Shown: positions 1-64,000 of the stretch, piece by piece | Layout: every line of letters begins with the position of its first letter | Numbering within the stretch: the stretch's first letter is position 1 | IMG/VR virus record: IMGVR_UViG_3300036846_000743 | Coordinates: 162,074-226,073 of that record | Direction: 5' to 3' (one strand) | Length of the DNA stretch: 64,000 nt | Notes under the pieces: generated by a model | Told to the model about the DNA's origin: nothing | What the model saw: the letters and a program-made list of their open reading frames with translations, nothing else | Databases searched by the model: none | Position numbers and translations under genes: made by a program

Positions 1-536
1 CTGGCCAGGTTCTCCCGGCGTGGAGACAGCGCAGGATCACGCAGCGGGGTCAAGCCCGGATCGGCCTGCTTCGCGGAGCTACCCCAGTCGTCCATGGCAG
101 CTCGAAGTGCCGCCATCTTCATGCCACCAGCCTGGGGCGGGCCCGTGGGGGGCTGCGCGCCGGGCGGCAAGGCCGCGCCCTGGGCCTGGGCAGCCTGCTG
201 CTGCTGGGCCTGCATCTTGATCGCACACTCGGCGCCTTGCTGGCTGTTGGGGTCGGCCACCGAGCAGGCAATCGCGTCGGGGGGCGGTGGCGGCGGGGGC
301 ATCGGCTGTCCGGTGGCCGGGTCTACCGGTGGAGCACCGCCGCCGCCAGCCATAGCATTCGGGTCCATGCCTGGGGGTGGAGCACCACCAGGCGGCGGCT
401 GTCCCCCGCCCTGCTGCTGGGCTTGCAGTGCTTGCTGGGCCAGTTGCATCTGGACATCAGGCGTCGCGGCCTGGGGGTCCATGCTGGGAGTAATTATGGC
501 CAGCTTGGTGAGTCGCTGCGTCAGATCGGCGCGCAT
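1..536 (-). CDS. Pro/Gln/Gly-rich hypothetical protein, runs off the left edge; possibly virion-associated
   Basis: Not in the ORF track because no stop lies in the window. AAGGAGG precedes ATG at 536. Translates MRADLTQRLTKLAIITPSMDPQAATPDVQMQLAQQALQAQQQGGGQPPPGG... Confidence 0.75.
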   Translation of the reverse strand, partial: MRADLTQRLTKLAIITPSMDPQAATPDVQMQLAQQALQAQQQGGGQPPPGGAPPPGMDPNAMAGGGGAPPVDPATGQPMPPPPPPPDAIACSVADPNSQQGAECAIKMQAQQQQAAQAQGAALPPGAQPPTGPPQAGGMKMAALRAAMDDWGSSAKQADPGLTPLRDPALSPRRENLA

Positions 537-563
537 CAACGAGCCCTCCTTGGCGGTAAAGAC

Positions 564-797
564 TTATGTTCGGTCCAGGCCAAGCATCGCGGCCCCCGCC
601 CGGATGCCCAGCAGCTCCGAGACGGACCTGGCCTGCTTCTCCAGCTCGGCCACGGCCTGGGCGCCCTTCACGTGCTCGGGCAGCTTCTTGATGCTCGGAG
701 TCTTGTGTGCCCATTCCTCGCAATTCCAGCCTTTGGCCTGACCGCGGCCCTTCATTGCGAAGCATTTTTTTGCCTGGGCTTTACTTGTAAACGGCAC
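564..797 (-). CDS. small phage protein (MPFxSKAQ type)
   Basis: GGAGG RBS; N-terminus MPFTSKAQAKKCFA resembles small proteins common in phage head modules. Confidence 0.7.
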   Translation of the reverse strand: MPFTSKAQAKKCFAMKGRGQAKGWNCEEWAHKTPSIKKLPEHVKGAQAVAELEKQARSVSELLGIRAGAAMLGLDRT

Positions 798-813
798 GAT
801 ATGTTCCTCCGTG

Positions 814-1452
814 TCAGGGGGTATTCAACCAGAGGCCCTTGCGCCGGCAACCAAGAACGTACTGGCAGCCGCAAGGACACCGGGCCGGGTTAATATCCTT
901 GGTTTCCTTGTCGTAAAGCATGCCTTCGATCTTCTCGAGATCCGCCCTGACGGAGTCAGGATTGCGAATGGCCGGGATCTCGATCTCGCCGGAGAAGAGC
1001 CGCTTCCAGCGCTCCTGGGCTCGCATCCAGCGCTCGGGGATCACGCCGGTGTTTTCCCCCGTGTCGTCATCAGCCGGCCGGGAAAACTGACTGGCAGACA
1101 ACGAAGGCGCATCGCCGGCCGGTCGCCGGTTAAGCTCCCGCTGGATCGACTCGCGCAGGTCGGACATGCCGTGAACAGCAGCGAGTTCATCAGGCATCAT
1201 GTCCTCACTGATACACCTGCCAAAGTTCGCTGACTCGTCGACCAGCTCGTTCACATCGATCATCTCGACCATGGGCCGGAGATCGGGATTGATCGGCTCG
1301 AAACAGCGCTCCCTGCCGGCGTACGAGTCCTGCGGGCCCTGGATACCAGGCACCATCGGGTCCAGCAATTCGCAAAGCTCGGCCTTCTGGGCAGGCGTCA
1401 TGGCCCGGACACAATTCAGCAGTCCTTCAGGTCGAAGCAGCATCAGCTTCAT
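814..1452 (-). CDS. hypothetical protein with C-terminal Cys cluster
   Basis: 212-aa ORF in operon; CPCGC...C near C-terminus. Confidence 0.65.
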   Translation of the reverse strand: MKLMLLRPEGLLNCVRAMTPAQKAELCELLDPMVPGIQGPQDSYAGRERCFEPINPDLRPMVEMIDVNELVDESANFGRCISEDMMPDELAAVHGMSDLRESIQRELNRRPAGDAPSLSASQFSRPADDDTGENTGVIPERWMRAQERWKRLFSGEIEIPAIRNPDSVRADLEKIEGMLYDKETKDINPARCPCGCQYVLGCRRKGLWLNTP

Positions 1453-1529
1453 CCTCCGTGCAGAGCGGGCTCACACAGTATCAGCGACCAAGGCTCAGCC
1501 CGCAAGCACCTCAGTCGTTACGCGGCGTA

Positions 1530-2183
1530 TCACGTGTCGATGACCCGCACTCGCGGCGGTCTCGGTACAGCAATTCCCGGCTCAGGGGCCGGTAGTTTCA
1601 CATTCTCGACCAGGGCGGCGAACTTGCCCGAGGCCAGCATGCCGTTATCGGCGGCCTCCTGCAAGACCAGGTCCCTGTCGATGCCGTCGTTGTTGCCGGC
1701 CGCCAGCTTGATCAGGTCCCGCATCACGGACTTGAGCGGCCTGAGCTGGACGGTCGAATCCCAGTCCACCGGCGTCCCGAAGGGCTTCGTGACCGGCGGA
1801 AGCGGATTGTCGAACCCCTTGGACCAGGCCCAGGGCGACATCCCCAGCGCGAGCAAAAACGGCGGCACGATCTCGCGCTCGATCAGCTCCCGGACGCCGG
1901 TCTCGATCAGGTCCAGGAGCGTGTCGATGTGCAGGGCAAGGCAGCGACACCGGAAGTCGACAGCGAGCACGCCGTCGGTCGTCTTCTGGGGCCGGCTCAC
2001 TTCCATGCGCTCGATGATCCGCTCGTGCTCCCACCATTCATTGGGGATCACGACCCCCGGGGTGAGCACCCCGCGGCCCATGATCCGCAAGTAAGGATCA
2101 GCCTTGGCCTGACGCCGCAGTTCCGTGTGCAGCTCCGAGAGGATGACCGACGCGACCGGCGTGCCTGGCGGCGGAGCAGCCAT
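1530..2183 (-). CDS. hypothetical protein with C-terminal RVRVIDT tag
   Basis: AGGAG RBS; 217 aa; ends PRPPRVRVIDT*. Confidence 0.75.
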   Translation of the reverse strand: MAAPPPGTPVASVILSELHTELRRQAKADPYLRIMGRGVLTPGVVIPNEWWEHERIIERMEVSRPQKTTDGVLAVDFRCRCLALHIDTLLDLIETGVRELIEREIVPPFLLALGMSPWAWSKGFDNPLPPVTKPFGTPVDWDSTVQLRPLKSVMRDLIKLAAGNNDGIDRDLVLQEAADNGMLASGKFAALVENVKLPAPEPGIAVPRPPRVRVIDT

Positions 2184-2194
2184 GTCCTGGTCTC

Positions 2195-2575
2195 CTACGT
2201 GTCGATGATCCTGCGGCGAGGTGCAGCCAGCTTCGGCTGGCCAATGGACGATGGCGACTTGGGCTGGGGCGGCGGTCTGGATACTGGCTTCTTCTGCACG
2301 TTGTGAATCACGGCCGTGTCGGGCAGCGGCTTGAGCCCCGGCCCCGACTTCGCCAGGAAGTCCCTGGCCTGGAGCGGGGCCGACTGCATCACGATGACCT
2401 CGCCGGGCCGGACATGCGCGGATCGCTTGATCGCGACGGAGTACGGCCTGTTGGAATACGCCGCGGTCATGGCCAGCTGATCGAGCACGTTGAAGACGTC
2501 GGGCGCGGCCACGAAGATGGTGCCCGGCGCGGCGGTATTGAGCAGATCATTGAGCTGACTGACGTTCACGGACAT
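2195..2575 (-). CDS. hypothetical protein with C-terminal RRRIIDT tag
   Basis: Start at 2575 (MSVNVSQL) or possibly 2686; ends APRRRIIDT*. Confidence 0.7.
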   Translation of the reverse strand: MSVNVSQLNDLLNTAAPGTIFVAAPDVFNVLDQLAMTAAYSNRPYSVAIKRSAHVRPGEVIVMQSAPLQARDFLAKSGPGLKPLPDTAVIHNVQKKPVSRPPPQPKSPSSIGQPKLAAPRRRIIDT

Positions 2576-2678
2576 CAAGCTACCCTGCTTCAAAGGGCAC
2601 CAGGACAGCAGCGGCGAGAAAGTCGCTAAACGCCGCTGCCACCCCGGACCGCCGGAGTGCACGACGGTGCCGTCGATC

Positions 2679-2912
2679 CTACTCATTCACGACCCGGGCC
2701 GCTATCTCACGAATTCTCAGGTCCAAGATCAGGTCCATGGAGCCCCGGGGCTGAGCTTTGCGCTCGTGGTGCAGGCAGAGCGCCTGGATCAGCAGATCGG
2801 GATAGGCAATGCAGCCCTTGTCCATGCTGTAGATCGCCACCGCCGGGCTATCGCACAGCGAGCAGTGCAGGACAGGGCCAAGGCCCCGACCGGGGCTGTC
2901 ACCGCAGGGCAA
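2679..2912 (-). CDS. small Cys/His-rich, possibly Zn-binding protein
   Basis: CSLC...C...CLHH; abuts the upstream gene. Confidence 0.5.
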   Translation of the reverse strand: MPCGDSPGRGLGPVLHCSLCDSPAVAIYSMDKGCIAYPDLLIQALCLHHERKAQPRGSMDLILDLRIREIAARVVNE

Positions 2913-3350
2913 TCACCTGGCCTTGCGGGGCTGCGCGCCCACGTTTCCCGTCGTGATCGGCATGGAGCTGTCCCGGACATCCATGTTCCTCATGCCCTTG
3001 GTCTCCCTGGGCATGGTGATCGGGATCGTGCTGTCGGGCCGTGGCCGCGGCAGCTTCCCGGGCTCGGTGTCCACGACGGGAACAGCCATACCCCCCTGGA
3101 AGACCAGGGAGAACTGACCATCGACGACGCCGGTCGAGATGACCGGATGCTCCTTCAGGTACGCGCAGCCGATCTTGATGAAGCGCTCGATGTGCTCCCA
3201 CGACTCCTGGGGCGGGGAGCCCGGCAGGAAGCTCCCCAGGTAGACGTTGTGCAGCAGATCCAGCAGGTCGATGCCGATGTATGGCTCGTCATCGCCGCCG
3301 GACGTGCCGGCGACCTGTCCCTGCTTCTGTGCGAATTCGTGCGGGTCCAT
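2913..3350 (-). CDS. hypothetical protein
   Basis: 145 aa; TGATG overlap with the upstream gene. Confidence 0.65.
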   Translation of the reverse strand: MDPHEFAQKQGQVAGTSGGDDEPYIGIDLLDLLHNVYLGSFLPGSPPQESWEHIERFIKIGCAYLKEHPVISTGVVDGQFSLVFQGGMAVPVVDTEPGKLPRPRPDSTIPITMPRETKGMRNMDVRDSSMPITTGNVGAQPRKAR

Positions 3351-3694
3351 CAGGTGTCAACTATCCTCCGGCGAATGGAAGGGACCGCAACCGGTGACTT
3401 CGCCCCTGGGCCGGTAGCAGAACTAACCGGCTGGTCATCCAGCGATGAAGGCGGCTGCGGTTGTATCACAGTTTTCTGGGGCCCTGCGTTGATGATCACG
3501 GGCTTCTCGGCGATGGTCTTGTAGAATGGCTTGACTTTCACGGGCTTGCCCGTATCGACGTCAAGTCCCACCAGGCCATTCGCCGCGGGAGCCAGCTGGA
3601 CCACGTAGCCACTGTCCAGCTCGACTGGCTCGGTGGCGGCCAGCTCGGCCCCGACTTGCTCGAAGAAGTCCCGCAAGCATAGCTGCGTTGACAT
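3350..3694 (-). CDS. hypothetical protein with C-terminal RRRIVDT tag
   Basis: GGAG RBS; ends PSIRRRIVDT*. Confidence 0.75.
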   Translation of the reverse strand: MSTQLCLRDFFEQVGAELAATEPVELDSGYVVQLAPAANGLVGLDVDTGKPVKVKPFYKTIAEKPVIINAGPQKTVIQPQPPSSLDDQPVSSATGPGAKSPVAVPSIRRRIVDT

Positions 3695-3698
3695 TTAC

Positions 3699-3911
3699 TC
3701 ACTCCGGCGACTCGTGATCTTCCGGGTGCTGCTGGATGTGCTCGCCCTGCTTCAAGACCTTGTAGTGCATGGCATCGTCCTTGATGGCGAGTGTGACCTG
3801 GAAAGTGGTACCGACAGGATCAACCCGGTTGATCTGGAACGAGATCGTTTCCCCTGTCTTTACATTAACACAGTGTACCCATCGGCCGCACTTTCGCCTT
3901 ACCATGAGCAT
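3699..3911 (-). CDS. divergent CsrA/RsmA-like small protein
   Basis: MLMVRRKCG...ISFQINRV...VTLAI..D...YKVLKQGE follows the CsrA strand pattern MLVLxRKxG...VRLGIxAP...IxRxE; 70 aa. Confidence 0.5.
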   Translation of the reverse strand: MLMVRRKCGRWVHCVNVKTGETISFQINRVDPVGTTFQVTLAIKDDAMHYKVLKQGEHIQQHPEDHESPE

Positions 3912-3933
3912 CGGTCAAAAGCCCTTCCGTGGT

Positions 3934-4563
3934 TCACGTCCTTGCGACATCTGATCGGACAGCACTACGAGCAGCCCGCGCGTCATCGATCCCGTGCGAG
4001 ACCTTGGTCAGCGAATCTCGTGCTGCATCGATCAGCGCCATGAGCGACTTGTGCCCGACCAGTCTGGGCATTGCCTGGAGAAGCTGGCCATGGCGTTCGA
4101 TGATGTGCTTGAGCTGCTGGCCATGACGCAGATACTCTCCCGGGGTGAGGTCAGTTAGCACCTTGTGCGCGAATGCAGCGATCTCGGCGAGCTTGATCAG
4201 CTGAGCTACCTCGGAGGCCAGTCCGAGAGCCTCGCGTAGCTTGAGATGACGGGTAGGCTCGGTCATGCGGTTGTCGGGCGTCACCTGGGCCAGCAAGTTC
4301 GCGACTTCCGGGCTGGCCAGCCCGCAGATCTCCTCGAAGGTAAGACCGTAGCCATCCATGGCGTAGATCAGGATGCCGGCGCAGCGCGCCACAATCACGG
4401 AGCTGGTCTCGCCGTCGTAGAGGTGAGCCCGGCGCCCGACGTACTGTTCGGCAAAACGCCCTACGCCCGGCGGATCGGCCCGGCATGGGACGGCGTCTCG
4501 CACGACCAGGTCTCTGTGCGGTAAATAAACATATAGCTCCAGCGCAGTTGGGTCGAGTGGCAT
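3934..4563 (-). CDS. degenerate HD-domain (Mesh1/SpoT hydrolase-like) protein
   Basis: LTFEEI...PEVANLLAQVT.D...ASEVAQLIKLAE resembles the (p)ppGpp-hydrolase scaffold, but the HD and ED residues are absent; GGAGG RBS. Confidence 0.5.
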   Translation of the reverse strand: MPLDPTALELYVYLPHRDLVVRDAVPCRADPPGVGRFAEQYVGRRAHLYDGETSSVIVARCAGILIYAMDGYGLTFEEICGLASPEVANLLAQVTPDNRMTEPTRHLKLREALGLASEVAQLIKLAEIAAFAHKVLTDLTPGEYLRHGQQLKHIIERHGQLLQAMPRLVGHKSLMALIDAARDSLTKVSHGIDDARAARSAVRSDVART

Positions 4564-4637
4564 TGGATCCTCCAATGGTAAATTCCATGAAGATGCCTCC
4601 CGCACCTTACCCAACAAGCACTTGGAGCTTCAATGCG

Positions 4638-5636
4638 TTACTTCTTGTGTTCCGGCGGCTTATGTTCCGGCGGCCGATGCGTTTCGGGTGACCTGGCATG
4701 GTGCTCGGCCGGCTTGGCATGGTGCTCGGCCGGCTTGGCATGGTGCTCGGCCGGCTTGGCATGGTGCTCGGCCGGCTTGGCGTGATGTTCCGCCTGCTTG
4801 GCCGCCGCCTCCTTCTTTTCGGCCTCGCCTTCGGTCTGGAGCCTGGGCGGCTCGACGAACGAACCATCGGGATGGACCGTGCCCTGGGCTGGCACGCTGC
4901 CGAAGCTGGCCCGCCGGGGCAGCCCAAACGCCCCGGTGATGCCGCCACCAGCACTGGGCGGAGTCACAGGCGCGCCGGCCGAGCCGCCAGGTGCTTCCGG
5001 CTGGAAATGGCCATCCGGCGTCCTGGCCGACACGGTACGCATTGTCTTGGGCGCCATCTTGGCCTGTTCGAGCGCCGTGACGACGCGCGAGCCCCGCGGG
5101 GTCACAACCGGGGTGACTGCGCGCACAACCGGCACGCCGCCGGCGATGCCCGTGCCGCTGTGGGTCGGGACCGTCATGTTCGCCATGGCTCGCAGCCGGG
5201 GATCGGCCTTGGCGATCTCATCCTCGTCCATCTCGGCCAGTATATTCATGACTTCGACGCGGGCACGTAGCCGGTCACGGTAGCCAATCTGGTTCTGCCG
5301 GTAGCCATCACCGCCGACGGTATAGGCCGTGCTGTAGCCGCCGCCTCGCTGCCCCTTGGTGGCAACCTGTGGTACTCCGACGTTGCGCAGCTTGGGACGG
5401 TTGGGATAGCGGCGGCCGCTGCGTCCCACGATCGCATCGGGATAACCGTCGCGATCGTAGTCGATCATGACCGGGCTGACCGCCCTGGCGCCGCGCTCGA
5501 CCCGGGCATCGAAGCTCTCGATAGGTCCGCCGCCAGCAGCAGCATCACCATTCTCGATCGCCTCCTTGCGGCGAGCCTTTTCTTCGGGCGTCAGCTGACG
5601 ATGACCTTTGTGCGCTGTCTCGTGTGCTTTGGCCAT
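4638..5636 (-). CDS. low-complexity protein with a DxDxDG motif and His-rich C-terminal repeats
   Basis: AAGGAG RBS; DYDRDGYPD; AEHHAKP repeats followed by PPEHK repeats. Confidence 0.75.
   Translation of the reverse strand: MAKAHETAHKGHRQLTPEEKARRKEAIENGDAAAGGGPIESFDARVERGARAVSPVMIDYDRDGYPDAIVGRSGRRYPNRPKLRNVGVPQVATKGQRGGGYSTAYTVGGDGYRQNQIGYRDRLRARVEVMNILAEMDEDEIAKADPRLRAMANMTVPTHSGTGIAGGVPVVRAVTPVVTPRGSRVVTALEQAKMAPKTMRTVSARTPDGHFQPEAPGGSAGAPVTPPSAGGGITGAFGLPRRASFGSVPAQGTVHPDGSFVEPPRLQTEGEAEKKEAAAKQAEHHAKPAEHHAKPAEHHAKPAEHHAKPAEHHARSPETHRPPEHKPPEHKK
4694..4798. repeat. 21-bp coding tandem repeat (4 perfect copies + 1 degenerate)
   Basis: tggcatggtgctcggccggct at 4694, 4715, 4736 and 4757; variant at 4778; encodes AEHHAKP on the minus strand. 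Confidence 0.95.
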
Positions 5637-5728
5637 GGGAGCGAACTCCTTCTCAAGGATCGGCCTTCCGAACGACTGAACAACGGATCTCTTATCTTAC
5701 GCATCAGCACGGTGTGACGGTAGAGCGT

Positions 5729-6385
5729 TCAGAAATGCGCCGCCACAACTCCCGGTTGGTGAATCACTGGCAGCTTGTGCGCGCAGCGCAGATAAGCCCC
5801 GAAATAGTCGGCGTCATGCCGCTCCTGTGCGTGCTTGAAAACGCCCAGCTCACAGGCCCTGATCGTGGGGAAAGCCATGCAGGTCAGATCAACTTCGCCG
5901 GGCCTGAGATCATCGACCGGGTGCTTGCGGCTCGGCCGCACGCCCAGATACATGGGATGCGGCAGCAAGACCTGGGGATTGTATTCGCGCGTCACCCACC
6001 AGTCGATGTCGACCAGCGACAAACAGCCAGGCACCCTGGCGATGTTCTCGGCGTGGGCCAGTAAGTAGTCAGGATACAGCATACAGTCGTGTCCGATGAT
6101 CACCGTGTAGTCGCCGGTCGCCAGCTCCAGCCCGCGGCGGCGTGAGACATTGCCCCATTTACCCGGCGCGCTGGGTAAGGTAACGAAGCTGAACCGCTCG
6201 GGCATGCCCGGTTCCATCAGCGTCGTGAGAAAGTCATCGAAGATAGCGCGGGCAACAGGGTGCGCGCCGTCGGCCACGAAGATCACGTTCCAGTCAGCCA
6301 GCTTTTGCCGCAATATCGTGGAAAGAATATTGGGCATGAGCCCTTCCCGCTCATAAACCGTGACGACGATGGTGAACTGGCTCAT
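5729..6385 (-). CDS. glycosyltransferase family 2 (GT-A)
   Basis: FTIVVTVYER...VIFVADG...RRRGLELATGDY...GHDC: GT2 N-terminal pattern. Confidence 0.8.
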   Translation of the reverse strand: MSQFTIVVTVYEREGLMPNILSTILRQKLADWNVIFVADGAHPVARAIFDDFLTTLMEPGMPERFSFVTLPSAPGKWGNVSRRRGLELATGDYTVIIGHDCMLYPDYLLAHAENIARVPGCLSLVDIDWWVTREYNPQVLLPHPMYLGVRPSRKHPVDDLRPGEVDLTCMAFPTIRACELGVFKHAQERHDADYFGAYLRCAHKLPVIHQPGVVAAHF

Positions 6386-7098
6386 AGCGCGACCCACGGC
6401 TTGATCGGGTGATGTCGGCAGCGGAAGAACGGGTTCCCCAGCCGTTGCTTGTTCCAGGGATCCCTGGTGCGGCCCGGCGAGAGCGAAATGCACTGCATAT
6501 TCAACCGCCACAGACAGTACGCAAATGACAGCTGGTCGCGCCGGCTGCCACGCTCGATCTCGCCCCACCACAGCTCGGAAAGCCGTCTGAGCTGCCCGCT
6601 GTGCCGCCGCAACAAGATCGATGTTTCGTGCAGCTTGTAACCCTTGCTGTCAAAGCCTTCCTCGCAGTAGCGCAGCATCTGGGCCTGAACCACGGCCGGA
6701 TCGTCAACCGGGATGGAGATGACCTGCTCGGCTTCTTCTTCGAGCGTATTCCGCGAAGGATGCCGGAAGCTGGCGATGTCCGGCCCCCGCAGGAACCATT
6801 CGGGGAACCAGGAGATATCGGCCACCGGTTCGTAATTTGCGTCCATCCAGATCGAGTATTCGTACTCCGGAAAACACTCCATGGGATTGTGCTTGTGCCA
6901 GCGGGCCGTACGCACCGGATCGGTCGCGTGTCGCCAGAGCAGCGGCCGCACGACCCACGGCGCTGTGCTGATCTGGGGATCAAGCTCCTTATCGAGGAAA
7001 AGCACATAGTCGAACTGAGGACAGACGAACGATACCTGCGGGCAAGGATCTCGGTCGGCGACGATGCAGGTGTAAAAGACCGTCTTCATGCTGATCAT
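6382..7098 (-). CDS. DUF616 / TOD1-MUCI70-like glycosyltransferase
   Basis: YSIWMDAN, RHPSR...EE and RRDQLSFAYCLW motifs. Confidence 0.8.
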   Translation of the reverse strand: MISMKTVFYTCIVADRDPCPQVSFVCPQFDYVLFLDKELDPQISTAPWVVRPLLWRHATDPVRTARWHKHNPMECFPEYEYSIWMDANYEPVADISWFPEWFLRGPDIASFRHPSRNTLEEEAEQVISIPVDDPAVVQAQMLRYCEEGFDSKGYKLHETSILLRRHSGQLRRLSELWWGEIERGSRRDQLSFAYCLWRLNMQCISLSPGRTRDPWNKQRLGNPFFRCRHHPIKPWVAL

Positions 7099-7919
7099 CC
7101 GCGGTAATGGTGGGTGATGTCCTCGTGGAGCCGGGCCAGGGACATCTCACGGACTTCTCCTCGCCAGTGATAGTCGGCTTCGACGGCGTCATTCCCCGTG
7201 TGGATGTGATAACACCGGGCGATGCTCCGGCACATGTTCTCGTGCAGGAGCCTGAGCTGTCGGTGCGAGTTGAAGTCATGCCCGAGCCGGATCAGTAATT
7301 CGATCTTGTCGAGATGGCCGAAATGATAGGACTCATCGTAGCGAATGCCCAGGTTCCAGCCGTGCCGAGTGATGATGAGCTGAGGCTCGTCCAGCTCAGC
7401 AGTCGGCACTGGCACACCTGCCAGCGCAGCATTCCAGGATGCATGACTGATCCGGAGCATCGGCAGCGAGTAGGCCAGCTTGCCTTTGCCGTCGACGTGA
7501 TCACTCACGATCTCGGCCATGACTTCTTCCCATAGGTCCCATGTAAACCCGCAGTCGCCATCCAGGACGGCTGCGAACTGGGCGCCATGCTCATCGAAAG
7601 CGATGCGGAGGCCCTCGTTGCGGGCGTGGTTAATTCCGGGGCAGTAAAGCAAGCGATCGTCGCGACCCTTGGCCTTGAAGTAGGGATCTTCCCTGAACAC
7701 CAGTTCGCGAAGTCGGCCCCGGTACCCGGGCGCGAGCAGCTTGCAGTAGGCCGCGACCAGCTCCGGGTTCCAGACCCGGTTGATGATCCAGTACTTGGTC
7801 ACGCCGCCCAGTTCTGGCTCCCTGAGTAATTGCTCGAGCACGACCAGCCTGCTGCCTGGCAGATCACGAGGTGGCAGCTCATTGCCCAGGATCCTGATCA
7901 CGAAGAAAAGCGGTCTCAT
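7095..7919 (-). CDS. putative GT-A glycosyltransferase
   Basis: INHARNEGL followed by a DxD motif (VLDGDC); lies in the GT cluster. Confidence 0.6.
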   Translation of the reverse strand: MRPLFFVIRILGNELPPRDLPGSRLVVLEQLLREPELGGVTKYWIINRVWNPELVAAYCKLLAPGYRGRLRELVFREDPYFKAKGRDDRLLYCPGINHARNEGLRIAFDEHGAQFAAVLDGDCGFTWDLWEEVMAEIVSDHVDGKGKLAYSLPMLRISHASWNAALAGVPVPTAELDEPQLIITRHGWNLGIRYDESYHFGHLDKIELLIRLGHDFNSHRQLRLLHENMCRSIARCYHIHTGNDAVEADYHWRGEVREMSLARLHEDITHHYRG

Positions 7920-8953
7920 CGCGTCTTCCACACCTCCCGCGGAACAGCGTCTAACCATGCGGCCTCGAAGTCAAGCCGCCGCTGTTCCAGACCGATCGAG
8001 CAGCCTGCGGATATCCGCGACAATTCGGCCGGTTCGGTGAGGAGCATGAGCGCGTCGATCAGGCTCTGTCGATCTGCCGGCATGAGCAGTGTCAGCTCAT
8101 CGGGGACGAAACTGGCAGCCGAGCAGGGAACCAGTATCGAATTCCTGGGGTTTGCCAGCTCATCGAGCGTCTGGGTGTCGAACCCCACGATGGGCGTTCC
8201 CATGTGGAGCGAGAACAAGGCCCACATGCCGAAGTTGTAGATGGTCGACGAGAGCAGAGTTACCGAGTGCTCGCCACAGCGCAGAAGCTGTTGCTGATAG
8301 TTCACCGGCCGATCGAGAGTCAGCCGGGGCTCGATCTTCGCCAGGTTTTCGAGCCGCTTGACCAGGACACCGCGGCGACCATCCATCGAAACTGTAACCT
8401 GAACAGACTGATCATATTCGAACAACGCCTCGACGACATCGATGACCGAGCCGTCACCGCTATCTTCCGGTCGGTCGACCGGGGGCACGTAAACCTTGAG
8501 TGATCCATCGGGTTGCCGGTTCGTGACCGGCAGCATCGGGCTCCACGGACATAAGGTCGCATTGCGCAAGCCGCGATCCTTGAGTATATGGACCCAGTGC
8601 TGACTGGGAGCCATGACCCGCCAGAACTGCCGACCAGCTTCACCGATCGCGCGCAGATCATCCCAGTCAGGTACCAGGATAGCGCGCTTGCCAGCCTTGG
8701 CCACCCAGGTCGGCTGAGCTGGCTGCGGGCAAAATGTCCAGATCACGATATCGAGCGTGGCCGCCCAGTCAGTAAACCGGATCTGCGAATCATGCCGGAC
8801 CCGTTTGTCCCAGAAACTGCTCACCAGTGGCTTCCTGGGCGTCGGCGTCAGGATGGTCACATCATGCTGCCACTGGCTCATCAGATCGGCGATCTGGATG
8901 GCCGCGTAGGTTGAGATCCGACGTTGCCATCGGGTATAGATGCCGACGTTCAT
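7916..8953 (-). CDS. putative GT-B (GT4-like) glycosyltransferase
   Basis: MNVGIY start; HDVTIL; C-terminal NFGMWALFSLHMGTPIVGFD resembles a degenerate EGFGxxxxEAMxxGxPVI motif. Confidence 0.6.
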   Translation of the reverse strand: MNVGIYTRWQRRISTYAAIQIADLMSQWQHDVTILTPTPRKPLVSSFWDKRVRHDSQIRFTDWAATLDIVIWTFCPQPAQPTWVAKAGKRAILVPDWDDLRAIGEAGRQFWRVMAPSQHWVHILKDRGLRNATLCPWSPMLPVTNRQPDGSLKVYVPPVDRPEDSGDGSVIDVVEALFEYDQSVQVTVSMDGRRGVLVKRLENLAKIEPRLTLDRPVNYQQQLLRCGEHSVTLLSSTIYNFGMWALFSLHMGTPIVGFDTQTLDELANPRNSILVPCSAASFVPDELTLLMPADRQSLIDALMLLTEPAELSRISAGCSIGLEQRRLDFEAAWLDAVPREVWKTR

Positions 8954-8966
8954 TCACCACCCCGGC

Positions 8967-9854
8967 TCAACCAGCCTTCGGCCGGACTTGCTGCGACCGG
9001 TGCGGCATATCCTTTCCGCGATCATAAAGGACCCAATCCAGGTCTTCCGGAAGCGACGCCGCGATGGCGTCTGCCACACCCGGTTCGAGTAGCTCGCGCC
9101 ACTCGTCAACAGTTGAATGGTCTAGTCCCACCGGCCGCGCCTTGCGCTGCTCTTCGACCCAGTGCGGATAAGTGAACATGGTCTTCCCGTCCTGCGCGTA
9201 GCTGTTCGCCGGGCTCGTCATGGCCGGGTCGTAGTCGATCCCGATGAACTCAGCGATCCGTGACATCTGCTGCTCGGGAAAGAGCACCACATCCTCGAAT
9301 CGCACCAGCAGGACCGGCCTGTCAGCATCCAGCGCAGCCACGGCATCACTGGTCATGTGTGCGTAACGGTGCGCGGCGCTGACGGGGTTTTCCTTGTACC
9401 AGGGTCGCTTGCACCACGAGCAGTAAACTGCTCGCGGATCTCTGACCATGACGAGCGTCGGTATGTCCGGCATTTTGGAAAAGACGTGGCTGATCAGGTA
9501 GCCGATGTAGAAAACGCTCCTGTCGACCAGGATATCCCGATCATGGATCCCGTAGTGCGCAACTATATGGTCGAAGACTTCCGCGTACATGCTTTGCCAG
9601 CTACCAGTGGCCCTGATGGTCTTGTCGGCAATCTTCTCCAGTTCGGCTTCAGTTATGACTCGGCCGAGCGGTGGCAGGGGCCCTTCCCCCGATATTGGCG
9701 CAAATGGATCTACGTATGGAGGTTTGGTGTTAATGTTTAGAATCCCCACCTCAGTCTCCGCGAGGATCCGGGGATGAGCCCGCAGCAGGTCCAGCATCAA
9801 GGTGGTGCCGCTGTTCGTGACCCCGCAAAGAGCCAAGACCTTTGTAAGTAGCAT
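8967..9854 (-). CDS. sulfotransferase (Sulfotransfer_3-like)
   Basis: 5'-PSB-like GVTNSGTTLM; 3'-PB VRDPRAVYCS; VRFEDVVLFPE. Confidence 0.85.
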   Translation of the reverse strand: MLLTKVLALCGVTNSGTTLMLDLLRAHPRILAETEVGILNINTKPPYVDPFAPISGEGPLPPLGRVITEAELEKIADKTIRATGSWQSMYAEVFDHIVAHYGIHDRDILVDRSVFYIGYLISHVFSKMPDIPTLVMVRDPRAVYCSWCKRPWYKENPVSAAHRYAHMTSDAVAALDADRPVLLVRFEDVVLFPEQQMSRIAEFIGIDYDPAMTSPANSYAQDGKTMFTYPHWVEEQRKARPVGLDHSTVDEWRELLEPGVADAIAASLPEDLDWVLYDRGKDMPHRSQQVRPKAG

Positions 9855-9878
9855 TGGTCGTCTCCGTTCGCTGGCAGC

Positions 9879-11873
9879 TCAGACATCCACTATCCGCACC
9901 CGCCGAGGTCGCTTCAGCATCAGCCCCGTCGGCACCGGCAGCGGTGCCGCCGCGCCTTGCTTGCCATACTGCTGGGCTAGTACCTGCTGTCCTCCCTGCA
10001 TCTGGGCCTCCTGCTTCTGGTCGTCCATCCGCGACTTGACGAGCGCGTGCAACGTAGGATCAGTCTTCTTGAGGGAGATCAGCTCGCTCTGTCGCTGACT
10101 GTCGGGCAGGCTCTGAAGCTGGCCCGCGATCTCCTCGGCCTTGGCCATCAGTTCCTGGGGTGTAACCGGCGTATTGGCACCACCACCTGCTGCGCCAGCG
10201 GCCCCTCCACCGCCTGGAGGCGCGCCACCCGGAGGAGCGCCGCCACCGCCGCCAGCGTCCGGAGGTGCACCTCCTGCTGGAGCACCTCCCGGCGGCGCTC
10301 CACCCGCAGCAGCGCCTTGGACCGCCTGTTGCATCTGTGCTTCATCGGCCATCTCCTCCTGCATCTTCTGGGTCTCGTCGGCAACGAACTTCTCTTCCTC
10401 CAGCATCTGCTTCTGCTCATCCTCGAAGTCCATGCCGACCGAGCGAAGCCCGGTGGTTTGCGAGATCTGCTTGCCCATCATGAGCTGGAGCTTGGCCGCC
10501 TGACGGTTCATGTCGTCGGCGTGAGTGACCTTCATGAGCCGCGCGGTGACTGGCTCCCAGTTCAAAGCCTTGGCGAGCGATTCGACCAGCCAGCCCAGGA
10601 AGCCATTCATGTTGTGCGTGAGCGGTGCCCAGTAGCTCTCGAAGAGCCGCAGGGCCGGCGGAGCCGCCGACATGGTCAAGGTCCCCTTGTACATGTCGGC
10701 CGGGATACCAGCTGCGTTCAACAGGTGATCAATGCCCTGGTCAAGCAGGTCCTTGGGTGCCAGCTGGTTGGCATCGCCACCCATGGCCTTGTATTCCAGT
10801 GGGAACGGGATCACGTTCCAGCGGGCTGGATCTTTGCGGCGCGCCGCCAGCATGCGGTTCACCCGCGAGACGAACGTACCCATGTTGGCACCGAGCACGG
10901 GATCCTGGGCCGCCGGATCGGCAGCCCCGCCCTTGGACGCCGGCATGATCACCCGGAATGGGATCACGTAGTCCAGGGCGATGGCTTCGTTGTATCTGTG
11001 CAGGACCTGGACGTACCAAGCCTGGCCGAAGTTCGACAGGACTTTCGAGATGCCCCAGCCCTTGTTGCGGACACCGGCTAGAGCATCGTCTTTCATGTGA
11101 TAGATGATGCCGGGGTCGAACTGGAGCATCTTGTTGTTCTTGACCGCCTGGATCACTTCCCAGTTGGCACGCTCGAGATGGAACAGCTTGCCGCGGCGAA
11201 TGTCCTGCCGGTAGTCCTCGGGGATCTTCCAGATGTAGGACGTATCGTCGGTCAACGTGTCATAGAGGATCTCCATGTAGTGGGGGTCCCACCGCTTGAC
11301 ATGAACGTCCGCTTCCTCGCCAGAGCGACGATCGATGTGATGCCAGGCGCCGTTGTAATTGCACTCCGAGTTGGGACACTTGGCATGGAAGTCGAAGTCC
11401 TGCCACTGAAAGTGGAAGTCAGGTGTGCTGTAAACTTTTCGTAAGGGCCACTCGGTATAGCAGCGAGGGCAGCTCAGATAGCGCCGGAACGGTATAACTA
11501 CAGATGTGAATGAGTTTCCGTAGCATGCATAGTCCGTGGCCACGTAGTTCAGGACGCTCTTGTAGTCGATCGTCTCGTCAAGGAACTCCTTGAATTTATC
11601 TTTCTCCTCGCGGCTGGCATCCTGGGAGCTGACTTCGATATCGGTGATGAAGTAAGAGACGATGCGCCTCATGGCCTCCCGGTACACGCCCATCTTGCTA
11701 AAGATGAACTCGCACCAGTACATTATATCTCTGGGATGCTCAGGCATCACAGTTGAAGCCATGTCGCAAAATGGATCTGGGAAATTCTCGCTGCCTCGCA
11801 TCGTGAAGTTCCCCGATGCGAAGAGCTTGTTGTCGCTGACGGTAAGACTCATCGTGTCGTCCTTGACGGCCAA
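9879..11873 (-). CDS. probable portal protein with Zn-ribbon insertion, Gly/Pro-rich tail and C-terminal RVRIVDV tag
   Basis: 664 aa; DYACYGNSF and IYHMKD...GWG segments and Q/G/P-rich tail fit large-phage portals; CPRC...CPNSEC insertion; alternative ATG at 11853. Confidence 0.6.
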   Translation of the reverse strand: MAVKDDTMSLTVSDNKLFASGNFTMRGSENFPDPFCDMASTVMPEHPRDIMYWCEFIFSKMGVYREAMRRIVSYFITDIEVSSQDASREEKDKFKEFLDETIDYKSVLNYVATDYACYGNSFTSVVIPFRRYLSCPRCYTEWPLRKVYSTPDFHFQWQDFDFHAKCPNSECNYNGAWHHIDRRSGEEADVHVKRWDPHYMEILYDTLTDDTSYIWKIPEDYRQDIRRGKLFHLERANWEVIQAVKNNKMLQFDPGIIYHMKDDALAGVRNKGWGISKVLSNFGQAWYVQVLHRYNEAIALDYVIPFRVIMPASKGGAADPAAQDPVLGANMGTFVSRVNRMLAARRKDPARWNVIPFPLEYKAMGGDANQLAPKDLLDQGIDHLLNAAGIPADMYKGTLTMSAAPPALRLFESYWAPLTHNMNGFLGWLVESLAKALNWEPVTARLMKVTHADDMNRQAAKLQLMMGKQISQTTGLRSVGMDFEDEQKQMLEEEKFVADETQKMQEEMADEAQMQQAVQGAAAGGAPPGGAPAGGAPPDAGGGGGAPPGGAPPGGGGAAGAAGGGANTPVTPQELMAKAEEIAGQLQSLPDSQRQSELISLKKTDPTLHALVKSRMDDQKQEAQMQGGQQVLAQQYGKQGAAAPLPVPTGLMLKRPRRVRIVDV

Positions 11874-11903
11874 GGTGCATCAATACGCTGCGTAACGCCG
11901 AAC

Positions 11904-12083
11904 TCACCCTGTCTTCAGCTTATCCTTGACCATGTCGGAGTCTCGCTTGTGCTGATCTTGCTGATCCAGCTCTTCCACAGTCTTCCTGGGCTGAACCGCA
12001 GCCTCCTTGGGGCTCAGTGACTTGGGATTGCTAAGATCAGGCGTGATGTCAGGACCAATCACGCCGCGTTTTTCCATGCTCAT
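11904..12083 (-). CDS. small hypothetical protein (59 aa, MSMEKRGVIGPD...)
   Basis: Below the ORF-track cutoff; ATGA overlap with the upstream stop; GGAGG RBS; fills the gap before the portal. Confidence 0.65.
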   Translation of the reverse strand: MSMEKRGVIGPDITPDLSNPKSLSPKEAAVQPRKTVEELDQQDQHKRDSDMVKDKLKTG

Positions 12084-13057
12084 GACTCGCCTCCCTGTGA
12101 TACGCGTTCCTCGATCAGCAAACTGACGTAGGTTCGACCCGTATCCGGGTCCGTGAATGATTGATCAGGCCAGACCAGCTTGTAGTCCATCGGGTCGCCT
12201 TCGACTCGAGCGGCAAACGGTCCATCGATCTGGGGGAGATACTTGTTGCCGCCCTGGTATCGCTCATCGTAAACCAGGACGAATTGCTGGTTGCTGATGA
12301 TGACCCGGTGATAGTAGGCTTCATGCAGCCCGAAGCCAGGCACGCCAAAGGTCACTTTCTTGGTCGGCGGGCTGACCGGCATGGATGCCGCTGCGACTTC
12401 GACAGGCTGCGCGCGGGACTTCTGAAAAGCACCAAGCAAACCGCCTTGCGGTTCGCCGGACTTTGTTTGAGGCTGGGTCTGGACGACCGTGTTATTGAAG
12501 CTCGCGGCCTTGATGGTTCGTGGGCCAGTTTCTGGCGGGGCCGACGGGATTGACCCCTGAACATCATTCTGGGGAACCGTGATGACCTGCTTGGGCTCGG
12601 GCGATTGTGGCGGTGCTGGAGCATCCTGGGATCGCTGGGAAGCGCCGATCAGATGGAAGGCAGCCGCACCCTGGAGCCGTACCTGCTCGATTGCGGGAAG
12701 CTGACTGCCGTGTTTTTCTGCGTATTCCCTACCCAAGGTCGCGGCCTCCTCAGCAATGTCCTGAGTAACCCGATCCAGGTCCACGACGACCGACTGGCCT
12801 TCGATATGGGGGTCGATGTGAATGCGCCTGTGCGGCGGCTTGTGCGGGTCGTAAGCCCTTGATCCACCAAGTGGTTTGGCATGCGGAACCACTACCCCGC
12901 GCAGTTGTTTCCCGCCGACCGACGACGGCATGTACCTGGCCAAGCTGGTGCCGTCGTCGAAGCCGACTTGTTCGGGCCGCTGGTATTCCGCGGATGCTTG
13001 CCGGTCCGTCTGATCGATGAACGGATGCAGCGAGATGCCCATAATGCCGCCTTTCAA
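12080..13057 (-). CDS. hypothetical protein
   Basis: About 320 aa; two domains joined by a Pro/Gln linker; start may be MGISL about 15 nt downstream. Confidence 0.7.
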   Translation of the reverse strand: MKGGIMGISLHPFIDQTDRQASAEYQRPEQVGFDDGTSLARYMPSSVGGKQLRGVVVPHAKPLGGSRAYDPHKPPHRRIHIDPHIEGQSVVVDLDRVTQDIAEEAATLGREYAEKHGSQLPAIEQVRLQGAAAFHLIGASQRSQDAPAPPQSPEPKQVITVPQNDVQGSIPSAPPETGPRTIKAASFNNTVVQTQPQTKSGEPQGGLLGAFQKSRAQPVEVAAASMPVSPPTKKVTFGVPGFGLHEAYYHRVIISNQQFVLVYDERYQGGNKYLPQIDGPFAARVEGDPMDYKLVWPDQSFTDPDTGRTYVSLLIEERVSQGGES

Positions 13058-13620
13058 TTGACTTTGGATCCTTTGCGCAGGTTATCGTCGCGCCACAGCG
13101 GTTGCAAGTTAGTCAGGGCCCAACAAGCCACAAAGTCAGGATCATCAACTGTTCTATACTTGAACTTCGCTTGAGGAATGACATGGTCAATATGCCATTC
13201 ACCATAATTATCCCAAGTCATGCCTGGGAGGAATCTCGACTCCAAATGGGTCTTGAGTTCCTGAACCGTATAGCCGACGAGCCCAAAGCAGCGGCCGCGG
13301 CGCAACCCTCGTTTGATGGTGTGGCTGATCGTCGTTGCAATACCAGTCCGGATCCGCCAATTGATGCTGCGTCTCTGCCACGCCCTCGTGTTCGCCAGAA
13401 CTTTAGCCGTGTTCTTGCGATAATATCCCCTCACAGACTTTCTGACAGAGCTGCGATAACGCTCGAGATTCGCTGGATTCGCCAACCATTGACCTTGGTA
13501 GTTTTTCTTGCATTCCTTGCAATAGGTATCCAGACCATCCTTTCGCCGCAACAACTTGTGAAAGTCGGCAACTGGTTTCGTGCGCTTGCATCGATAACAC
13601 GACTTCACAAGCACCTTCAC
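13054..13620 (-). CDS. HNH homing endonuclease with N-terminal Zn finger
   Basis: CYRC...CKEC; WHIDHVIP...NLQPLW..DNLRK; lower GC than flanks. Confidence 0.9.
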   Translation of the reverse strand: MKVLVKSCYRCKRTKPVADFHKLLRRKDGLDTYCKECKKNYQGQWLANPANLERYRSSVRKSVRGYYRKNTAKVLANTRAWQRRSINWRIRTGIATTISHTIKRGLRRGRCFGLVGYTVQELKTHLESRFLPGMTWDNYGEWHIDHVIPQAKFKYRTVDDPDFVACWALTNLQPLWRDDNLRKGSKVN

Positions 13621-13652
13621 CTCCTTGGGACCTACTCTAGCATCGAATAGCT

Positions 13653-13709
13653 AAAAAAAAGAGGCCGGCTGCCGCTTGACCCCTGATGGGACCAAACAAC
13701 AGCCGACCC
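13653..13709 (-). terminator. long GU-rich hairpin plus U8, intrinsic terminator
   Basis: Minus RNA GGGUCGGCUGUUGUUUGGUCCC-AUCA-GGGGUCAAGCGGCAGCCGGCCU-C-UUUUUUUU gives a 22-bp continuous stem. Confidence 0.85.
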
Positions 13710-13799
13710 GTCCCCACGTCACCACCACGCGACGCGTACCTGGTTAATTCTTGCACCCAAGCGATCTTCACCGCCCGAAGACGACCAGAGCGTCGACGA

Positions 13800-14360
13800 T
13801 CAGTTGAGTTCAGCCTCAGCCTTGGCCTTGGCTCGTGCAGCTGCCGCCTGGTTAGCCGCCTGGTCAGCAGCCTTCTCTTTGGCATCCCTCTTGGCCTTGG
13901 CATCCTTGATGAACTTCTTGGCCTTCTTGGCCATCTCTGCCGCTTCAGCTTTGGCTTGGGCTTGAACCTTGTGCTTGTGCTCCGTGACAGCCATGGTCCT
14001 CGCGGTGAGATCTCTGAGCATCGAAGTAGCTGCCTGCGTAACCTGCATGTCACCGTCCGCTGCAAGTACCAGGTCGGCGACCAGCGAGACCAGCATGGCC
14101 GCGCCTGGCTGACTATTCTCGCAGAACCGCCAAGACATCTTCTGGAGTTCGATCATATCGGTTGCGACCTGCGCGCCGAATCGCTTGGTCAGTTCGCTGC
14201 GCATGGACTCCCACCGCTGTATCATCCCCTGATGGTACTGATCATGATCCTGCCAGATCTTGGCGTCGCTCATGGGCGGAAACCCGAAATGCGAACCAAT
14301 TAACTCGAGAATGATCATCAGCCCCGGTGGGATATCATCGTCGTTCTTGCGCGTTTTCAA
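13800..14360 (-). CDS. hypothetical protein with Lys/Ala-rich coiled tail
   Basis: AAGGAGG plus TTG start at 14360. Confidence 0.65.
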   Translation of the reverse strand: MKTRKNDDDIPPGLMIILELIGSHFGFPPMSDAKIWQDHDQYHQGMIQRWESMRSELTKRFGAQVATDMIELQKMSWRFCENSQPGAAMLVSLVADLVLAADGDMQVTQAATSMLRDLTARTMAVTEHKHKVQAQAKAEAAEMAKKAKKFIKDAKAKRDAKEKAADQAANQAAAARAKAKAEAELN

Positions 14361-14413
14361 GGCATACCTCCTTCGTAGGGAACGAGAACAGGACATGGCA
14401 GAGCCACAGCGGC

Positions 14414-14797
14414 TCACCGCTTGTCGGCCTGGAAGCCGTAGTAGAGCCTGGGTCGATGGGTAAAGTAAAGTGACCCCAGCTGATTGTCCACCAGACGACG
14501 AACCACGAGCATCGGGGCCGCGAAGCCGACCGGCTCGAAGTGTTCGGAGAGTTCCTTGGTGTTGAAGACGTTGTCCTTGCCGTGCTGAGCTTCGAGTTGT
14601 GCGCGGAGCAATTCCTCGGCCATGTCGTCGCGCGCTCTGAGAAGCTCCTGGGCTTCTTCGTCGGTCACCTCGGTCGTCCCGGCCGCCTCTGCGGCCTGGA
14701 TGATCATTGCGCCGGCCGTGGCCAGCGCATCATGCGCTGGCTGGTTGACCTCCGGCAACAGCTCTCGCCTTCTCGCTTCAGTCGGATCGGTGCTCAT
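14414..14797 (-). CDS. conserved hypothetical protein
   Basis: AAGGAG RBS; GFAAPMLVVRR...GSLYFTHRPRLYYGF. Confidence 0.75.
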   Translation of the reverse strand: MSTDPTEARRRELLPEVNQPAHDALATAGAMIIQAAEAAGTTEVTDEEAQELLRARDDMAEELLRAQLEAQHGKDNVFNTKELSEHFEPVGFAAPMLVVRRLVDNQLGSLYFTHRPRLYYGFQADKR

Positions 14798-15099
14798 GGA
14801 AGATGCTCCTTGGCAGTTAAAGTACGTTCGATCATCTCGTCCTTGAGCCGATGCCTGGCCACTGTGAACCAGAGAATCTTGTACTCATGATTGGTCAGGA
14901 GATGGTCCATCTCCCCCGGAGTGGTGACCCAGAGAGCACGCGTATGCGCCTCGTTCCGCGGTCCGGGATTCCGGATCACCGCAATCAAGGCGAACCGCTC
15001 GCTCTCGGGCCACTCCGGAGCACGATGAACCTTCCCGATCATCACGCTGCGAGCCCAGTCAGCCGGCTCAACTGATAACTGAAGCAGATGCACGGCCAT
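14794..15099 (-). CDS. hypothetical protein
   Basis: 101 aa; overlaps both neighbours in the operon. Confidence 0.6.
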   Translation of the reverse strand: MAVHLLQLSVEPADWARSVMIGKVHRAPEWPESERFALIAVIRNPGPRNEAHTRALWVTTPGEMDHLLTNHEYKILWFTVARHRLKDEMIERTLTAKEHLP

Positions 15100-16348
15100 G
15101 ATCGAAACTCCCTGTTGGCCGCCCCATAGCCGGCACTACCCGGCTGGCCCAGATCCGCTTGGTGGAATACAGATCCACATGACCGCCAGGGAACTGCCAG
15201 GTCAATGCGTCAGGCCGCGGCGGGATGTTATAACGCACCACGCGCACACCAGTCGCATGCGACAGGGTCATGGGCAAGTGCGGATCATCGAGGGCCGCCT
15301 TGATGTCCGCGTCCGTGGCCATCTCGCTGTTGCGGCCCAGCTCCTGCCTCATCATTCCGACCAGCACCTCGATGATCGTGTCATTGGCTTCGAGAGCATC
15401 GAGAAGCTGTCGATCCAAGTTCGCGATATCGGGAGCCGCCATGAACTGCGGATAGCTCAGATCGGCTGGGAAGAAGCTGTTCGCTCTCAGCACCGTGAAG
15501 GCCGGGTTGCGAAATGGCCTCCCGAGTACAGTTGCCATGTTGGCGTAGACTCGATGCGGTCGCTGAGCGCCAGGGTTCCACCGGCCATCGCCAAAATACC
15601 ACAGTCCCTTCCATTGCCCTGATGAGCCGGCCTCATCAGGACGAGTACTGCCGTCAACGGGATGCACAGGGTAGTCGCCCTGGCGCGCAAAGTAGCGTTG
15701 CGGCAGCAAAATACAACCATTCTCCTCGAAGCTGTGAGCCCAGAAGAAGTCCTCCAGTTCCTGATCGGTGATGTCGTCGATTGCCTTACCAAGAGCAGAC
15801 GATGCCTCACGCTTGATCACGGCTCCTCGCTCGAAGACGGGTCTTTGAAGAAACGCACAGTAGAATTCCGGCAGGGTAGGCTGATGGGGGATTGGTTCAT
15901 CAGCCTCGACGACCCTGTTGGCCTCTCGGGCCAGCATGACCGCCAGGTGAGCCGCAGTCTTGTTCTGGTCGGGGTCAAGATGGTGGCGACACGCGCCCCA
16001 TGTGCTGCGAGGCAGCGCGCAGTCAAAAACTGCTGGGCTGCACTCCTCGTTCTGCTTCGCGTCCACGTAGACTCGGCCACTATGGACATCAAAGGCGAAC
16101 TTCAGCGTGAGTAGAATGACCGACCGCTGCGGGGTTTTGGCATCTGGCCGCATTGTACGCTGCCAGCGCATGACGAACATCGTCGGGCCGGATAAAGGAG
16201 TAAGTCCGTGCTCGGCGAACGAGTCGCTCCGGCGGCTCGGTGGCCGGAACCCGATCGCGATGAGCCCGGAAAGTGTGGTCCAGCGGACCTCGTCAACAGA
16301 CGTAAGCTCAGGAAAAGCGCTAGACTTGAGACGTCTGGGATTGAACAA
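15068..16348 (-). CDS. hypothetical protein
   Basis: 426 aa; AGGAGG RBS plus TTG. Confidence 0.75.
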   Translation of the reverse strand: MFNPRRLKSSAFPELTSVDEVRWTTLSGLIAIGFRPPSRRSDSFAEHGLTPLSGPTMFVMRWQRTMRPDAKTPQRSVILLTLKFAFDVHSGRVYVDAKQNEECSPAVFDCALPRSTWGACRHHLDPDQNKTAAHLAVMLAREANRVVEADEPIPHQPTLPEFYCAFLQRPVFERGAVIKREASSALGKAIDDITDQELEDFFWAHSFEENGCILLPQRYFARQGDYPVHPVDGSTRPDEAGSSGQWKGLWYFGDGRWNPGAQRPHRVYANMATVLGRPFRNPAFTVLRANSFFPADLSYPQFMAAPDIANLDRQLLDALEANDTIIEVLVGMMRQELGRNSEMATDADIKAALDDPHLPMTLSHATGVRVVRYNIPPRPDALTWQFPGGHVDLYSTKRIWASRVVPAMGRPTGSFDHGRASASVIS

Positions 16349-16402
16349 GATAAGATCCTCCTGACTGACATCCCCTCATTAGTCTCGTACCGAAATGTAG
16401 GG

Positions 16403-16430
16403 TCAGTGCATGGCGGATCACCTCCTTCCT
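16403..16430 (-). promoter_or_regulatory. extended Shine-Dalgarno plus Met-His-stop minigene
   Basis: Minus strand reads AGGAAGGAGGTGATCC-GCC-ATG-CAC-TGA. Confidence 0.6.
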
Positions 16431-16508
16431 TGGCAAGGGCGCAGAATCTCCGGGCACACCGCCGGATAGCGCTGCTCATTAGTAGATGACAGGTTTTGCT
16501 ACGAATCT

Positions 16509-17099
16509 TCAGTCGTCGTCTTCGACGCCTTCATCTTCATCTTCGTCGTCATTGCCTTCATCATCGAAGTCATCATCATCGTCAGCGTGATCGAGCACTT
16601 CCACGTCGGGCGCAAGTATCTCGACAACGCTGGCTGCCGGCGCAGGGACCGGCTGGAGAATGGGTGGGACCGGGCCGATAAAGCCATCCACGTCAACTTC
16701 AGTCTCGTCATCACTCACGAACAAGGGATAGCGGCCTTCCGGTGCTACCAGATAATGCCCGCCTCGGGATGGCAGCAAGAGATCGCCGCGAAAGGCAAAC
16801 ATCTGCCCGCCCTGCGAGCGACGTGCACGCATCGTGGTCAATAGTTCATCGAATGTGTTCAGGGTCGTGACAGTCCCTTTGCCGTAGTCGTCGGGGACAT
16901 GCACGAGGTGGCACTTGGCCGGCGGGGTCAAGAGCGACGCCCTGGCGCGTTGCAGCGCATCAGCTAGCAAGTCCAGAAGCATGATCGGGCGACTGGACAG
17001 GTAAAGTCGCAGCAGCTCGGTCATCTGATCGAGATCATCGGCACTGGATTGATCACCGTCAAGCGACGGTTCCTGGATCTGCTCTTGAGCTACGCTCAC
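16509..17099 (-). CDS. hypothetical protein with highly acidic tail
   Basis: 196 aa; ends DDDDDFDDEGNDDEDEDEGVEDDD. Confidence 0.7.
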   Translation of the reverse strand: MSVAQEQIQEPSLDGDQSSADDLDQMTELLRLYLSSRPIMLLDLLADALQRARASLLTPPAKCHLVHVPDDYGKGTVTTLNTFDELLTTMRARRSQGGQMFAFRGDLLLPSRGGHYLVAPEGRYPLFVSDDETEVDVDGFIGPVPPILQPVPAPAASVVEILAPDVEVLDHADDDDDFDDEGNDDEDEDEGVEDDD

Positions 17100-17815
17100 G
17101 GGATCTTCTCCTCGGCTTCCTGGATCTTCTGTTTGATGTCGGCTGGATCGGCCGGCTTCACTTCTAGCGTCTCCATGAGCGGGGCCATGTCACCGGCCAG
17201 GATAGCCTCGCCGACTCGTTTTGTCTCCGGGCGAATCGGCAGATGAACGACCGCCGCCGTATCTTGCGGGTTAGCCGTTCGCGCTGCGAAGCCCACGTGA
17301 TAGTGGGTCCCGTCGATCCCGAAGGCCGTGATGGTTATCGTGGGGGGCCTGGGTTCCGCGATGATCGCGTTGTAGACGGCCAGGTAGTCGACGATCTCCA
17401 GCTCCTGCGCAACCGGCTGCGCATAACGGCCCCGTTTGCGATCGACCAGGCCGGTCTGCGCGATGAAGGTCCGCAGATCTTCCCAGTACTCCAGGGGCGT
17501 GGCAAGCAGCACATTCTCGACCTCATGCGGATCCGCTTTCCAGCCTGGCGGGCACATGCCGCTGAAGAATGGCCTTATGGACTGGAGTCGCATCACCGAG
17601 CAATCTGGGTCTCCGTGACGGCTGGTGAACTCAGCGACAATATCGCGATCAAGCCCGCCGTAAGTGTAGATGCATCCGACCGAGAAAAACATCCAGTCAG
17701 ACGTCATCTCCTTCCAGCTGCCCGCAGCTCGCAACGTGTCGTCACAGTGAAGCGCGATCCGGTTGGTCCGATCGACTCCTGAGATACCTTCGGGCAAGAG
17801 CGGCTTCCATCCCAT
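17096..17815 (-). CDS. hypothetical protein
   Basis: AGGAG RBS; 239 aa. Confidence 0.7.
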   Translation of the reverse strand: MGWKPLLPEGISGVDRTNRIALHCDDTLRAAGSWKEMTSDWMFFSVGCIYTYGGLDRDIVAEFTSRHGDPDCSVMRLQSIRPFFSGMCPPGWKADPHEVENVLLATPLEYWEDLRTFIAQTGLVDRKRGRYAQPVAQELEIVDYLAVYNAIIAEPRPPTITITAFGIDGTHYHVGFAARTANPQDTAAVVHLPIRPETKRVGEAILAGDMAPLMETLEVKPADPADIKQKIQEAEEKIP

Positions 17816-17830
17816 GAGTGATCACTCCTG

Positions 17831-18058
17831 TTAGTTCCGCTTCCGGTAAGTCAATCCCAGGTTAGTGTGCAACGCACCGCATGAACAGCGTTTGCCGCCC
17901 CCGGCAAGCGACCAGACGAACGCCTTGGTCTCCGCCTGACAGAAGGGGCAGGTGATGTAACAATGAGAACGACCGAAGGCCGAATAGACGCCTGTGCGCT
18001 GATGCACGGCGCTCTCGGTCTTCGTGTTCTGAATGTCCTTGTAAGTCGTTTTTGGCAT
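17831..18058 (-). CDS. small Zn-ribbon protein
   Basis: CPFC...WSLAGGGKRCSCG. Confidence 0.7.
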   Translation of the reverse strand: MPKTTYKDIQNTKTESAVHQRTGVYSAFGRSHCYITCPFCQAETKAFVWSLAGGGKRCSCGALHTNLGLTYRKRN

Positions 18059-18081
18059 GTACACCCCGCATGCTGGCGGCC

Positions 18082-18105
18082 GCCGGCCGGCAATTGCCGG
18101 CCGGC
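18082..18105. repeat. perfect 24-bp palindrome
   Basis: gccggccggcaa|ttgccggccggc, intergenic. Confidence 0.9.
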
Positions 18106-18115
18106 ATGCTCACCA

Positions 18116-18631
18116 TCAGGACAAGCGATCGAGCATGGCCCGGATGTCTTCCTCTTTCAGCTCCGTAGTGCGGATCTCGACGTCGGTGTGCTTGACGTAA
18201 CAGGTCCAGTGAAAGTCCACCATGCCTGGCCGCTCGTGCGACACGGCACCGACCACGAGCAGCTGCTCGCATTCCACCCTGGTATTTCCGTGCTCGGGTA
18301 GTTCCGGGGTAGCATCCGAGAAGCCATCGGTAGGATATTCCTCATCCTCGAAAATGGCCTTGAGCCGCGCACGTTGCTCGGATGGAACATCGAAGTCCTT
18401 GTCATCTTCCTTGCCGGACTCGAAGTATTCCACGACATAGTCGTGATAGGTCATCTCGTAGAGTGCATCGTCCAGCTTGTGAGCTGCCCGCCAGTAACCA
18501 GCTCGATGTAGGAGCTGATCGATCATGGGCTTGCCCAGGGTCAGGGTAGCGAAGAACGGCCCGAAGGCATCTCCGCCACCGTGAACCGACAGCATCAGCC
18601 TGATCATCTTGGAGCTACGAGTCTTCGGCAT
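18116..18631 (-). CDS. hypothetical protein
   Basis: GGAGG RBS; 171 aa. Confidence 0.7.
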   Translation of the reverse strand: MPKTRSSKMIRLMLSVHGGGDAFGPFFATLTLGKPMIDQLLHRAGYWRAAHKLDDALYEMTYHDYVVEYFESGKEDDKDFDVPSEQRARLKAIFEDEEYPTDGFSDATPELPEHGNTRVECEQLLVVGAVSHERPGMVDFHWTCYVKHTDVEIRTTELKEEDIRAMLDRLS

Positions 18632-18684
18632 CTTCTTCCTCCACGAGGAATATCAGGTCGACCTTGCTCGGGTTGGTTCCGACT

Positions 18685-19050
18685 TCACTCTGCGGCGGGC
18701 GTCGGCTCCTGGAGGACCGGCTTGTAGACGATGGCCTTCCGGCCGCTCTTGTTGCGCCGGGTGACGCCGGTATCGTACAACTTGTTCATCAGAACCAGCT
18801 CCCGGATCCGGGCCGATACCGTCTGATGCTTCGCGGCCAGGATATCCTCGATCTCCTCGCAGGTTGCCCCGTCGGGCTGCTCCGCGATCGCATCGAGGAC
18901 GATCTGGCCGAGCTGGCTCGCGACGGTCCGCATCGAGATCGCAGCCGCCCATGACGTTGGCTTTCCGACGTGCGGTGGCGTCCCATCGTAGAGGTTGTAT
19001 TCACCATCTGTGGTTACCATCGGCCGTACCTCACGAAAGACGAACTTCAT
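18685..19050 (-). CDS. winged-helix DNA-binding protein
   Basis: GATCEEIE..L..KHQTVSARIREL...DTG..R...SGRKA.V. Confidence 0.7.
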   Translation of the reverse strand: MKFVFREVRPMVTTDGEYNLYDGTPPHVGKPTSWAAAISMRTVASQLGQIVLDAIAEQPDGATCEEIEDILAAKHQTVSARIRELVLMNKLYDTGVTRRNKSGRKAIVYKPVLQEPTPAAE

Positions 19051-19349
19051 CCACCATCGGCCTCATCATCCTCCTCCTCCTCGTCATCGTCATCATCCAC
19101 AGGAAAGATCAGGTCGGGGCGAGCCTTCGGATCAGGCTCGCCAAGCAACTCGTGCGTGCCCTCCTGGGGGTCGTAGTCATCTTGGTCGCACCAGTCATGA
19201 CTGGTGCCGTCGACTTCCTCGTAGATATCGGTGAGCCTTCCCTTGATCACCTCGTCGGTCCAGCCTTCAGGGACCGCCACGGTGAGCGTGACGGTCCGCG
19301 GGTGAAGCTGCTGAAACTGGATCTGGACCAGCCGTGTCGGTCTAGCCAT
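19047..19349 (-). CDS. hypothetical protein, paralogue of 19342-19662
   Basis: Shares RLV.I...VAVP..WTD...K.RL..IY...EG.H.LLGE with its neighbour. Confidence 0.7.
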   Translation of the reverse strand: MARPTRLVQIQFQQLHPRTVTLTVAVPEGWTDEVIKGRLTDIYEEVDGTSHDWCDQDDYDPQEGTHELLGEPDPKARPDLIFPVDDDDDEEEEDDEADGG

Positions 19350-19662
19350 CTGCAATCTCCTCGTGATCGAAGGTCACGTCGGCCTGGGGCTTGGCCTCGC
19401 CCAGTAACTGATGGTCGCCTTCTCCGTCAGTCATGGCCTCTTCGTCCTCCCAGAGCCCTGCAAACTCCGCGTACGGCGCAGCTTGCTGGTAGATGGTAGA
19501 CAGTCGGGCCTTGACCTGATCGTCGGTCCATGTGGCGGGAACCGCCACATTGAGTCTGGCGAATTGCGGGACCCACCGCTGGAGGCGAATCGCGACCAGT
19601 CGCCGCTCGATCTTGGGCTTCTTGCCCTTCTTCTTGTCTTTCTTCTTGCTGTTCTTCCCCAA
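19342..19662 (-). CDS. hypothetical protein, paralogue of 19047-19349
   Basis: AAGGAG RBS; Lys-rich N-terminus. Confidence 0.7.
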   Translation of the reverse strand: MGKNSKKKDKKKGKKPKIERRLVAIRLQRWVPQFARLNVAVPATWTDDQVKARLSTIYQQAAPYAEFAGLWEDEEAMTDGEGDHQLLGEAKPQADVTFDHEEIADG

Positions 19663-19680
19663 TGCACATTCTCCTTGTCG

Positions 19681-20100
19681 TTAGTCGAGCATGTGCACCC
19701 CGCACCTTTCACCATCGAGCAGCCGCTCCGAGAGCTGCACGAACCCTTTGCTCCGGGGTGATCCGCTCTGATCTGCGGAATTGAAGAGAAAGATCGGGTG
19801 CTTTTCGCAGATATCCAGGAACCGAGTGATGAAGTGGATCGCCACACGTTCACTGACGTGCTGGATATCACGACGACCAGGGTGCCGGTATGTATGCACC
19901 TCCCAGTAGTAAGTCGTGGCCTGACCACCACGTACCCGGAACTTGAAAGACAGCTCGCGCTGATAGCCATACTGGTCGAGTATCTGAACTTCGAGCTTGG
20001 GCACGGCCCCGTCTTTCCCGGGTACGTGCTCGACGTTGTAGATCACGGTCGCCTGCTCGAACTCGTAGAACTTGCGCTCGGTAGGTAAGTCGTCTCTCAC
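19681..20100 (-). CDS. hypothetical protein
   Basis: 139 aa; GTGA overlap with the upstream gene. Confidence 0.6.
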   Translation of the reverse strand: MRDDLPTERKFYEFEQATVIYNVEHVPGKDGAVPKLEVQILDQYGYQRELSFKFRVRGGQATTYYWEVHTYRHPGRRDIQHVSERVAIHFITRFLDICEKHPIFLFNSADQSGSPRSKGFVQLSERLLDGERCGVHMLD

Positions 20101-21029
20101 TCATCCTCCTCCTCTTCATCTTCGTCTTCGTAGTTATCCAGAGTGTCGCTAATGGTCTCCCAGTTCTTGGCAGCCTTGCCCAGGCGCGCCTTGGCGTCCT
20201 CCTCGCGCGTCATGGCCTCGGCCCAGGTGGCATCGTCGCGGTGGTTGCCGATGGCATCCTGGATCAACGTCACAAGTACGGCCGGGTCCAGAGCGTCAAG
20301 CTCCCACGACTCATCGCCGTGGAGCGCCTGATAGCCCACGAACCGGGCATCAGTCACCTTGGCCGGGTTAGGCGGCGGATGGTACTGCTGGACCTGGTCC
20401 ATGTTTAGGGCTAGCCGCTTGAACTCGACGTTCACTCCGAAGATCTTGAGCCGATCCACGATGTCCCGGGACATGTCAATCCCGGACGGATCGTGATCGC
20501 CCAGATGCAGGATCAGGATCTTCTGCCCGTCGCGCTTCCACTTCTTGAGCCTCATCGCAGCCGACCAGACTTCACTGATCGATGTATAGCCGCGGCAGCT
20601 GAAGTAAGGGACATCGAGCGGCTCGCAAGCCGACTCCAAGATGCCCACCAGCGCATCCTTCTCGATCCAGACTTCGATGCGGTAGTCCTGATCTTCCCAC
20701 TTATCGTAGGCGAACGAGGAAGCTGCCGACTTGATGATGTCGGCCGGGGAATCCCAGTGAGAGTTGCTTCGTAGATTGCGCGTGCGATCCGTGATCGCTT
20801 CCCAGTCGATCAATCCCAACAAGCGACCATCAGCGATGGTATCACCGAGCTTCTTGTATTCGGTGTCCTTATTGGGGATCAATCCACGCGCGACAAACTG
20901 ATAATAAAGTTGGCGAAGAGTCAAGTCGAATCCTTGCGCCTGATACTCGTCAATGATCTCATTCGCCTTACTGATGACGTTGAGACGATCTTGAGATAGT
21001 CTCTTCGTGATATACCGTATCTTCGGCAA
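20097..21029 (-). CDS. Topo VI-A/Spo11-like (winged-helix + TOPRIM) protein
   Basis: LTLRQLYYQ (catalytic-Tyr-like helix), EVWIEKDAL, LGDHDPSG (DxD) and ELDAL. Confidence 0.8.
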   Translation of the reverse strand: MPKIRYITKRLSQDRLNVISKANEIIDEYQAQGFDLTLRQLYYQFVARGLIPNKDTEYKKLGDTIADGRLLGLIDWEAITDRTRNLRSNSHWDSPADIIKSAASSFAYDKWEDQDYRIEVWIEKDALVGILESACEPLDVPYFSCRGYTSISEVWSAAMRLKKWKRDGQKILILHLGDHDPSGIDMSRDIVDRLKIFGVNVEFKRLALNMDQVQQYHPPPNPAKVTDARFVGYQALHGDESWELDALDPAVLVTLIQDAIGNHRDDATWAEAMTREEDAKARLGKAAKNWETISDTLDNYEDEDEEEEDE

Positions 21030-21224
21030 AGCTGTGGTCCTTCCAGGCTATGGCCACGGCTGTCTCGTCCGCGTACTTGGGTTTCCAAGCCGGACGTGTA
21101 TGGACCCTCGAGTTTCTGTAGCGGCGCTTGGCCGCGACCGGAAGCCCCATACATCGTTTCTCCGACAAGACCCTTCTTTCGGCGACCGTCCAGCCAAACG
21201 GCCAGACAGTGTAAACGAGTTGCT

Positions 21225-21512
21225 TCAGATCTTCGTGGACTTCTTCGACACGCCTACCTCCTTTCTGCTTTCACCGGCAAGCAGCCGCAGAACATGGGTC
21301 TGGCTAATGTGGTATTTCCTCGCCAATGCCGCCTGCTTCCCGCGAACCGGATCGGCAGCATACTCAGCGCGCAACGCAGCAACCTGCGCATCGTCGAGTT
21401 TCACCATCGGATGCTTTTCTCCGCGCAGGCCGGGCCCGCCACCACGAACAAACGGGCTAGCCTCATCAGCGATATCGCTGATCGTCTGCCGTTTCGCCTT
21501 TGCTCTCGACAT
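21225..21512 (-). CDS. stand-alone HTH domain of the type found at the C-terminus of HNH endonucleases
   Basis: RGEKHPMVKL....V..LR...QAALARKYHISQTHV..L..G. Confidence 0.65.
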   Translation of the reverse strand: MSRAKAKRQTISDIADEASPFVRGGGPGLRGEKHPMVKLDDAQVAALRAEYAADPVRGKQAALARKYHISQTHVLRLLAGESRKEVGVSKKSTKI

Positions 21513-21515
21513 CGC

Positions 21516-21746
21516 TCAGATCTCCAGGATGTCTTCCCTGACGAACTTCGCCAGGAACGCGGCTGCATTGATAATTCTCTCCTGCCTGTCCTGCGAAGTT
21601 CTGCTGAACCAGCGGGAAGCAGCAGCAGTAGTCTTGCCCGAAAGGGCACTGTCAATCTGCTCGACAGCTTCGACCAGCATTGTGTACTCCGTATGCGTGA
21701 TGTTGAACATCACATCCGCACTCTCTCCGATAGCGGGTGCTTCCAT
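21516..21746 (-). CDS. small protein, paralogue of 21749-21958
   Basis: AAGGAG RBS; T..EY..L.EA...RW.S...II.AAAFLA.F..E.I. Confidence 0.7.
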   Translation of the reverse strand: MEAPAIGESADVMFNITHTEYTMLVEAVEQIDSALSGKTTAAASRWFSRTSQDRQERIINAAAFLAKFVREDILEI

Positions 21747-21748
21747 AG

Positions 21749-21958
21749 TTACTCCTTGGGCCCGGTGATATTCTCCTTGGCGAATCTCGCCAGGAACGCA
21801 GCTGCTTTGATGATCTTCACCTGATCGACATACCTGCTGTCGCTGAGCCAACGCATGATTGTCTGGGCGTCGTTGTTCCGGACAGTACTGTAAACTAGGT
21901 CAGTAGCTTCGATCAGCTTCTCATACTCATCTCGTGTGAGTTCGAGCTGTATCTTCAT
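21749..21958 (-). CDS. small protein, paralogue of 21516-21746
   Basis: Same shared motif as its neighbour. Confidence 0.7.
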   Translation of the reverse strand: MKIQLELTRDEYEKLIEATDLVYSTVRNNDAQTIMRWLSDSRYVDQVKIIKAAAFLARFAKENITGPKE

Positions 21959-22326
21959 CAGTTGTCCAGGGTCGGGGGCCTGTATGGTTGTTCCTCGGGC
22001 TCTCGTTCGAGTGCTTCATTCACCTCCTTTAATGCCGCTTCCTTCACCTTCCTGCCGTTTGCGAATTGTTCGACCCATTTCTGGTACGCCTGGACGGAGC
22101 CGTGGCAGGCAGCCGGGACTTCGTTGTGGAAGTAGGCACAGAAGGCCGGCAGGTTTTCCAGGTTCTCGTCGTCGGCACGTCCGATGACGATGAACACGTC
22201 ACGATGACAGATCAATGCTTCGAGGAAACCACCTTCCTCGACTGGCCAGCCTTCGTCGACGTAATTCCTGATCGTGACCATCATGCGGTCCGGGACGTAG
22301 TACTTACGGAACCTGTACTCTGCCAT
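21958..22326 (-). CDS. hypothetical protein
   Basis: MAEYRFRKYY start overlaps the upstream stop. Confidence 0.65.
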   Translation of the reverse strand: MAEYRFRKYYVPDRMMVTIRNYVDEGWPVEEGGFLEALICHRDVFIVIGRADDENLENLPAFCAYFHNEVPAACHGSVQAYQKWVEQFANGRKVKEAALKEVNEALEREPEEQPYRPPTLDN

Positions 22327-22589
22327 CAAGGTCGCCTCTTGTTGATGTTGATACCGATCGGGACGAAGTCCAGGACATAGAGATGAAAGATGTCCTGTTC
22401 GTCGACCAAGTCCTCGACCGGCGGGAAGAACTGGATGGCCCACTTGCCGGGATAGCGATCCCGGAAGACTTCCCATGCTTCGCGCCAGGAAAGCGAACCG
22501 TAATTCTCACGGCGGATGCGAATGTAGAGCACTTCGCCGAGATCCGTCGTGACTGGGCCCATCTCCTGGACGAACGCGAAGTTGACCAT
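22326..22589 (-). CDS. small conserved phage protein
   Basis: SWREAW...AIQFFPP..DLVD...FHLYV. Confidence 0.65.
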   Translation of the reverse strand: MVNFAFVQEMGPVTTDLGEVLYIRIRRENYGSLSWREAWEVFRDRYPGKWAIQFFPPVEDLVDEQDIFHLYVLDFVPIGININKRRP

Positions 22590-22598
22590 GAAAGCTCC

Positions 22599-22880
22599 TC
22601 ATACTTCATAAGGAACCACATAAGCGATGTAGCGACCCTCGAAACCAGGAACCTCAAGAGTCTGATACGCTTTGGTGCAGTAAAGCTCTTGAAGGGCGTC
22701 GTAGGCTTCCTGATGTTCCTCGTTCTCGGGCTTCTGCCAGTCTTCTTCGGTCTCGTGCACCCGGAACATCTCCAGGTGATGACTGACGCCGAGGATCTCG
22801 ATCGTGCCCAGAAGCCGGCTACCGTCCTTCTCCTCGGAAACGTCCCTGGGCTCCTGGATAACCTTGAGTCTGATCCTCAT
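22599..22880 (-). CDS. hypothetical protein
   Basis: GAGGAG RBS; 93 aa. Confidence 0.65.
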   Translation of the reverse strand: MRIRLKVIQEPRDVSEEKDGSRLLGTIEILGVSHHLEMFRVHETEEDWQKPENEEHQEAYDALQELYCTKAYQTLEVPGFEGRYIAYVVPYEV

Positions 22881-23638
22881 GACAGCTCCTCACTGAGCAT
22901 CTCCTCGATATGGTTCTTGGCCTCGGTAAACTGATCATCGGCGTAAGCAAAAGACTGAGCAGCACGCTGAAGTCGTTCGGTCGCTGAATTGCGCCGTTCC
23001 TCGAATTCGCGCAGATAAGCGGCAGCAGCTTCTTCTCGCGAACCAGCACCTCCTTCTTCGATAAAGGTCCTGGTTCGCTTCTCGATCTCGCGGCCACTGC
23101 CGAGCTTGTAGGTTATCTTGCCGCCGCCCTGCTTGACGATCTTGCCTTCGGCGAACTTGTATTTACCGTCTTCGTCGCGAAAGACCCGGTAGACGCAGTC
23201 GGATTCGATCCGGGGATGCATGACTTTCTTAGCTGGGTCCCGCGGCGGCGGCCCATCGACTTCGCCCGGCTCGTCGAGCAGGAGCGTATGCTTCAAACTA
23301 ACTAATTCAAGCGGGAATTCGGTCTGTAAGTGACTGTAGATCTCAAGAGCGATCTCTTCCCACTTCGCCCTGGTCATGCGCCCTTCTGCGAGGGCTTTCT
23401 GCCTGCACCCACTGCCATCGTCAGTCGGGTAAATGGCGATCTCCGTCGCCCCGTAGTAGCGACCAGCACCGATGCCTCCCCAGTGCTTGGAGCCGCCGAC
23501 GTGGATGAGCTGAACCTTGATTCGCCCCTTCTTGGGATGCGTGATCGTGTTCTGGACCAGAACCGAGCGACGGCCACAACCATAGTCGCAGCCATTCTCA
23601 TGCTGTGGCCGGACGATCTGCTCGTCTGCATACCTCAT
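22877..23638 (-). CDS. hypothetical protein
   Basis: 253 aa; ATGA overlaps at both ends. Confidence 0.65.
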   Translation of the reverse strand: MRYADEQIVRPQHENGCDYGCGRRSVLVQNTITHPKKGRIKVQLIHVGGSKHWGGIGAGRYYGATEIAIYPTDDGSGCRQKALAEGRMTRAKWEEIALEIYSHLQTEFPLELVSLKHTLLLDEPGEVDGPPPRDPAKKVMHPRIESDCVYRVFRDEDGKYKFAEGKIVKQGGGKITYKLGSGREIEKRTRTFIEEGGAGSREEAAAAYLREFEERRNSATERLQRAAQSFAYADDQFTEAKNHIEEMLSEELS

Positions 23639-24090
23639 GGACTTTCCTTCCGCCGAGGTCCCTCCAACTGTAAGTGTTGCTCATTGAGAATTTGGAAGAC
23701 AGTCCGGTCGCCGTCCAGGAGGAGATACGGCAGCATGACTTCGTCAACAGTTACCAGCCCTGCTTCCACAAGTGCCATCTGCACTTCGACCCAATTGAGC
23801 AAGATCCGCCAGGCCACACGAGTAGCATGCTCCCGCGTGGCCTGGCTGTTCGTGACCTTGCGACGTTTACGATGTTGCTGGAGTGTACGCTCCACGCCGT
23901 CGATATTTGCGGGCAGTCGGAATGGCCGGTCGCCATGCCGGGTCGCGATCGTGAACGAGAGCCCGCTGGGCTGACGATCTTGACCGTACTCGACCAGGAT
24001 CCTCGATGCACCGTGCGCGCTCAGGACCTTACTGATCTGACCGACAGTGCGATCAGCACTGATCGAAGTGGTGTAGTTCAGGAGCGGCAT
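23635..24090 (-). CDS. conserved phage hypothetical protein
   Basis: MPLLNYTTSI...L..HGA..I...Y...FRLP.N...AWRI...WVE.QMA. Confidence 0.75.
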   Translation of the reverse strand: MPLLNYTTSISADRTVGQISKVLSAHGASRILVEYGQDRQPSGLSFTIATRHGDRPFRLPANIDGVERTLQQHRKRRKVTNSQATREHATRVAWRILLNWVEVQMALVEAGLVTVDEVMLPYLLLDGDRTVFQILNEQHLQLEGPRRKESP

Positions 24091-24430
24091 CTGATGGATC
24101 CTCCTTCTTGCAGCCGGGGCAACCCAGCCGTTCCCATTCGCGGTGCGTCAAAGCATGCGCCCCGCACAGAGTGCACTGTAGCGGTTGGGGAAGCTGGCCA
24201 GAGAGTGGCAAGTTTTCCCACTGGAATACCTTGATCGGTTTCCACTCATGGGCCCTGGGGACACATGGCGGATCATCTCTGCTGGGTATGTCGGCGTACG
24301 TACAATAGCCGCACTTCATACAGCGCAGAACGCCGAGTTTGCCATCATCCATGCGGATGCTGATGGCCCGTGTGAACACATGCTGTTCAGGGAACAACAT
24401 GCGCATCACGGCCGCGATCAACCTATTCAC
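24053..24430 (-). CDS. Cys-rich Zn-finger protein
   Basis: CMKCG, CTLCG and CPGC motifs. Confidence 0.6.
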   Translation of the reverse strand: MNRLIAAVMRMLFPEQHVFTRAISIRMDDGKLGVLRCMKCGYCTYADIPSRDDPPCVPRAHEWKPIKVFQWENLPLSGQLPQPLQCTLCGAHALTHREWERLGCPGCKKEDPSDAAPELHHFDQC

Positions 24431-24500
24431 ATACCCTCCAGATAGGTACTGGGCGTCCTTGCCCTGGTTCGAGAGATCGAACAGCTATGGTGATTCGCTC

Positions 24501-24740
24501 TTACCTGGACTTGCGCTCTGGACCGTGGCCCAGCGGGCAAAACCATTTTCCGGCGAATGAACCATCTGGCTCGTAGGCAGGTTCCATACGGTGGCATGGA
24601 CCTCCCTTATGGTTACAGTAAAACACATCGCTTGGATCGGTGTGTTTGGCGATCTCCCAGATCTTGGTTCCATCTGCCAGTTTATTGCCCTTGGCGTCGC
24701 AATAACCACGGTCTGGGGAACCAACGATGATCAACTTCAT
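24501..24740 (-). CDS. small Cys/His protein
   Basis: AGGAG RBS before MKLIIVG. Confidence 0.55.
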   Translation of the reverse strand: MKLIIVGSPDRGYCDAKGNKLADGTKIWEIAKHTDPSDVFYCNHKGGPCHRMEPAYEPDGSFAGKWFCPLGHGPERKSR

Positions 24741-24783
24741 GAAACCAACTCCTGAAAAACGAAAAAGGGACAGACACCACGAA

Positions 24784-25299
24784 CTAGGACAGCAAGTAAC
24801 GCACGCCGCCCACGACCAGGGACTCAAGAGTGCGGTGATCGACCAGCCGCAGGTTATCATCCTGCTCGAGTTCGAGATCGAGGCAGAGGCAGCGGCCGAA
24901 CTTCTCTTCGTGGCGAATGAGGTAGCCGCGCAGCACGCGCTGCTGGCCATCCTTCTTGACGAAAGCCACGGTGAACGGCACGCCGAAGCTGGTAGTCAGG
25001 ATCTCGACCATCTGGCTCTTGCTGATCCGGACTGTGTCGGCGAAATAGTCGGCCGAGGCCAGGCCGACGATCATGTCGCGGCCGTCGATAGTGAACTCGC
25101 CGCCATCGATCAGGTCCTTGACGGTCATGGACTCGGCGCCAGCGGTCACGTCCAGGACCTGCACGTAATTGCGAATGCAGAGAATATTGCCCTTCTCGAT
25201 CTTGTCGGGATCGAGTGGATGCGTAGGCCGGTCATGGACTGGATCGGGCTTGGGAAGCGGCTCGTCCATGTTGTCGAACTTCTTGGTCGCCTTGGCCAT
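24784..25299 (-). CDS. hypothetical protein
   Basis: AAGGAG RBS; FTVAFVKKDG..RVL.G resembles small beta-barrel domains. Confidence 0.7.
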   Translation of the reverse strand: MAKATKKFDNMDEPLPKPDPVHDRPTHPLDPDKIEKGNILCIRNYVQVLDVTAGAESMTVKDLIDGGEFTIDGRDMIVGLASADYFADTVRISKSQMVEILTTSFGVPFTVAFVKKDGQQRVLRGYLIRHEEKFGRCLCLDLELEQDDNLRLVDHRTLESLVVGGVRYLLS

Positions 25300-25853
25300 C
25301 AATATCTCCTTCGCGGTTGAAGTAACGGACTGGACGGCCGGCGCCGGCGAAGCTCCACAGCCATCGCCGCTCGCTTCTCGTCCGGTCCTGGTGCACGCAA
25401 GTTTTCATCCCACAACAGCTGCCAGAGCCTGGAGTATAGCTCGCCGGTCTTATGGGCTTCCATGATCGCACCAAGCCCGGGCGCCGAGATGATATCGGAC
25501 TGTTGCTGATTCTGCCCACAGTAGAAGAACGCGCATCCGAAAGGCGCATTCTCGTGGATCTCGCAGCGGCCGTTCTTCAGCCAGTGACAGGCCATGCCGC
25601 CCGTGATGTGGGCCGGCACCAACGTGCCGATCTGGATCACCTGCCGTTCGCCAGTTGCATTGTTGATGCGTAGGATCTTGGCGCCAGGTGAAGCCCGCAA
25701 GTGCTCACGGGCCCAGGTCTCCGGATCGGCCTCGGGCGGAATCATCCGCCCAAGGTCATCCGGGATCAGGTAGCCAGGTATGAACTGACAGTTCAGCACA
25801 CAGTGCTGGCAGGTACACGCGTTGCGGTTGAAGCCGAATTCGGTCCGGGGCAT
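25299..25853 (-). CDS. YkgJ-like Cys-cluster (Zn/Fe-S) protein
   Basis: CTCQHC..NC...PG; C.WL..GRCEIH...PFGC..F.C. Confidence 0.65.
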   Translation of the reverse strand: MPRTEFGFNRNACTCQHCVLNCQFIPGYLIPDDLGRMIPPEADPETWAREHLRASPGAKILRINNATGERQVIQIGTLVPAHITGGMACHWLKNGRCEIHENAPFGCAFFYCGQNQQQSDIISAPGLGAIMEAHKTGELYSRLWQLLWDENLRAPGPDEKRAAMAVELRRRRPSSPLLQPRRRY

Positions 25854-26446
25854 GGGTCCTCCTGAGAACCTGTGGTCTGGTTCTTGGGGGTAAGCTGCTT
25901 GAGCGTCTCACAGAGACACTTGTAGTTATTACCCCCGAACTCATCGATAGCGGCCTGTAGTCTCGTCCGGTTCTCCGGCGTATCCAGCATGTGGTAGACG
26001 AACCCACGGTCCGTCTTACCGAGCGACGGCCAGCCCGGCTTGACCTGAGCGCTGAACCGGCTGCTCCTGCCTTCGGTGCCGCGCCAGACCTGGGTTCCAT
26101 CGCTCTGCATGGCGATCTCGAAGCCCTCGATCAGGATATTGGTTGTGGCAGCGCGCCGGCCCTGATTGGGCGCAAAGAAGTCCTTGAGAAAACCGTCCTT
26201 GTTGATGGTCACCAGTATGTAGGAGGTCCACGTGACCTTGGTCCCATCCGCACAGCGGACGAATACGCGCGATCTGAGCGTGTTGGCGTTCTCATCCTGA
26301 TCGGTGAACGACATCGGTGTCCTCACTTCGGCCAGGAACGAGACTTTCTCGTCATTGATCACGGTGAAAACCTGGATCTTGTGCTCGCGGCTCGTAACTT
26401 CGTCCACGTAAGTCCACTGAGTAAACTTCCGCTTGCTGATAGGCAT
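25793..26446 (-). CDS. hypothetical protein
   Basis: GGGAG RBS; 217 aa. Confidence 0.6.
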   Translation of the reverse strand: MPISKRKFTQWTYVDEVTSREHKIQVFTVINDEKVSFLAEVRTPMSFTDQDENANTLRSRVFVRCADGTKVTWTSYILVTINKDGFLKDFFAPNQGRRAATTNILIEGFEIAMQSDGTQVWRGTEGRSSRFSAQVKPGWPSLGKTDRGFVYHMLDTPENRTRLQAAIDEFGGNNYKCLCETLKQLTPKNQTTGSQEDPCPGPNSASTATRVPASTVC

Positions 26447-26448
26447 GT

Positions 26449-26907
26449 TTATCTCCCTGGTAGGGCAGTCTTCAACATTTCAGCGACAGTAGCGAAGATC
26501 AGTTGCCGCTGCTTACGGCTACGAAACTGGCCGGGATCGTAGAGTCCGAGCCGTCTGGCAACCTGCCGCATCCGGTTCTCGGCTTGCTCGGCCGTGCCCT
26601 TGCGCTGGCGCTCGCAGAAGATCAGAGCGCCAGCACAATGGATATCCCTGGTCGAAGGTTGATACTCACACTCATCGGTCGTGTGACCATGTAGCTCCTT
26701 GTGACAAGAGAACGTGCTGCCGTTGGGATCAAGCAGGTCCTTGGTGATCTCCAGGATACGGCTGCGGCTGAGCCGGACAGCAAGGCGCCCACTACGCCGA
26801 AATGGACATTCGGCGCAGGGCGTCAGAACATCGAATCTCACTGGCTCCTCCCATTTGGGATCAGAACTCGATGTGTGGGCAGTGCACAACCACCTGAAGG
26901 GTCCCAC
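26449..26907 (-). CDS. Cys-rich phage protein
   Basis: PCAECPFRR...FSCHK...HCAGAL; true start probably near 26840. Confidence 0.6.
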   Translation of the reverse strand: MGPFRWLCTAHTSSSDPKWEEPVRFDVLTPCAECPFRRSGRLAVRLSRSRILEITKDLLDPNGSTFSCHKELHGHTTDECEYQPSTRDIHCAGALIFCERQRKGTAEQAENRMRQVARRLGLYDPGQFRSRKQRQLIFATVAEMLKTALPGR

Positions 26908-27301
26908 TGGTATACCAGGACTTTGAAGGGTCGGACACGCGAACGATCATCGACAACGCACGGATGGCCTTCAGTGTCTCCTTCGCCTCGTCGGAAAGCT
27001 GGTAGGGATGGCCGACCAGGAACAGGGGCTTACCGCCCTTGCCCCAGAGTTCGACGTGGTCGAACGGCGTACCGTAGCCATACGCATCCCCCAGCATGCC
27101 ATGTTCGGCATACCAGTAGCGCTGGAGCAATTCCTTGACCCGGACTGGCAACGCCCCTCCCTGCTGGAACAGCCGGAACAGGTTATGATAGCTGTTCCGA
27201 TACTCCCGCACTCTGTGCCGGGCCCTGAACATATTCAGGCGCTCCTGGCAGTTCGGCGCGAGAACGAAGTTGGTGGCGCTGGTACCTTGTAGGGCCTTCA
27301 C
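26861..27301 (-). CDS. hypothetical protein
   Basis: FDHVELW...LVGHPY...SWY motif. Confidence 0.6.
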   Translation of the reverse strand: MKALQGTSATNFVLAPNCQERLNMFRARHRVREYRNSYHNLFRLFQQGGALPVRVKELLQRYWYAEHGMLGDAYGYGTPFDHVELWGKGGKPLFLVGHPYQLSDEAKETLKAIRALSMIVRVSDPSKSWYTSGTLQVVVHCPHIEF

Positions 27302-27852
27302 GAGTCTTTCTCCTGAGTAGGTAGCACGGGCATGATGACGTCCATGCGAAGGCCATCATGCGACGGCATGCAGCGGTGTCGCGGCCTCGTACCGCTGGAC
27401 AGCACGTCTTCCGAATGAATGTAAGTATTCGCGTCCGGGCCGGGTACGAGCTTGGCAGGTTCCCCGCAATTGGGGCATTTTACGAGATCGACCCCCTTGG
27501 GCGGCTTGTTAATATCCATCCGATCATAATGGATCATCATGCCGCCGCAGCCGCAGACATCAGTCTCTTTGTCCGCGGTTCTGCTCCTGTCGGTCTTAAC
27601 ATTGAAGAAGCCGTAACCATGAACGTTACAGATTGCAGCAGCAGCAAGAAGCAGCCTGTTGATGTTCCTGGTGCGAGACGAAGAAACCTTCAAATTCTCA
27701 AGATCCGAATGAGCCGCGTGATAAACCTCTGCCATGTTCTTCGCCAGCGAGTCATCGACGACCAGTTGGTCCATGATCTCGGCTAGCAATGGATGTATGG
27801 CGCGGCTGGTCGTATCCTTCATCGCGGCACGTAACCGTTCGATCAGAGTCAT
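27298..27852 (-). CDS. hypothetical protein with Zn ribbon
   Basis: Start MTLIERL after AAGGGAG; CGCGG and CPNCG motifs. Confidence 0.55.
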   Translation of the reverse strand: MTLIERLRAAMKDTTSRAIHPLLAEIMDQLVVDDSLAKNMAEVYHAAHSDLENLKVSSSRTRNINRLLLAAAAICNVHGYGFFNVKTDRSRTADKETDVCGCGGMMIHYDRMDINKPPKGVDLVKCPNCGEPAKLVPGPDANTYIHSEDVLSSGTRPRHRCMPSHDGLRMDVIMPVLPTQEKDS

Positions 27853-28216
27853 CACAGCTCCCTTATGGTGACGAGGTACCTTCGGCCGAGAACATCCCGG
27901 CATACTGGGGCTGATCATGCCGGCCCACGCCGACACATTCCCAGCGGTTGCCCCTGCTCCGCTGAAATTCCCAGATGACCGCTTCGCGACCTGCTCGCGT
28001 GGGCGGATCATGGACGTAGAGCGTACCATCACGCAGAACGTGCTGGCATGCAAGCAGAGCTTTGGTCTTGACGCAACAGCCCAGTATGAACATGAGCATA
28101 AGAACCACTCCCGGGCGCTAAATGACAAGGGCCGCCGTCCGCCAGTTCGTGGCCTGGCAGACGACGGCCAAAAAGTTGACATTGCGTGTTTATCCGGATG
28201 CGCAACCCCCCGGTAT

Positions 28217-28948
28217 TCATTTTTTCACGGCACGGAAGATACGCTTTTCAATGATCATATTATTCCTGCGCAGGTTAGTAATGATCACTTGAACGCAATG
28301 ATGTCTGGCAGCCTCCAGAAAGGCGACCGGATCGGCATTTTGCTCGGCCAGCACCTTGGCTCGTAATTCCTTCACAGTTTGGTCCTTTCTTCTAAGCTCA
28401 CGACTTACGAGCACGTTGGTATATCGCGTGATGGACAGCTCGCTATGTATGCAGGGTGCCAGAGCCGCGACCAGAGCGTCCACAGAAATGCCCGGGTTTT
28501 CCTCAATCTTCTGGTAGACCGTGTTGTAGCTGAGGCCGTACTTTGTGTCAGCCGATGGCTTGTTCATGCTATCCGGCAATAGCTTGCTGCCAATAACTGG
28601 GTGACGCTTCGTCGCCATGACACAACGATACTCCTTTCTGCCGCGACTCCCTTCGCGAGCCTCAAATACCTTATTGCGGACAGCCGAGCCAACCGCATCG
28701 CGCACAAGTTGACGCTGCCCAAACTTGAGCAGCTGCTCGAAGTTACATTCAGCCTTTTTCGTCGGCTTGGGCGCGGCACGAATAGCCAGATGGTCTGGTA
28801 TCTTTCCCTTTTTAGCGAGGGCGACCACCATGTCGTGAATAGTCCGACATTTGCCGTCGCCGAATTCCTCACGAAGCATATCCCGGGTCACCGGGTTGCG
28901 ATCTCGCGGTAGTCCGTCGTCTTGGATCGTCGAAGGGGCTCTTCCCAT
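28217..28948 (-). CDS. hypothetical basic protein
   Basis: GAGGAGG RBS; lower GC. Confidence 0.65.
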   Translation of the reverse strand: MGRAPSTIQDDGLPRDRNPVTRDMLREEFGDGKCRTIHDMVVALAKKGKIPDHLAIRAAPKPTKKAECNFEQLLKFGQRQLVRDAVGSAVRNKVFEAREGSRGRKEYRCVMATKRHPVIGSKLLPDSMNKPSADTKYGLSYNTVYQKIEENPGISVDALVAALAPCIHSELSITRYTNVLVSRELRRKDQTVKELRAKVLAEQNADPVAFLEAARHHCVQVIITNLRRNNMIIEKRIFRAVKK

Positions 28949-30015
28949 CAAAGCCTCCTCTTGATGCGCGCAATGGTGACGTTGATCTTACCGCTCAGCT
29001 CGATGAACACTCGGCGAAGCTCTACGTCAGTCAGCACGTCCTTGGGATTGACATCGTCACCGAAGATCTTCTTGAGCATGTTCTGGCACTGTCTGAGTCC
29101 GCGTATTACAGTGCGCTGCCTCGCATCTGGCCCACGCTGGGGACCTGCTTCTAGCTCCAGCTCGTCCATAAAAGTTAAGATCTCGGTATCGACAGCCGCA
29201 ATCATCCCCCTTTCGGTATGGGGTTTGGCCGCTCTGACTGCGCGCTGAAGCCGCTCAGCATGATAGTGCGTAAAGCCGGAAAGAGTAAGCAGCTGTCCCG
29301 CAGCGTACTGGAGCACAGCATCATTCGGGATCATCGACAGGTTGTAGCGAACTGTGGAATTGAACGCCTCAGCGCCTGGGACCGGCAGATCGCCATCAAC
29401 TGAGAACCGGTGCTCCATGTCCTCAGCCTTTATCGCCTGCTTCAAGGAATGGAGGCCGACGCCGCCTATGTTGGCAGCTGCTTGATAGGAGCAATTCGGA
29501 TGACTCCTGTAGTATTGCTTCCCATGTCGCATCTTCTCATCATGAGACGAGCCACGACCCACAATGGCATTGGCTCCCATGGTGACCCCATCGATCTGGA
29601 TCTGGGTAGGGTCGACCAGGATGTACATCGCCGCATGGGTCGCGTGCAGACGCCGCACACCAGCGTGGCGGTGGTTGCCGTCGGCGTAGATCAGCTTACC
29701 TGCCTTGTTCCGCCAGGCGACCATCGCTGGTAAGTATAAATACTTATGCATACGTGCCTTGATCACCATGGAGTCGATGCTCTGTTGGTCCAGCCTTGGT
29801 CCCATTCTCGCCATGTTCTCCAGGCTCTTGCGCACATCGACCTCGGCGAGCGGGACATGCTCGCGATACTCAGCCTCGACATGGTGGTCCTTGAATAGTT
29901 GCTCCATCTCCGACCATTGCGACCAGATGATCTTGATCTTCTGGTCCTGCTGCGCGTGCTCTGCATCGTCCGAGTCATCCATGGTATGGTCTGCCAGCTT
30001 GACATTGTCGATCAT
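28948..30015 (-). CDS. ParB/Srx-like N-terminal domain protein
   Basis: LPAMVAW...LIYADGNHRHAG; GAGGA RBS before MIDNVK. Confidence 0.65.
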   Translation of the reverse strand: MIDNVKLADHTMDDSDDAEHAQQDQKIKIIWSQWSEMEQLFKDHHVEAEYREHVPLAEVDVRKSLENMARMGPRLDQQSIDSMVIKARMHKYLYLPAMVAWRNKAGKLIYADGNHRHAGVRRLHATHAAMYILVDPTQIQIDGVTMGANAIVGRGSSHDEKMRHGKQYYRSHPNCSYQAAANIGGVGLHSLKQAIKAEDMEHRFSVDGDLPVPGAEAFNSTVRYNLSMIPNDAVLQYAAGQLLTLSGFTHYHAERLQRAVRAAKPHTERGMIAAVDTEILTFMDELELEAGPQRGPDARQRTVIRGLRQCQNMLKKIFGDDVNPKDVLTDVELRRVFIELSGKINVTIARIKRRL

Positions 30016-30085
30016 TGCAGTCCTCGTGATAAAACTTGGTGAATGGCAAACTGTTGAGTTGCCCTGGTTGACTGACATGTTTGGT

Positions 30086-30213
30086 CTGTACGCACCTTGC
30101 GCACACAGCCCAGGGGCCGCGGGGCCTCCCCCTGGCGTTAATGAGCGATCCGGCTGCACCCCAGCCGGGAGAGCACGCTCCCTGCGGAAGCGGTAAGTGC
30201 CTGCCACGCAGGC
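30086..30213 (-). ncRNA. candidate structured RNA with five consecutive hairpins
   Basis: Stems at 30199-30213, 30169-30182, 30150-30168, 30110-30135 and 30086-30108; two need GU pairs that form only on the minus strand. Confidence 0.45.
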
Positions 30214-30234
30214 CCATTCTCTTGAACTGCTCGG

Positions 30235-31110
30235 CTAGCTATTACCCTGAATACCAGGTGTGTCCAGGGGATCGCCTTCCTTGACTGCATCTACCCGGAC
30301 CTGGGCCCGTTCACAGTCACTGCTCGACAGCTCGAAGCCGATCCAGTACCGTCCGAGCTTCTTGGCCACGCAGGCCGTGGTTCCAGATCCAAGAAACGGA
30401 TCGAGCACAATGTCTTCCGAGTTGGAGCAGAGCCGGATGATCCGGCCGATGAGCTGCTCCGGGATCTGTGTAGGGGTGCCTGCACGGCTCTTGAAGGTCC
30501 CGTTAATTCTCGGGCAATGCCAGGTCGTCTCACTGGCTTTGAAGCCGTCAGGCAAGTCCTGGGGCCGGATGATCCAAGTATCGTCTGGAAGTCGGCCTTC
30601 CGGGTTGGCTCGCTTGTCATTGTAGATCAGTTGGCGAGCCGACGGCACTCTGCACGCACTCACGTTGAACGTGAATTGATCCTTGTCCTTGACGTAGTAG
30701 AGCAGGTGCGCGTGGCTGCGGGTCAGCTTGTTCTCGGAGTTGACCCCGAAGGTGTAAGTCCAGATCACATGCGACCGCTTGTGCAACCCGAGTCTGGCCT
30801 TGCACATGACGTCGATCTCGGAGACCAGCTCATCAGGTATGAACAACCAGAACGTACCGGTATCGGTCAAGACCCTTACGATCTGGGTCAGCCACTGCAT
30901 GGCCCAGGCCAGATACTCTTCACGGGGCCGATCGTCGTCGTAGTGGTCGCCGTAGTCGATCCCGAAGTTGTAGGGCGGATCAGTGCAAACCAGGGCTACC
31001 GATCCTGGTTCCAGCTTCGACATGCCAACGACGCAATCGCTGTGAAAGATCGCCCCGCGATCGGGATCAACCACTTGGTGAGCGTCACCCCGTGCTCGCT
31101 TCTGGGGCAT
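30235..31110 (-). CDS. orphan N6-A/N4-C DNA methyltransferase (beta class)
   Basis: TDPPY precedes LDPFLGSGTT; no cognate restriction gene adjacent. Confidence 0.9.
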   Translation of the reverse strand: MPQKRARGDAHQVVDPDRGAIFHSDCVVGMSKLEPGSVALVCTDPPYNFGIDYGDHYDDDRPREEYLAWAMQWLTQIVRVLTDTGTFWLFIPDELVSEIDVMCKARLGLHKRSHVIWTYTFGVNSENKLTRSHAHLLYYVKDKDQFTFNVSACRVPSARQLIYNDKRANPEGRLPDDTWIIRPQDLPDGFKASETTWHCPRINGTFKSRAGTPTQIPEQLIGRIIRLCSNSEDIVLDPFLGSGTTACVAKKLGRYWIGFELSSSDCERAQVRVDAVKEGDPLDTPGIQGNS

Positions 31111-31774
31111 CTTGGATCCTCCGTTTGGACTTCTTTTTGGGCGTCTCTTCGGGAATACCCATACTGTAGCTTTCTATCCCGAGCAAGAGACAAAACGCAG
31201 CATCAGCTATGTTATCGACGCCACTGGTCTCGTAGCCTTCCGGATCAAGACCGACCTTGAACAACTCGTTACAGGCGTCGATCACGGCCACCTTGTCGGC
31301 GTTGCCACGCCCGGTGGCCCGCTTCTTGATAGCACCGATCGGGATCCCTTCGCAAGGGATATCGTGTTCCTCGCACCAGCAGGCCACCGTGGCCTTCAGG
31401 GCACCCAGAAACTCGATCGGCCGGGCGGCGCGCGCCAGGATGGCTGTCAGGTTGATCAGATTGGGCATGTCCGGCGGGACGTGCTTCACATCTTCGTAGA
31501 AGACGATCGCTGGCCGGAGCACGGCCAGGAACTGGCGGAGACGGACGAACCGGATCGCACCTGAGTCGTTCGGGCCGGCAGACAGGTCCCACTGACCGAA
31601 TGCCGTTGTGTGCGCTCCTGGAACATAAGGTTCGCCTGGAACAAAGTAAGTATACGCATAACCAGTAGTCGTGGCCAGGTCGAGACCTAGCGCCAGCCGT
31701 AGACCAGGATCCTCGACGGGCTTCCAGTCCCGTTCGAAAAGTCTGGGATCTCTCTGGATCAAAAACTTTGGCAC
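31085..31774 (-). CDS. RuvC-like Holliday junction resolvase
   Basis: LGLDLATTTGYA, FYEDV, IKKRATGRGNADK and DNIADA. Confidence 0.8.
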   Translation of the reverse strand: MPKFLIQRDPRLFERDWKPVEDPGLRLALGLDLATTTGYAYTYFVPGEPYVPGAHTTAFGQWDLSAGPNDSGAIRFVRLRQFLAVLRPAIVFYEDVKHVPPDMPNLINLTAILARAARPIEFLGALKATVACWCEEHDIPCEGIPIGAIKKRATGRGNADKVAVIDACNELFKVGLDPEGYETSGVDNIADAAFCLLLGIESYSMGIPEETPKKKSKRRIQDAPEASTG

Positions 31775-31784
31775 ATCGAACTTC

Positions 31785-32246
31785 CTAACGTCGAATTCGG
31801 TAGAGCCTGATCGGAACGGCAACCGCTTGGTCAGGCGTCAAACCTCTTCTGACCCGCGAGTGCAACGTACCATAGGAGCAGCCTAGCTCCTTGGCCCAAA
31901 CCATAAGTAGTTGTGTTCGGCCATCTTTGGTAGCTAAAACGTTATCTCTCCTGTTGTGGGCTTGGCCGGTCTTGGTTGTCCAACGGCAGTTACCAGGTGA
32001 GTATGATCCGTCGCCGTTCTTACGATCAAGCGTGTGGCCGGCTGGTGGCTCACCCATGTCCGCCAAGAAATTCACAAAACCATTTTTGCCTCGCCATCTC
32101 CGACACACAGCAATGCCACGACCACCATAGCTGTGATAGCTGCGTTCAGCTTCACGCGCGCACCGGTTGAGCATGCTGCGGTACCGCTTGTAGATAGCGG
32201 TCTGCGACTTACCATGCGTGCGAATGCGATCGCCGATCGACATCAT
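31785..32246 (-). CDS. HNH-type homing endonuclease
   Basis: THGKS...M..RC...YGGRGI.VC.RW...F..DMG...TLDR.N....Y.P.NCRW; lower GC. Confidence 0.85.
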   Translation of the reverse strand: MMSIGDRIRTHGKSQTAIYKRYRSMLNRCAREAERSYHSYGGRGIAVCRRWRGKNGFVNFLADMGEPPAGHTLDRKNGDGSYSPGNCRWTTKTGQAHNRRDNVLATKDGRTQLLMVWAKELGCSYGTLHSRVRRGLTPDQAVAVPIRLYRIRR

Positions 32247-32746
32247 GTGTCGATGACCCTTGTCCTTTTTGCTGGTCGCCGAACCGACGCCCGATCCTCA
32301 GCCGCCGTGATCCGTTCGACGATGCTCTGCTCTTGCGAGATCGCCGCGATGATCGACGATCGCTCGGGCTGCGTCGGGACGTAACCTCCACCTCGGAGAT
32401 CTTCACGGACGCTGATTGCGGCCTCGTGCGCTTCCTTGAAGTAGAGGTTGGAGTAAGCGGGCCTCTCCATGACCATACGGCGCGGACCATCAGTGATCTG
32501 GATCGACCATGTCCAGGGGCAACCGGGCTTGGTCGTCCGGTCACTCTGGAAGATGTTGATCCTGACTTCGATCACGATGTCGGACAGCTTCTTGGAGAGA
32601 AAGAATGATCCGACATAATTACCCGCCTTGGTAGGGACGAACCCGTTGAACCAAGAGATCAGGGCAGTATCCTGATCACCGAGGGTGCGGCCGCGCACCA
32701 ACTGATCAGGAATTCGGAAGTGCGTCGGCTCGACAAAGACTTCCAA
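32243..32746 (-). CDS. hypothetical protein with C-terminal RTRVIDT tag
   Basis: AAGGAGGTGA plus TTG; ends PAKRTRVIDT*. Confidence 0.7.
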   Translation of the reverse strand: MEVFVEPTHFRIPDQLVRGRTLGDQDTALISWFNGFVPTKAGNYVGSFFLSKKLSDIVIEVRINIFQSDRTTKPGCPWTWSIQITDGPRRMVMERPAYSNLYFKEAHEAAISVREDLRGGGYVPTQPERSSIIAAISQEQSIVERITAAEDRASVRRPAKRTRVIDT

Positions 32747-32921
32747 GGGTCACCTCCTTCTTAGCCGATGCCGACGATGGCAGCATTGGGCATCTGGGCA
32801 AGCTATCGTCACCTCCTTGCGGACTAACTTGACTCCCTGGATGTTCGCGCAGTGCTGCGTACGGCATCACGATCAATGTATGATCTGACCACGATAATGC
32901 ACAAGAACTTTCGTCCACCAA

Positions 32922-33683
32922 TCAGTGGTTCACGTCCGCCTTACTGAGCTGTCCGGCCTCCGCAAGTTCGCGGAAAGCCTCCAGGACGTAGTGGGTGCAC
33001 CGACAATCCTGAGCGGCTCCGTGCATCCCTTCCATGTCGATCTCGTAGCGCTCAATGAGGCCCAGCTCGTGCAAGCAGGTTGATAGACTCCACTTGCCCT
33101 TGCGAACCAGCCCGCGGACGTCCTCGTACCAGCGAAAGACATGCTGAGCCCCGGGCTCGGGTATGGGAAAGCCCGTGGCCTTGGCCTTGAAGATCATCCC
33201 TGAATCCATGAACCGTCTGTAGTCGAACCGGAACATATCGCCGGTGGCCGTGTAGGTCGCATTCTCGATGATCGGCCGGTCGAAACCGTAGCCGTTGTGG
33301 CCAGCATACCAGTAGTCGTTGGTTAGCGCATCTTCCAGGAATTCGCGAAAGAGCGGCATGATCTCCCGGGGATCGAGGCCCTCGTCGCGGAGCTTCTCCC
33401 AGCCAACGTGCGCTTTGCCCTGCTCCGCCATCCGCCGGGCGGTCTCGCGGACCGACTGTTCGAACCAGACCGGATCGATGTCCGGATGCAATGCCCAGTT
33501 GATCAAGAAGCTGTCCTCGTGAACCGGGACTCGACTCTTGATCATGCACCAGCCCAGATCGACGGGCAGCGTCTGCCGACTCCGCTCCTTGATACCATTG
33601 GTCTCGCAGTCGAAAACCAGATAGTTGTCAGGAAACCCACCGAGAAATGACGCCATCCGCGCATACCAGCGCAGATTGACCAT
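32922..33683 (-). CDS. DEDDh 3'-5' exonuclease (DnaQ-like)
   Basis: VFDCETNG, GHNGYGFD and HGAAQDC. Confidence 0.85.
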   Translation of the reverse strand: MVNLRWYARMASFLGGFPDNYLVFDCETNGIKERSRQTLPVDLGWCMIKSRVPVHEDSFLINWALHPDIDPVWFEQSVRETARRMAEQGKAHVGWEKLRDEGLDPREIMPLFREFLEDALTNDYWYAGHNGYGFDRPIIENATYTATGDMFRFDYRRFMDSGMIFKAKATGFPIPEPGAQHVFRWYEDVRGLVRKGKWSLSTCLHELGLIERYEIDMEGMHGAAQDCRCTHYVLEAFRELAEAGQLSKADVNH

Positions 33684-34141
33684 CACCGCAGTCCGTCCAG
33701 TGTCTGTAGATGCTGTTCCGCTGCCCATACGAGTGACTCCACATCATCCCGGATGCCGTTTTCCCCCATCGGGGTCGTGTCCTTGACGCCGGCCATGTAG
33801 ATGCCGGTTGTCAACTCGCCAATAACCATGAAGACAATGGCCTGCGCCGCCGCGGGGCTCAGAACGAACCCTGTTTTCGCGAAGGCCACATCCAGGCTAT
33901 TGATATCAGGGTCCAGGTGAGCCAGCTTCAGTGCCTGGATATAGCGCTGGGCGGTCTGGAAAAGGACCGTGTCCGTGATCGCGTGATGCTCAAGCATCTT
34001 CGCCATGTAGGGCGGTCGATGCTGTGGCAGCATGCGTTCGAGCGCGACCCGAAGCAGTGTTGGCCAGAAGTTGAGCACGTCGCCTGGCGGCCAGTATGTG
34101 CTCAGCTTCCCGGCCATTCGCTTCGGACGCGCCCGGATCAT
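33683..34141 (-). CDS. hypothetical protein
   Basis: 152-aa ORF in operon. Confidence 0.65.
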   Translation of the reverse strand: MIRARPKRMAGKLSTYWPPGDVLNFWPTLLRVALERMLPQHRPPYMAKMLEHHAITDTVLFQTAQRYIQALKLAHLDPDINSLDVAFAKTGFVLSPAAAQAIVFMVIGELTTGIYMAGVKDTTPMGENGIRDDVESLVWAAEQHLQTLDGLR

Positions 34142-34147
34142 GCTCGC

Positions 34148-34612
34148 CTACCTTTGCGCTACGATCATCTGGGTGTGCCCCTGCGGGGTGATCACCTTGC
34201 GGACCGCGTGGCCTTGCTTCGATGCCTGATTGCGGATCGCGTGCTCCGCGTATTTGCCCTTGAGTTTCTCAAGGTTTTTGCCCGCCTTGGCCTGGATCTT
34301 CTGGCCATAGGCCCCATAGAAGTCGTAGACCGGCATGAAGCTGCCATCGGCTTTCGGGTTGGAGACCAGGCCGATCTCGTAGGCCGTATTGTCTCCCTTG
34401 ACCGAGATGGCATGATCGCCTTTGCCGTAGTCCTCGGGCTTGATGCCATGCTTGTAGGCGGCATCTTGCTGGTGATAGTCGTTTGCCCATGACCCCCAGT
34501 ATTTCCAGGTCTTCTGACCGGATCGAAATTCCAGCCCCAGCTCCTCGCACGCTGCCGACAGCGCGTCGAAGTCGCTGAAACAAACATCTGGATGAGCTAC
34601 AACGTGCGACAA
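34148..34612 (-). CDS. DUF1257-like protein
   Basis: GGGAGG plus TTG; MSHV...D..AL..AC..LG...YEIGL...YD.Y...L..KYA. Confidence 0.6.
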   Translation of the reverse strand: MSHVVAHPDVCFSDFDALSAACEELGLEFRSGQKTWKYWGSWANDYHQQDAAYKHGIKPEDYGKGDHAISVKGDNTAYEIGLVSNPKADGSFMPVYDFYGAYGQKIQAKAGKNLEKLKGKYAEHAIRNQASKQGHAVRKVITPQGHTQMIVAQR

Positions 34613-34667
34613 GACATCACCTCCCGTCTTGCGGTCCACGCCAGTTTGACGCGAAAAACGCAATTGG

Positions 34668-35258
34668 TCAACGGTTGTCACCGCTGCCCCGGAGCACACC
34701 GCGGTGTGCCCGGTCAGTCAGCTTGTCGTAGTTGGTCTGGGCCACACAGCCCAGCGAGACCCGCATTTCGGTGCAAAAAGCAGACACGTACCACAGGGCA
34801 TCGCCGGCTTCCTTGACCATCCGCTCCCGTTCGGGCGGCTCCACGACGCAGACCGGCGGGAACTCGACACGCTGAGTGTGCTCGACGGCCACGCGGAGAA
34901 CATCCAGGGCCTCGCCGGCCGCATCGATAGCGTCGTAGATCGCCTTCTTTCGCTCCGGAGTCAGTTCCCCGGCCGGGTCATTGCGGTATGCCTTCTTCAT
35001 CAGCTCCATGAGGGCACCGCACGTGCCAGCGACATCGAGAACGTCTATGGCCAGGGCATAATTGTGCGGCTTGATCTGCCGCACGGCCATTTGCATGATG
35101 GCCGTGGCCAGCTCGCCGGCCTCACCGACCAGGGAGATAGCCGGGTAGATGAGCTGGTTGTCGCCGCGCCCTGGATAAACGGCCAGCTCCGTGGTCTTGC
35201 CCTGATAGTCGTCCAGGGTCATCGTAGGTTCCGCGTTACGCGGCGTATCACTCATCAT
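34668..35258 (-). CDS. MazG-like NTP pyrophosphohydrolase with internal insertion
   Basis: YQ......AVYP, GEAGE, KEAGDALWY and NYDKL.DR..RG.L.GSGDNR. Confidence 0.8.
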   Translation of the reverse strand: MMSDTPRNAEPTMTLDDYQGKTTELAVYPGRGDNQLIYPAISLVGEAGELATAIMQMAVRQIKPHNYALAIDVLDVAGTCGALMELMKKAYRNDPAGELTPERKKAIYDAIDAAGEALDVLRVAVEHTQRVEFPPVCVVEPPERERMVKEAGDALWYVSAFCTEMRVSLGCVAQTNYDKLTDRAHRGVLRGSGDNR

Positions 35259-35368
35259 CGTTCTCCGTGAATGGTCCACCGAGTATTCCTGGTAACTCTC
35301 CGTAGCTGAAAACCGAGCCAGTTAGTCCAGAGGCACCGTGACGAGACCGCAAAGCGGAATTACTCGTC

Positions 35369-35956
35369 TCAGCATGTTTCACTGGCTCGGTTGGCTTCTC
35401 GTGGCTCACGGCCCGCCGGGATGGTTCTGCATAGTATATGACACGAAAACGCGTCAGCGTTAAGTGGTTTGCCATCGGGCTTCCAGACGGGTGGCCCAGG
35501 CACCAGTCCCGGAAAAACTCGATCTCCTTCATACTCACCTTCGACGAGCGTCAAGTAGATCTTGTTGGCGAAAGGCAGAAAGATCTCGTAGACCTGGGCC
35601 CCGCCAATCACGACCGCGTCGGTCGCGCCGTTGCCGTTCCAGCCCCAAGCTGCCATATCCAGGGCCTCGAGCGGATTCCTGGCCCAGCGAGTCCCCTGTA
35701 CATCAACCCCGGCCGACGGCCAACTTTCATCCCACGGCCGCCTGCTCAGCACGACATTGACCCGCTTCTCGAGCGGCTGACCATTGCGCGTCAGGATCGA
35801 GTCGTAAGTCCGTCTACCCATGATGAGCGACTGGTGCAGCGTATGCTCGCGGAACCACTTGACGTCCTTGATATCGGGCCAGGGCAAACTGCCATCCCGA
35901 CCGATCACTCCTTGTTTGGTCATTGCCACGATGATCGCAAGATTGCGAATATGCAC
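35369..35956 (-). CDS. folA: dihydrofolate reductase
   Basis: VIGRDGSLPW, D..WF...T, MGRRTYDSI, PL..R.N.VLS and IGGAQVY. Confidence 0.95.
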   Translation of the reverse strand: MHIRNLAIIVAMTKQGVIGRDGSLPWPDIKDVKWFREHTLHQSLIMGRRTYDSILTRNGQPLEKRVNVVLSRRPWDESWPSAGVDVQGTRWARNPLEALDMAAWGWNGNGATDAVVIGGAQVYEIFLPFANKIYLTLVEGEYEGDRVFPGLVPGPPVWKPDGKPLNADAFSCHILCRTIPAGREPREANRASETC

Positions 35957-36028
35957 TGGTTAAAGTCCTTGGTACTTTTCGCGGCCAACCTGGCAGCGGT
36001 CTGCCGCCCGTTGGCTTAGCTGAGGTAG

Positions 36029-36925
36029 CTAAACGGCGACTTCGGCACGTAGCTTGCCCGGGTGCGGCGCGTAGCCGTCCAGGAAGAACCAGGCCGGATC
36101 GGCCTTCAGCAGCTGATCGGGGCTCAGGTAGGAGCACGCCTCGAAGAACTTGTCGCTGATCATCAGATTCGGCAACGGCCGCAGCTTGCGGGTGATCTGC
36201 TCCCGCACCTGGTCAAAATGGTTGTCGTAGAGGTGGCAGTCGGCGATGTTCGCCACCAAGTAGCGGGGCGTCAACCCGGCGAGCCGGCCGAAGATGTGGG
36301 CCAGCAGCGCGTACTGGACGATGTTAAAAGGCGCCCCCAGGAACATGTCGATGCTCCGCCAAAAACAAACGACATCAAGATGGCCGTTGGTCGGCAGCCA
36401 CTGGCTCATCGTATGGCAGGGCGCCAGGCCCATGTCCGGAACGACTGGTGGATCCCATGCCGTCAGCAAGATCCGCCGCCGGAAACGATGGCTCGGATCG
36501 GCAACCACGGCCTTGAGCTGCATCAAGATGTAAGTGATCTGGTCCCACATCTCGGCGAAGCCGTGCTCTGCCCGATATTCCCATCGCCTCCAGGCCCGAC
36601 CGTAGATCTTGGGCACATCTCCATCCGGCTGACTCCACTGGTCCCACAGCTTGCGGCGGATGAAGTTGCCGCTACCGTCCTGCCGGCCCAGCGTATTGAT
36701 ATTGGTCTCGCCACGCAGGAACCAGAACACTTCGTCAACGACCACGTCGAACGGTACCGGCTTGGTTGTGACGATCGGGAATCCATCCCGGAGATCGAAT
36801 CTGAGCTGCTGCCCCAGCAGCATTCGGCATGTAGCCTTGCGATCTTCACTCTTGATCACGGCGCCCGACTGAACGTCTTCACCCTCGTCGATGATCTTCC
36901 TGAGCAGATCAAGATACTGCTTCAT
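36029..36925 (-). CDS. thyA: thymidylate synthase
   Basis: MKQYLDL, LAPCH (catalytic Cys), RSIDMFLGAPFN, DCHLYDNH, C-terminal VAV. Confidence 0.95.
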   Translation of the reverse strand: MKQYLDLLRKIIDEGEDVQSGAVIKSEDRKATCRMLLGQQLRFDLRDGFPIVTTKPVPFDVVVDEVFWFLRGETNINTLGRQDGSGNFIRRKLWDQWSQPDGDVPKIYGRAWRRWEYRAEHGFAEMWDQITYILMQLKAVVADPSHRFRRRILLTAWDPPVVPDMGLAPCHTMSQWLPTNGHLDVVCFWRSIDMFLGAPFNIVQYALLAHIFGRLAGLTPRYLVANIADCHLYDNHFDQVREQITRKLRPLPNLMISDKFFEACSYLSPDQLLKADPAWFFLDGYAPHPGKLRAEVAV

Positions 36926-36940
36926 CTCGCAACTCCTGGA

Positions 36941-37195
36941 TCAACGGCCATAGAGTTTCTTGAGCCCACAAACCGCCTCTTTGCCAGCCGTAGTGAGGCG
37001 ATAGTAACGAACTCGACCGCGCGCGGCCATAGCGTAGGTCCGGGCTTCCGGGACGAACATCTCGGCAAACCCGAGTGAAACCAGCGAACTGCCGGTCCTG
37101 GCGTGTATGCTTTTGGTACTGACCTGGCCAGCCTCTTCGATCTTAACCAGGGCCTTGAACTGGGCTTCGCCAACCTTGATGCCGCCAATGGTCAT
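36941..37195 (-). CDS. small winged-helix-like protein
   Basis: SLVSLG.....YYRLTTAGK. Confidence 0.55.
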   Translation of the reverse strand: MTIGGIKVGEAQFKALVKIEEAGQVSTKSIHARTGSSLVSLGFAEMFVPEARTYAMAARGRVRYYRLTTAGKEAVCGLKKLYGR

Positions 37196-37512
37196 GGCCG
37201 CCCCTTTGGATGAACGTCGACCAGAATGGTGAACTGCTCGAAGCCGCCCTGCTGCTCGCGTATGAACGCCGTAGTATCGCTAAGGCCGTCAACAGCTTCG
37301 GGATTGCAGACGGCCCACAGGCTCCGCAGCACCTCGTAGATATCGACGAGCTTCATCGGATCGTCATCTTCCTTGAACTTGTCGACCTCTTCCTGGAGCT
37401 TCAACTTGAGCCAGCCTTTGCGATCTTGTGGGTCGGCCGTCTCGATGACAGGAGCAAGCCCCTGAGCGCTGATCGACAATGGAACACTGTCCCGTACCAG
37501 GCTCGGTATCAT
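37192..37512 (-). CDS. degenerate MazG/HisE-like pyrophosphohydrolase
   Basis: LVRD.VP..I...G...LK.KLQEE..KF...KLVDIYEV...GGF. Confidence 0.6.
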   Translation of the reverse strand: MIPSLVRDSVPLSISAQGLAPVIETADPQDRKGWLKLKLQEEVDKFKEDDDPMKLVDIYEVLRSLWAVCNPEAVDGLSDTTAFIREQQGGFEQFTILVDVHPKGRP

Positions 37513-37529
37513 TCGTGTCTCCTCGGCGC

Positions 37530-37576
37530 AACAAAAACGGCGGCTGTCCGCGCTCTGATAGCTCGAACAGCCGCCG
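37530..37576 (-). terminator. intrinsic terminator
   Basis: Minus RNA CGGCGGCUGUUCG-AGCUAUCAGAGCG-CGGACAGCCGCCG-UUUUUGUU. Confidence 0.8.
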
Positions 37577-37581
37577 GTCGT

Positions 37582-38004
37582 TCAGTAACCACACCCACTG
37601 CATTGCTGCGCGTATACCGTCTGCTGCTGGACGCATGCAGTCTGGACGCAGCGGGCTTTCCGGTGATGGCCGAAACAGCGCTTGAAGAAGCCGAGACGGC
37701 GCTGCTTGACCATCACCACTTCTGTCACCTGGCAGCCGCCGTAGCCGGGATAGGCCAGCTCGCGAATGCACGGGTTGATCGGGATGGCGATCGGCGGCAA
37801 CGCATAACCGGTCTGTGGCGCCGAGTAGACGACCGGGGCTTGGGGCGATGCCTGCGGCATCGTCTTGGTGGCCTGCTGCGGCATCGTCTTGACGGGCGTG
37901 CCCGGAGGTGCCTGCTGGACTGTCACGCCCGGAGGACCAGGCACGCCAGGCGGCGGAGGCGGATTCTGGGTCACGATGGCAAGAGTCAGAACGAGCGTGA
38001 ACAT
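37582..38004 (-). CDS. putative exported Pro/Cys-rich protein
   Basis: Hydrophobic N-terminus MFTLVLTLAIV, Pro-rich stretch, KTMPQ duplicated, Cys-rich tail; GGAG RBS. Confidence 0.6.
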   Translation of the reverse strand: MFTLVLTLAIVTQNPPPPPGVPGPPGVTVQQAPPGTPVKTMPQQATKTMPQASPQAPVVYSAPQTGYALPPIAIPINPCIRELAYPGYGGCQVTEVVMVKQRRLGFFKRCFGHHRKARCVQTACVQQQTVYAQQCSGCGY

Positions 38005-38009
38005 GAGGT

Positions 38010-38888
38010 CTAAGTCTCCTTGGGTTTGAGTCGGACCTTGGTGGCACAGCCGATACACATATCCAATGCCTCGTCGGCTGGGTCGTGCCACGCTTTCGGG
38101 TTCCCGCAACAATCGCAGATCTTCTGCACGTAGTCTAGCGGATGTACTGCCAGCGGACAGCTACCATAGCCCAGCCAGCACACGTGACAACCATGCGCAT
38201 AACCCCGCGGCTTGCAGCCCGGCTCCCTGGAGAACCGGTCCACCATCAAGGGCTCGTTGTATTTGGCCAGGCCCGGGGATAGCCGGACCTTGTGAAAGCC
38301 GGGCCGCTCGAACGACAGCTTGGGTTCGAATAGCGCCGAGAACCGGAGCCGCACCAGATAGGCTGGGTGAAGTAGCGGCCGGTCCCGCCGGCTCGAAAAG
38401 CCCAGCTCGATCCCGATGTAGCTGCATTGACGCTGGCTCCAGAACCTGACCAGGCTGAACCCAACCGGTGTGCCGGCCAGAACCAGAAACTGGAAGTAGC
38501 TTCCCGGGTCATCTTTGCTTTTGCCCTTCCAGCCAAGACCAGGCCAGCACCGCAGGACTTCTACCGGTGCCCATTCTTCCTCGGTTTGCGCGGTCCACGG
38601 CAAGACCACTTCGCCATGTCGCAATCGCTGAACATTGGCAGCGATCCGCCAGGCGAAAGCATTCAGCCGGGTCTCAGTCAGCTCCTTGCCGAGTAGCGAA
38701 ACACAGCTCTCCTCGAGCACGCGTATAGCAACACTACCGCCCAGCAGCCGGCCGACGTCGAGTACGAGGTTTGCGAAGATCTCGCCCGTCAGCACTGCGT
38801 TGTAGTACTTCCACATGCTCGGATCGGTCGTGATCTTCTTTCGTAGCGCTTCGATCTGCTTGAAGTTGTAGGCCGTCGCTCTCGCCAT
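38010..38888 (-). CDS. hypothetical protein with C-terminal Zn fingers
   Basis: CHVC...C...CDCC...CIGC; GAGGGG RBS. Confidence 0.7.
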   Translation of the reverse strand: MARATAYNFKQIEALRKKITTDPSMWKYYNAVLTGEIFANLVLDVGRLLGGSVAIRVLEESCVSLLGKELTETRLNAFAWRIAANVQRLRHGEVVLPWTAQTEEEWAPVEVLRCWPGLGWKGKSKDDPGSYFQFLVLAGTPVGFSLVRFWSQRQCSYIGIELGFSSRRDRPLLHPAYLVRLRFSALFEPKLSFERPGFHKVRLSPGLAKYNEPLMVDRFSREPGCKPRGYAHGCHVCWLGYGSCPLAVHPLDYVQKICDCCGNPKAWHDPADEALDMCIGCATKVRLKPKET

Positions 38889-38935
38889 CCGGCCCCTCCC
38901 ATCGATACTCAGGACAGCCACAGGTGCACCAAAGG

Positions 38936-39331
38936 CTACTTACCGGCCTTGGTAGGTTGCATCTGTTGCAGACCTTGGCTCGCATCAGCATTCTCCGGTT
39001 CGGGCGCGCCTTCCCGAGGAAACGCGAGATCATAAATTTCGCGGACACTCTCCGCGACAGCGATGATCTTGTCCATGCCAGTGGCGGTCTCCACCTCCTG
39101 GAGGAACTCAGCGATCTGCCCGAGATGCTGGATACCGAGCAGCTTGCCGGGATCGACCCGGAACCGTCGGTCGGCGACATCCAGCGTGAGCGTCATCTGA
39201 TCGACGGTGATGGTCTCCAGGGCCTCGCCCATCTCGGTAAGCCACTGGCTGTTGCCGTAGTGGGCGTTGAGCTGGGCCATGTCCCGGTTCAGTCTGGCGA
39301 GCAATTCACCGAAGGTCGACGGACGGGGCAA
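38936..39331 (-). CDS. hypothetical protein
   Basis: 3' part of track ORF 38936-39727; start uncertain. Confidence 0.5.
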   Translation of the reverse strand: MPRPSTFGELLARLNRDMAQLNAHYGNSQWLTEMGEALETITVDQMTLTLDVADRRFRVDPGKLLGIQHLGQIAEFLQEVETATGMDKIIAVAESVREIYDLAFPREGAPEPENADASQGLQQMQPTKAGK

Positions 39332-39363
39332 TCCTTCGAGGATCTGATCGGCCAGGTCCTCGC

Positions 39364-39753
39364 CTATTTGATGCGAATCGCTACCCCCACCCAAAAGCGG
39401 AACGCCTCCACTTCCGGGCGCAGGTCCTCCACCGGTCTCCCCCGAATCACGTGAATCCTGCGAACCGGGCCCCGTATCATGTTGACCTGGAGCCCGGCCT
39501 GGATCCCGGTCGCCAGCAGAAACGCGAACGCCCCCTCCGGTTCCAGCGTGACTCTGTACGGAACCAGCGGTACGTAAACCCCGTCGCCGTCCTTGACTAG
39601 CAACCACTCCATCGGGCGGTCGAACTCGATCGGACTCTTCGCTACCAGCCATTCTTCTTGTGCTCCTCTGGAAATAATGCCGACCGGTTCGCGCCCATCC
39701 CGGGCATAGGCGTCCAGGTCGGCCCATTGATGTGTGAGTTCTATCCCTTTCAT
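39364..39753 (-). CDS. hypothetical protein
   Basis: 129-aa ORF in operon. Confidence 0.6.
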   Translation of the reverse strand: MKGIELTHQWADLDAYARDGREPVGIISRGAQEEWLVAKSPIEFDRPMEWLLVKDGDGVYVPLVPYRVTLEPEGAFAFLLATGIQAGLQVNMIRGPVRRIHVIRGRPVEDLRPEVEAFRFWVGVAIRIK

Positions 39754-39915
39754 GTCACCGACTTTCTGTGTCTGACTGGTCGTGTAAAAGCCTCCTCAAT
39801 CAAGAGTTCTTAACGCTCCAATCGATGCCAGAGCGTAACTTTACTCATCTGTAACTCCTCCGCCCACATTATCAAGGGTCGACTACGAGTTTTCTTAGTT
39901 CGGTATTCCGCATTC
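39750..39915 (-). pseudogene. remnant of an HNH endonuclease C-terminal domain
   Basis: Reads ...PLIMWAEELQMSKVTLWHRLER*ELLIEEAFTRPV; matches LLMVWAKELGCSYGTLHSRVRRGLTPDQAVAVP of 31785-32246; internal TAA at 39810-39812; AT-rich. Confidence 0.65.
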
Positions 39916-40665
39916 TTACTCCCGTTTGATTGCTCGCCTCGCCGCCAGCGCCAACGCTTCGAGATCGGGTCGCGTGCCCCAGCCTCCTGCCATGAGCAGC
40001 TCACCCATCTGCACCAGCTTTCGATCTGCATCGGGCACTGCCGTGCCATCAAGCCGCGGCGATGCGCGCCCGCACCAGTTCTCGTACTGCCGGCCAATAT
40101 GCAGCACGGGAGACGGTAGCGCCGTACGAGTTGTGAACCTCAGCGCGAAGTCCCAATCTGCGTAGGCCGCATTCATGTAGCCCCTCGGATACCAAGGCAG
40201 CGACCTGAGCGCCGCCGCCTCGGCGTGGAAAAGCTGGAAATATCCCGCGCAGGGATCTTCACGCGTCAGCTCCCAGCGTTCCCAGTCGCCGTCAAGATCC
40301 AGCACGCCCTCGGGGAGCTGCCGGCGTGCTGCGCCGTAGAGCACATCCCGGTCCAGTTCTCCCAGCTCGAACGTCGCTGGAAGCGCGATATCGGCATCCA
40401 CGATCAAGATCCAGCCTGAACGGCCTATGACATCAAAAGCCTCCTCGATCGCCATTCCCTTGTTGAAGATTGCTCCATACCGGGTAAACGCGTCGGTGCG
40501 AAACAGCTCAACACCTTTCATGCCCTGTACGAGCTGACATGTCCGCTCATCCGTGAGCGAAGTTACCACCAAGCACCTGCGTAAGTGCCGCATGTTCCGG
40601 GGTAACGTGAGTGCGAGGATATCGTCGTAGTCCACGCAGACCGTCAGGGCGGAAACGTCATCCAT
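39916..40665 (-). CDS. GT-A glycosyltransferase-like protein
   Basis: CVDYDD.L..TL, FNKG, WILIVDADI (DxD) and GYFQLF. Confidence 0.7.
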   Translation of the reverse strand: MDDVSALTVCVDYDDILALTLPRNMRHLRRCLVVTSLTDERTCQLVQGMKGVELFRTDAFTRYGAIFNKGMAIEEAFDVIGRSGWILIVDADIALPATFELGELDRDVLYGAARRQLPEGVLDLDGDWERWELTREDPCAGYFQLFHAEAAALRSLPWYPRGYMNAAYADWDFALRFTTRTALPSPVLHIGRQYENWCGRASPRLDGTAVPDADRKLVQMGELLMAGGWGTRPDLEALALAARRAIKRE

Positions 40666-40694
40666 GAGCAGCCCCGGGCTAGATACAGGGATAG

Positions 40695-40719
40695 GGGCGG
40701 TAAGGAACGCTCACCGCCC
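40695..40719 (-). terminator. intergenic hairpin (terminator or stabiliser)
   Basis: GGGCGGUGAG-CGUUC-CUUACCGCCC right after the stop; no U tract. Confidence 0.5.
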
Positions 40720-40726
40720 TAACCTA

Positions 40727-41686
40727 TCAGCGTTTCATGACCTGTCCGTTCACCGCCTTGGGATGCTTGGCGAGTCGGACGCGCGGCTTGGGCTTGGCCA
40801 TGCCGGCCTTGCGGAGCTTGCCCTTGTGCATCCCGTTGCCGTTAGCCGAGACTTTGGCCGGCGCTTCTTCCTCGGTCTCCTCAGCATCCTCGGTCAGTTC
40901 GGGATTGCCCATGGCCGTGGACACCTCGGCGGCTATGGCCTCGGCTTCCTCGGCGTCGCGCTGGGCCTTGTTGGCCACGTCGCGGAGCTGGATAGCCGCC
41001 TCATGGGTGAGTTGTAGAAACTCCGGCGTATGCTTCTCGTCATCGCTGAGATTGGACACCAGGCCCTTGAACTGATCGATCCAGCCGTCTTCCTGGGCCA
41101 GCCACGCCCGGGAGCGCAGCTTCATAGCGCTGAGCGCCCCGACGTAGGTCTTGTACTTCGTCTTGCCGGGCTTGCGCCCGCCCTGCGACTTCTTGCCGCC
41201 CAGAATCCCGGTGATCACGTCTTGTAGCTCGCGATAACCCAGCCGGTCCCTGACGATCCGGGCCACCAGAGTGACCCGCTGCGCATCTGTGATGCCTTCG
41301 CGAAGCAGCTGCCGGAAATGCGCCCAGTTCAGCTCGTGACCACCAGCCGCTGCCGTCTTGAGCATCTCCTGGATCTGGGCCTGCTTGTAGAGCGCGGCCA
41401 GTCGTACGGAGAGTCGTAACGTCTGGGGGGCACGCTGGAGCCCGATCGAGTAAACGCGAATGGTCTCCTCGTCGTGCTCCTTGAAGCTCACGCCCAGGAT
41501 GTCGCCAACCTGCCAGTGATGCAGGACGTCGCCCTGGCTGTGAGTTCGCTGGAGGGTCTCGAGCTTCTCGTATCGCTTCCGTTCCGGCTCACCGCCCAGC
41601 TCCAGGACCATCGCGATGACCTGCTCGCGAGACGGTGTACTCGGACGTTTCTTGCCTTGTCGACTCTTCTGCGCTACTGCTGTCAT
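40727..41686 (-). CDS. DUF1016/YhcG N-terminal-like putative DNA-binding protein
   Basis: HWQVGDIL...LAALY...LNWAHFRQLL...R..L...L.YREL...I. Confidence 0.5.
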   Translation of the reverse strand: MTAVAQKSRQGKKRPSTPSREQVIAMVLELGGEPERKRYEKLETLQRTHSQGDVLHHWQVGDILGVSFKEHDEETIRVYSIGLQRAPQTLRLSVRLAALYKQAQIQEMLKTAAAGGHELNWAHFRQLLREGITDAQRVTLVARIVRDRLGYRELQDVITGILGGKKSQGGRKPGKTKYKTYVGALSAMKLRSRAWLAQEDGWIDQFKGLVSNLSDDEKHTPEFLQLTHEAAIQLRDVANKAQRDAEEAEAIAAEVSTAMGNPELTEDAEETEEEAPAKVSANGNGMHKGKLRKAGMAKPKPRVRLAKHPKAVNGQVMKR

Positions 41687-42828
41687 TTGTTCATCCTCTT
41701 GTCAGTAATTCGACCGAGCAGAATCTGAAAAGCCGCCTGTTCAATGGCTTCCATCACAGTCATGTCGAGGCCACGCGACTCGCGCGTGAGCGTACTGTAA
41801 AGGTCGAACCAGGTTCGGCCTTGTCGCAGCCGATCAGGCGCACGTGGCAGTTGCCTCGGCAGATCACTGCCATAACTCATCGTAGCCAGAATGATCCGAC
41901 GGGCCACACTCCGCGGTACATTCTGTCGGTGTAATAGTAGAGACAGGTCGTCAAGTCGCTCCTCTCGCTGTTGCTCCCCTTGCCCGAGATCGAGCGGCAT
42001 TTCTCGGAGGCGCTGCATTCGGCGCGCCAACAACGGACCATCTTGGTTGGTAGTCACGGCGCCAGCAAAGATCCTTATCACTTTCTTGACAAAGTCCTTG
42101 CCTGTATGAGCCAGGGGCCCGCGGCCAGGGAATGGGCCAAGAGATGTCGTCGCCGAGCGATGCCGATAGAGCAGCGTTGTCACACGGACACTGGCCTCGC
42201 CCACCTCCGAGTTAGAGACATGATACCCCCCGGAAAATGGTTCGCAGTCGGTTCCGGGACCGGTATCGACAACGAAGAGGGGCCGTACGTGGACGAACCG
42301 AAGCAAGAGTCGCCGGCCTTCCAGCACAGCCTCCAAGAACCGCACTCGTAATGGGCTCGATGCCATGGCGTCCCTTGCCATATCGTAGAGGGCGCGGTTC
42401 TCCAAGTAGTTATACTTCGGACCCAACATACCTTCAACCAGATGGCGCTGCACATCGCGGATCAGCCGCACCTTGCCTTCAAACCGTTCCTGGTAACGGA
42501 TCCTCAATGCTCTGTTGAAGACTTCGATGGCATCGGCGAATGAATAGTCACGCCGCGGCTGCACGGAGGTTCGCCTGATCCCCGACAGGTCAACCACGGC
42601 CTGATGCAGGCCGGGACAGGCCAGACCACAGACTTGCTTGAAGGCGGTCGACGTGTAGCGATAACCGCCGGGCAATTCGCCTTCATGGTTGAGCTGGAGC
42701 TGTGACAGCGCACCCACGTAGGGCGTCTGCGTGACCCGATCAGTCTCGGCCAGCTTGTCCACGAGCGCGGGCTCGGCGCCCTCGCCGTATGTCACCGCTT
42801 CGGGATACACGTAAAGGGCGTTCTTCAT
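41683..42828 (-). CDS. DUF932-like protein
   Basis: KYNYLENR...GGYHVSNSEVGEASV.V...LYR. Confidence 0.5.
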   Translation of the reverse strand: MKNALYVYPEAVTYGEGAEPALVDKLAETDRVTQTPYVGALSQLQLNHEGELPGGYRYTSTAFKQVCGLACPGLHQAVVDLSGIRRTSVQPRRDYSFADAIEVFNRALRIRYQERFEGKVRLIRDVQRHLVEGMLGPKYNYLENRALYDMARDAMASSPLRVRFLEAVLEGRRLLLRFVHVRPLFVVDTGPGTDCEPFSGGYHVSNSEVGEASVRVTTLLYRHRSATTSLGPFPGRGPLAHTGKDFVKKVIRIFAGAVTTNQDGPLLARRMQRLREMPLDLGQGEQQREERLDDLSLLLHRQNVPRSVARRIILATMSYGSDLPRQLPRAPDRLRQGRTWFDLYSTLTRESRGLDMTVMEAIEQAAFQILLGRITDKRMNK

Positions 42829-43384
42829 CGGGTCGTGTCCAGCCGATCGCCGCCAGCAGGCCGTCCAGGTCCTCGATCGTGTAGATCCATGGAGGTGCCT
42901 TTGGCCGCCCAACCGCGTAGATGAGCTTGGTTCTGCTCGCCTGCCCTGGCTCGCCAAACTCCCTGGGCAGCATGTGTAGGGTCATTCGCTCGCCGAAGCC
43001 GCGCCATCGGAACACCAAAACTGGTGGCTGTTCACCTGGGAATTCGTCGGCAGCTTCCAGGTACGCCCGATGTATGGGCGTGGCGGTGGGCCGCTTGAAG
43101 ACGTCTCCCACGGGCATGTCCACGAGTTTCAGCTTAGCCGCCACCAATCGCAACGGGAAGTCGGCGTACGTGCTAAAGGCGCGGAGACTAACCCCCCACT
43201 GGCCAGTTTCTTCCTGCACTCGCTGAGCGAGCATAGACACCCCGTTGAGCAAACCACCCATCTTGTAGACGTGAGCGATCACTGACTTCTCGTAAGCAGC
43301 CAGCGACATGCCGGCAGCCTGGGACGCACCGTCGCGCGCGGCGGCCTGCCACAGCGCATCTTCCTCGCTCTGATCGTAGCTCAT
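42740..43384 (-). CDS. hypothetical protein
   Basis: ATGA overlap with the RecA-like gene. Confidence 0.6.
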   Translation of the reverse strand: MSYDQSEEDALWQAAARDGASQAAGMSLAAYEKSVIAHVYKMGGLLNGVSMLAQRVQEETGQWGVSLRAFSTYADFPLRLVAAKLKLVDMPVGDVFKRPTATPIHRAYLEAADEFPGEQPPVLVFRWRGFGERMTLHMLPREFGEPGQASRTKLIYAVGRPKAPPWIYTIEDLDGLLAAIGWTRPDEERPLRVSRSGDIRRGRRARARGQAGRD

Positions 43385-44916
43385 TCCTCATCATCCCTTG
43401 ATCGCGGCGCTGTCTTCTTGTGCAGATTCTCCGTGACGTCAGCAAACTCGCTCAGGTTAGCATCGTAGTCGGCATAGTAATTGGGCAGCTCGGCATCAGC
43501 CTTCGCGGAGGCTTTCTCGATCGTATCGTCGAGCCGCTCCCCAGGCCGGAACACCGGCCGGCGCGTGATGCCCAGAATCGGGAACAGCTCGCGGCAGACA
43601 CCGCGGTCATAGTCGAGCGCTCTCCCGAATTCATGACGGCGTACGGGCTTTTCTTTAGATATGCCCAGCCGGGTTGACCAGTAGCGGCCCTGGCTTGCGG
43701 CATTGATGTCGACGATGTCGTTGATCGCGTTCCAGGTCTTCCTCGAGTCCTTGTCGGCCTCGTACTGAAGCAGAGTCTCGAGAGTCGCCGTATGCCAGTC
43801 GAAGTAAACGTGCTGGCGCCAGTCGGCAGCTTCCTCGTTGTATCTCCAGTCCCAGACCATAGCCACGCGCACGGACTTGAGCCGCTCGCCGATCGAACTC
43901 TTGAGGATGTCGATCTGAAGCCATACCCCGGACTTCGATGCCTCCTTGTACTTGTTCCGCCGCGTCATCTGGATCTCGCACGACTCCATGAACTTGAGCG
44001 ACTTGCCGCCCGGCGAATGCGGGGTCTCGTTGCCGAACTCATCACGCTTGGGCTTCAGATGGTTGGTGCCAGCGACGATGATCGAGGTGCCCCGGAGCTT
44101 CTCTGCCCAGCTCCGACCGTATTCGGATAGCAGATTGGCTTCGAGCGGGTGGCTGCGCCCGGGCGCACCCATCTTGTCCATCTTGGTGAGCTTCTCCTCA
44201 GCCATGGCGGACGTGAATGCGTCGACCCCGAAAATGTAAGGACTTTTCCAGCCGATGCCCTGCGAGCCGCCGTAGCCCTCGTTGTACCTGCTGACTTCGC
44301 CGATCTCCCTGTGCAATCGCTTCATCCATGCTTCCAGCGAGTTACACGGCTCGATCAGGCTGCGAACATCGAGCCAGGTCCGGTTGTACTCCCAGATCCC
44401 CTCGCGTAGCTCGGCGATGTCCTTAGCCTCGGTCTCGAAGATCATCGCGTAGCCGGAGTGGATCAAGACCCAGCGCATCATCTCGGCCAGGAAGCTGGAC
44501 TTGGACGAGCCCTCCTCGCCGATGATCTGGTAGAGCCGGCCCAACGGCAACACGCTGGACTGGAATAGGTGCATGAGTGAAAGACTGGGCAGCGGTAAGC
44601 CGACCACCAGCTTGCGGGCCTCGCCGCACGTGTGCACGTCCTTGCGGTCATTGTCCTTCTTCTGGATGTTACGCTGCGCCGTCCACGCAGCATCCTGAGC
44701 CATGTCGTGGCCCAGCTTCTTCACGCTCTCGTGATAGACCCGTAACGCAGCCCGGGCCGGATCGCCAATCCTCACCTTGCTCGTAGATTGTTTGCCTGTG
44801 ACCTGACCGTTCTTCGCTGCCTTGAGTTTAGCCTTGGCCTTGGCTTCCGCGGTGAACTCACCCTGGACCGTCGTGGCAGCTCTGATGGCCCCCTTTCGGG
44901 CTATCTTCTTGGCCAT
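43381..44916 (-). CDS. RecA/UvsX-like recombinase
   Basis: LPLGR..QI.GEEGSSKS (variant Walker A), FETE, GVDA, NHLK and PGGKSLKF. Confidence 0.8.
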   Translation of the reverse strand: MAKKIARKGAIRAATTVQGEFTAEAKAKAKLKAAKNGQVTGKQSTSKVRIGDPARAALRVYHESVKKLGHDMAQDAAWTAQRNIQKKDNDRKDVHTCGEARKLVVGLPLPSLSLMHLFQSSVLPLGRLYQIIGEEGSSKSSFLAEMMRWVLIHSGYAMIFETEAKDIAELREGIWEYNRTWLDVRSLIEPCNSLEAWMKRLHREIGEVSRYNEGYGGSQGIGWKSPYIFGVDAFTSAMAEEKLTKMDKMGAPGRSHPLEANLLSEYGRSWAEKLRGTSIIVAGTNHLKPKRDEFGNETPHSPGGKSLKFMESCEIQMTRRNKYKEASKSGVWLQIDILKSSIGERLKSVRVAMVWDWRYNEEAADWRQHVYFDWHTATLETLLQYEADKDSRKTWNAINDIVDINAASQGRYWSTRLGISKEKPVRRHEFGRALDYDRGVCRELFPILGITRRPVFRPGERLDDTIEKASAKADAELPNYYADYDANLSEFADVTENLHKKTAPRSRDDEE

Positions 44917-44936
44917 GAAACTCTCCTATACACAAG

Positions 44937-44966
44937 GGCGGGCAGGCCACGATTGGCCCGCCCGCC
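44937..44966 (-). other. 13-bp intergenic hairpin
   Basis: GGCGGGCGGGCCA-AUCG-UGGCCUGCCCGCC. Confidence 0.7.
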
Positions 44967-44977
44967 GAATGCCGCGA

Positions 44978-46726
44978 TCACTGAGCGCCCATGAACTTGG
45001 CGCGCGCTGCTGCCATCACATCCTTGGGATTGCGCTGATTGTTCGCTGTCGGCTCGGGTACCGGTTTAGCAGCCGCCGGTTTGGTAGCTTGCTTGGGAGC
45101 CGCAGCTGGGGGAGGTTCGGCGAACCCGCCAGCACGATTGACGACCGGACGATCATCATCGTCGTCGCCGCCATTGGCAGCCGCCGCGGCGGCCCGGCTG
45201 GGCCGGAATGTCGTAGCAGCAGCCGCCACATCCGGCGCAGCGCTGCCGCCAGCAACCCCGGCAGCAACGTCACCGGCAGCTTTGGTCGGCTTTGCCCGCC
45301 CACGGGCCACCCGCCCCTTCAGGGGCTGCGTTTCCTGCGGCGTAGCAGCCTCCTGCTGCGCAACCATGCGTGATGCGCGATGAGGCGGCGGGTCATCGTC
45401 AGCCGCTTCGGCTGGAGCCTGCACCGGAGCCGGAGCGCCCAGCCGTCGCGTAGAACGTGGCTGGTCATCCGCCCGCTCGGCGGAATCACCGGCGCGCTGC
45501 CGGGGCCGGCGGTCGGCATCATGCTGAGCGGCTGGACGATCGTCATCATCATCCACACCGCCGTCAGGATCGTACTTGGTAGAGACCTGATGCCGATTGA
45601 TCCACTCGGCCCAGATATCGGAGTCCTTGTCAGGCAGCCAGTCGGGATGATCCTGCCAGGCATAGAGCAGGACATCGAGCTTCAGCTCGCCGCCGAACCG
45701 CATACGGCTCCACAGGTAGCTGGCCGCCGTCTTGTGATCCGGGACCTTGATGATCTCGGGCCACGGATAGATCTTCTCAGCGAGTGCTGCGGCCAGATCG
45801 GGTTCGATGCCTGGCTCCCAGCCCTGGTATTCGTCCAGGATCGAAACCTCATAGCCGATCTTGTCGCGATCGCTGTCGACTTCCCGCTGCGCGCGACTGC
45901 GGCTCTCGGCCACAGCGGCACGGCTCAAGGACCGTCGCGGGCCCTGCACCGCAGGAGCATGCCCGTCACGGCTAGGGTCTTGGTTGGCCGGATAGAGCTG
46001 GACGAACTTGCCGCCATCGAAGGCGGTGATATCGCCGTACTGGTAATAGTCGGCGTAGCTCGCCACTGTGCCATCCTCCGGCAACTCGTCGGGCGACTTG
46101 CGCTTGTCCAGCAGCGAGCGCAAGCACTTGCCGCCGTCCGAGGCCAGATCGAAACAGACGATCTTCTCGCCCTCGTCGACGCCCATCGGTGGGTCATAGA
46201 GCTTGTCGCCACGGCCGTAGATCAGGCACTGGACCAGGAACATCGGCCCTGGCTTCTTGATGACCTTCCGTTGCTTGGAGGTCACCATGGGTGCCCAGTG
46301 GGATTGGACGTGCTTGTTGCCTTCGTCGACCGCCCAGTAGATGGCGTTGTAGAGAATGTAGCACGGATGTTGCCGCGGATCGTAATTGTGATCCTGCACA
46401 TCCTCATCAGAGCAAAGAAAGAAGGTCACTGCGGGCTCGCCGATCGCACGGACGGCCCAGGCCGAGTAGATCCAGCGGCCAAATTCTCCCTTGCCTGTGC
46501 CCGTGCGGAACTTCGACCAGCTGCCGTCGTTCCGTTTGCCAGGCATGACCCGTAGCACGGTGTCGAATTGCTTGAGTCGCGTCCCTGGTACGTTCCAGAG
46601 GGACTTCATTGGCGACACAAGATTGGCATCGACGAACAAGTTGCCGCTGTAACGGCTGTCATCGTCGAACATGGATGAGACGTACGAACGCTCGGGCGGT
46701 TCGCCGCCCCCGTGGGCGTGAGCCAT
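44978..46726 (-). CDS. putative ssDNA-binding/recombination mediator protein
   Basis: 582 aa; globular N-terminus plus long disordered Asp/Ala/Pro tail; directly upstream of the RecA-like gene; function inferred from position only. Confidence 0.45.
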   Translation of the reverse strand: MAHAHGGGEPPERSYVSSMFDDDSRYSGNLFVDANLVSPMKSLWNVPGTRLKQFDTVLRVMPGKRNDGSWSKFRTGTGKGEFGRWIYSAWAVRAIGEPAVTFFLCSDEDVQDHNYDPRQHPCYILYNAIYWAVDEGNKHVQSHWAPMVTSKQRKVIKKPGPMFLVQCLIYGRGDKLYDPPMGVDEGEKIVCFDLASDGGKCLRSLLDKRKSPDELPEDGTVASYADYYQYGDITAFDGGKFVQLYPANQDPSRDGHAPAVQGPRRSLSRAAVAESRSRAQREVDSDRDKIGYEVSILDEYQGWEPGIEPDLAAALAEKIYPWPEIIKVPDHKTAASYLWSRMRFGGELKLDVLLYAWQDHPDWLPDKDSDIWAEWINRHQVSTKYDPDGGVDDDDDRPAAQHDADRRPRQRAGDSAERADDQPRSTRRLGAPAPVQAPAEAADDDPPPHRASRMVAQQEAATPQETQPLKGRVARGRAKPTKAAGDVAAGVAGGSAAPDVAAAATTFRPSRAAAAAANGGDDDDDRPVVNRAGGFAEPPPAAAPKQATKPAAAKPVPEPTANNQRNPKDVMAAARAKFMGAQ

Positions 46727-46798
46727 GTCACTTCTCCTATCACGCGTTTCACTTCACAGATCACATTTTTAGCTGCCCGGACAAGCCGAGCACTAAGC

Positions 46799-46827
46799 AT
46801 CCTAGCAAGCCAGTCTGCCTCCGGCAA
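46799..46827 (-). promoter_or_regulatory. sigma70-type promoter with extended -10
   Basis: TTGCCG-17 nt-TAGGAT with TGn immediately before the -10. Confidence 0.65.
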
Positions 46828-46874
46828 TATCCCGGCTTTACGCGATGTAGATAGGATCCAAAACATCACTCCGA

Positions 46875-47627
46875 TCAATCCGTGTCGATCGATCGAACGC
46901 GTTGTGCTTCTGCCAGCGTATAGGTGTCTTCCGGCGGAGGAATACCTTCCTCGATCGGCGTATCTTCCAGGCCCTGCTGCGGGGAGCTTTCCTGGATGCC
47001 ATCCTTCATGAAAAGGGCCATGATGCCAATGACTACGTCATTGGCACCAGTGTCGCGGCATGTAACCACGTACTCACCGTCATCGAGCTTGCCTGAGAGC
47101 CGCGTGCTGTAAAAAAAGCCCGATGGCTTGCCCGGCGTAGCTGTGGGCATACCCGCACGCGGGGCGACCGGCAAGACCGAAAACTTCTTGCTGGCAAAGT
47201 CGTAGAAAAAGTTGTCTTTAACCCTCCGGATCGAGTAGATCAGGACGGTCTTCCTGTAAAACCAGAACACGATGTCCACGCCGCGCCTCCCGAGTGGGCC
47301 TTCCCAGGGCGGCTGTGAAAAGGCTTTGACGCCCGGATCGGACTGGAAGCCCATGACCTGAAGCGCCGTCTTCACGTCCTGCTTCGTAATGCCACCGCAT
47401 ACCGTTTGATCGTGCGTACCGGGCAAAGGAAAGTCCACGCCAACAGTATGTGACGGGACTTCCCCGAAAACTTCAGTCTTCCATTGGTGCACCGACATGT
47501 GGTCCTTGATCTGGCCCACGTACGGCGCAATCGCGTCCACGAACGAGCGGTCGCCGGTCAGCTCCGCAAGGAGCTGACCGGGCTTGGGCACGATGATGCG
47601 CTTCTCATCACTTTCCGAGGTACTCAT
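46875..47627 (-). CDS. hypothetical protein ending in a variant tag (RVRSIDTD)
   Basis: 250 aa; overlaps the polymerase stop region. Confidence 0.7.
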   Translation of the reverse strand: MSTSESDEKRIIVPKPGQLLAELTGDRSFVDAIAPYVGQIKDHMSVHQWKTEVFGEVPSHTVGVDFPLPGTHDQTVCGGITKQDVKTALQVMGFQSDPGVKAFSQPPWEGPLGRRGVDIVFWFYRKTVLIYSIRRVKDNFFYDFASKKFSVLPVAPRAGMPTATPGKPSGFFYSTRLSGKLDDGEYVVTCRDTGANDVVIGIMALFMKDGIQESSPQQGLEDTPIEEGIPPPEDTYTLAEAQRVRSIDTD

Positions 47628-50600
47628 CCGGGATCCCCAAGGACCGACCGCGCTCCGGATCGATCGCCTGTCCCCAATTCAGGAAAACCGAGCAATCGAC
47701 CTTGAAGTGATAGGGCTTCTCCAAGCAACGCCCGCCGCGCCCGGCAGCCTCCATCTTCTTCTTGTCGTCAAAGCGGATGCCATCAAGCGTTCGTGGCATG
47801 ATCTCCACGTCATCAGACAGCGCCAAGACGACCGCTTCGCGAACCTCCTCGATATGCGGAATTTTCACCTCCAGCATAACAGCGTCATGGATCTGGAGCA
47901 CGGTCCGGAACTTGTTGCGGAACCCGTTTATCCGGAGCTGGCGCAGGTTATACATGCCCAGCAAGATAGCGTCTGCCACCAGGTTCTGGATCGGATAGTT
48001 CTTGGCCGATCGGCCCTGGTCAGCCTGGGCTGACTTATCGTCAACCCTGCCGAACCGCCGCATCCGACCGAATGCTCCGACCAGATATGGCGTCCTGCTG
48101 CCAGGCCGCGCTTCGCATTCGGCCAGGAACGAACTGGCGGCCGGATAACGCTTGTAGTAGTTATCGATCAGCCGCTGACACTCCTGTACTGAAACATCAG
48201 CACCCTCTTCGCGGCACTGTCGCGACAGTGCCTCGGCACTACGCCCGTAAGGAACGCCGAACCTCACGTTCTTCGCAGCCACGCGCAGCCCAGGCTTGCC
48301 CAGGGCCTTGAGCGCCTTCTTGTTCGGGTCGCAGCTCAGCTTAAACGCCTCGACGGCTGTCGAAGAATGAAGATCCAGGAAGTCCGGATCATCCTCCGGA
48401 AGCATGGCCCGATTGACGTCCTCGATCATCTTCTCATCCCCGGACTCCCAGGCCAGGGCGGCAATCTCGGCCGCGATGATGTCGAACTCCATGAGCACCG
48501 TGGGCACATCGTCCCATTCACCGGCCGTCACGATCGACCGGATCGGGTTCTTGTAGAGAGGCGCACCCAGGATCTTGGTGTAGTCACCAATCACCTCGCC
48601 GTCTTCCACGTGTCCGAGGATGCGCGCGTAGTCATCCTCGCGGCGCTTGGCCAGGTTCTGGAGATTGGGGCCCGAACTCGAGCAACGACCCGTCTCAACG
48701 GGGTAGAACCGGCTGCGCACCCGGCTGTCCCGCGTATTGACGTAGCTCAGGAAGCCGCCGTCGAACTCGTCCGCCTCGTCGAAGACCACACTGCCGTTGG
48801 CTTCGGCACCCATGGCCTCGCCGATCTTGGGTGGACGAAGTACCGACTGGAGCACCTGGCGGATGTAACGGATGTCCCGCAGCTTCTTGACCCGATCATC
48901 CGTGTGGGCAAAGATCCCCAGAACTTCCTTGTCCACGGCCGGCACGAGCAATTGCTTATCCCTCGGGTTAAGGGTACCCCACGATCTCGACGGCTTACCC
49001 GTAGTCTTGATCGGCACCTTGCCGAGTTTCATCTCGGGATCGGGCATTTGCGGCCGGTTCTTGCCGGTTTTCTTGTCAATGACACGACTGAACTCCTCGC
49101 CGAAAAGCCACGCGCGCACCTGTGCCGGCGAGTTGGGATTGAATGATGGCCAGTTCAATTCCTCGCGGAGCGACGTGGTCAGCCGTTCCTTGACCAGCTC
49201 GAAGACCTTGATCAGCTCCTTGCCGCGATCGACATCGACTGTCACGCCGGTCTCTTCCATCTCCAGGAAGGTGAGCCCGGCCAGCATCGTTCGCCAGTAT
49301 GGTTCCCGTGAACTCTTGTGCCAGACATCCTGATCCAGGAATCCGTCACCATCGTTCAGGGTCCGGGCGAAGTTGAACCTCCAGAACAACCGAAGCGTCG
49401 CGTCGGCGTCATAGAGTGCGTAGGGCACAAGCACGTTATCGGGGATATCACCATATCCGCCCAGGTCCCGGAGTTTGATCCCCATTTCCTTGGCAATCCG
49501 GACCTTGGCTTCCTCCACATCGACGCTCCAGCGCGGGATCGTCGTCCAGCGCATGGCCAGCTGCTCCAGATCGAAGCTCTCCGTAGCCTCGAAGACTGCA
49601 TGCGTCATGTAGCCGGTGTCGAAGCCGCCCGTGTAACGGGTCATCTCCCATGGTTCGTGCGGCTCCACGAGCTGGTTACGGTCAACAAGGTCTCGCGATA
49701 CCAGTACTGGTGCCCGTTTCTCGGCCTCGGCATTCGCATCCTCCTCGATCTGGAACTTGGCAATCTTCTTGCGGTATGCAACACCATTGATCCGCTTCGG
49801 CAGTCGTTCCCTCCTCTGCTCCTCGGTCTCGCCTTTCGGCCCTGGTTCCTGCGGCGACGGGACCGTCCAGAGCGGAGCGAAGTCAATCCCCAGAAACTCG
49901 CGGATCCAGGGAATGTCCGCTTTGAAGAAGTGACCGCCGTGGCGGGTCTTGATGTGGATCTCGCCGTTGCTATGTCGGCCATCGATCAGGCGCCGAAGCT
50001 CGCGAGCGATCAACTCGGTGGTAGGACGCCCGAGGCCACCTCCTTGATCCGACAGGCCAACACAGGTGGCCTTCATGGGAGCCCTCCTGTAGTTGCCCCC
50101 GACAGAGAACTGGATGGTTCGCAGGTACGACCCAGGATCGCCAGGATGGCGGCCATGCCATTCCGCGTCCCAGGCGATCGGCAGGTCACCGTCGATCTCG
50201 GAGTCCCATTCACGACTGGCCTTCTCAAGGATATTGTCTATCACCCTGGCCAGATGCTTCGGCGTGTAGCAGACCGAATGATCCCTCGTGCTCTCGATAT
50301 CCTGCGGCCGCTCGCCCTTGATCAGCTCGGTGAGCTGCCTGAGTCCTGATAGCAGATCGGGATACGCCTCCTGCATGCGGAAGATGTAAGCCGGGTGCGG
50401 CATGCCTATGATCTGGACCGTCTGCTCGCCGTAAGAGCCCAGATCATCGAAAGCTGCGTGGGTCTCGGCATCGAACGGCGGGAAGTTGTACTTCATTTCG
50501 ACGACCCGGCCAGTCATGTTGCCGACGGTGAAACCCTTACCCAGGACCGCCCTGATTGCCTCGGTGCCGAGACAGGCGATGAACTTGGGTCGGACCAGGA

Positions 50601-51258
50601 GGATCTCCTGCCAGAGCAGCGGCGCGCAGTTCTTGAGCCACGCCTGCTGCATGGTCCCCGACGTGGGGTCCAGCCTGTTGAACTTCACGGTGTTGGTGAC
50701 ATACCAGTTGCTCCGGGCCTCCAGCGAGACTCCAAGCTCGCGAAGCGCACGGTGCAGTGGTTCGGACGACTGGCCGATAAAATTCTGCTCAAAGGTAAGC
50801 TCCTCAGCACCTGGATGCTTACCGATGATCATGACGTCGGAGTGATAACGCGGGCCGGCAGCTTTCCTGTATTCGACCCATTCGTAGTCCTGGCTGTTTA
50901 CCGAGCTGTTCCTCGAGTTGAAGAACGGCGGCAATGACCAGCGCCCACCCCGCAGGAATGTGGCGTTGACGAACTGGCCCTTGAAGCTGACCTGAAGTTG
51001 CCACTTGCGCTTGTAGAGCGCATTGCGGTAGAGATGTTCCAGGCCGATCATGGCCGGATCGTCGCGCGCCATCTTGGCCGAGACCTTGGATTCGGTCAGC
51101 TGGAGTACGGTCCTGGCAAAGTCAGGACCAGCCGCCGGAATGAGCGGATGGTCCATTGGCACCAGATGCTTCCATGCGTAGCGAGCCCAGCGTTGCTCGC
51201 GGGACAAATTCTTGACGTCGTCGAAAGTGGTGGAATCATCGTCTTTGGTCGTGGTCAT
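47608..51258 (-). CDS. family A DNA polymerase with N-terminal family-4 UDG-like domain and 3'-5' exonuclease
   Basis: UDG-like GKHPG..E...NFIG, TNTVKF, HPAY; exo DAEW, KADI, YALYD; pol TGRCSS..PNLQN, D....E, R..AK...FG..YG, NYPIQ, IHD; start after AGGGAG. Confidence 0.92.
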   Translation of the reverse strand: MTTTKDDDSTTFDDVKNLSREQRWARYAWKHLVPMDHPLIPAAGPDFARTVLQLTESKVSAKMARDDPAMIGLEHLYRNALYKRKWQLQVSFKGQFVNATFLRGGRWSLPPFFNSRNSSVNSQDYEWVEYRKAAGPRYHSDVMIIGKHPGAEELTFEQNFIGQSSEPLHRALRELGVSLEARSNWYVTNTVKFNRLDPTSGTMQQAWLKNCAPLLWQEILLVRPKFIACLGTEAIRAVLGKGFTVGNMTGRVVEMKYNFPPFDAETHAAFDDLGSYGEQTVQIIGMPHPAYIFRMQEAYPDLLSGLRQLTELIKGERPQDIESTRDHSVCYTPKHLARVIDNILEKASREWDSEIDGDLPIAWDAEWHGRHPGDPGSYLRTIQFSVGGNYRRAPMKATCVGLSDQGGGLGRPTTELIARELRRLIDGRHSNGEIHIKTRHGGHFFKADIPWIREFLGIDFAPLWTVPSPQEPGPKGETEEQRRERLPKRINGVAYRKKIAKFQIEEDANAEAEKRAPVLVSRDLVDRNQLVEPHEPWEMTRYTGGFDTGYMTHAVFEATESFDLEQLAMRWTTIPRWSVDVEEAKVRIAKEMGIKLRDLGGYGDIPDNVLVPYALYDADATLRLFWRFNFARTLNDGDGFLDQDVWHKSSREPYWRTMLAGLTFLEMEETGVTVDVDRGKELIKVFELVKERLTTSLREELNWPSFNPNSPAQVRAWLFGEEFSRVIDKKTGKNRPQMPDPEMKLGKVPIKTTGKPSRSWGTLNPRDKQLLVPAVDKEVLGIFAHTDDRVKKLRDIRYIRQVLQSVLRPPKIGEAMGAEANGSVVFDEADEFDGGFLSYVNTRDSRVRSRFYPVETGRCSSSGPNLQNLAKRREDDYARILGHVEDGEVIGDYTKILGAPLYKNPIRSIVTAGEWDDVPTVLMEFDIIAAEIAALAWESGDEKMIEDVNRAMLPEDDPDFLDLHSSTAVEAFKLSCDPNKKALKALGKPGLRVAAKNVRFGVPYGRSAEALSRQCREEGADVSVQECQRLIDNYYKRYPAASSFLAECEARPGSRTPYLVGAFGRMRRFGRVDDKSAQADQGRSAKNYPIQNLVADAILLGMYNLRQLRINGFRNKFRTVLQIHDAVMLEVKIPHIEEVREAVVLALSDDVEIMPRTLDGIRFDDKKKMEAAGRGGRCLEKPYHFKVDCSVFLNWGQAIDPERGRSLGIPDEYLGK

Positions 51259-51310
51259 CGCAGTCTCCCTTGTCAGCCAATGATAGGCATGCGCGGGAAA
51301 GGGATCGAAG

Positions 51311-52438
51311 TCAGGCAAAGCTGGCGATGTCGATCCCCTTCGCATCGCCAGCGGCGTAGATCAGGTTCCAGATCGTTTCATAGTCGAAATTCCCAGGGTC
51401 TTTCCCGTGGGGTAAGTGGACTCGCACGGCTGCCCCACCGGTCTTGGCATAACTGTTCCCCAGGCTGGTGAAAGCCAGAGCCAGCCGCCGCTGTTCTTTG
51501 TAGTCTTGATCGGCGTCAGGATCAAGCATGAGCACCAGGCAACGGGGCTCGCTGCTGTAAGCTGTCAGGCTCGCAAGCCTGAACATCTGGTGCGCCGTGA
51601 TTGACTTGCCCAGCAGCGCCACCGCAGCGTCGCCGACGGTCCAGACGCCGGTCACGCCTTCGACCACAACGATGATCCGGCCCTGGGATGCTCGATCCCA
51701 ATTGTAGAGGATCCTGCGCTTCTTCATGCCCGGCAGGTTGTAATACTTCCGGACCCCACAGGCGCTCCAGTTCAGTTCGCCGATGTAACGGGCCTGCCAG
51801 CCGACCAGCTGGTGTTCCATCTCGATGGGGACCACGAGCCGGCCCTGGACCTGGGAAAACTCGAATGCCTTGCGGCAATAACACAGGCCATACTTGCGGC
51901 CCAGCTTGGCCGCGTCGTAGCCGCGATCCTCGATGTATCGGACCGCCTGGTGATCGAACGACAACTCATCCAGACGAATAACCCGGCCTGGCATCTCGAC
52001 CGCGACGAGCGGCCCTTCATCGCTCCGGTTACCCGGCCGTGTTGCCAGCAGAAGGTTCCGCTCCCCGGCGCTCATCTCGGCACGGAACAACCGGATCTCA
52101 AGATCCTGTCGGTTCTCGACAGCCCGGCGATCACGACCTGACAGGCAACCCTCGTTGTAGCAGTTGACCAGCCAGTTGATCGTGCGACCATCATCGTCCA
52201 GCGAGCCGTAGCAATAATGGAACCAGAGCCGCTGACGGCTATCGCCGCAGTAAGGGCAGTTGACCCTGTAATACTCGCCCGACTGGATGATGTCCCACTC
52301 CATTCGCTTTTCGACGGAGTTCCAGTGTCGGCTGGCAATGACGACCTCCTCGCCTTCGTTGGCGATGGTGATCTCGCCGAACGCGCGGCGAAGCAATTCG
52401 TAAAGGCCAGGACAAAGCGGGCCGGTGAACTGCATCAT
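51311..52438 (-). CDS. DNA primase (Zn finger + TOPRIM)
   Basis: CPYCGD...CYNEGC, VVVEG and LMLDPD. Confidence 0.85.
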   Translation of the reverse strand: MMQFTGPLCPGLYELLRRAFGEITIANEGEEVVIASRHWNSVEKRMEWDIIQSGEYYRVNCPYCGDSRQRLWFHYCYGSLDDDGRTINWLVNCYNEGCLSGRDRRAVENRQDLEIRLFRAEMSAGERNLLLATRPGNRSDEGPLVAVEMPGRVIRLDELSFDHQAVRYIEDRGYDAAKLGRKYGLCYCRKAFEFSQVQGRLVVPIEMEHQLVGWQARYIGELNWSACGVRKYYNLPGMKKRRILYNWDRASQGRIIVVVEGVTGVWTVGDAAVALLGKSITAHQMFRLASLTAYSSEPRCLVLMLDPDADQDYKEQRRLALAFTSLGNSYAKTGGAAVRVHLPHGKDPGNFDYETIWNLIYAAGDAKGIDIASFA

Positions 52439-52441
52439 GAC

Positions 52442-52675
52442 CTACCCTCCCAGCGCCCGAAACGTGAACACGTTGCCGAGCTTGGTCCAGATCTTGATCA
52501 CGCCGTCTTTCCAACTCACCCGCTTACGTGTCAACACGACAGACTCAGCTCCGGTGGGGTGATACCACTCTCTGCCGTGAACAAGATTCAGCTTCCCGGT
52601 TGTACCAACAAGATCGCCGAATTCCTCCTGGTTGCCCGTGACCGAGATCAGCTTCACACTGACGAGTTCCATCAT
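52442..52675 (-). CDS. small hypothetical protein
   Basis: 77 aa between helicase and primase. Confidence 0.6.
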   Translation of the reverse strand: MMELVSVKLISVTGNQEEFGDLVGTTGKLNLVHGREWYHPTGAESVVLTRKRVSWKDGVIKIWTKLGNVFTFRALGG

Positions 52676-54354
52676 TCATCCCCTTCTGTGCCCGCGTATG
52701 GCTTCCACGGGGCGATCGGTGGGGCAGTCATGCCCGCCGGGACCGGCTCACCGTGGATCTCATTGTAGAGATGCGACTGGACAATCCGCTTGGTAACAAT
52801 CTTGTAATTGTTGCTCGCGTCCATCGTGCGACCGTAGCCGCCATCAAGCGATACCAGAGTGTCCATTCCCTGGTTCTCGCTGCGCCGCCCCTTGGTGTAG
52901 AAGACGCGGCAGCACCCGGTCGAACCATCCTTGACGCCAAAGACGAGGCAGTTGACCAGGTTCTCGGCGAAGTCGCGGGCCTCACCCGCATGAGCATGGT
53001 TCAGCGGGGCCGTCGGCGAGCGCGTATTGGCCTCGCCAGAAAGCTGCTGAAGCAACCACACGGTACAGCCGAATCGCTCGGCCAGCTCCATCTTGGCCAC
53101 CATCGGCGTCTCGTTGATCAGATGCCGCAGGGCTCGGTCCGGGTCCTTGTCCTGGGCCTTCAGGTACCGACGGCACATGATCTTGGTGTAGTCGACAATG
53201 ATCGTATCGATCGCCCAGCCGTACTGCTGTTGCTGCCGCTCGATGTACGAGGCCAGCTCGGGAACCCAGCCTACGCCGCGGCCATCCTTGCGCATGTCCA
53301 TCATCTGCAAATTCTGGCCGATCTGCGCATCGGCCTTGAGCAACCGCTCGTACTCGCCGTCCATCAACTCGGGATCAGCAATCTGCTGCATCTCATACCA
53401 CGTCAGCTCGTAGGGGCGCAGGTGGCCCTTGCGGCTGAGCTGATCCAGCGACTTGAGGCCCTCCAGCGTCGCTTTCCTGATGTGCGCAGCGCACGACATG
53501 ATGCGCGGCCGAATATCGCGATCGATGTCTTCCTCGTAAGACGCGAAGATGATCTGCCGGAGCCGTTCGTGGCCGGCATCGCCGTGGACGTGCCAGGCCA
53601 TACACAGCTTGGCTCGCTCCACGGCAGCTTGTACCGCGAACATGGTTTTGCCGCCGCCGAATGGCCCCAGGATCCCGTTCACGTCACCAGGAGCTTGACC
53701 ACCCATCAGGTTGTCTGCCCACTGGATCCCGATCGGTGTCGTATCGATCGTGGTCGGCACCCAGCCCGCAGGAAGCATGGTCTGAAATGGATTGCTGCCG
53801 ATCGCCTGGACGGCCCGGTCCTTGAGAGTGATCTTGTTCAGATAAGCGCCGAAGCCCATTACATTGCGGCCGCTAGCACTGTCGATCACGCGGCGGACCT
53901 TGTCCTGGATCTGCCGCTCCTGGAGGAACTTCCTCAAGAGCGTGAGGCCATACGGCACGCTCAAGTCATTCTCATTGACTCCCATGTACGCATGATAGAG
54001 AAGCCCGTTATACGGGTCGGCATCGTCGGGTCGACCGACAATATCGTTGATCAGGAACTGCGACTGCCGCAGAATCGCATCATCATCCAGAATGCGCTTG
54101 ACCTCGGTGTGGACCGCCACGTAAGGGATCCCACCGATCGTGTATAGCTTGGAGTCCCCCAGCTGGAAGAAGCCGTCGATCAAGATCCGATAATGCCGCT
54201 CAGAATTCGCATCCCAGTCGTCAATCTCGACGTGCTGACGAGCCTCGGCGTAGACTGCGGGCACCCGGATGATATGGATGAGCAACTCCTCCAACTCGGC
54301 CGGAGTCATGCGTGGCTCATCCTGTACCCCGCCACTCCCGAATTTCCCTGCCAT
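52672..54354 (-). CDS. DnaB-like (SF4) replicative helicase
   Basis: GPFGGGKT, SYEE, IIVDY, LQQLS and KGR. Confidence 0.85.
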   Translation of the reverse strand: MAGKFGSGGVQDEPRMTPAELEELLIHIIRVPAVYAEARQHVEIDDWDANSERHYRILIDGFFQLGDSKLYTIGGIPYVAVHTEVKRILDDDAILRQSQFLINDIVGRPDDADPYNGLLYHAYMGVNENDLSVPYGLTLLRKFLQERQIQDKVRRVIDSASGRNVMGFGAYLNKITLKDRAVQAIGSNPFQTMLPAGWVPTTIDTTPIGIQWADNLMGGQAPGDVNGILGPFGGGKTMFAVQAAVERAKLCMAWHVHGDAGHERLRQIIFASYEEDIDRDIRPRIMSCAAHIRKATLEGLKSLDQLSRKGHLRPYELTWYEMQQIADPELMDGEYERLLKADAQIGQNLQMMDMRKDGRGVGWVPELASYIERQQQQYGWAIDTIIVDYTKIMCRRYLKAQDKDPDRALRHLINETPMVAKMELAERFGCTVWLLQQLSGEANTRSPTAPLNHAHAGEARDFAENLVNCLVFGVKDGSTGCCRVFYTKGRRSENQGMDTLVSLDGGYGRTMDASNNYKIVTKRIVQSHLYNEIHGEPVPAGMTAPPIAPWKPYAGTEGDE

Positions 54355-55046
54355 CAGAGCACCTCACTGTAGAAATGGTCGGCCGCCTTGCGCAACTCAT
54401 CTGGAATACGATCGCCCCAGGTAGCGTCGTACGCCTCACGGTCGAAGACATACATCCGGAATGCCTCCTGTTTGAACCGCTCAGCTACATCATCAGCGCC
54501 ACCGATCGTTCCCACGCAGTAGCGGTAGAGCGGTGACAGTTCGTTGGTTGGATCGTTCAAGGCACGGCGCGCCGCAGCCTCGACGTCCATCTTGTCGTAG
54601 AGTTGGTGGACCGTGGTCGCAGCCTTGAACCGATGATCCTCCATCTTGAGGTTCTCGCTATAGACGGTGTACGCGTCTGCGAGCATCCGCGCACGCCGCA
54701 GCGACAGCGCATTGGCAAACTGGTTGGGAAAAGGCGGTGTCGGGCTCTTCCACTCCCGGAATGTACCCCGGACCAGCAGGATCGGGCTGATCGAGTTGGA
54801 GAGCGCGTAGCGGACGATGTCGAACCAGACGGGCTTGTCGTAGACCTTGCCCTGTCCATCGCGACCACCGTCCCAGCGAGGTATAGGCTGAGATCCATAC
54901 GTGCACGGCCCGCCACCTTGCTTGGTCTCGACATGCCGACGGTACTCGAGGATGTAGTAAGTTCGTACCGTGTTGGCCATGTCATAGAGATCATGGCCGT
55001 TGTCGACCCTGTGGTTGCTGCGCGTTGGCATCGCCAAGAGCCTCAA
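54354..55046 (-). CDS. hypothetical protein
   Basis: About 230 aa; translationally coupled to the helicase. Confidence 0.65.
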   Translation of the reverse strand: MRLLAMPTRSNHRVDNGHDLYDMANTVRTYYILEYRRHVETKQGGGPCTYGSQPIPRWDGGRDGQGKVYDKPVWFDIVRYALSNSISPILLVRGTFREWKSPTPPFPNQFANALSLRRARMLADAYTVYSENLKMEDHRFKAATTVHQLYDKMDVEAAARRALNDPTNELSPLYRYCVGTIGGADDVAERFKQEAFRMYVFDREAYDATWGDRIPDELRKAADHFYSEVL

Positions 55047-56587
55047 GTGAAAAACATCCGTGCAACGCCTGAACTGGAGAATGTGCCAGCTGGCTCGATC
55101 TGCACCCAGGCGTGCTTCTTGTAAACACGGCGTCGTGCCATGGCCTGCTTGTAAAACTGCTCGTCAAACTCGTCATTGAAGTCATAGACGACACCGTATT
55201 CCTTTCCGGACTCATCGTGAATACGCGAGACGCGAGACGGTCCCTGAGTCGCATCGATGGGCGAGGAACCCCCGCCAGCCCAGATCAGGGCCGCCAGGGC
55301 GTCGAATGACACACCCAAACGCCAGACGCCGGTAGCAATGGCGCCCCGGATCTTGCCTGCTTCGAAGTCCTCGCGGAGTTGCTTGCGAACAGCAACCGTC
55401 AATGGCGTGTAGTTAACCGGCAGCAACCCGTACTTGCGGTAGTAGCCCTCATCGGCCTCGTCGATGTTGCCGTAGCAGAGCGCGAAGTCAGGCATGAGCC
55501 TGGCCAGGTGCAGCAAATGTTCAATCTTATCGACCAGCACTAAGATCTGGTCGCCTTCTTCGTAGTGCTTTTGAGCGATCTTAGCGATATGCGCATTCCG
55601 GACCTTATTCGTCCAGATGCCATGCCGTTTCCTCGCTGTATCGCCCTGTAGCCCCTTCGTCGGGTTGCCACCCATTTCCACCCGCTGCCAGCGTACCTCG
55701 ATCGGTACGACCAGCTTGAGGCCAACAGCCTCGGGGTAGGTCAGCTTAAACAGAGTCCCGCCGAAGACCGCTTCCATGCGGGCATCTGCGTTATCGGATC
55801 GTCCCTCGACGGTGGCCGTGAAGCCAAAGCGAATGGCCTGGGGGGTCGTCGTGACGATATCGGCAACGTAGGTCTCGGCGAGCAGCTCGTGAACCTCGTC
55901 GCCAAGGAACAGATCCGCAGTCCCAGCGTAATTCCCCACCGACGCAGCCGTAGCCACAGTCACGCGGGCTTGCTTGGCCCGCCCGGCTCCGCGCTGGCCG
56001 ATCGACGGCTGCGGCAGATAGCGGAGCAGCACGCGGATTGTCTTCTGCACGTTGTCAGTCGACTTCACGCAGATCAGGATCTGGGCCGTAGGTAGAAGCA
56101 TTGCCAGGGCGGCGAATAGCTCAGTCTTGCCGAAACCAGCGGCAGCATCGATCACGCCGCCGCGACGAGCCTTGTAGGCCGCCTCGATGGTCCGCAGGGC
56201 TTCTTCCTGGCGGGGCCGGAACTGGAATGACCCCAGGTTGTCCCAGTGCCACTCCAGCTGCTGAGGAAACTGGGGGGAGTCATCAACATAGCAGATCTGA
56301 TAACCCTGGCTGGCGAGTATCTTCTGTACCCGGTCATAATAACCAGCCGGGAAGTTAAGGCAGCCGTAGTCATCGATGCTGAACAGCTTGCGCTGCTCGG
56401 TCTTGATCCGCTGACCGGAAGACTTACCGAACGCTTCACGGCCGTACAGCCGCGTCACGTGCCGGTACTGCATGTAGTAGGTCAGCTCGGAATAGACGTC
56501 GATCGGCAGTGGCTCGTCGAGCCGGCTAGCCAGGTAGAGCGCATTACCGTTTCGGACCAGTAACGCTTTGAGTGGCGAAGTGATCAT
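55043..56587 (-). CDS. superfamily 2 helicase (UvsW/XPB-like)
   Basis: RPRQ, AAAGFGKT, DEVH, GFTAT and Q...RVSR. Confidence 0.9.
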   Translation of the reverse strand: MITSPLKALLVRNGNALYLASRLDEPLPIDVYSELTYYMQYRHVTRLYGREAFGKSSGQRIKTEQRKLFSIDDYGCLNFPAGYYDRVQKILASQGYQICYVDDSPQFPQQLEWHWDNLGSFQFRPRQEEALRTIEAAYKARRGGVIDAAAGFGKTELFAALAMLLPTAQILICVKSTDNVQKTIRVLLRYLPQPSIGQRGAGRAKQARVTVATAASVGNYAGTADLFLGDEVHELLAETYVADIVTTTPQAIRFGFTATVEGRSDNADARMEAVFGGTLFKLTYPEAVGLKLVVPIEVRWQRVEMGGNPTKGLQGDTARKRHGIWTNKVRNAHIAKIAQKHYEEGDQILVLVDKIEHLLHLARLMPDFALCYGNIDEADEGYYRKYGLLPVNYTPLTVAVRKQLREDFEAGKIRGAIATGVWRLGVSFDALAALIWAGGGSSPIDATQGPSRVSRIHDESGKEYGVVYDFNDEFDEQFYKQAMARRRVYKKHAWVQIEPAGTFSSSGVARMFFT

Positions 56588-56692
56588 TGTTCCCCTTCCG
56601 CAGTCACAAACTGCGCAAAGGGGCTTGTCAGGGCTATTTGCGCCCTGTACACTTCCTTTGGCATGTGAGGAGCCCTGGTTTTGGGATCAAGT
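56588..56692 (-). other. 105-nt structured intergenic segment
   Basis: Hairpins at 56592-56623 (contains the helicase RBS GAAGGGG) and 56629-56647. Confidence 0.5.
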
Positions 56693-57235
56693 TCACGCGA
56701 GCCCGTCGGGTGGCCCCCCGGCGGGCTCGCTGCTTTTCAGCACGTCGCTCTGCGGGATGGCCCTCCCCGCTGGATGAACCGACACGACAGTAAACCGGCC
56801 GTATTCGCCCGGTTTATAGGGCGAAATACCCCGGAACTTGCCAGCCACTTCCATCAACGCTACGAACGTATTGACTGTGAGATCGACCGGTAGAACACAA
56901 TCTATGCCGACAACCCGCCCAGGCAGGAACGCCTCGTGCTGGGCATACCTGGGCCGGGCGTTCTCAGGCCGGTTAGGTTCTTGGATATACCGCTGCCAAA
57001 GCCGCGGGCTGCCGTCAATAGCCGGTGACCATTCGATCTTCTTGACGGTGGCAATCGGGATATTCTTGATCCTGGCGGCATGGGTCACTATAGCTCGCCA
57101 CCAGGTCTGATGGAACAGCACTTGGCCGTCAGGGGTCCGTGGGAAGCAAAATACAGTTCCCAACCCTTCACGGGGGCGCTTATCTGCACCCAAGCAAGGC
57201 AAAATAAAACGAAGCAGGACCTTGACCTCTTGCAC
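56693..57235 (-). CDS. stand-alone RAMP (Cas7/Csm3-like) protein
   Basis: VKVLLRFILPCLG; FPRTPDGQVLF...WRAIV..AA; HEAFLPG..V.I; C-terminal Gly loop AGKFRGISPYKPGEYGRFTV; AGGAGG RBS. Confidence 0.6.
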   Translation of the reverse strand: MQEVKVLLRFILPCLGADKRPREGLGTVFCFPRTPDGQVLFHQTWWRAIVTHAARIKNIPIATVKKIEWSPAIDGSPRLWQRYIQEPNRPENARPRYAQHEAFLPGRVVGIDCVLPVDLTVNTFVALMEVAGKFRGISPYKPGEYGRFTVVSVHPAGRAIPQSDVLKSSEPAGGPPDGLA

Positions 57236-57254
57236 GTCGGATCCTCCTGCCGAC

Positions 57255-57283
57255 GCACGGCGTTACGCTGCGTAACGCCGTGC
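57255..57283. repeat. perfect 14-bp inverted repeat with a 1-nt centre
   Basis: gcacggcgttacgc-t-gcgtaacgccgtgc between the IS110/Nop-like and RAMP-like genes. Confidence 0.95.
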
Positions 57284-57286
57284 CGG

Positions 57287-58312
57287 TCATTTCCCGCCCG
57301 CGACAACATCGCGATGCCGCACATAAGCAGCTGCTTCTGCGCGATCCACAAAGAAATGGTCTGGCGCGAACAAGCCTTCCTGGCGAGGACGCTTGCCCGG
57401 CGCTGCGGGCTTACCTTCGACCCGATCGCAGTAAAGCGCATCGAGCCACACCAGCCGCAGATAGTCCACGAACATCTGACTGGCTCGAAGAGCACCCTTT
57501 ACAGGGCCTTCTTCTCGCCGGTAGCGGCGCCAGAGAAAACAGCCTGGATGATCACGATGCTGGATCGGCGGTGGGCCAAGACCAAACCAGGTATCGAACA
57601 CCAGGCGGCACCGCGCCGTCCCGTCAGACTCCTTGTAGAACCCGAGCACGCTGGCCATCGTTCGCGGATCAAGGCCCAGATAAGCATGCAGCTTGGCCGC
57701 GTCGTCGTGATAAGAGATGACGTCGCCATCGCGGCGAGGCGCGCGCAGCGACACGTACCAGCGAGGATCAAGTATGACCCCCAGCAGCCGTGCCAACTTA
57801 TCCAGATGAAGATACTTGATGAATGACAGGGCCGGCCACGCCGGATGTTCCTCGAGCATCCGATGGCGAAAGTCGCCCATGCTGAAGTCTTGATCGTAAC
57901 CGGCGGCCGCTGCAATGGCGTATGCCGGATAGTCGGTATCGCCGAATTCGTGCCAGCCTCCCAGGGCCGGGTTCAGCCCGTCAGCAGCCGAATCACGCAT
58001 CCGAACCAGCATGAGCTTCGGATTGTCACGCTCGGCGCGAGTCCGGCCAACAACTGCCGGACTCGCAACTTCCAACCGTAGCAGATCACCGCTCCTCTTG
58101 CGGCCGTGCATCGCACACAGAGCCCGGGCGTTGCCGACGCTACCGACCATCCGGATATGACGGGCGCGCTGACAAGCACCGTCCCCGAGAAAGCTCTCAA
58201 CAGGTGCGTGCGTATTGGTGGCGACGCGACCGCCATCCACATACCACACAAGGCCATCCTGCGCCGTGTGCATCTTGAGAACCTGATCCTCGAGGACTTC
58301 CGGTAAAGACAT
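57287..58312 (-). CDS. IS110/Nop-domain-like (Tas-like) protein, apparently catalytically degenerate
   Basis: HPAWPALSFI.....LARLLGVILDPRWY...AKLHAYLGLDP...GALRASQMFVDYLRLVW; no DEDD tetrad recognisable in the N-terminal domain. Confidence 0.55.
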   Translation of the reverse strand: MSLPEVLEDQVLKMHTAQDGLVWYVDGGRVATNTHAPVESFLGDGACQRARHIRMVGSVGNARALCAMHGRKRSGDLLRLEVASPAVVGRTRAERDNPKLMLVRMRDSAADGLNPALGGWHEFGDTDYPAYAIAAAAGYDQDFSMGDFRHRMLEEHPAWPALSFIKYLHLDKLARLLGVILDPRWYVSLRAPRRDGDVISYHDDAAKLHAYLGLDPRTMASVLGFYKESDGTARCRLVFDTWFGLGPPPIQHRDHPGCFLWRRYRREEGPVKGALRASQMFVDYLRLVWLDALYCDRVEGKPAAPGKRPRQEGLFAPDHFFVDRAEAAAYVRHRDVVAGGK

Positions 58313-58345
58313 GTGGTTACCCCCATGATTGGACCGATAAAGACT

Positions 58346-60478
58346 TCATCCGGCCAGTCGCAGGACACCGTCGAAGAGAACCTCGAAGGATGGCTCGTGC
58401 GTGACGAGCAGGCATTGAATGCCACGACTCTCGGAGAGATCGCGCATCTTGCCGATCGCCACTTCCAGGCATGCAAGGTTCCTCTCGTCAAGCGACTCGG
58501 TCGGTTCATCCAGACACAGCAGCCCAGCCGTGCCTGCGAACAAGGAGTTTACAGCGACACGGAAAGCCAAGGCAAGCAGGACCTTCTGACCTTCACTAAG
58601 ACGCTGCGCGGGCGAAACCGTACCAGCATAGGCCCCACGCAGGAATGTAGTCGTGAAGTTCAGGCCATCACCCAGGCTCACCCGAAAGTCGGCATCGAAC
58701 GACTCCAGCAGCTCGTTGGTGTCGTCCGCCAAGATCTCCAAGTAATTATGCGCCACGATCTTGGGCAGGCGATCGTGGTGCATGACCTTGCGGACCTCGC
58801 TCAGGTGGTAGACCCAGAGACGGTCCATCTCGGCCTTGCGCTCGGCCGCTTCCAGCCGCCCTAGCATATCCTCGTCGGACTTCAGGGCGTCCTTGATGGC
58901 ATGCAGCTCACCTTCGGCCCTGACGACCAGCTGACCGAGCGGCTCGACCTCGCGCAGCGCTTCCCGAGCCTTCTTGACCGCAGCCTCGTCGGGAGCCGTG
59001 CCTAGCGCATCACTGCTCTTGACGTGCTTCAGACTGATCTCGTCCAGCTTGCCGCTGCTCCGGCTCACTTCCTTGCGCAGATGCGTAACCCGGATCTCGG
59101 TCTCGGCGATGGCCCTGTCCATGGTTATCCCGGCATCGATCATCTCGCGACAGGTGTCGGGATCAGCAACAGGAACTTCCCCGTTGCTGGCTGTGAAAGC
59201 CGCCTGGTCAAGAGATAGTGTGATCATGCGCTTGGCATGATCCTGGGACCAGCCTTGCCACCGCGCGTGCTCGCGACTGTAACCGGCGTGTTCCTCCTGG
59301 ACCTGAGTCGCATCCTTGAGCGCCTTCTTCAAGCCAGGCAGTTCAGTCTTGTAGAGCTTAACTTTCTTCAGGATCACATCGGTCTCCGTGCCGCAGGTCG
59401 GACAGACCTTCGGTTCGTCCTTGAACCATTTCAGTAGCTCTTCGCGCGTCCTGATCGAATGCCCCAGCTCATCGATCTTCTCCTTCACCACCTTTTCGCC
59501 CGGATAGCCCTTGGGCTCTTGCGGCTCTGGATGTGCTGTCCGTTCCGTTTTCAGGCCATCTTCTCGGGCCTTGAGCGCTTCTTCCTGCTCCCGCCGTTTC
59601 TTGGCGACTTCCCATTTGGCCAGGGCCTCCTGGGCGGCATTGATGTCCCCGGCGGCGCCCGCTTTGGCCTGTTCGAGTTCAGCCTGCTCCTGCACAGCAG
59701 CCGTCAGCTCTTTCTGCCTGGCCTCCAGGTCGGCTGCCAGCTCATCGACCTGCTCGCCCAGGGAAACGACGACCACGCGATCACGCCGCCACTGTTCGTC
59801 GCGACTGACCAGCGCCTGGGCCGCCGGGACGTCGAGCTTGTTGATCACGGCGTTGTCCTTGGCGATCGCCGCCACCAGCTCATCCCGGCGACCCTGGTTG
59901 CGCGCGACCCGCGCACGCAACGTGTCGATCTCCGGATTGGGCTGTGCCGGGTTGACCCGCTTGATCTCGGCATCCAGGAGTTTGTAGATAACATCGGCGC
60001 GCGCCAGGTCGAACAGCTGGCCGAAGGTCTTGTTGCGCTCGGCTGGCGTCTCGTCGATGAATGCAGCCATGTTCCGCTGCGGGACGAAAATGTACTCGGA
60101 CAGGATACGCTGATCCACTCCGAGTAGATCCAGGACCGCCGCGGTCACGGCGTTGTCGCCGTCGATCGCGTCGCCACTGCCGATCCGGCAAGTACTGACC
60201 CCTCGACGTAGTACGCGGATAATCTCGACCTTGATCCCGTTATGCTCGAAGTTGAGCACGATCCGGGACCGCTCCCGGTTATCTGCCAGCTGGCAGATAT
60301 TCTCGGTCTTAGTCCCCGCGTTGTCGATTGTGCCCAGGATGGCGCCTCGTATCGCCTTAACAACATTGCTCTTGCCAGAGCCATTCGGCCCCACGATGCC
60401 GTTGAGCCCGTGATGCCAGACATGCTTCAAATGCCGATGCTGGCAGAAATTCTCCAGGACAAGCCGTTCCAGCTTCAT
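58346..60478 (-). CDS. SbcC/Rad50-like ATPase
   Basis: GPNGSGKS, coiled coil with CPTC hook, LSEGQ, LDEP and VTH. Confidence 0.92.
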   Translation of the reverse strand: MKLERLVLENFCQHRHLKHVWHHGLNGIVGPNGSGKSNVVKAIRGAILGTIDNAGTKTENICQLADNRERSRIVLNFEHNGIKVEIIRVLRRGVSTCRIGSGDAIDGDNAVTAAVLDLLGVDQRILSEYIFVPQRNMAAFIDETPAERNKTFGQLFDLARADVIYKLLDAEIKRVNPAQPNPEIDTLRARVARNQGRRDELVAAIAKDNAVINKLDVPAAQALVSRDEQWRRDRVVVVSLGEQVDELAADLEARQKELTAAVQEQAELEQAKAGAAGDINAAQEALAKWEVAKKRREQEEALKAREDGLKTERTAHPEPQEPKGYPGEKVVKEKIDELGHSIRTREELLKWFKDEPKVCPTCGTETDVILKKVKLYKTELPGLKKALKDATQVQEEHAGYSREHARWQGWSQDHAKRMITLSLDQAAFTASNGEVPVADPDTCREMIDAGITMDRAIAETEIRVTHLRKEVSRSSGKLDEISLKHVKSSDALGTAPDEAAVKKAREALREVEPLGQLVVRAEGELHAIKDALKSDEDMLGRLEAAERKAEMDRLWVYHLSEVRKVMHHDRLPKIVAHNYLEILADDTNELLESFDADFRVSLGDGLNFTTTFLRGAYAGTVSPAQRLSEGQKVLLALAFRVAVNSLFAGTAGLLCLDEPTESLDERNLACLEVAIGKMRDLSESRGIQCLLVTHEPSFEVLFDGVLRLAG

Positions 60479-61587
60479 ACGCTCTCCTCACTTGATGCTT
60501 CGTAGAACTCATTTCTCATGGCCTCCAGCTCGATCCGCGGATCGGCGACTTCCAGCAGCCGTACCGATGAATCCCGCACTGGGCCGGGCTCGCAAACCAT
60601 GTGAACAGCACCGGCCAGGCCACGATCCGCAACCTGTCGACGAGCTGTAGCCGACGGTGCCCGTTCGTCGCGACGCCGGCTCCGGTGCCGCAGGAACAGA
60701 TGACAGCGATCTTCGAGTGCATTAGCCAGCTTGGCACCAAGGCCCTCGATGTCATCGTAGTAGGCAATATCGATCACGGCCCGCTTGATCCCCTCGCCGT
60801 CCAGGGGCAAGTCACGGCGCGCCAGAAAGGCTTCAGCTTCCTGATGTGTCGTGATCTGGTAGCGGCGAATCGGCCGCGTATCGAGATTGATCGACTCGAC
60901 ACGGAACGGGTTCGCATCGTTATAGATGGCATAGAACCGTTTTGTCTCTTCTTCGGCCACATCGCGGACGTGGGTTGAACCTGGCGAAAGCGCCACGCCC
61001 ATTGACCCATTCAGGGCCTTATAGCTCAGCTCTGTGTGCACGTGATAGTCACCAGCCAGTAAGTGCATCGCGAACGGTAACTGCGCCATCGACAGCTCGG
61101 CCTGGCGCACGTTGCCCATGAATTCGTGCCATACCTGGTGACAGAGCAGGAATGATCCTGACGGGGCCTGGAGGGTAGCATACGTCGCCATGAACTCGGC
61201 AGGCCGCATGTAGTCGAGCCCGTAGATCATGAAGTCGTCCACGTCGTACACCAGACCGTGCAAGTGAACCGGATCTGGATGGATCGAAGGCCAGTCCTGC
61301 CGGCCATCGTGCTGCCCGAGGACATAGACGACCTGTACTTCGTCACCGCTGAGCTTCTCGAACTGATCACGCAGGAACTTGATCGTCTCGGGCCGCGGCG
61401 TCGGCTTGTCCAGGATGTCTCCGCCCAGCGCCAGAATATTCGCTTTGTGTTCGCAGCAGAACCCAACGATCTGCTCGAACGAGTGCTGAGCATCCCCAGT
61501 GATGCCTCGGTACTTCCAGGCGCCGGTTTCGTCGAAATGCAGGTCCGCCGCGAACACGATGGACGGACGGTCGAGCTTGGTCATCAC
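60475..61587 (-). CDS. SbcD/Mre11-like nuclease
   Basis: ADLH, GGDILD, GQHD, CHQ, GDYH and PGS. Confidence 0.9.
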   Translation of the reverse strand: MMTKLDRPSIVFAADLHFDETGAWKYRGITGDAQHSFEQIVGFCCEHKANILALGGDILDKPTPRPETIKFLRDQFEKLSGDEVQVVYVLGQHDGRQDWPSIHPDPVHLHGLVYDVDDFMIYGLDYMRPAEFMATYATLQAPSGSFLLCHQVWHEFMGNVRQAELSMAQLPFAMHLLAGDYHVHTELSYKALNGSMGVALSPGSTHVRDVAEEETKRFYAIYNDANPFRVESINLDTRPIRRYQITTHQEAEAFLARRDLPLDGEGIKRAVIDIAYYDDIEGLGAKLANALEDRCHLFLRHRSRRRDERAPSATARRQVADRGLAGAVHMVCEPGPVRDSSVRLLEVADPRIELEAMRNEFYEASSEESV

Positions 61588-61877
61588 AACCCTTTCTTAG
61601 TCTTTTCGAGATACTCATGGAGAAGTTTCATCTGATAGTCAGTCAGGCGATGCCGCCGCTTCATCTTCTCCAGATAATAGCGCTCATTCGCCTTGTAGAC
61701 AGCTTCGCAGTACTCGAAGAACGACTGCCCGGACTTTTCGAGAGCCCTGGCCAGCCGGAGCGCGTCGACGGCGCTGGGGATCTTGTAGATCCTCCTCAGC
61801 TCAAAGACATGCTCCATGAGTTCACCTTCACGCTCAGAAGTTTCGTCCCACAACTTGTCGAAAACGATGGAAACCAT
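61584..61877 (-). CDS. hypothetical protein
   Basis: AAGGAG RBS before MVSIVFDK. Confidence 0.65.
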   Translation of the reverse strand: MVSIVFDKLWDETSEREGELMEHVFELRRIYKIPSAVDALRLARALEKSGQSFFEYCEAVYKANERYYLEKMKRRHRLTDYQMKLLHEYLEKTKKGL

Positions 61878-61886
61878 GATGGCTCC

Positions 61887-62011
61887 TTGACAGTTTGGCC
61901 GCTCCCTGGTGACCATGAGGATACAGCCTGGTTGGGCCCTCCAAAGTGCGCCGACTGGATGGCGCTCCCCAACAAGGATGGACCATGGATGTTTCGCACG
62001 GAGGAAGTCTC
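61887..62011 (+). promoter_or_regulatory. putative csrA promoter and GGA-rich leader (CsrA-binding sites)
   Basis: TTGACA at 61887 with a weak -10 (GACCAT); seven GGA at 61919, 61957, 61976, 61980, 61987, 62000 and 62003. Confidence 0.65.
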
Positions 62012-62260
62012 ATGCTAGTCCTATCGCGAAAAATTGGCGAGCGGATCCACATCAATGATGATGTCGTCATCACGGTGATCCGGATCCAAGGGGACAAGGT
62101 GCGCCTCGGTATCGAAGCCCCTCGCATCATCCCGGTGCACCGGGCAGAAGTCCTGGAACGGATCAGGATCGCGGCGGCCCTGGCGCCACAGCCCGATACA
62201 TCGGCTCCTGGCATGCCTGCATCTGAAGAGCGGCCTACCAGAGTGGCTCGCCGTCCCTAG
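62012..62260 (+). CDS. csrA: carbon storage regulator CsrA/RsmA
   Basis: MLVLSRKIGERIHINDDVVITVIRIQGDKVRLGIEAPRIIPVHRAEV; GGAGG RBS. Confidence 0.95.
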   Translation: MLVLSRKIGERIHINDDVVITVIRIQGDKVRLGIEAPRIIPVHRAEVLERIRIAAALAPQPDTSAPGMPASEERPTRVARRP

Positions 62261-63065
62261 TCTGCTTGCGGAACCACGCATAATACTGCCGCAGGGACTG
62301 TTCGTCGTGCACCGCAACATATCGAATGGGATGGTAGATGAGGAAGTCGCGGCGCAGAATCTTCGGGCTCGGCGCCAGTCGCATGTGATTGTGCTGGTTG
62401 GCGTAGATGGGCGGCTTGGGATCATCCATGCTGCCCCAGGTGACGACGTACGCGCCGAGAATCTGGGCGACCCACGAAATGTATGGGTCAGGCCAGAGTG
62501 GCCATCCCGCGCAGCCATCCGGCACCAACAGGCTACGTTCGACCATCGCATCGACCAGCCCGCGAGACATCCAGTTGATCGCGTAGAAGATCGTTTCTGA
62601 ACTCAGGTCTACGGGCCCGAAGATGTTCCTGGCTTCGGGCAGCCAGCGACCTAGCAGCTGGGGCACCTGCTTCCAGTAGTTCTGATAGTGGACCCTATCA
62701 CGGACCCCGAGCAGATCGATAGCTGTGAGATCCATCTTGGCGATTGCCCACTCGTCGATGCCGCAACCGATCGGGAGTGCGTCATCGTCGAGGCAGAGCA
62801 CATACCTGAAGTCGATGCCGTCGTTGAGGGCAAACTGGATGCCCTCGTAGTTCTTGAACCCTGATAGATGCTTCTGCCCGGGAAGCCGCGATGCGATCCG
62901 AAAGTAATTATCCTCACGGCGAATCACCGGATCGTCGCGCTCGAGTGTGTCGTCCACACAGACGATGGCGCACGGCAGTGTATGCGACCAGCGAATCGCT
63001 TCCACATGATCCTGGATGATACCCTTCCTGTTGGTCGTGAAAACGACCAGGGTTTCTACCTTCAT
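62235..63065 (-). CDS. putative GT-A glycosyltransferase
   Basis: VCVDD and VLCLDDDALP; ATGA-coupled to the GT75-like gene. Confidence 0.6.
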   Translation of the reverse strand: MKVETLVVFTTNRKGIIQDHVEAIRWSHTLPCAIVCVDDTLERDDPVIRREDNYFRIASRLPGQKHLSGFKNYEGIQFALNDGIDFRYVLCLDDDALPIGCGIDEWAIAKMDLTAIDLLGVRDRVHYQNYWKQVPQLLGRWLPEARNIFGPVDLSSETIFYAINWMSRGLVDAMVERSLLVPDGCAGWPLWPDPYISWVAQILGAYVVTWGSMDDPKPPIYANQHNHMRLAPSPKILRRDFLIYHPIRYVAVHDEQSLRQYYAWFRKQTRDGEPLW

Positions 63066-64000
63066 GACTCCCATCCTGCCTCCTTGAATTTGTCACACCA
63101 CTCCAGGATCCAGCCGCCGAGCTGTGGTATGTATTGTCGCAGCTGTTGATCACGAACCTGCACAACATGAGCCCCTTCGAGATACGTGCCGATGTGACTC
63201 ATGCATCGCAGTGGCGTATCGTCGCTTGGCCCCAGCGGCACGTCGTCGATGATCCTCCAGAATTCCTCATTGGCCCTGATACCGGGTGACTCCCCGACCA
63301 GGTTATCCATGGGCCGCGATGCCTTCATGTGATTGACGATCGGCTTACCCACCGAACAGGCCAGATCCAGGTGGCGCATGCACTTCTGGGCGATCACGCC
63401 GCCCCAGATATCATCAAACCTGCGGAATGGCATGCCTTCACCATTGCGCGGGAAATAAAGCAAGGGGGTGATCTCGCGGCGAAATGCGATGTTCATGCCG
63501 CAGAGTGGCCAGTACTGTCGCGGGCTCATCACCCGCGAGTGCCGGTAGATATTCTTCATGGGCTTCCAGGGCTTGTAATATCCCTCGGGCGTCCAGTTGG
63601 TCAGCTCGTGAACCGCATCACGGTCCGGGATCGTAGCCCAGACGCCCATGTTCAGTGAGGTTGTCATCTCGCCGAGAGAATTCTGACGGAGCCGCGGCCG
63701 CCGCCGACCATCATCATCAGTGCCGTAAGGCATCCCTCGTGGTATGAAGCCAGGGATCGAAGTCGTCCACCGATCGGTGTGATAGAGCGCTGCCACATGC
63801 TGTTCCACGAAGCTGGCACGCGCAGCCTCGATCAGCTGGTCATGATCAGCGCCCTTGCGGTGCCAGCTGGGATCAGCCGCCAGTGCACATGGCAGACAGT
63901 CGTCGTCGAGCGTGATGACGACATCGGCCCCATGCTCGAGCACCGCGGCCAGAAAGCCCCAGGTCTTGATGCCCGAGTCGCAGCGGGCCAACCAGCCTGG
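63062..64000 (-). CDS. reversibly glycosylated polypeptide / UDP-arabinopyranose mutase-like (GT75); 5' end outside window
   Basis: DSGIKTWGF, TLDDDC, PRGMPY, GVW..IPD.DA, CGMNIAFRRE, RFDDIWGG and H.KAS....NL..E..G; frame stays open to 64000. Confidence 0.85.
   Translation of the reverse strand, partial: PGWLARCDSGIKTWGFLAAVLEHGADVVITLDDDCLPCALAADPSWHRKGADHDQLIEAARASFVEQHVAALYHTDRWTTSIPGFIPRGMPYGTDDDGRRRPRLRQNSLGEMTTSLNMGVWATIPDRDAVHELTNWTPEGYYKPWKPMKNIYRHSRVMSPRQYWPLCGMNIAFRREITPLLYFPRNGEGMPFRRFDDIWGGVIAQKCMRHLDLACSVGKPIVNHMKASRPMDNLVGESPGIRANEEFWRIIDDVPLGPSDDTPLRCMSHIGTYLEGAHVVQVRDQQLRQYIPQLGGWILEWCDKFKEAGWES

What the first reader, a model, noticed from the sequence alone, without database searches (positions are those of the whole stretch)
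1530..32746. Shared C-terminal tag R-x-R-[IV]-[IV]-D-[TV]-COOH on five unrelated proteins, including the probable portal
Seen (checked on the DNA): 1530-2183 ends RVRVIDT*, 2195-2575 RRRIIDT*, 3350-3694 RRRIVDT*, portal 9879-11873 RVRIVDV*, and 32243-32746 RTRVIDT*. Each follows a Pro-containing, probably flexible linker. The proteins are otherwise dissimilar, and the codons and stops differ (TGA and TAG), which points to selection on the peptide rather than a DNA repeat. Inference: a phage-specific address label, such as a docking strand for one hub protein (chaperone, AAA+ ATPase, protease or PDZ-like domain), a head-packaging signal or a degron. I know of no described motif of this form.
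Basis: partly seen in the sequence, partly recalled or inferred. Interest (0 to 1): 0.85.

Follow-up and report, generated by a model that had tools for sequence, protein, structure and literature searches.

The report
Shared C-terminal tag on phage proteins
An uncultured 226-kb phage puts the same seven-residue tail on its portal protein and at least five unrelated small proteins; relatives keep the tail, change it or lose it as a set, so it looks like a docking label for one shared partner, most likely for tethering accessory proteins inside the capsid, though that purpose is not proven.

Summary
R-x-R-[IV]-[IV]-D-[TV] occurs five times in the six-frame translation of the window, each time directly before a stop (0.02 expected anywhere). 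A sixth protein (46875-47627, RVRSIDTD) carries a looser copy that its homologues conserve.

Codons differ and nothing past the stop is conserved. With the last 10 residues removed, the six proteins share no similarity. Orthologues at 35-63% identity keep the tag while their linkers gain and lose residues.

The tag is not private to this phage. It is the local form of a clade-wide motif, [RK]-x-x-R-x-[IV]-x-[LVIF]-(D)-end. This motif sits on portals and on a changing set of small proteins in a large uncultured group of roughly 160-230 kb phages.

Two portal clades without the tag also lack tagged neighbours. AlphaFold2 and Foldseek confirm the portal fold and put the tag on a disordered tail beyond the crown, the end that faces the capsid interior.

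My best reading (about 0.45) is a cargo-loading or tethering peptide, analogous to the T4 capsid-targeting sequence or encapsulin cargo peptides. No partner was identified and no function is shown.

The parts
9879..11873 (-). Portal protein (664-aa ORF from the TTG at 11873; the likely start is the ATG at 11852, giving 657 aa). Ends ...KRPRRVRIVDV.
   Evidence: 26-28% identity to the annotated portal of Salmonella phage Arash and to Vibrio phages, E about 1e-54 to 1e-56. AlphaFold2 model has mean pLDDT 72. The listed Foldseek hits are portal, neck or connector structures (phage 812, T4 gp20 entry 6uzc, lambda, HK97), all with probability 1.00.
9882..9902 (-). Tag on the portal: R-V-R-I-V-D-V, directly before TGA.
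   Evidence: Relatives have RIRPVDT (L002) and RVRLVDV (L005).
9903..10319 (-). Portal C-terminal extension beyond the crown helix: a disordered Gly/Ala/Pro linker (10161-10319), a three-helix domain (9966-10160) and a disordered tail (9882-9965) that ends in the tag.
   Evidence: AlphaFold2: residues 513-529 and 532-562 have pLDDT below 50; helices 565-629 average about 85 through residue 610, falling to 61 by 621-629; residues 630-657 have pLDDT below 50.
1530..2183 (-). Tagged protein, 217 aa, function unknown. Tag R-V-R-V-I-D-T at 1533-1553.
   Evidence: Ten sequences of about 48-60% identity to the window protein all keep R-[VI]-R-V-[VI]-D-[TVI], while the linker varies by about 40 residues. 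AlphaFold2 gives pLDDT 66 with residues 197-217 disordered. No PDB fold match. No Pfam or PHROG hit.
2195..2575 (-). Tagged protein, about 126 aa (the ORF could extend to 2686). Tag R-R-R-I-I-D-T at 2198-2218; stop is TAG.
   Evidence: The L005 orthologue (19617-20021, 35% identity) ends RQRIVDT.
3350..3694 (-). Tagged protein, 114 aa. Tag R-R-R-I-V-D-T at 3353-3373.
   Evidence: The L005 orthologue (18385-18915, 49% identity) ends RQRIVDT.
32243..32746 (-). Tagged protein, 167 aa. Tag R-T-R-V-I-D-T at 32246-32266.
   Evidence: The orthologue in the related contig (L013, 63% identity) ends ...RRPERTRVIDT.
46875..47627 (-). Sixth carrier, 250 aa, just downstream of the DNA polymerase gene. Looser tag R-V-R-S-I-D-T (46881-46901) plus one extra Asp.
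   Evidence: Thirteen of 15 homologues carry R-x-R-x-[VI]-D-[TVI] followed by 0-5 residues.
2913..3350 (-). Untagged small protein (145 aa) lying among the tagged genes. Conserved in all relatives examined, including tagless ones. Listed as context, not as part of the tag set.
   Evidence: Clustering across seven phages.
3934..4617 (-). Untagged protein (227 aa) that marks the upstream edge of the variable tagged-gene block. Its homologues follow the tubulin gene in relatives.

Best explanation
The tail is a short linear docking motif at the end of a disordered linker. All carriers in one phage use it to bind one common partner.

Shown here:
- Selection acts on the peptide.
- The tag is conserved in orthologues.
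- The motif is found across the clade.
- Portal and accessory genes lack it together in the tagless clades.
- It sits on a disordered tail beyond the portal crown.

Inferred:
- The crown end of a portal faces the capsid interior, so the partner most likely acts inside the assembling procapsid. Candidates are the scaffold or core, the inner face of the capsid shell, an adaptor, or another copy of the tag.
- In this model the twelve portal tails and the small tagged proteins are tethered together. A changeable set of accessory proteins, possibly ejected or anti-defence proteins, would then be loaded into the head near the portal.
- The tag would work like the capsid-targeting sequence of T4 internal proteins or the cargo-loading peptides of encapsulins, but it sits at the C-terminus and is shared with the portal itself.
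For: Statistics and peptide-level selection.

Conservation in orthologues while the rest of the protein diverges:
- The 1530-2183 family at about 50% identity keeps the tag despite indels of about 40 residues in the linker.
- The three small proteins are 35-49% identical between the window and L005, against 82% for the portal, yet all keep the tag.
- The 46875 and 32243 orthologues keep it too.

One form per genome:
- The window, L002 and L005 all use R-x-R-x-[IV]-D-[TVI].
- L004, L006, L007 and L009 use R-x-I-x-L-(D) on the portal and on 2-4 neighbours each.

A widely conserved carrier family (alignments A4/A5, 77 cluster representatives analysed) has R.[IV].[LIVF] in the last 12 residues in 84% of members. 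Only 1.1% of internal 12-residue windows have it.

Joint absence:
- Tagless portals form two clades.
- One locus from each (L008 and L017) has no tagged neighbour, and in L017 the genes between the flanking conserved families are simply absent.
- 59 tagless IMG/VR loci gave one hit among 1381 coding-like ORFs.
- Among loci with at least 5 kb downstream of the portal, 8 of 10 tagged-portal loci and 0 of 40 tagless loci have a further tagged ORF. Fisher p = 8e-8, but the loci are not independent; the evolutionary count is about two losses.

Topology: portal fold confirmed; the tag lies on a disordered tail after the crown helix.

Against: - No partner was identified. Nothing in the window has a PDZ, TPR or similar peptide-binding domain detectable by Pfam.
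- No carrier has a recognisable fold or family, so none can be called a virion or ejected protein.
- There is no cultured relative and no proteomics. Phage Arash, the nearest isolate, has no tag.
- The interior location rests on portal topology alone. A 50-residue flexible linker could let the tail act before assembly or reach through the channel.
- One carrier (46875-47627) lies in the replication module rather than near structural genes.
- If the partner were an essential scaffold or shell protein, loss of the portal tag in tagless clades needs a separate explanation. An accessory adaptor or tag-tag pairing fits the joint loss better.
- The fourth core position does not co-vary within a genome (L098: portal R-Y-I-D-F against cargo R-K-I-R-L). 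Co-variation therefore rests mainly on one class A versus class B split.
Confidence: 0.45

Rival explanations
1. The tag docks its carriers onto a phage-encoded hub outside the capsid, such as an assembly chaperone, a replication or assembly compartment, or a cytoskeletal element. In nucleus-forming jumbo phages the portal and several small unknown proteins gather on the shell hub ChmB; this would be a comparable arrangement.
For: Relatives encode a tubulin homologue 2-4 genes downstream of the portal, and the tagged genes follow it. [quoted passage not shown] One carrier sits beside the DNA polymerase gene.
Against: Tubulin does not track the tag. It is present in tagless L008 and missing at this locus in the window, L005 and L009. 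No chimallin-like or multisubunit RNA polymerase hit was found in the 83 kb examined. Capsid docking needs the outer clip end of the portal, whereas the tag is on the crown side.
Confidence: 0.2
2. The tags pair with one another (basic-x-hydrophobic-acidic-hydrophobic strands zipping antiparallel). The twelve portal tails would then capture tagged proteins directly, with no separate hub.
For: This explains why the portal tag and the accessory carriers are absent together, and why all carriers in a lineage share one form. The logo alternates Arg, Ile, Asp/Glu and Leu, which suits a strand.
Against: It is pure inference. AlphaFold2 leaves the tail unstructured in monomer models. Basic variants such as RRKIRL coexist with an acidic portal variant, RYIDF, in one genome, which does not suit strict self-complementarity.
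Confidence: 0.1
3. The tag is read by a host machine. Candidates are an AAA+ unfoldase that recognises basic-hydrophobic C-termini (ClpX-type), a chaperone such as DnaK, or a protease (degron). This would control folding, remodelling or lifetime of the carriers.
For: Basic residues followed by aliphatic ones at a disordered C-terminus resemble known unfoldase and chaperone signals (my own knowledge, not tested). The basic variants of the motif (KKRRKIRL, KRPRQVRI) look most like these signals.
Against: A structural portal is an odd degradation substrate. The motif changes between phage lineages and was lost twice together with the accessory genes, which points to a phage-encoded partner. Most variants carry Asp or Glu in and after the core.
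Confidence: 0.1
4. The tag is a recognition site for the modifying enzymes encoded beside the portal (sulfotransferase, glycosyltransferases).
For: A sulfotransferase and several glycosyltransferase-like genes flank the portal. The window's form of the tag ends in Thr on five of the six carriers.
Against: Class B tags have no Ser or Thr. L004, L006, L007 and L009 carry tags but have no sulfotransferase at this locus. Tagless L008 and L017 keep glycosyltransferases.
Confidence: 0.04
5. The tag is a chance match or a DNA-level element (repeat, promoter, ribosome-binding site or terminator) that happens to translate alike.
For: Three of the six tags contain AGG Arg codons close to the next gene's start, where they could add to a ribosome-binding site.
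Against: Only 0.02 matches are expected and five are seen, all in the reading frame and all at the stop. Codons vary synonymously, and downstream spacing runs from overlapping starts to 78 nt. The tag is conserved at the peptide level across relatives.
Confidence: 0.01

Closest known systems
Capsid targeting sequence (CTS) of phage T4 internal proteins (IPI, IPII, IPIII and others)
   Same: A short peptide is the only thing shared by otherwise unrelated, fast-evolving small proteins of one phage. Those proteins are encoded in a variable locus (PMC3012670). Here the carriers are 35-49% identical between phages whose portals are 82% identical, and the carrier families are replaced between lineages.
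   Different: The T4 signal is N-terminal and is cut off by the prohead protease (my own knowledge). This tag is at the extreme C-terminus, is also on the portal, and shows no common cleavage site upstream. Packaging is not shown here.
Encapsulin cargo-loading peptides
   Same: The layout is the same: a C-terminal short motif after a flexible Pro/Gly/Ala-rich linker on unrelated cargo proteins. The compartment shell has the same fold as phage capsids (my own knowledge).
   Different: The motif sequence is different, and the binding site is unknown. Encapsulins have no portal, and the shell protein of this phage was not found in the sequence examined.
C-terminal coat-binding ends of scaffolding proteins and prohead proteases (P22 gp8, herpesvirus scaffold, HK97 gp4)
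   Same: C-terminal segments anchor internal proteins to the procapsid interior, and the scaffold also recruits the portal (PMC5529062 and PMC12005531, seen in the list).
   Different: Those are single proteins with helical or longer segments. They are not a seven-residue tag shared by six proteins and the portal.
ChmB-centred interaction hub of nucleus-forming jumbo phages
   Same: The portal and several small proteins of unknown function converge on one phage-encoded hub (PMC10643120). The relatives here encode tubulin, as many nucleus-forming phages do.
   Different: No shared linear motif is described for that hub. No chimallin or ChmB homologue was detected here.
Terminal address tags in general (peroxisomal PTS1 -SKL, microcompartment encapsulation peptides, SUMO-interacting V-I-D-L-T-type strands)
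   Same: All are a short terminal or strand-forming motif on a flexible tether, read by one receptor. The R-V-I-D-L form resembles hydrophobic-acidic strand motifs that bind by adding a strand to a sheet (my own knowledge).
   Different: There is no evidence of homology or of any such receptor. These are analogies only.

Membership tests
Tailed-phage portal protein (for 9879-11873) | Portal fold (clip, stem, wing, crown) | tested here: met
   AlphaFold2 model with pLDDT 72. The listed Foldseek hits are portal, neck or connector structures, all with probability 1.00.
Tailed-phage portal protein (for 9879-11873) | Sequence homology to an annotated portal | tested here: met
   tblastn against Arash gp204 'portal protein' gives E=2e-54. 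Pfam and PHROGs give no hit.
Tailed-phage portal protein (for 9879-11873) | Dodecameric ring at one capsid vertex | not testable with these tools
   Needs a multimer model or a particle structure.
T4-type capsid targeting sequence | A short peptide shared by otherwise unrelated proteins of one phage | tested here: met
   Six carriers with no pairwise similarity outside the tag.
T4-type capsid targeting sequence | N-terminal position, removed by the prohead protease | tested here: not met
   The tag is at the C-terminus in every case. Cleavage cannot be tested.
T4-type capsid targeting sequence | Carriers are packaged in the head | not testable with these tools
   There is no isolate and no proteome.
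Encapsulin-type cargo-loading peptide | C-terminal motif after a flexible linker on unrelated cargo proteins | tested here: met
   Disordered tails, linker composition and linker indels.
Encapsulin-type cargo-loading peptide | Binds a pocket on the lumenal face of the HK97-fold shell protein | not testable with these tools
   The major capsid protein was not located in the 83 kb examined, and no complex prediction tool was available.
Encapsulin-type cargo-loading peptide | Sequence consensus of known cargo-loading peptides | not tested
   No reference sequences were fetched. From memory they are Gly/Ser/Leu-rich, unlike the logo.
PDZ- or TPR-type ligands that use the free C-terminal carboxylate | Motif at a fixed distance from the free carboxylate | tested here: not met
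   In 105 tagged tails, 0 (43), 1 (33), 2 (12) or 3-8 (17) residues follow the core. In the window lineage the 46875 family adds 0-5 residues.
DNA repeat or regulatory element | Conservation at the nucleotide level, independent of reading frame, extending into flanks | tested here: not met
   Synonymous variation, no flank conservation, and all copies in frame at a stop.
Nucleus-forming jumbo phages (Chimalliviridae) | Chimallin shell protein and split multisubunit RNA polymerases | tested here: inconclusive
   None was detected by Pfam or PHROGs in the 83 kb examined. About 143 kb of the contig remains unseen. Relatives do have tubulin.

The most novel reading that the evidence does not exclude
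A large uncultured clade of jumbo phages uses a portable C-terminal address peptide, [RK]-x-x-R-x-[IV]-x-hydrophobic, to load a fast-changing repertoire of accessory proteins into the head. The portal's own twelve flexible lumenal tails carry the same peptide, so portal and cargo are tied to one adaptor or directly to each other. This would be a cargo-loading system unlike the T4 N-terminal signal, and in principle it could be transferred to foreign proteins.
Probability: 0.3. Interest if true: 0.8.

Novelty: new variant of a known kind. Interest (0 to 1): 0.7.

Why it matters
Very few phage systems have a known rule for which proteins are brought to the portal or into the head. The T4 capsid-targeting sequence is the main one, and it became a tool for packaging foreign proteins.

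This tag is a simple, sequence-readable label. It marks a whole set of otherwise unannotatable proteins in hundreds of uncultured large phages as belonging to one interaction network with the portal.

If the label is a loading signal, three things follow:
- It gives a way to list candidate ejected or anti-defence proteins directly from metagenomes.
- It gives a second, C-terminal handle for engineering capsid cargo.
- It is a natural case of many proteins changing a shared motif together with their partner.

If the partner lies outside the capsid, the tag still defines a new hub-and-peptide network in jumbo phages.

Tried and rejected
- **Family searches.** Pfam and PHROGs on all six carriers and about 50 other window proteins found no family for any carrier and no evident peptide-binding receptor.
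- **Nucleotide search.** A search of the window's first 12 kb against cultured phages found no match. The 1573-aa neighbouring protein has no phage match either.
- **Structure of 1530-2183.** Moderate confidence and no PDB fold match.
- **Portal model.** I hoped the tail would dock back on the portal body. It stays disordered, so there is no evidence for self-binding in cis.
- **Contig walking.** Walking 18 kb beyond the window start found no further tags and no capsid genes, only two giant unknown proteins and glycosyltransferases. I stopped walking after that.
- **Gene presence and absence.** I compared tagged and tagless loci to look for the receptor. Only the tagged family itself, a DNA methylase and a few lineage-bound families separate the two groups. 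This is confounded by phylogeny and gave no credible receptor.
- **The protein after the portal.** The 345-aa protein could have been a capsid protein or protease, but it looks like a GT-B glycosyltransferase.
- **Charge-swap co-variation.** The idea that an acidic fourth position switches to a basic one together across a genome was rejected. Portal and cargo in one genome differ at that position.
- **Short contigs.** Contigs carrying the unusual portal variants RTIKV and RRTLIIPD are too short to show neighbours.
- **Phage Arash.** No tag on the portal or any of the 24 CDS in the 21-kb portal region examined.
- **The widely conserved tagged family (A4/A5).** No PHROG or PDB relative, and not detectable in the window.
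- **Literature.** Five full-text searches found no description of this motif.
- **Repeated DNA motif.** I looked for one that could fetch many parts of the contig at once. Nothing suitable turned up.

Full report
**Observation**

All five C-termini read exactly as reported. The genes lie on the minus strand, so each tag sits at the low-coordinate end of its ORF.

A six-frame scan of the whole window finds R.R[IV][IV]D[TV] five times and nowhere else. Every copy is followed directly by a stop codon. Order-2 Markov simulations of the window give 0.02 matches per window anywhere and none at a C-terminus.

- The seven codons differ at most synonymous positions. The sequence after the stop is unrelated from gene to gene, and the distance to the next start ranges from overlapping ATGA to 78 nt.
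- With the last ten residues removed, no pair of carriers is similar (best E=0.97).
- The segment before each tag is rich in Pro/Gly/Ala/Ser/Gln. AlphaFold2 predicts it disordered in the two proteins modelled.

So this is a peptide-level feature, not a DNA repeat and not chance.

**A sixth carrier**

A crude gene call showed that 46875-47627 ends in AQRVRSIDTD. Thirteen of its 15 homologues in the large protein collection end in R-x-R-x-[VI]-D-[TVI] followed by 0-5 residues. The looser copy is therefore real. In this lineage the fourth residue from the end is free to vary, as it also does in a relative's portal (RIRPVDT).

**Where the window comes from**

The window is the last 64 kb of a 226,073-bp IMG/VR contig. 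It has no nucleotide match among cultured phages.

- **Left part:** the portal and many unknown genes, flanked by a sulfotransferase and glycosyltransferase-like genes.
- **Right part:** a replication module. This includes a family A polymerase fused to a UDG-like domain, primase, DnaB-like helicase, UvsX-like recombinase, SbcCD-like nuclease, thymidylate synthase, DHFR and MazG.

The 664-aa ORF is a portal:
- It has weak but significant similarity to the annotated portal of Salmonella phage Arash.
- Its AlphaFold2 model has Foldseek hits that are portal, neck or connector structures with probability 1.00.

After the crown helix (residues 476-511) the model shows about 50 disordered Gly/Ala/Pro-rich residues, a confident three-helix domain (565-629), and a disordered tail (630-657) that ends in the tag.

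**Conservation in orthologues**

- In a relative whose portal is 82% identical (L005), the three small carriers are only 35-49% identical. Their tails are RQRIVDT, RQRIVDT and RVRVVDI, and the portal ends RVRLVDV.
- All ten aligned sequences of the 1530-2183 family (about 48-60% identity to the window protein) keep R-[VI]-R-V-[VI]-D-[TVI]. The linker before it varies by about 40 residues.
- The 32243 orthologue at 63% identity keeps RTRVIDT.

**A clade-wide motif**

The portal has more than 1000 homologues at E ≤ 1e-10, nearly all unnamed, many on contigs of 160-230 kb. Their tails fall into two kinds:
- About 45 of the best 120 extend past a conserved QQ[YF]GK and end in forms such as LRSIILD, ARSILLDD, GRAIELD, RTRVIEL, LRRIEL or RRARTIKV.
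- The rest stop a few Gly/Pro/Gln/Met residues after QQ[YF]G.

I fetched ±10 kb around several of these portals:

| Locus | Portal tail | Tagged neighbours |
|---|---|---|
| L004 | LRSIILD | GRVIDLD, LRRIELD |
| L006 | ARSILLDD | DRAIDLD, QRVIEL, LRSIDLD |
| L007 | LRHISV | ERVIDLR, RRIEL, RRIELD... |
| L009 | LRRIEL | RRIELGNE, LRVIELP, LRSITLDS, ARIDL |

One carrier family is shared by these four phages (alignment A4). A profile search of 1.84 billion representative proteins found 78 members (77 analysed).
- 84% of them have R.[IV].[LIVF] in their last 12 residues, against 1.1% of internal 12-residue windows.
- The resulting logo is [RK]-x-x-R-x-I-x-L-(D)-end.
- The window's R-x-R-[IV]-[IV]-D-[TV] fits this logo as a lineage-specific form.
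- The core can be followed by 0-8 residues. This argues against a receptor that reads the free carboxylate at a fixed distance.

The A4 family itself is not detectable in the window. The set of carriers changes between lineages while the tag stays.

**Gain and loss**

I built a tree from the first 500 portal residues, leaving out the tail.
- The window's class A portals form a well-supported clade of six, sister to a GRAIELD clade.
- Tag-bearing portals span the deep branches.
- Tagless portals form two well-supported clades (64 and 6 rows).

The simplest reading is an ancestral tag lost at least twice, but the root is only a midpoint.

One locus from each tagless clade (L008 and L017) has no tagged neighbour. 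In L017 the conserved flanking families stand next to each other with the tagged genes missing.

Among 59 tagless IMG/VR loci (917 kb) there is one strict match in 1381 coding-like ORFs. Counting only loci with at least 5 kb downstream, 8 of 10 tagged-portal loci and 0 of 40 tagless loci carry a further tagged ORF (Fisher p = 8e-8). These loci are related to one another, so the honest count of events is about two joint losses.

**What it most likely does**

The layout is a folded domain, a variable disordered linker and a short conserved end. It is shared by unrelated proteins, kept in one form within a lineage, and absent from portal and accessory genes together in the tagless clades. This is what a docking peptide for one common partner should look like. 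I hold that general statement with high confidence, about 0.85.

Where the partner acts is inference. The tag lies beyond the portal crown, and by established portal architecture the crown faces the capsid interior. That favours a partner inside the procapsid, and so a role in tethering or loading the small carriers near the portal.

The closest functional precedent is the T4 capsid-targeting sequence. It is the only conserved element of a diverse, fast-evolving set of internal defence proteins (PMC3012670). The physical layout matches encapsulin cargo peptides more closely.

Because the portal tag is absent wherever the accessory carriers are absent, an accessory adaptor or direct tag-tag pairing fits better than binding to an essential shell or scaffold protein.

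I put 0.45 on the capsid-interior tethering model as a whole. The rivals:
- A phage hub outside the capsid, 0.2. The ChmB hub of nucleus-forming phages, which binds the portal and several small proteins, is the model (PMC10643120). However, tubulin does not track the tag, and no chimallin was seen.
- Direct tag-tag pairing, 0.1.
- A host unfoldase, chaperone or degron reading, 0.1.
- A substrate mark for the neighbouring modifying enzymes, 0.04.
- A DNA element or chance, 0.01.

**Limits**

- No partner was found. No carrier has a recognisable family or fold, and there is no cultured relative. Arash has no tag.
- My gene calls use a simple third-position GC rule, so start codons are uncertain.
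- Only 83 of 226 kb of this genome were read.
- Co-variation between lineages rests mainly on one split (class A against class B). The fourth core position differs between portal and cargo within single genomes.

**Novelty**

Five full-text literature searches found no description of this motif. I file it as a new variant of a known kind, namely terminal targeting or docking peptides shared by unrelated phage proteins. It is not a member of the T4 CTS family, because the defining N-terminal position is not met.

Noticed in passing
window 4663-4823: Six tandem copies of a 21-nt unit inside the 3' end of 4638-5636(-). They encode a His/Pro/Glu/Lys-rich heptad repeat at that protein's C-terminus. 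The L005 orthologue ends in a similar repeat.
   Followed up: no
window 1516-1533, 35234-35251, 57261-57278: The 18-nt sequence CGTTACGCGGCGTATCAC occurs twice exactly and once at 83% identity. It is a near-palindrome (TACGC-N-GCGTA). The 1516-1533 copy overlaps the stop codon of 1530-2183. It could be a regulatory or terminator-like site.
   Followed up: no
portal homologues P0011-P0120: Portals without the tag end in short Gly/Met/Pro/Gln-rich tails (for example GGGMGGGGMGGGGMPPGGAM). These recall the GGM repeats at the GroEL C-terminus.
   Followed up: no
window about 11360-11470 (portal residues about 128-164): Four invariant cysteines (C128, C131, C159, C164 in the 80-sequence alignment) suggest a zinc-ribbon-like insertion in the portal.
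   Followed up: no
window 6382-9854, 63062-63991; L010 19149-20036; L011 16642-18954: There is an unusual density of sugar- and sulfate-transfer genes around the portal and beyond: a sulfotransferase, a GT-B-like protein, a TOD1/MUCI70-like protein, GT2, GT1 and an RGP-like protein. This suggests modification of virion proteins, DNA or host envelope.
   Followed up: partly
L004 14480-15652, L006 14554-15690, L007 13576-14715, L008 14444-15643: A tubulin-family gene (PF00091) lies 2-4 genes downstream of the portal in many relatives, tagged and tagless alike. It is missing at this place in the window and in L005, where transferase genes sit instead.
   Followed up: partly
window 1-741 and L010 10914-15635: The plus-strand ORF 94-741 is probably spurious. 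A 1573-aa minus-strand gene runs off the window start. It and a 1277-aa neighbour (L011 12793-16626) have no Pfam hit, and the 1573-aa protein also has no match in the phage collection.
   Followed up: partly
window 47608-51345: A family A DNA polymerase fused to an N-terminal uracil-DNA-glycosylase-superfamily domain (1245 aa).
   Followed up: no
L005 18942-19157: A 71-aa protein with an Acb2/Tad1-hairpin Pfam hit (the fold of an anti-defence sponge) lies among the tagged genes of the close relative. I found no clear counterpart in the window.
   Followed up: no
window 2913-3350 and homologues: A small untagged protein family is conserved in every relative examined. It always lies next to the tagged genes and has its own conserved C-terminal [SF]-[WF]-G-[IV]-T-G-like motif.
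   Followed up: no
L099 13679-15469: A classical AAA ATPase (PF00004, 596 aa) is encoded 2 kb downstream of the tagged family member in one basic-tag relative. No PF00004 hit was found among the roughly 50 window proteins scanned.
   Followed up: no

Follow-up and report, generated by a model that had tools for sequence, protein, structure and literature searches.

The 426-aa gene of a soil jumbo phage (genome of 226,073 bp) is preceded by a structured leader in which a strong Shine-Dalgarno (SD) sequence, SD1, lies well upstream of the gene's own ribosome binding site (RBS). We put at roughly 50% the probability that SD1 is a functional, evolutionarily maintained, cis-acting positive ribosome-loading element, and the leader is probably a device of a known kind in a new setting that loads a ribosome to protect or boost the message. 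This reading draws on the sequence features themselves, on their positional conservation among related phages, on a hairpin conserved at the RNA level, and on the non-random shortness of the mini-ORFs that follow SD1. The window, which is the whole 64,000-nt stretch of DNA analysed, contains these features:

16509..17099, minus strand: upstream gene from the ORF list, 196 aa with a poly-acidic C-terminal tail
16483..16497, minus strand: conserved block AAAACCTGTCATCTA, near-invariant in 13 phages, with its core CTGTCATCTA at 16492..16483
16450..16477, minus strand: 5' hairpin region H1, from the RNAalifold consensus
16446..16454, minus strand: site A, CCCGGAGAT, a conserved GGA(G) motif immediately 3' to H1
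16415..16430, minus strand: SD1, AGGAAGGAGGTGATCC, with 13 contiguous nt complementary to the 16S 3' end
16403..16411, minus strand: mini-ORF ATG-CAC-TGA (Met-His-stop), its ATG 9 nt after GGAGG
16372..16402, minus strand: variable spacer with an imperfect hairpin, CCCTACAT / ATGAGGGG, from folding
16368..16373, minus strand: site C, GGATGT, 25 nt upstream of the main start
16346..16362, minus strand: main translation initiation region (TIR), with AGGAGGA at 16362..16356, a 7-nt spacer and TTG at 16348..16346
15068..16348, minus strand: 426-aa gene under study, with a TTG start at 16348..16346
62009..62260, plus strand: phage csrA, 83 aa (PF02599, 78.8 bits, E 7e-23, model positions 1-52 of 53)

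The leader begins directly after the stop codon of the 196-aa gene, to which a gene of ~185-195 aa is syntenic in all relatives; searches of Pfam and PHROG gave zero matches for the 196-aa protein and none for the 426-aa protein. The TTG start of the 426-aa gene is supported by the lengths of its homologs (421-459 aa) and by the invariance of the N-terminal residues R35, R39 and F44. With 15 homologs at 46-72% identity, the 426-aa protein is conserved at the sequence level within the jumbo-phage clade. Its AF2 model is confident (pLDDT 81.5), and a Foldseek search with this model returned zero PDB matches at E <= 0.001 (best VIA-align Z 3.7). The phage polymerase is only ~25% identical to T5-like phage polymerases, the Atlas neighbours of the phage CsrA come from Actinomycetota/Planctomycetota, a weak hint at the host, and no prophage copy of the phage was found in GTDB genomes. 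No tRNA genes were found in the window. Wider searches for relatives produced one contig from IMG/VR protein scans and one from a metagenome scan, while an IMG/VR scan with the conserved block yielded 117 chance matches and zero leaders.

An earlier note on this DNA had described a strong anti-16S SD on the minus strand driving a two-codon minigene, and both could be read as claimed: AGGAAGGAGGTGATCC at 16430..16415 is followed by GCC (16414..16412), ATG (16411..16409), CAC (16408..16406) and TGA (16405..16403), and GGAGG-N9-ATG-CAC-TGA spans 16425..16403 within the leader as an SD, an AUG, one sense codon and a stop. The 13 contiguous nt of 16S complementarity it reported were borne out by AAGGAGGTGATCC (16427..16415), a 13-nt sequence with a single copy in the window and no second one elsewhere in the 226,073-bp genome. 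Also present downstream of the mini-ORF are the imperfect hairpin (CCCTACAT...ATGAGGGG) and then the separate RBS AGGAGGA that it had placed there; SD1 ends 66 nt before the TTG, and the gene's own RBS stands apart from it at 16362..16356. Scored against the 16S tail quoted in that note, SD1 had a predicted hybrid energy of -29.9 kcal/mol, beyond all 249 RBS regions (median -9.5, minimum -20.0) of a set that, like the gene calls, came from our own heuristic and is rough. The exact 16S 3' end of the host is assumed in this comparison, since the phage genome has no rRNA gene. Long SDs are frequent in this phage (AAGGAGGTGA occurs five times), and SD1 is the extreme end of a real distribution of SD strength; its significance comes from its conservation in relatives. 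In the predicted fold of the window leader, SD1 is mostly base-paired (unpaired probability 0.10), and the fold of the whole leader was no stabler than those of shuffles (z -0.3).

We compared the leader with those of the same gene in 12 related phages, giving 13 leaders in all. The leaders of the relatives are 159-173 nt long, and the common order is a CTGTCATMTA block, the hairpin, SD1, a variable spacer and the real RBS. SD1 begins 48-58 nt past the block and 74-84 nt ahead of the main start in 13/13 leaders, and about 60-68 nt separate its core from the main RBS in every one. All 12 relatives keep A-N-GGA at the SD1 position, 11 of them have a recognisable upstream SD there, and four combine it with a mini-ORF, so the lack of conservation that the earlier note had named as refuting is not what the relatives show. 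GGAG itself is found in 11/13 leaders (10/12 relatives). SD1 is kept although the flanking spacer is unalignable among relatives; the length of this spacer is retained (64-77 nt from the end of SD1 to the start) but its sequence is not. The SD1 sequences are classical SD-like (AAGGAGG, up to AGAAAGGAGGT) and equal or surpass the main RBS in predicted 16S hybrid strength in seven leaders of the 13, while the relatives keep GGAGGATC and a start codon at the main RBS. Only this phage has complementarity over 13 nt; in the relatives it covers 6-11 nt (-7.6 to -18.2 kcal/mol). Two relatives, the closest among them, have a weak SD1 (L010, -9.6 kcal/mol; L012, -7.6 kcal/mol), indicating that a strong SD is dispensable; the invariant columns, A-N-G-G-A, are retained in both (GAAAGGAAAAA in L010 and CAGGAAGG in L012). 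The closest relative lacks both a strong SD and a mini-ORF. The gap between the two genes is a hot spot for insertions, with a 56-aa ORF in L002 and a glycosyltransferase in L003; they sit upstream of the conserved block in every case, and none separates SD1 from the main RBS.

The conserved block would be a promoter-like or other transcription or processing signal that marks the start of the leader. CTGTCAT[AC]TA is present in 4 copies in the genome, all of them on the coding strand, intergenic and 50-190 nt upstream of genes. No sigma-70 promoter was found on the coding strand of the gap, the block itself differs from the sigma-70 consensus, and no terminator-like site was found on the coding strand in 15900..17200. 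If the 5' end is placed by the block and the hairpin, SD1 would be ~45-55 nt from it. H1 is the single conserved hairpin in the leader and is located upstream of SD1. Relatives carry it as GCACCCC...GGGCGTGC, and the window copy, the most degenerate, folds as CCGG-N8-CCGG. Its positions paired in 82.7% of cases compared to 33-54% in slid controls, double-sided changes affected 6/11 pairs, and the covariation score was reached by 0/500 shuffles. Non-canonical pairs were G.U in 17 cases and A.C in 4, an excess that indicates a sense-strand RNA. An Rfam 15 search of 16200..16650 returned only sub-threshold chance matches.

An ATG mini-ORF of 1-3 codons follows SD1 in five leaders (window, L003, L006, L007 and L008), which represent both major clades, while the other 8/13 have no ATG, GTG or TTG at an initiating distance from SD1. 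Since SD1 is kept and the mini-ORF is facultative, the conserved part is the upstream SD, and the mini-ORF is, by this sequence comparison, a frequent add-on to it. Where an ATG occurs 5-11 nt after the SD1 core, a stop comes within 3 codons in 5/5 cases against an expectation of ~0.09 per ATG (P ~4e-8 if independent, 5e-3 for two origins), and this non-random shortness argues that selection acts on initiation at SD1. Comparison of the five leaders places the mini-ORF stop 50-58 nt before the main start in each despite the unalignable spacer. In the window this distance is 54 nt to the TTG, and the mini-ORF is in the same frame as the main start but three stops intervene; frames relative to the main gene are 0, 1, 1, 2 and 2 across the five. 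The sense codons vary (His, Pro-His, Thr, Pro or none), with the last being CAC in the window, CAT or none in L003, CAC after CCG in L006, and ACT and CCG in the remaining two. ATGCAYTGAC is shared by the window and L003 because of common descent. At the SD1 position of L003 there is a true start-stop (ATG-TGA, with CAT as an alternative reading); no other leader has ATG-TGA, and the window, having one sense codon (CAC), falls outside the start-stop class. Frameshifting or readthrough from the mini-ORF into the 426-aa ORF was rejected, given the three stops between them and a frame relation that varies among relatives. A genome scan for GGAGG followed by a start and <=6 codons picked up 10 coding-strand sites and 5 on the opposite strand, the majority of them intragenic, and an apparent recurrence of the SD-minigene at genome position 156084 proved to be the Met-Asp-stop end of a genuine gene.

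These observations suggest how the leader could operate. Transcription would start at or near the CTGTCATMTA block, and a 30S subunit would dock on SD1 ~75-80 nt ahead of the real start codon; where an ATG follows, a 70S ribosome would form, make fMet-His and terminate at once. The ribosome at SD1 would act in cis and positively on the downstream message. It would most likely work in the manner of STAB-SD and polypurine 5' stabilisers, by protecting the message against 5'-end-dependent decay, and/or in that of the LEE1/ler and axe-txe minigenes, with ribosomes covering the long leader and the main initiation region held open. The immediate stop would prevent a long out-of-frame uORF from running into the main RBS. 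Counting against this model are the base-pairing predicted for SD1 in the window, the weak SD1 of L010 and L012, the unremarkable stability of the predicted whole-leader fold, the distance of SD1 from the presumed 5' end, and the fit of the invariant A-N-GGA to a CsrA site. Among the functions put forward in the earlier note, that of a stabiliser or parked ribosome fits the pattern of conservation, whereas that of a His-tRNA sensor does not agree with the varying codons, and a lambda-bar-like tRNA trap is unlikely for the same reason.

Polypurine 5' stabilisers are known from cry3A (the STAB-SD of Bacillus thuringiensis), phage SP82, aprE, gsiB and hbs (B. subtilis) and katG (mycobacteria). 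STAB-SD elements are summarised in part of PMC12970973, the hbs case is treated in a section of PMC5737220, and a passage of PMC2358910 describes a 5' stem-loop plus an SD-like polypurine element for Gram-positive 5' stabilisers and cites Hue et al. 1995 for SP82, whose stabiliser is itself phage-borne. Like a STAB-SD, SD1 is a 16S-complementary SD within the 5' UTR and far upstream of the real RBS (~-125 in cry3A, -74 to -84 here). A STAB-SD is expected to lengthen mRNA half-life in proportion to its 16S complementarity; it does not serve downstream translation and needs no start codon, and the eight leaders that have SD1 but no start codon are consistent with this behaviour, in which binding rather than translation matters. 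The frequent combination of polypurine stabilisers with a 5' stem-loop has its counterpart in H1. In contrast, the cry3A STAB-SD is at the very 5' end, while SD1 would be ~45-55 nt from the presumed one; SD1 is coupled to a 1-3-codon ORF in 5/13 leaders; and it is a gene-specific element across a clade of uncultivated jumbo phages.

The leaders with a mini-ORF resemble two minigene systems. The EHEC LEE1/ler leader minigene AUG-AAA-UAG boosts its downstream gene in cis (PMC3262186), and mg2 of axe-txe, a two-codon leader minigene, enhances its downstream gene in cis, with mRNA protection suggested (PMC8708949). Both share with the window an SD, an AUG, one sense codon and a stop within a long leader (~170 nt in LEE1, ~130-140 nt here). 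In both, how far the stop lies from the downstream start makes a difference, as experiments on LEE1 (PMC3262186) and axe-txe (PMC8708949) showed, and the constant 50-58 nt may mirror this dependence here; the distances themselves differ, being 124 nt in LEE1 and a few nt before the SD in axe-txe. As in axe-txe, the reading frame relative to the main gene appears uncritical, as frames 0, 1, 1, 2 and 2 all occur. Unlike in either system, the minigene is facultative among relatives and the SD is constant. A further comparison is with E. coli start-stop sites mapped by retapamulin Ribo-seq (bioRxiv 10.1101/520783), where a minimal ORF also follows an SD-like sequence and a ribosome is bound without a product, L003 being a true ATG-TGA. 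The authors propose that the immediate stop mitigates a harmful out-of-frame start (bioRxiv 10.1101/520783). The E. coli sites are intragenic and mildly attenuate their host ORF, whereas the window site lies in a leader and has one sense codon.

CsrA/RsmA-controlled leaders include those of glgC, cstA, hag and csrA itself, and CsrA binding is a live rival for SD1 because the phage encodes CsrA and the SD1 core is A-N-GGA. It is possible, although we doubt it, that SD1 is primarily or additionally a putative site for the phage (or host) CsrA, a dimer of which would link the main RBS to a site upstream of it and so repress or time translation of the 426-aa protein in competition with ribosomes at SD1. 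A full-length csrA is present in both genomes queried, this phage and its closest relative (the G001 ortholog). In front of csrA, three GGAUG motifs accompany the RBS, a classic autoregulatory layout that the two phages share and that is kept in L015. As in known CsrA leaders, several A(N)GGA motifs are present, one overlapping an SD and others upstream, with a cognate csrA in the same genome. Four GGA sites are positionally conserved in the 426-aa gene leaders: site A (GGA 90-105 nt upstream of the main start, 10/13), SD1 (13/13), site C (GGA 22-30 nt upstream, 8/13, as GGAUG in 4, GGAUA in 2, GGAUC in 1 and GGAAUG in 1) and the main RBS (13/13). Site C in the window, GGAUGU, matches the CsrA SELEX core, GGA density in most leaders is ~2x the intergenic median, and the A-N-GGA columns of SD1 survive in L010 and L012, where the SD is weak. 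Conversely, SD1 runs on as GGAG(G) in 11/13 leaders, which fits the SD consensus better than the CsrA consensus with its GGAU, and the mini-ORF statistics demand ribosome initiation at SD1. Three relatives have very few GGA motifs (2-3 per whole leader), GGAUG is not enriched across the phage's leaders overall, and the ~60-68 nt from SD1 to the main RBS is long for dual-site bridging by CsrA, being at the upper limit reported for it. A search for a T4 RegB-like GGAG nuclease gave zero matches, but control genomes were equally silent, so this absence carries no weight.

SD1, with or without a mini-ORF, could act negatively as a ribosome decoy or, in this phage, by pairing with the main initiation region, which would hold expression of the gene down as long as neither ribosomes nor another factor melted the structure. 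The window leader is predicted to pair SD1 (GGAGGUGAUCC) with GGAUCUUAUCUU of the main TIR (summed pair probability ~11.6, -31.6 kcal/mol), and start-stops and uRBSs can attenuate expression (bioRxiv 10.1101/520783; PMC13285730). We nonetheless consider a negative role unlikely: the pairing is missing in 12/12 relatives and thus window-specific, it beats shuffles only modestly (z -1.65), and the leader minigenes characterised so far act positively (PMC3262186, PMC8708949). The S. meliloti uRBS excludes the ribosome at the main RBS by its closeness (PMC13285730), and such direct occlusion is excluded here because SD1 is >60 nt from the main RBS, its core being about 60-68 nt away in 13/13 leaders. 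Decidedly improbable is that SD1 and its ATG have no dedicated function and are what remains of a gene start since lost, or an SD-like purine run that arose by chance in a rapidly evolving intergenic stretch. The insertion hot spot, the commonness of long SDs and the loss of the strong SD and mini-ORF in the closest relative would all suit such a history, but an intact ORF that starts at SD1 is absent from every relative, the insertions all fall upstream of the block, SD1 outlasts unalignable flanks, and the distances are constant and the mini-ORFs non-randomly short. For lambda bar minigenes to be toxic, Pth must be limiting and certain codons and tRNAs are required. Like bar, the minigene of the window is carried by a phage and joins a two-codon ORF to a strong SD, and three leaders end their mini-ORF on a His codon (CAC in the window, CAT in the alternative reading of L003, and CCG-CAC in L006). 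However, the last sense codon ranges over His, Thr, Pro and none, and 8/13 leaders have no mini-ORF; a His-tRNA sensor is therefore unsupported and sequestration of a specific tRNA as peptidyl-tRNA, as in bar, is not the conserved function, making either role very improbable. An amino-acid-sensing attenuator was also rejected, there being one His codon, no terminator/antiterminator pair and one conserved hairpin. We give almost no credence to a small leader protein that starts at a conserved ATG after the block and reads through SD1. An ATG, GTG or TTG does occur 2-3 nt after the block in 12/13 leaders and several translations begin MHPxxxSGV, but such a protein is contradicted by inconsistent frame and length: the ORFs are anything between 15 and 174 codons long, L006 lacks a start at this point, and the conserved GGGCGTGCCCGG block falls in different frames in different phages. 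The region also shows RNA-type covariation with G.U pairs.

Orphan upstream SDs and two-codon leader minigenes are known to us from a handful of dissected cases, each in one organism. A homologous leader that can be traced across 13 diverged jumbo phages thereby offers a natural mutational series on a parked ribosome, one that separates the constants (SD position, distances and 5' hairpin) from the options (start codon, sense codons and length of 16S complementarity). From this series it seems that a mini-ORF and an SD-only stabiliser can stand in for one another. More speculatively, and in our view rather doubtfully, the hairpin, the parking SD and phage CsrA at sites A, SD1, C and the main RBS could form a composite post-transcriptional switch of the soil jumbo-phage clade, in which host ribosomes would compete with viral CsrA to set the expression of the 426-aa protein. 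If such a switch exists, the interchange of SD-only and SD-plus-mini-ORF leaders would make STAB-SD elements and leader minigenes two states of one class. The phage-encoded CsrA provides a testable link from viral RNA-binding regulators to the GGA and SD motifs of leaders, and the leader itself is a compact candidate for an expression-enhancing 5' UTR module.

The leader under study lies in the final 64 kb of a 226,073-bp, 61% GC jumbo phage from a soil metagenome, whose minus strand carries ~233 of 249 genes according to rough whole-genome gene calls that are heuristic away from the studied locus. On this strand, a 160-nt gap separates a 196-aa gene (stop at 16509) from a 426-aa gene and holds an upstream Shine-Dalgarno element, SD1. 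The earlier note had read this element as an SD followed by GCC-ATG-CAC-TGA, and that reading is exact on the minus strand (16430..16403). The locus comprises:

16509-17099, minus strand: 196-aa gene with acidic tail, upstream neighbour of the leader
16430..16415, minus strand: SD1 with flank, AGGAAGGAGGTGATCC (sequence reading)
ATG 16411..16409, TGA 16405..16403, minus strand: mini-ORF ATG-CAC-TGA after GCC (sequence reading)
15068-16348, minus strand: 426-aa gene, TTG start at 16348, own RBS AGGAGGA 7 nt upstream

The acidic tail is a long C-terminal Asp/Glu run, DDDDDFDDEGNDDEDEDEGVEDDD, kept in all relatives. Elsewhere, a 1245-aa protein (47608-51345, minus strand) carries a family-A DNA polymerase joined to a domain of the uracil-DNA-glycosylase superfamily (residues 164-326); the polymerase is only ~25% identical to T5-like phage polymerases, a sequence distance in keeping with a phage clade that is deeply novel. 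IMG/VR lists the genome of the closest relative (L010; IMGVR_UViG_3300036791_001907) as a 161-kb "provirus" excised from a 227.7-kb contig, unlike the 226-kb record studied here, which is labelled complete and linear; this trimming is probably artefactual, caused by jumbo-phage genes that are unfamiliar.

The SD1 sequence, AAGGAGGTGATCC, occurs once in the window and once in the whole genome. Its predicted hybrid with the 16S tail reaches -29.9 kcal/mol, compared to a median of -9.5 and a strongest value of -20.0 for 249 RBS regions of the phage, all SD1 energies being calculated with the generic tail quoted in the earlier note, from which the host's may differ, as the phage genome has no rRNA gene. 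Long SDs are frequent in this phage, with AAGGAGGTGA occurring five times in the genome, so SD1 stands at the far end of a real distribution. When the whole genome was scanned for a strong SD followed by a start and at most 6 codons, no other comparable intergenic site was found. A second tandem-SD leader (32747-32921, minus strand) carries two identical AAGGAGGTGA copies 59 nt apart: the downstream copy serves a 167-aa gene (TTG at 32746), and the upstream copy precedes the TTG of a 31-codon ORF overlapping that gene's start.

No cultured phages resembling the leader region were found. With the 426-aa protein as query, a word-based protein search returned 15 homologs at 46-72% identity, mostly from large contigs, and the DNA of 12 homolog-bearing relatives was compared with the window, giving 13 leaders that are all metagenomic and include two closely related pairs (L007/L008 and L009/L014). 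Gene order is kept in these relatives: a 239-aa gene, a ~190-aa acidic-tail gene, the gap and a ~430-aa gene. Homolog lengths (421-459 aa), invariant R35, R39 and F44 and a conserved RBS back the TTG start of the 426-aa gene; the database call (P0001, 370 aa from an internal Met) is too short. The protein matched no Pfam or PHROG family, and AF2 modelled it with confidence (pLDDT 81.5), but the model had no PDB match (best Z 3.7); the modelled fold may be undescribed.

All 13 gaps have one layout in common from the upstream stop codon to the main start:

After the upstream stop codon, minus strand: near-invariant block (G)AAAACCTGTCATMTA
3' of the block, minus strand: hairpin GCACCCC...GGGCGTGC
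Between hairpin and SD1, minus strand: GGAG-containing stretch CCCGGAGAT, then a C-rich stretch
Between SD1 and main RBS, minus strand: unalignable spacer of ~50 nt, usually with some hairpin
3' end of the leader, minus strand: main RBS, mostly AGGAGGATC, then a TTG, GTG or ATG start

Measured to the start codon from a point 22 nt ahead of the block, the leaders span 159-173 nt, and SD1 begins 48-58 nt past the block and 74-84 nt ahead of the main start. The hairpin covaries: 82.7% of cells are paired versus 33-54% when the partners are slid, both-sided changes occur in 6 of 11 pairs, and none of 500 shuffles reached the observed covariation score. Since G.U pairs (17) exceed A.C mismatches (4), the hairpin is selected as sense-strand RNA rather than as a DNA palindrome. 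The CTGTCAT[AC]TA motif of the block has four genome copies, all coding-strand, intergenic and 50-190 nt upstream of genes; searched together with TGTCATATACT (minus strand; window 16483-16492 and 35433-35443; genome 53190, 52292, 9438 and 135894), it is found on the coding strand only and mostly in intergenic positions at that same distance. This distribution makes the motif a candidate for a promoter of the phage or for a processing signal; the block bears no resemblance to sigma-70 promoters. The whole leader module is single-copy per genome by nhmmer and matched no Rfam family. The stretch leading from the acidic-tail gene to the block is a hot spot for insertions, with a 56-aa ORF in L002 (593-763) and a family-2 glycosyltransferase in L003 (1256-2404), the 3' end of whose gene overlaps the conserved block.

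SD1 and, where present, the mini-ORF in each leader
Window: AAGGAGGTGATCC; ATG CAC TGA
L009: AGAAAGGAGGT
L014: AGAAAGGAGG
L008: AGGAGGAGGG; ATG CCG TAA
L013: GAAGGAGGG
L005: AAGGAGGG
L007: AAGGAGGG; ATG ACT TAG
L004: AAGGAGGT
L003: GAAAGGAG; ATG TGA (nested alternative ATG CAT TGA)
L002: AAAGGAG
L006: AAGGAGA; ATG CCG CAC TAG
L010 (closest relative): GAAAGGAAAAA, degenerate
L012: AGGAAGG, degenerate

Predicted SD1 energies in the 12 relatives are weaker (-7.6 to -18.2 kcal/mol), so the 13-nt complementarity is specific to the window phage; the conservation in related genomes to which the earlier note had looked is borne out in that an SD at this position is the rule among the 13 leaders. An ATG lies 6-10 nt past the GGAG core in five leaders, with a stop at most 3 codons on in all five, and the other eight lack a canonical start codon close enough to SD1 for initiation. 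When the 30 nt after each core were shuffled, the chance of so early a stop given an ATG was ~0.09; the probability of at least five mini-ORFs among 13 leaders is ~4e-8 if these are independent and 5e-3 with only two independent origins. In a tree of the downstream protein, mini-ORFs occur in both major clades and are missing from their carriers' close relatives. Their stops fall 50-58 nt ahead of the main start, in frames 0, 1, 1, 2 and 2 relative to the main ORF.

Because every SD1-started ORF is non-randomly truncated, selection acts on initiation at SD1, and ribosomes would therefore reach SD1 in vivo; we infer this occupancy, as we do the transcription start, the sign of the effect and the nuclease involved. 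Comparison of the leaders indicates that SD1 marks a conserved, gene-specific leader element, and we give a probability of roughly one half to its loading ribosomes in cis, with protection and/or activation of the message as the outcome. A ribosome would load at SD1, with or without a start codon, downstream of the 5' stem-loop, and would act in cis on message stability and/or activity. The strong SD, held at one position within a long leader, after a 5' stem-loop and with an optional start codon, resembles 5' stabilisers such as the STAB-SD of cry3A (summarised in PMC12970973), the polypurine and stem-loop elements reviewed in PMC2358910, and hbs, in which initiating ribosomes block RNase J1 (PMC5737220). 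Leader versions carrying a mini-ORF resemble two-codon minigenes in the leaders of LEE1/ler (PMC3262186) and axe-txe (PMC8708949), which act in cis, positively and in a manner sensitive to distance from the downstream start, with mRNA protection suggested for axe-txe (PMC8708949). The immediate stop may mitigate a harmful out-of-frame start, as the authors of a start-stop study propose (bioRxiv 10.1101/520783). The stabiliser or parked-ribosome proposal of the earlier note thus gains comparative evidence; its His-tRNA sensor, like bar-like capture of one tRNA, is excluded, since the sense codons vary and the mini-ORF is often absent.

The phage also encodes a full-length, 83-aa CsrA (MLVLSRKIGE...; 62009..62260, plus strand; PF02599, E 7e-23), as does its closest relative. 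In the csrA leader (61950-62260, plus strand), GGAUG occurs three times, near -52, -33 and -22, alongside a GGAGGA RBS; motifs and positions are matched at the relative's csrA locus (L015, csrA on the minus strand), and such a layout is typically autoregulatory, which suggests that viral CsrA may autoregulate its own leader. SD1 itself could be a CsrA site, primarily or alongside ribosome loading, with which this reading is compatible: its invariant columns A-N-G-G-A are retained where the SD is weak, 10 of 13 leaders carry a GGA 90-105 nt before the main start and eight carry another 22-30 nt before it (GGAUG in four, GGAUA in two, GGAUC and GGAAUG in one each), and all 13 main RBSs contain GGA. 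Several points speak against CsrA binding as the primary role: the SD1 core extends to GGAG(G), not GGAU, the mini-ORF statistics require ribosomes at SD1, no more than 2-3 GGA motifs are present in three relatives, and GGAUG is not enriched in leaders genome-wide. We consider the CsrA reading unlikely.

In the window, the GTGATCC extension of SD1 permits predicted pairing with GGAUCUUAUCUU of the main initiation region, which is modestly better than shuffles (z -1.65) and absent in all 12 relatives. The pairing may be a local elaboration, in which the main start is freed once a ribosome binds SD1, or in which the long SD offsets sequestration; it may also be chance. Frameshifting or readthrough from the mini-ORF into the main ORF is excluded by intervening stops and differing frames, and the ~60-68 nt between SD1 and the main RBS exclude direct occlusion of the type described in PMC13285730. 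Nor is SD1 a relic of a lost gene: in L002 and L003 the additional genes sit 5' of the block, and none of the relatives has an ORF at SD1. The conserved ATG that follows the block is likewise excluded as the start of a small leader protein, since the ORFs it opens range from 15 to 174 codons, L006 lacks the start, and the reading frame of the conserved GGGCGTGCCCGG differs among phages.

The SD1 leader is an added case of a kind already known, the upstream SD stabiliser or leader minigene. To that kind it adds a co-encoded CsrA and, in the SD1 series, an evolutionary link between SD-only forms and those with an SD and mini-ORF.

Follow-up and report, generated by a model that had tools for sequence, protein, structure and literature searches.

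A predicted minimal RAMP protein of Cas7 fold in a replication operon shared by a deep-branching group of large uncultured phages

The recombination-dependent replication set of phage T4 consists of gp46/47 (Mre11-Rad50), UvsX, UvsW, gp41/61, gp32, UvsY and gp59. Regarding RAMP proteins, to our knowledge all characterised members bind a specific guide RNA. Phage-encoded, RNA-guided minimal RAMPs have a published precedent in VIPR (bioRxiv 10.64898/2026.04.26.720920). The locus compared here with these systems lies in a 64-kb stretch (hereafter the window) read out of a 226-kb contig, and synteny was surveyed in 24 IMG/VR loci and other assemblies. The phages that carry the operon are large and uncultured and form a deep clade; most of their contigs measure 150 to 246 kb. 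The phage of the window is itself large and uncultured and comes from soil.

As a preliminary description of this DNA had stated, three consecutive co-oriented genes, encoding ORF341, ORF180 and an SF2 helicase, lie on the minus strand with sbcCD upstream and a DnaB-like gene downstream, and each peptide motif that it quoted was found in the translations. The order of the operon, all on the minus strand, is sbcD, sbcC, ORF341, ORF180 (where present), XPB/UvsW-like helicase, ORF230, DnaB, primase and UDG-PolA. Its first gene encodes an sbcD/Mre11-like phosphoesterase (60475..61587; Pfam Metallophos, E = 4.1e-5; same position in all relatives), followed by an sbcC/Rad50-like ATPase (58346..60478; SMC_N, E = 9.6e-17; phrog_77, E = 4.3e-34). 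The helicase gene (55043..56587) is intact, as had been claimed (ResIII, E = 8.5e-16; phrog_16, E = 1.9e-38; GFGKT and DEVH motifs), and was found in all relatives; its nearest solved relative is archaeal XPB/RAD25 (PDB 2fwr, E = 8.6e-8), and it is an ordinary core replication/recombination helicase of the XPB/UvsW type. Between it and the DnaB-like replicative helicase gene (52672..54354; phrog_19, E = 1.2e-14) stands one 230-aa ORF (ORF230, 54354..55046), a conserved protein without family match that is kept in all relatives; its start and stop codons overlap both neighbours, to which it is, judging from the sequence, translationally coupled. Beyond DnaB lie a DNA primase (51311..52438; phrog_47, E = 3.7e-36) and a DNA polymerase A whose N-terminal domain is UDG-like (47608..51345), the latter assigned from the Pfam domains of its homologues (PF03167 and PF00476 in relatives L001 and L003) and from tblastn (~25% identity to phage PolA genes).

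The recombination toolkit of the window comprises SbcCD, a UvsX-like recombinase (43381-44916) and helicases. As in the T4 type, one region of the window unites SbcCD with a UvsX-like recombinase, helicases of the SF2 and DnaB-like kinds and a primase. Unlike the T4 set, the window contains no recognisable equivalents of gp32, UvsY and gp59, and the operon carries ORF341, ORF180 and ORF230, none of which matches a known family. Of the genes scanned, none was recognised as a canonical SSB.

For ORF180 (56693..57235), a Shine-Dalgarno sequence (AGGAGG) and the conservation of the N-terminus speak for a GTG start giving 180 aa, the source gene call being only 131 aa; 22 homologues were found. The AF2 model (pLDDT 85.2) is confident and predicts an RRM core with a thumb hairpin, plus a G-rich loop (residues 132-147) that lies between helix 2 and strand 4; the core measures ~157 aa and is followed by a disordered tail, residues 158-180. 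Foldseek returned 115 matches at E<=1e-3, and the best 50 in the PDB were all Cas7-type (E ~1e-5, down to 8.9e-6; TM up to 0.61), in agreement with the RAMP/Cas7 call made earlier for this gene. On the basis of its model, ORF180 is a minimal RAMP with the Cas7 fold, a variant within a jumbo-phage replication operon. It has in common with the Cas7 family (Csm3, Cmr4, Csf2, type VII Cas7 and Cas7-11 domains) both the fold and the place of the G-rich loop. On the other hand, it is smaller, and comparison with RAMP Pfam and PADLOC models and PDB profiles gave no sequence similarity to any Cas7 family. It also has no conserved Asp after strand 1, the place of the catalytic residue in Csm3 and Cmr4. 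Unlike Cas7 systems, it is not accompanied by a CRISPR array or other cas genes in the window; scans across the 64 kb found no CRISPR array, tRNA, cas1/cas2 signal or Rfam family, as the preliminary description had likewise reported for the arrays and cas1/cas2.

ORF180 is remotely related to phage Vipr, by a modest link. In hhalign, ~43 columns, with strand 3, helix 2, the G-loop and strand 4 at their centre, were aligned with a Prob of 77% and P = 2e-5 (controls, P = 0.3-0.4), and ORF180 ranked first when the Vipr HMM was run on all ORFs of the window; BLAST and phmmer at database scale gave no connection between the ORF180 and Vipr families. Both are phage-encoded, roughly 20-kDa, single-RRM RAMPs with a thumb and a G-loop, and they have a motif in common, G-[ILV]-[GS]-x-[WYF]-[RK]-P..[YF]G.F. 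Both genes are loss-prone, and some vipr genes sit amid replication genes, as does ORF180. When the contact residues of Vipr (bioRxiv 10.64898/2026.04.26.720927) were mapped onto ORF180, H17 corresponded to the invariant G16, D177 to the invariant P139, W178 to Y140 and R179 to K141, i.e. both G1-reading residues (equivalents of H17 and D177) are missing. In addition, strand 1 and helix 1 are linked by a short segment of beta strands in place of the helical bundle that carries K33 in Vipr. ORF180 further differs from Vipr in having neither long flanking intergenic regions nor a vrRNA array nearby, and in being confined to one operon slot in one phage clade.

Arrays were searched for by GGY and GG phased scans and by a motif-agnostic period-5 scan. 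In positive controls, which included high-GC actinophages, the period-5 scan gave 26-30 out of 30, and arrays were detected beside vipr in 6/6 Vipr-positive phages. The 64-kb window scored 21 (null, 20-22) and the 24 relatives scored 18-23 within 10 kb, with no vrRNA array in either, and no guide-like RNA of known kind or repeat array was found near ORF180 in the window.

In the synteny survey, gene order is conserved and ORF341 and the helicase are constant; ORF180 is missing from 7/23 distinct loci, leaving no remnant. The tree demands at least four losses, and every locus that lost ORF180 still has ORF341 and the helicase. When present, ORF180 occupies the identical operon slot across very deep divergence, overlapping the helicase gene by 4 nt in 2 loci. 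In the reconstructed history, ORF180 was shown to be ancestral to the clade and repeatedly lost. With at least four losses of the RAMP gene, the three genes do not make up an obligate module. Repeated loss would be expected of a conflict gene of conditional use no less than of a replication accessory.

Both gaps flanking ORF180 had been described as structured, and this was found to hold. The 51-nt gap between ORF341 and ORF180 contains the longest perfect palindrome (hairpin) of the window (29 nt, 57255..57283), which precedes the ORF180 start by ~20 nt. Its core CGTTACGCNGCGTAACG is kept in six close relatives, and 4 copies at <=3 mismatches occur in the window against 0.22 expected; it probably serves as a regulatory site or forms an RNA hairpin. 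A GC-rich hairpin with 17-nt arms (56697..56730) lies over the final ORF180 codons and shows in relatives two compensatory pairs that alter the encoded amino acids. Relatives carry terminator-like hairpins at this place, several of them followed by a U-run, and the hairpin is terminator-like operon punctuation. The 105-nt gap together with the ORF180 3' end has a fold z-score of −4.56. This gap is a conserved helicase leader with two hairpins (56588..56692, minus strand), and over a 168-nt stretch (the leader and the last 60 nt of ORF180) the alignment columns of six relatives average 87% identity. In the consensus fold, GCCCCUUUGCGC in the second leader hairpin is paired to the GGAGGGG ribosome-binding site of the helicase, which reads as sequestration of this site and as predicted translational control. 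The structured gaps look like operon punctuation, and none resembles a guide RNA.

ORF341 (57287..58312), for which an IS110/Nop-type signature had been claimed, is a single-copy core gene present in every relative surveyed, always directly after sbcC; in 8 relatives the sbcC stop and the ORF341 start lie in a 4-nt overlap, and the gap is 33 nt in the window. Like ORF180, it is a real gene, with 70 homologues in a word-indexed search; an exhaustive search gave 1068 cluster representatives at E<=1e-3. The AF2 model is of high score (pLDDT 92.3, pTM 0.90), and the predicted secondary structure is an N-terminal RNase H-like fold without the catalytic acidic residues, then a helical C-terminal domain, a succession also seen in IS110 recombinases. 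Its two best PDB matches in Foldseek, over the full length, were the IS110 bridge recombinases ISCro4 (E = 0.10) and IS621 (E = 0.22), with TM of 0.32-0.34. The pattern hPxxxxLxFI...LDPRWY...KLxxYLGLxP of ORF341 parallels IPGIG...GDxxRF...AAxxGLVP of IS110, and the best hhalign path (P = 0.2, in a range of 0.2 to 0.45) placed LDPRWY...YLGL.P on the IS110 Tnp motif. None of these similarities was significant by Foldseek, hhalign or Pfam; PF01548/PF02371 matched none of 47 ORF341 family members, against ~1e-20 for both in the control IS4321, and ORF341 has no Pfam or PHROG match at all. The conserved polar residues of the family are R54, N61, H121, D127, Y131, H156, D182, R184, R262, E326 and H333; the DEDD set and the catalytic Ser of IS110 are not conserved, and unlike IS110 this single-copy gene comes without bridge RNA or element ends. 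As far as its model tells, ORF341 resembles IS110 weakly. A Nop fold was absent from its best 50 matches in either structure library; the structure searches upheld the RAMP part of the earlier claim, left a weak IS110 likeness and gave no support for Nop.

We regard it as very improbable that ORF341, ORF180 and the helicase form one domesticated guide-RNA complex, as had been proposed. The trio is adjacent, co-oriented and conserved in order, and the top two PDB matches of ORF341 and its alignment on the Tnp motif would fit such a complex. However, ORF341 and the helicase outlast the losses of ORF180, a terminator-like hairpin parts ORF180 from the helicase in several lineages, and ORF341 is coupled to sbcC instead; the insignificant IS110 similarity, the unconserved DEDD/Ser and the missing Nop fold also speak against it, as do the 33-nt gap upstream of ORF341, which leaves no space for a bridge RNA, the empty Rfam scan and the absence of any guide-like RNA or array from the window. 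A role of ORF180 as RNA-binding regulator or processing factor of its own operon mRNA, binding a hairpin like Cas6 or Cas5, is improbable too. Hairpin binding is established for Cas6-type RAMPs, and in the subclade of the window conserved hairpins flank ORF180, one with compensatory changes; the target would be either the palindrome that precedes the ORF180 start or the hairpin over its 3' end. Yet these hairpins are lineage-specific, since in ORF180-bearing relatives the gaps are missing or hold terminator-like hairpins of a quite different kind, relative L021 retains the terminator and promoter region without ORF180, the palindrome recurs at three further sites in the window, and the fold matches are Cas7, not Cas6.

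Being Cas7-folded and dispensable, ORF180 might alternatively be a viral Cas7 decoy or anti-CRISPR that poisons the assembly of a host class 1 effector or soaks up crRNA, and solo viral cas genes antagonising CRISPR have been described (bioRxiv 10.1101/2023.06.24.545427). The lack of sequence similarity to any Cas7 family, the vertical inheritance in a fixed operon slot of very divergent phages and a profile nearer to phage Vipr make this hardly probable. Moreover, the viral cas decoys known to us are recognisable as recent captures, and ORF180 is unlike them. It is conceivable, though rather unlikely, that a divergent VIPR-like system, amounting to an eighth type, has ORF180 as its effector and silences the DNA of competing phages or satellites, with a guide RNA that is non-periodic or encoded elsewhere on the 226-kb genome and with the helicase possibly as a Vap-like accessory. 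The Cas7 fold, the remote Vipr homology and the retained stacking aromatic and basic residues of the G-loop are consistent with this. Helicase or nuclease accessory genes are known in VIPR types III-V, the vipr gene of Gordonia phage Trine lies between PolA and primase/helicase and that of SUSP1 near ligase and PolA, and the losses of ORF180 recall the vipr-vap1 deletion in 97 SUSP1 relatives. Against it stand the lack of a pentanucleotide array of any 3+2 type, both in the 64 kb and, for 24 relatives, within 10 kb (6/6 in the controls), flanking gaps of just 51 and 105 nt that shrink to zero in several relatives, Gly and Pro in place of H17 and D177, the missing bundle with K33, and a slot that is constant over very deep divergence, unlike mobile conflict loci.

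The reading that we prefer, with a probability of about 0.4, is that the trio are neighbours in a replication/recombination operon, not one RNA-guided machine, and that ORF180 is a guide-less accessory holding single-stranded nucleic acid. ORF341 may combine a catalytically dead RNase-H fold and a helical domain and act as a DNA-binding partner of SbcCD, as gene order and coupling suggest, and the hairpins would be a terminator-like element, a translational control element of the helicase and a repeated regulatory palindrome. ORF180 would polymerise on single-stranded nucleic acid like Cas7 and Vipr, contacting it with helix 1, the thumb and the G-loop, in which Y140 is aromatic and K141 basic. 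As it would do so without GGY-reading residues, helical bundle or pentanucleotide-repeat guide, its role would be that of a dispensable accessory for holding RNA or ssDNA, such as R-loops, primers or resected ends. Such a guide-independent role would be unprecedented, because each characterised RAMP binds a specific guide RNA. The strands held by ORF180 would then serve the adjacent helicase and the SbcCD/UvsX machinery of recombination-dependent replication in these phages.

The window has a G+C content of about 60% and densely packed genes, most of them on the minus strand, and is one part of the 226,073-bp contig IMGVR_UViG_3300036846_000743 (IMG/VR). Within its run of minus-strand genes sit those for the 341-aa protein ORF341 (57287-58312), the 180-aa Cas7/RAMP-like protein ORF180 (56693-57235) and an SF2 helicase (55043-56587), preceded by sbcD (60475-61587) and sbcC (58346-60478) and followed by the 230-aa protein ORF230 (54354-55046), a DnaB-like helicase (52672-54354), a 77-aa ORF (52442-52675), a primase (51311-52438) and a 1245-aa PolA (47608-51345), which in relatives has homologues with a UDG domain at the N-terminus; all of these genes lie on the minus strand. 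The SF2 helicase, whose translation contains GFGKT (Walker A) and DEVH motifs, was shown to be of the XPB/RAD25-UvsW type, with matches to ResIII (E = 8.5e-16), to phrog_16 over residues 77-481 and, in the PDB, to XPB/RAD25 (E = 8.6e-8). A UvsX/RecA-like recombinase encoded at 43381-44916 on the same strand (phrog_97, E = 2.7e-11), taken together with SbcCD, points to T4-style recombination-dependent replication; at 511 aa it is unusually long for its family. The 19 genes scanned included no recognisable canonical SSB.

GenBank phages gave no DNA match to this phage, and its PolA shares about 25% identity with the enzymes of T5-like phages and of an Exiguobacterium phage, so that the phage is distant from all cultured ones; nor did GenBank phages give any DNA or protein match to ORF341 or ORF180, and a metagenome scan returned three short contigs only. 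Several other features of the window were recorded. ORF230 is kept in every relative, is translationally coupled to both helicases and has no family match; it may serve as a helicase loader. The replication operon probably ends at a perfect 12-bp hairpin (47554-47581, GCAA loop) that directly follows the PolA stop codon. Divergent from the sbcD operon, a CsrA homologue is encoded at 61946-62260 on the plus strand (Pfam CsrA, E = 6e-22), at a position where most relatives also have a CsrA gene; since GGA motifs are present in the structured helicase leader, the phage CsrA might regulate the sbcD operon. A predicted minus-strand gene (4638-5636) contains a 21-nt tandem repeat (4694-4802, 5.2 copies, 94% identity), which would give a heptad repeat in the peptide.

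Every peptide string quoted in the preliminary description of this DNA was found in translations of the window. The source gene call for ORF180 (P0083) is truncated at 131 aa; because a GTG at 57235 is preceded by AGGAGG and the N-terminus that it specifies is conserved in homologues, the protein is 180 aa long. Its 22 homologues show a mean column identity of 73%, and on the sequence evidence both ORF180 and ORF341 are real genes. Neither of them matched Pfam, PHROGs, PADLOC or PDB sequence profiles: Pfam gave no match in any of 21 ORF180 family members at E<=10, a PDB profile search with ORF180 gave none either, and PADLOC found no cas match for the ORF341, ORF180 or ORF230 proteins.

The fold of ORF180 was predicted with AF2 (pLDDT 85.2, residues 1-157 mostly above 85, tail 158-180 disordered). 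The model has the beta-alpha-beta-beta-alpha-beta topology of an RRM core, with a hairpin between strands 2 and 3 (strands at 2-10, 78-84/96-103, 108-115 and 148-155, helices at 43-57 and 121-134). Strands 78-84 and 96-103 are linked by a basic, variable loop of 11 residues that, judged from the predicted secondary structure, is consistent with a thumb, and helix 2 leads to strand 4 through a glycine-rich loop (GKFRGISPYKPGEYGRF) in which G132, G136, G143 and G146 do not vary among 21 sequences. A Foldseek search of the PDB gave 115 matches at E<=1e-3, with probability 1.00 to Cas7 proteins, and the best 50 were all of Cas7 type (Csm3, Cmr4, Csf2, type VII Cas7, Cas7-11 domains and I-A Cas7; top match E = 8.9e-6, TM 0.61). 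The assignment of ORF180 to the RAMPs, made originally from sequence, was thus correct. Unlike Cas7 of CRISPR systems, ORF180 is accompanied neither by an array, none being present in the window, nor by other cas genes, and has replication genes as its neighbours in 24 loci.

A closer point of comparison is Vipr, a minimal phage RAMP of about 20 kDa that occurs with an accessory vap gene and with guide vrRNAs, which consist of 9-16 YNNGG repeats and a 3' tail and lie in the long intergenic regions around vipr; the protein forms polymers along the vrRNA and silences target DNA (10.64898/2026.04.26.720920, 10.64898/2026.04.26.720927). We aligned a 25-sequence ORF180 profile with a profile of 6 Vipr sequences, including five diverse homologues from GenBank phages, by hhalign (Prob 77%, P = 2e-5, score 39; P = 0.3-0.4 and scores of about 13 for reversed-sequence and unrelated-profile controls). 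The confident stretch joins ORF180 108-151 to Vipr 145-188, that is, strand 3, helix 2, the G-loop and strand 4. When the Vipr HMM was run against all stop-to-stop ORFs of the window, ORF180 ranked first (E = 0.043, next 1.4), and members of its family scored up to 16 bits. This indicates, as far as profile comparison goes, a homology with Vipr that is real but remote and that falls short of clear membership.

In SUSP1 Vipr, GGY is read by H17, D177, R138, W178 and R179, the first guanine by H17 and D177, and strand 1 is followed by an inserted helical bundle, which makes room for the skipped target base and holds K33 (10.64898/2026.04.26.720927). In the hhalign alignment, the first-guanine readers H17 and D177 are replaced in ORF180 by the invariant G16 and P139, whereas the changes at the stacking W178 (Y140) and at the cationic R179 (K141) are conservative. 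The helical bundle is missing, the AF2 model having in its place 32 residues that form two short strands but no helix.

Guide arrays were sought by scans covering 64 kb of the 226-kb contig. A phased GG scan gave 6/10 in the window, equal to the Markov null, and 10/10 in the control locus SUSP1 (vipr at L072:28474-29061), whose vrRNA arrays were recovered by our own scan. A GGY scan of 32 loci reached a maximum of 5/9, against 8-9/9 adjoining vipr in 4/5 further control phages, high-GC Gordonia and Mycobacterium phages included. A motif-agnostic period-5 scan gave 21/30 in the window (null 20-22) and 18-23 in every relative, with 26-30/30 in 6/6 positive controls, among them phiHSIC with its non-canonical GCA/NN repeats. 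Accordingly, neither CRISPR-like nor vrRNA-like arrays were found in the window or in the relatives scanned, and the gaps flanking ORF180 measure 51 and 105 nt in the window and in several relatives are absent or a few bases long. Given the replaced first-guanine readers, the missing bundle and the lack of a detected vrRNA array, ORF180 is not a canonical Vipr, all three of these features being defining ones of VIPR. Among the GenBank phages, the vrRNA-like arrays beside vipr in Trine (L075:2143-2187), phiHSIC (L076:2340-2389) and Pipp (L077:1853-2058) overlap CDSs annotated as hypothetical proteins, annotations that are probably wrong.

That both intergenic gaps of the trio are structured, as noted in the preliminary description, was borne out, but the elements in them are a palindrome, a terminator-like hairpin and a hairpin that pairs with a Shine-Dalgarno sequence, and not a guide RNA. 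The 51-nt gap upstream of ORF180 holds a 29-nt perfect palindrome, the core of which (CGTTACGCNGCGTAACG) is conserved in six close relatives. This core occurs in the window at 1516-1532, 11881-11897, 35234-35250 and 57261-57277 (4 sites at <=3 mismatches, 0.22 expected), at least two of them immediately before the starts of minus-strand genes; it resembles a regulatory site present in several copies and may act as an operator or promoter element peculiar to the phage. At the other end of the gene, a GC hairpin with 17-nt arms (56697-56730) overlaps the last ORF180 codons, and in relatives two of its base pairs are changed on both sides. Since these compensatory changes alter the protein (A to V, L to F) and the tail is disordered in the model, the C-terminal peptide EPAGGPxDGL seems to be conserved as a nucleic-acid hairpin rather than as protein; distant ORF180 homologues lack the tail. 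At the equivalent place distant relatives have terminator-like hairpins, several with a U-run, followed by a conserved promoter-like region. The 168-nt aligned stretch that holds the 105-nt helicase leader has a mean column identity of 87% in close relatives, and the second hairpin of this leader is predicted to pair with the helicase Shine-Dalgarno sequence. The structured gaps are therefore operon punctuation and translational control. A small antisense RNA on the plus strand, which a promoter-like site (56625-56653), a terminator-like hairpin and the sole Rfam match at E<=1 (ctRNA_pGA1, E = 0.2, chance level) could have suggested, was rejected as chance because promoter and terminator counts equalled the shuffled expectation and the hairpin is sense-strand punctuation.

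Linkage of the three genes was compared among loci whose ORF341 is 25%-100% identical to the window copy. The order sbcD, sbcC, ORF341, [ORF180], helicase, ORF230, DnaB, primase, PolA was found in 24 IMG/VR loci and in other assemblies, with ORF341 invariably after sbcC and, in eight loci, a 4-nt overlap between its start and the sbcC stop. ORF180 has been lost repeatedly, with ORF341 and the helicase retained, so the trio is not an obligate module. The gene was found in the ORF341-helicase slot only and is missing in L019/L020, L021, L024, L026, L028, L029 and L031/L032; no decayed remnant was found in relatives without it, and in L028 the helicase directly abuts ORF341. In the helicase tree the RAMP gene is present in all major branches, at least 4 independent losses are needed, and some of these are recent (L021 beside L017, L019 beside L023). 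From its single slot, its presence in all major branches and its repeated loss, it follows that ORF180 is ancestral, positionally fixed and dispensable, and that ORF341 and the helicase are independent of it. In the 246-kb ENA contig L003, sbcC and the helicase are split into overlapping ORFs (L003:7841-9970 and 11720-13971) with intact neighbours, which probably reflects assembly frameshift errors and not real pseudogenes.

ORF341 belongs to a large family. A word-indexed search gave 70 homologues, and a 47-sequence profile matched 1068 cluster representatives at E<=1e-3 (645 at E<=1e-30), all about 270-370 aa among those listed; the family comprises more than 1000 clusters at 50% identity. 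The AF2 model (pLDDT 92.3, pTM 0.90) predicts N-terminal strands at 12-16, 22-26, 52-56, 79-83 and 121-122 and helices at 59-73, 98-111 and 128-136, an element order that we interpret as a putative RNase-H-like fold, and a helical C-terminal half. Foldseek placed ISCro4 first and IS621 second in the PDB, aligned over the full length of ORF341, yet these matches are weak (E = 0.10/0.22, probability 0.82/0.69, TM 0.32-0.34) and are followed by SPT6 and retroviral integrase cores; a fold search of BFVD with ORF341 gave nothing significant.

ORF341 resembles IS110 weakly, and for the proposed Nop domain there was no support. None of the 47 family members matched PF01548 (DEDD_Tnp_IS110) or PF02371 (Transposase_20) at E<=10, while the positive control IS4321 matched both at about 1e-20 each. 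Comparison with IS110 by hhalign, using one IS4321 sequence, then 13, then 24 sequences (43-100% identity), gave P = 0.2-0.65 with a profile confined to the IS1111/IS4321 subgroup, since plasmid and protein searches had returned only close relatives. The best local path (ORF341 147-219 to IS4321 197-253) falls on the motif region that had originally suggested IS110, a suggestive result that does not reach significance. Polar residues conserved across 198 sequences are R54, N61, H121, D127, Y131, H156, D182, R184, R234, R262, E326 and H333; only D127, D182 and E326 are acidic residues conserved at >=80%, with no conserved Asp in strand 1, Glu in strand 4 at 64% and no Ser after YLGLxP. The missing Pfam matches, the non-significant alignment and the absence of a DEDD/Ser set show that ORF341 is not a member of IS110 and cannot be an active DEDD/Ser recombinase, a fold common to both being possible. 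There is also no room for a bridge RNA, the flanking gaps being just 33 and 51 nt; neither a bridge RNA nor ends of a mobile element accompany the gene, which is a single-copy syntenic core gene. As for Nop, there was no Pfam match, and no Nop-type protein appeared among the best 50 PDB or BFVD matches. A NurA-like or Bax1-like nuclease partner was likewise rejected, as neither was among the fold matches and no acidic catalytic set is conserved.

We favour, with a probability of about 0.4, a joint reading in which ORF180 would polymerise on single-stranded nucleic acid like its relatives, without sequence-coded repeats, and would serve as a non-essential helper for the helicase and for SbcCD/UvsX recombination-dependent replication, with ORF341 as a putative non-catalytic partner of SbcCD. 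The main rival, a divergent VIPR-like system with a guide in the remaining 162 kb of the contig or of an unrecognised form, fits the repeated losses of ORF180 well; we regard it as rather unlikely. The ORF180 family departs from VIPR in the three features named above and in its genomic logic. A single RNA-guided complex of IS110, Cas7 and helicase, as originally envisaged, is very improbable, with no guide RNA nearby and with ORF341 and the helicase persisting where ORF180 is lost. Only minor weight is given to ORF180 being an anti-CRISPR decoy or an autoregulatory RNA binder.

In evolutionary terms, we tentatively consider that the ORF180 family may be an unrecognised branch of the phage RAMP lineage behind Vipr and Cas7, hard-wired in the replication/recombination operon of a large uncultured jumbo-phage clade and devoid of a pentanucleotide-repeat guide. 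ORF180 could be the first RAMP to work independently of a guide, assembling into a filament on ssDNA, R-loops or primers on behalf of an XPB/UvsW-like helicase, or it could depend on a guide of a new type. On this reading, ORF341 may be a partner of SbcCD that resembles IS110/RuvC and is catalytically dead.

To our knowledge, RAMPs were long known from CRISPR-Cas only. Their origin has been proposed by the 2026 VIPR work to lie in small RNA-guided DNA binders of phages (10.64898/2026.04.26.720920, 10.64898/2026.04.26.720927), and ORF180 is not categorically new, phage RAMPs outside CRISPR being known since those preprints. Its context would surprise a specialist in CRISPR evolution. It is inherited vertically in a replication/recombination operon, lacks the VIPR-defining residues and RNA, and is repeatedly lost. 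ORF341, with a confident but unmatched fold and constant coupling to SbcCD, is a good target in the search for a new Mre11-Rad50 cofactor, and ORF180 offers a compact RAMP core of about 160 residues for biochemistry. A third kind of RAMP would be directly relevant to the ancestral role of these proteins, and it becomes testable whether they first handled single-stranded nucleic acid in general or acted in programmable targeting.
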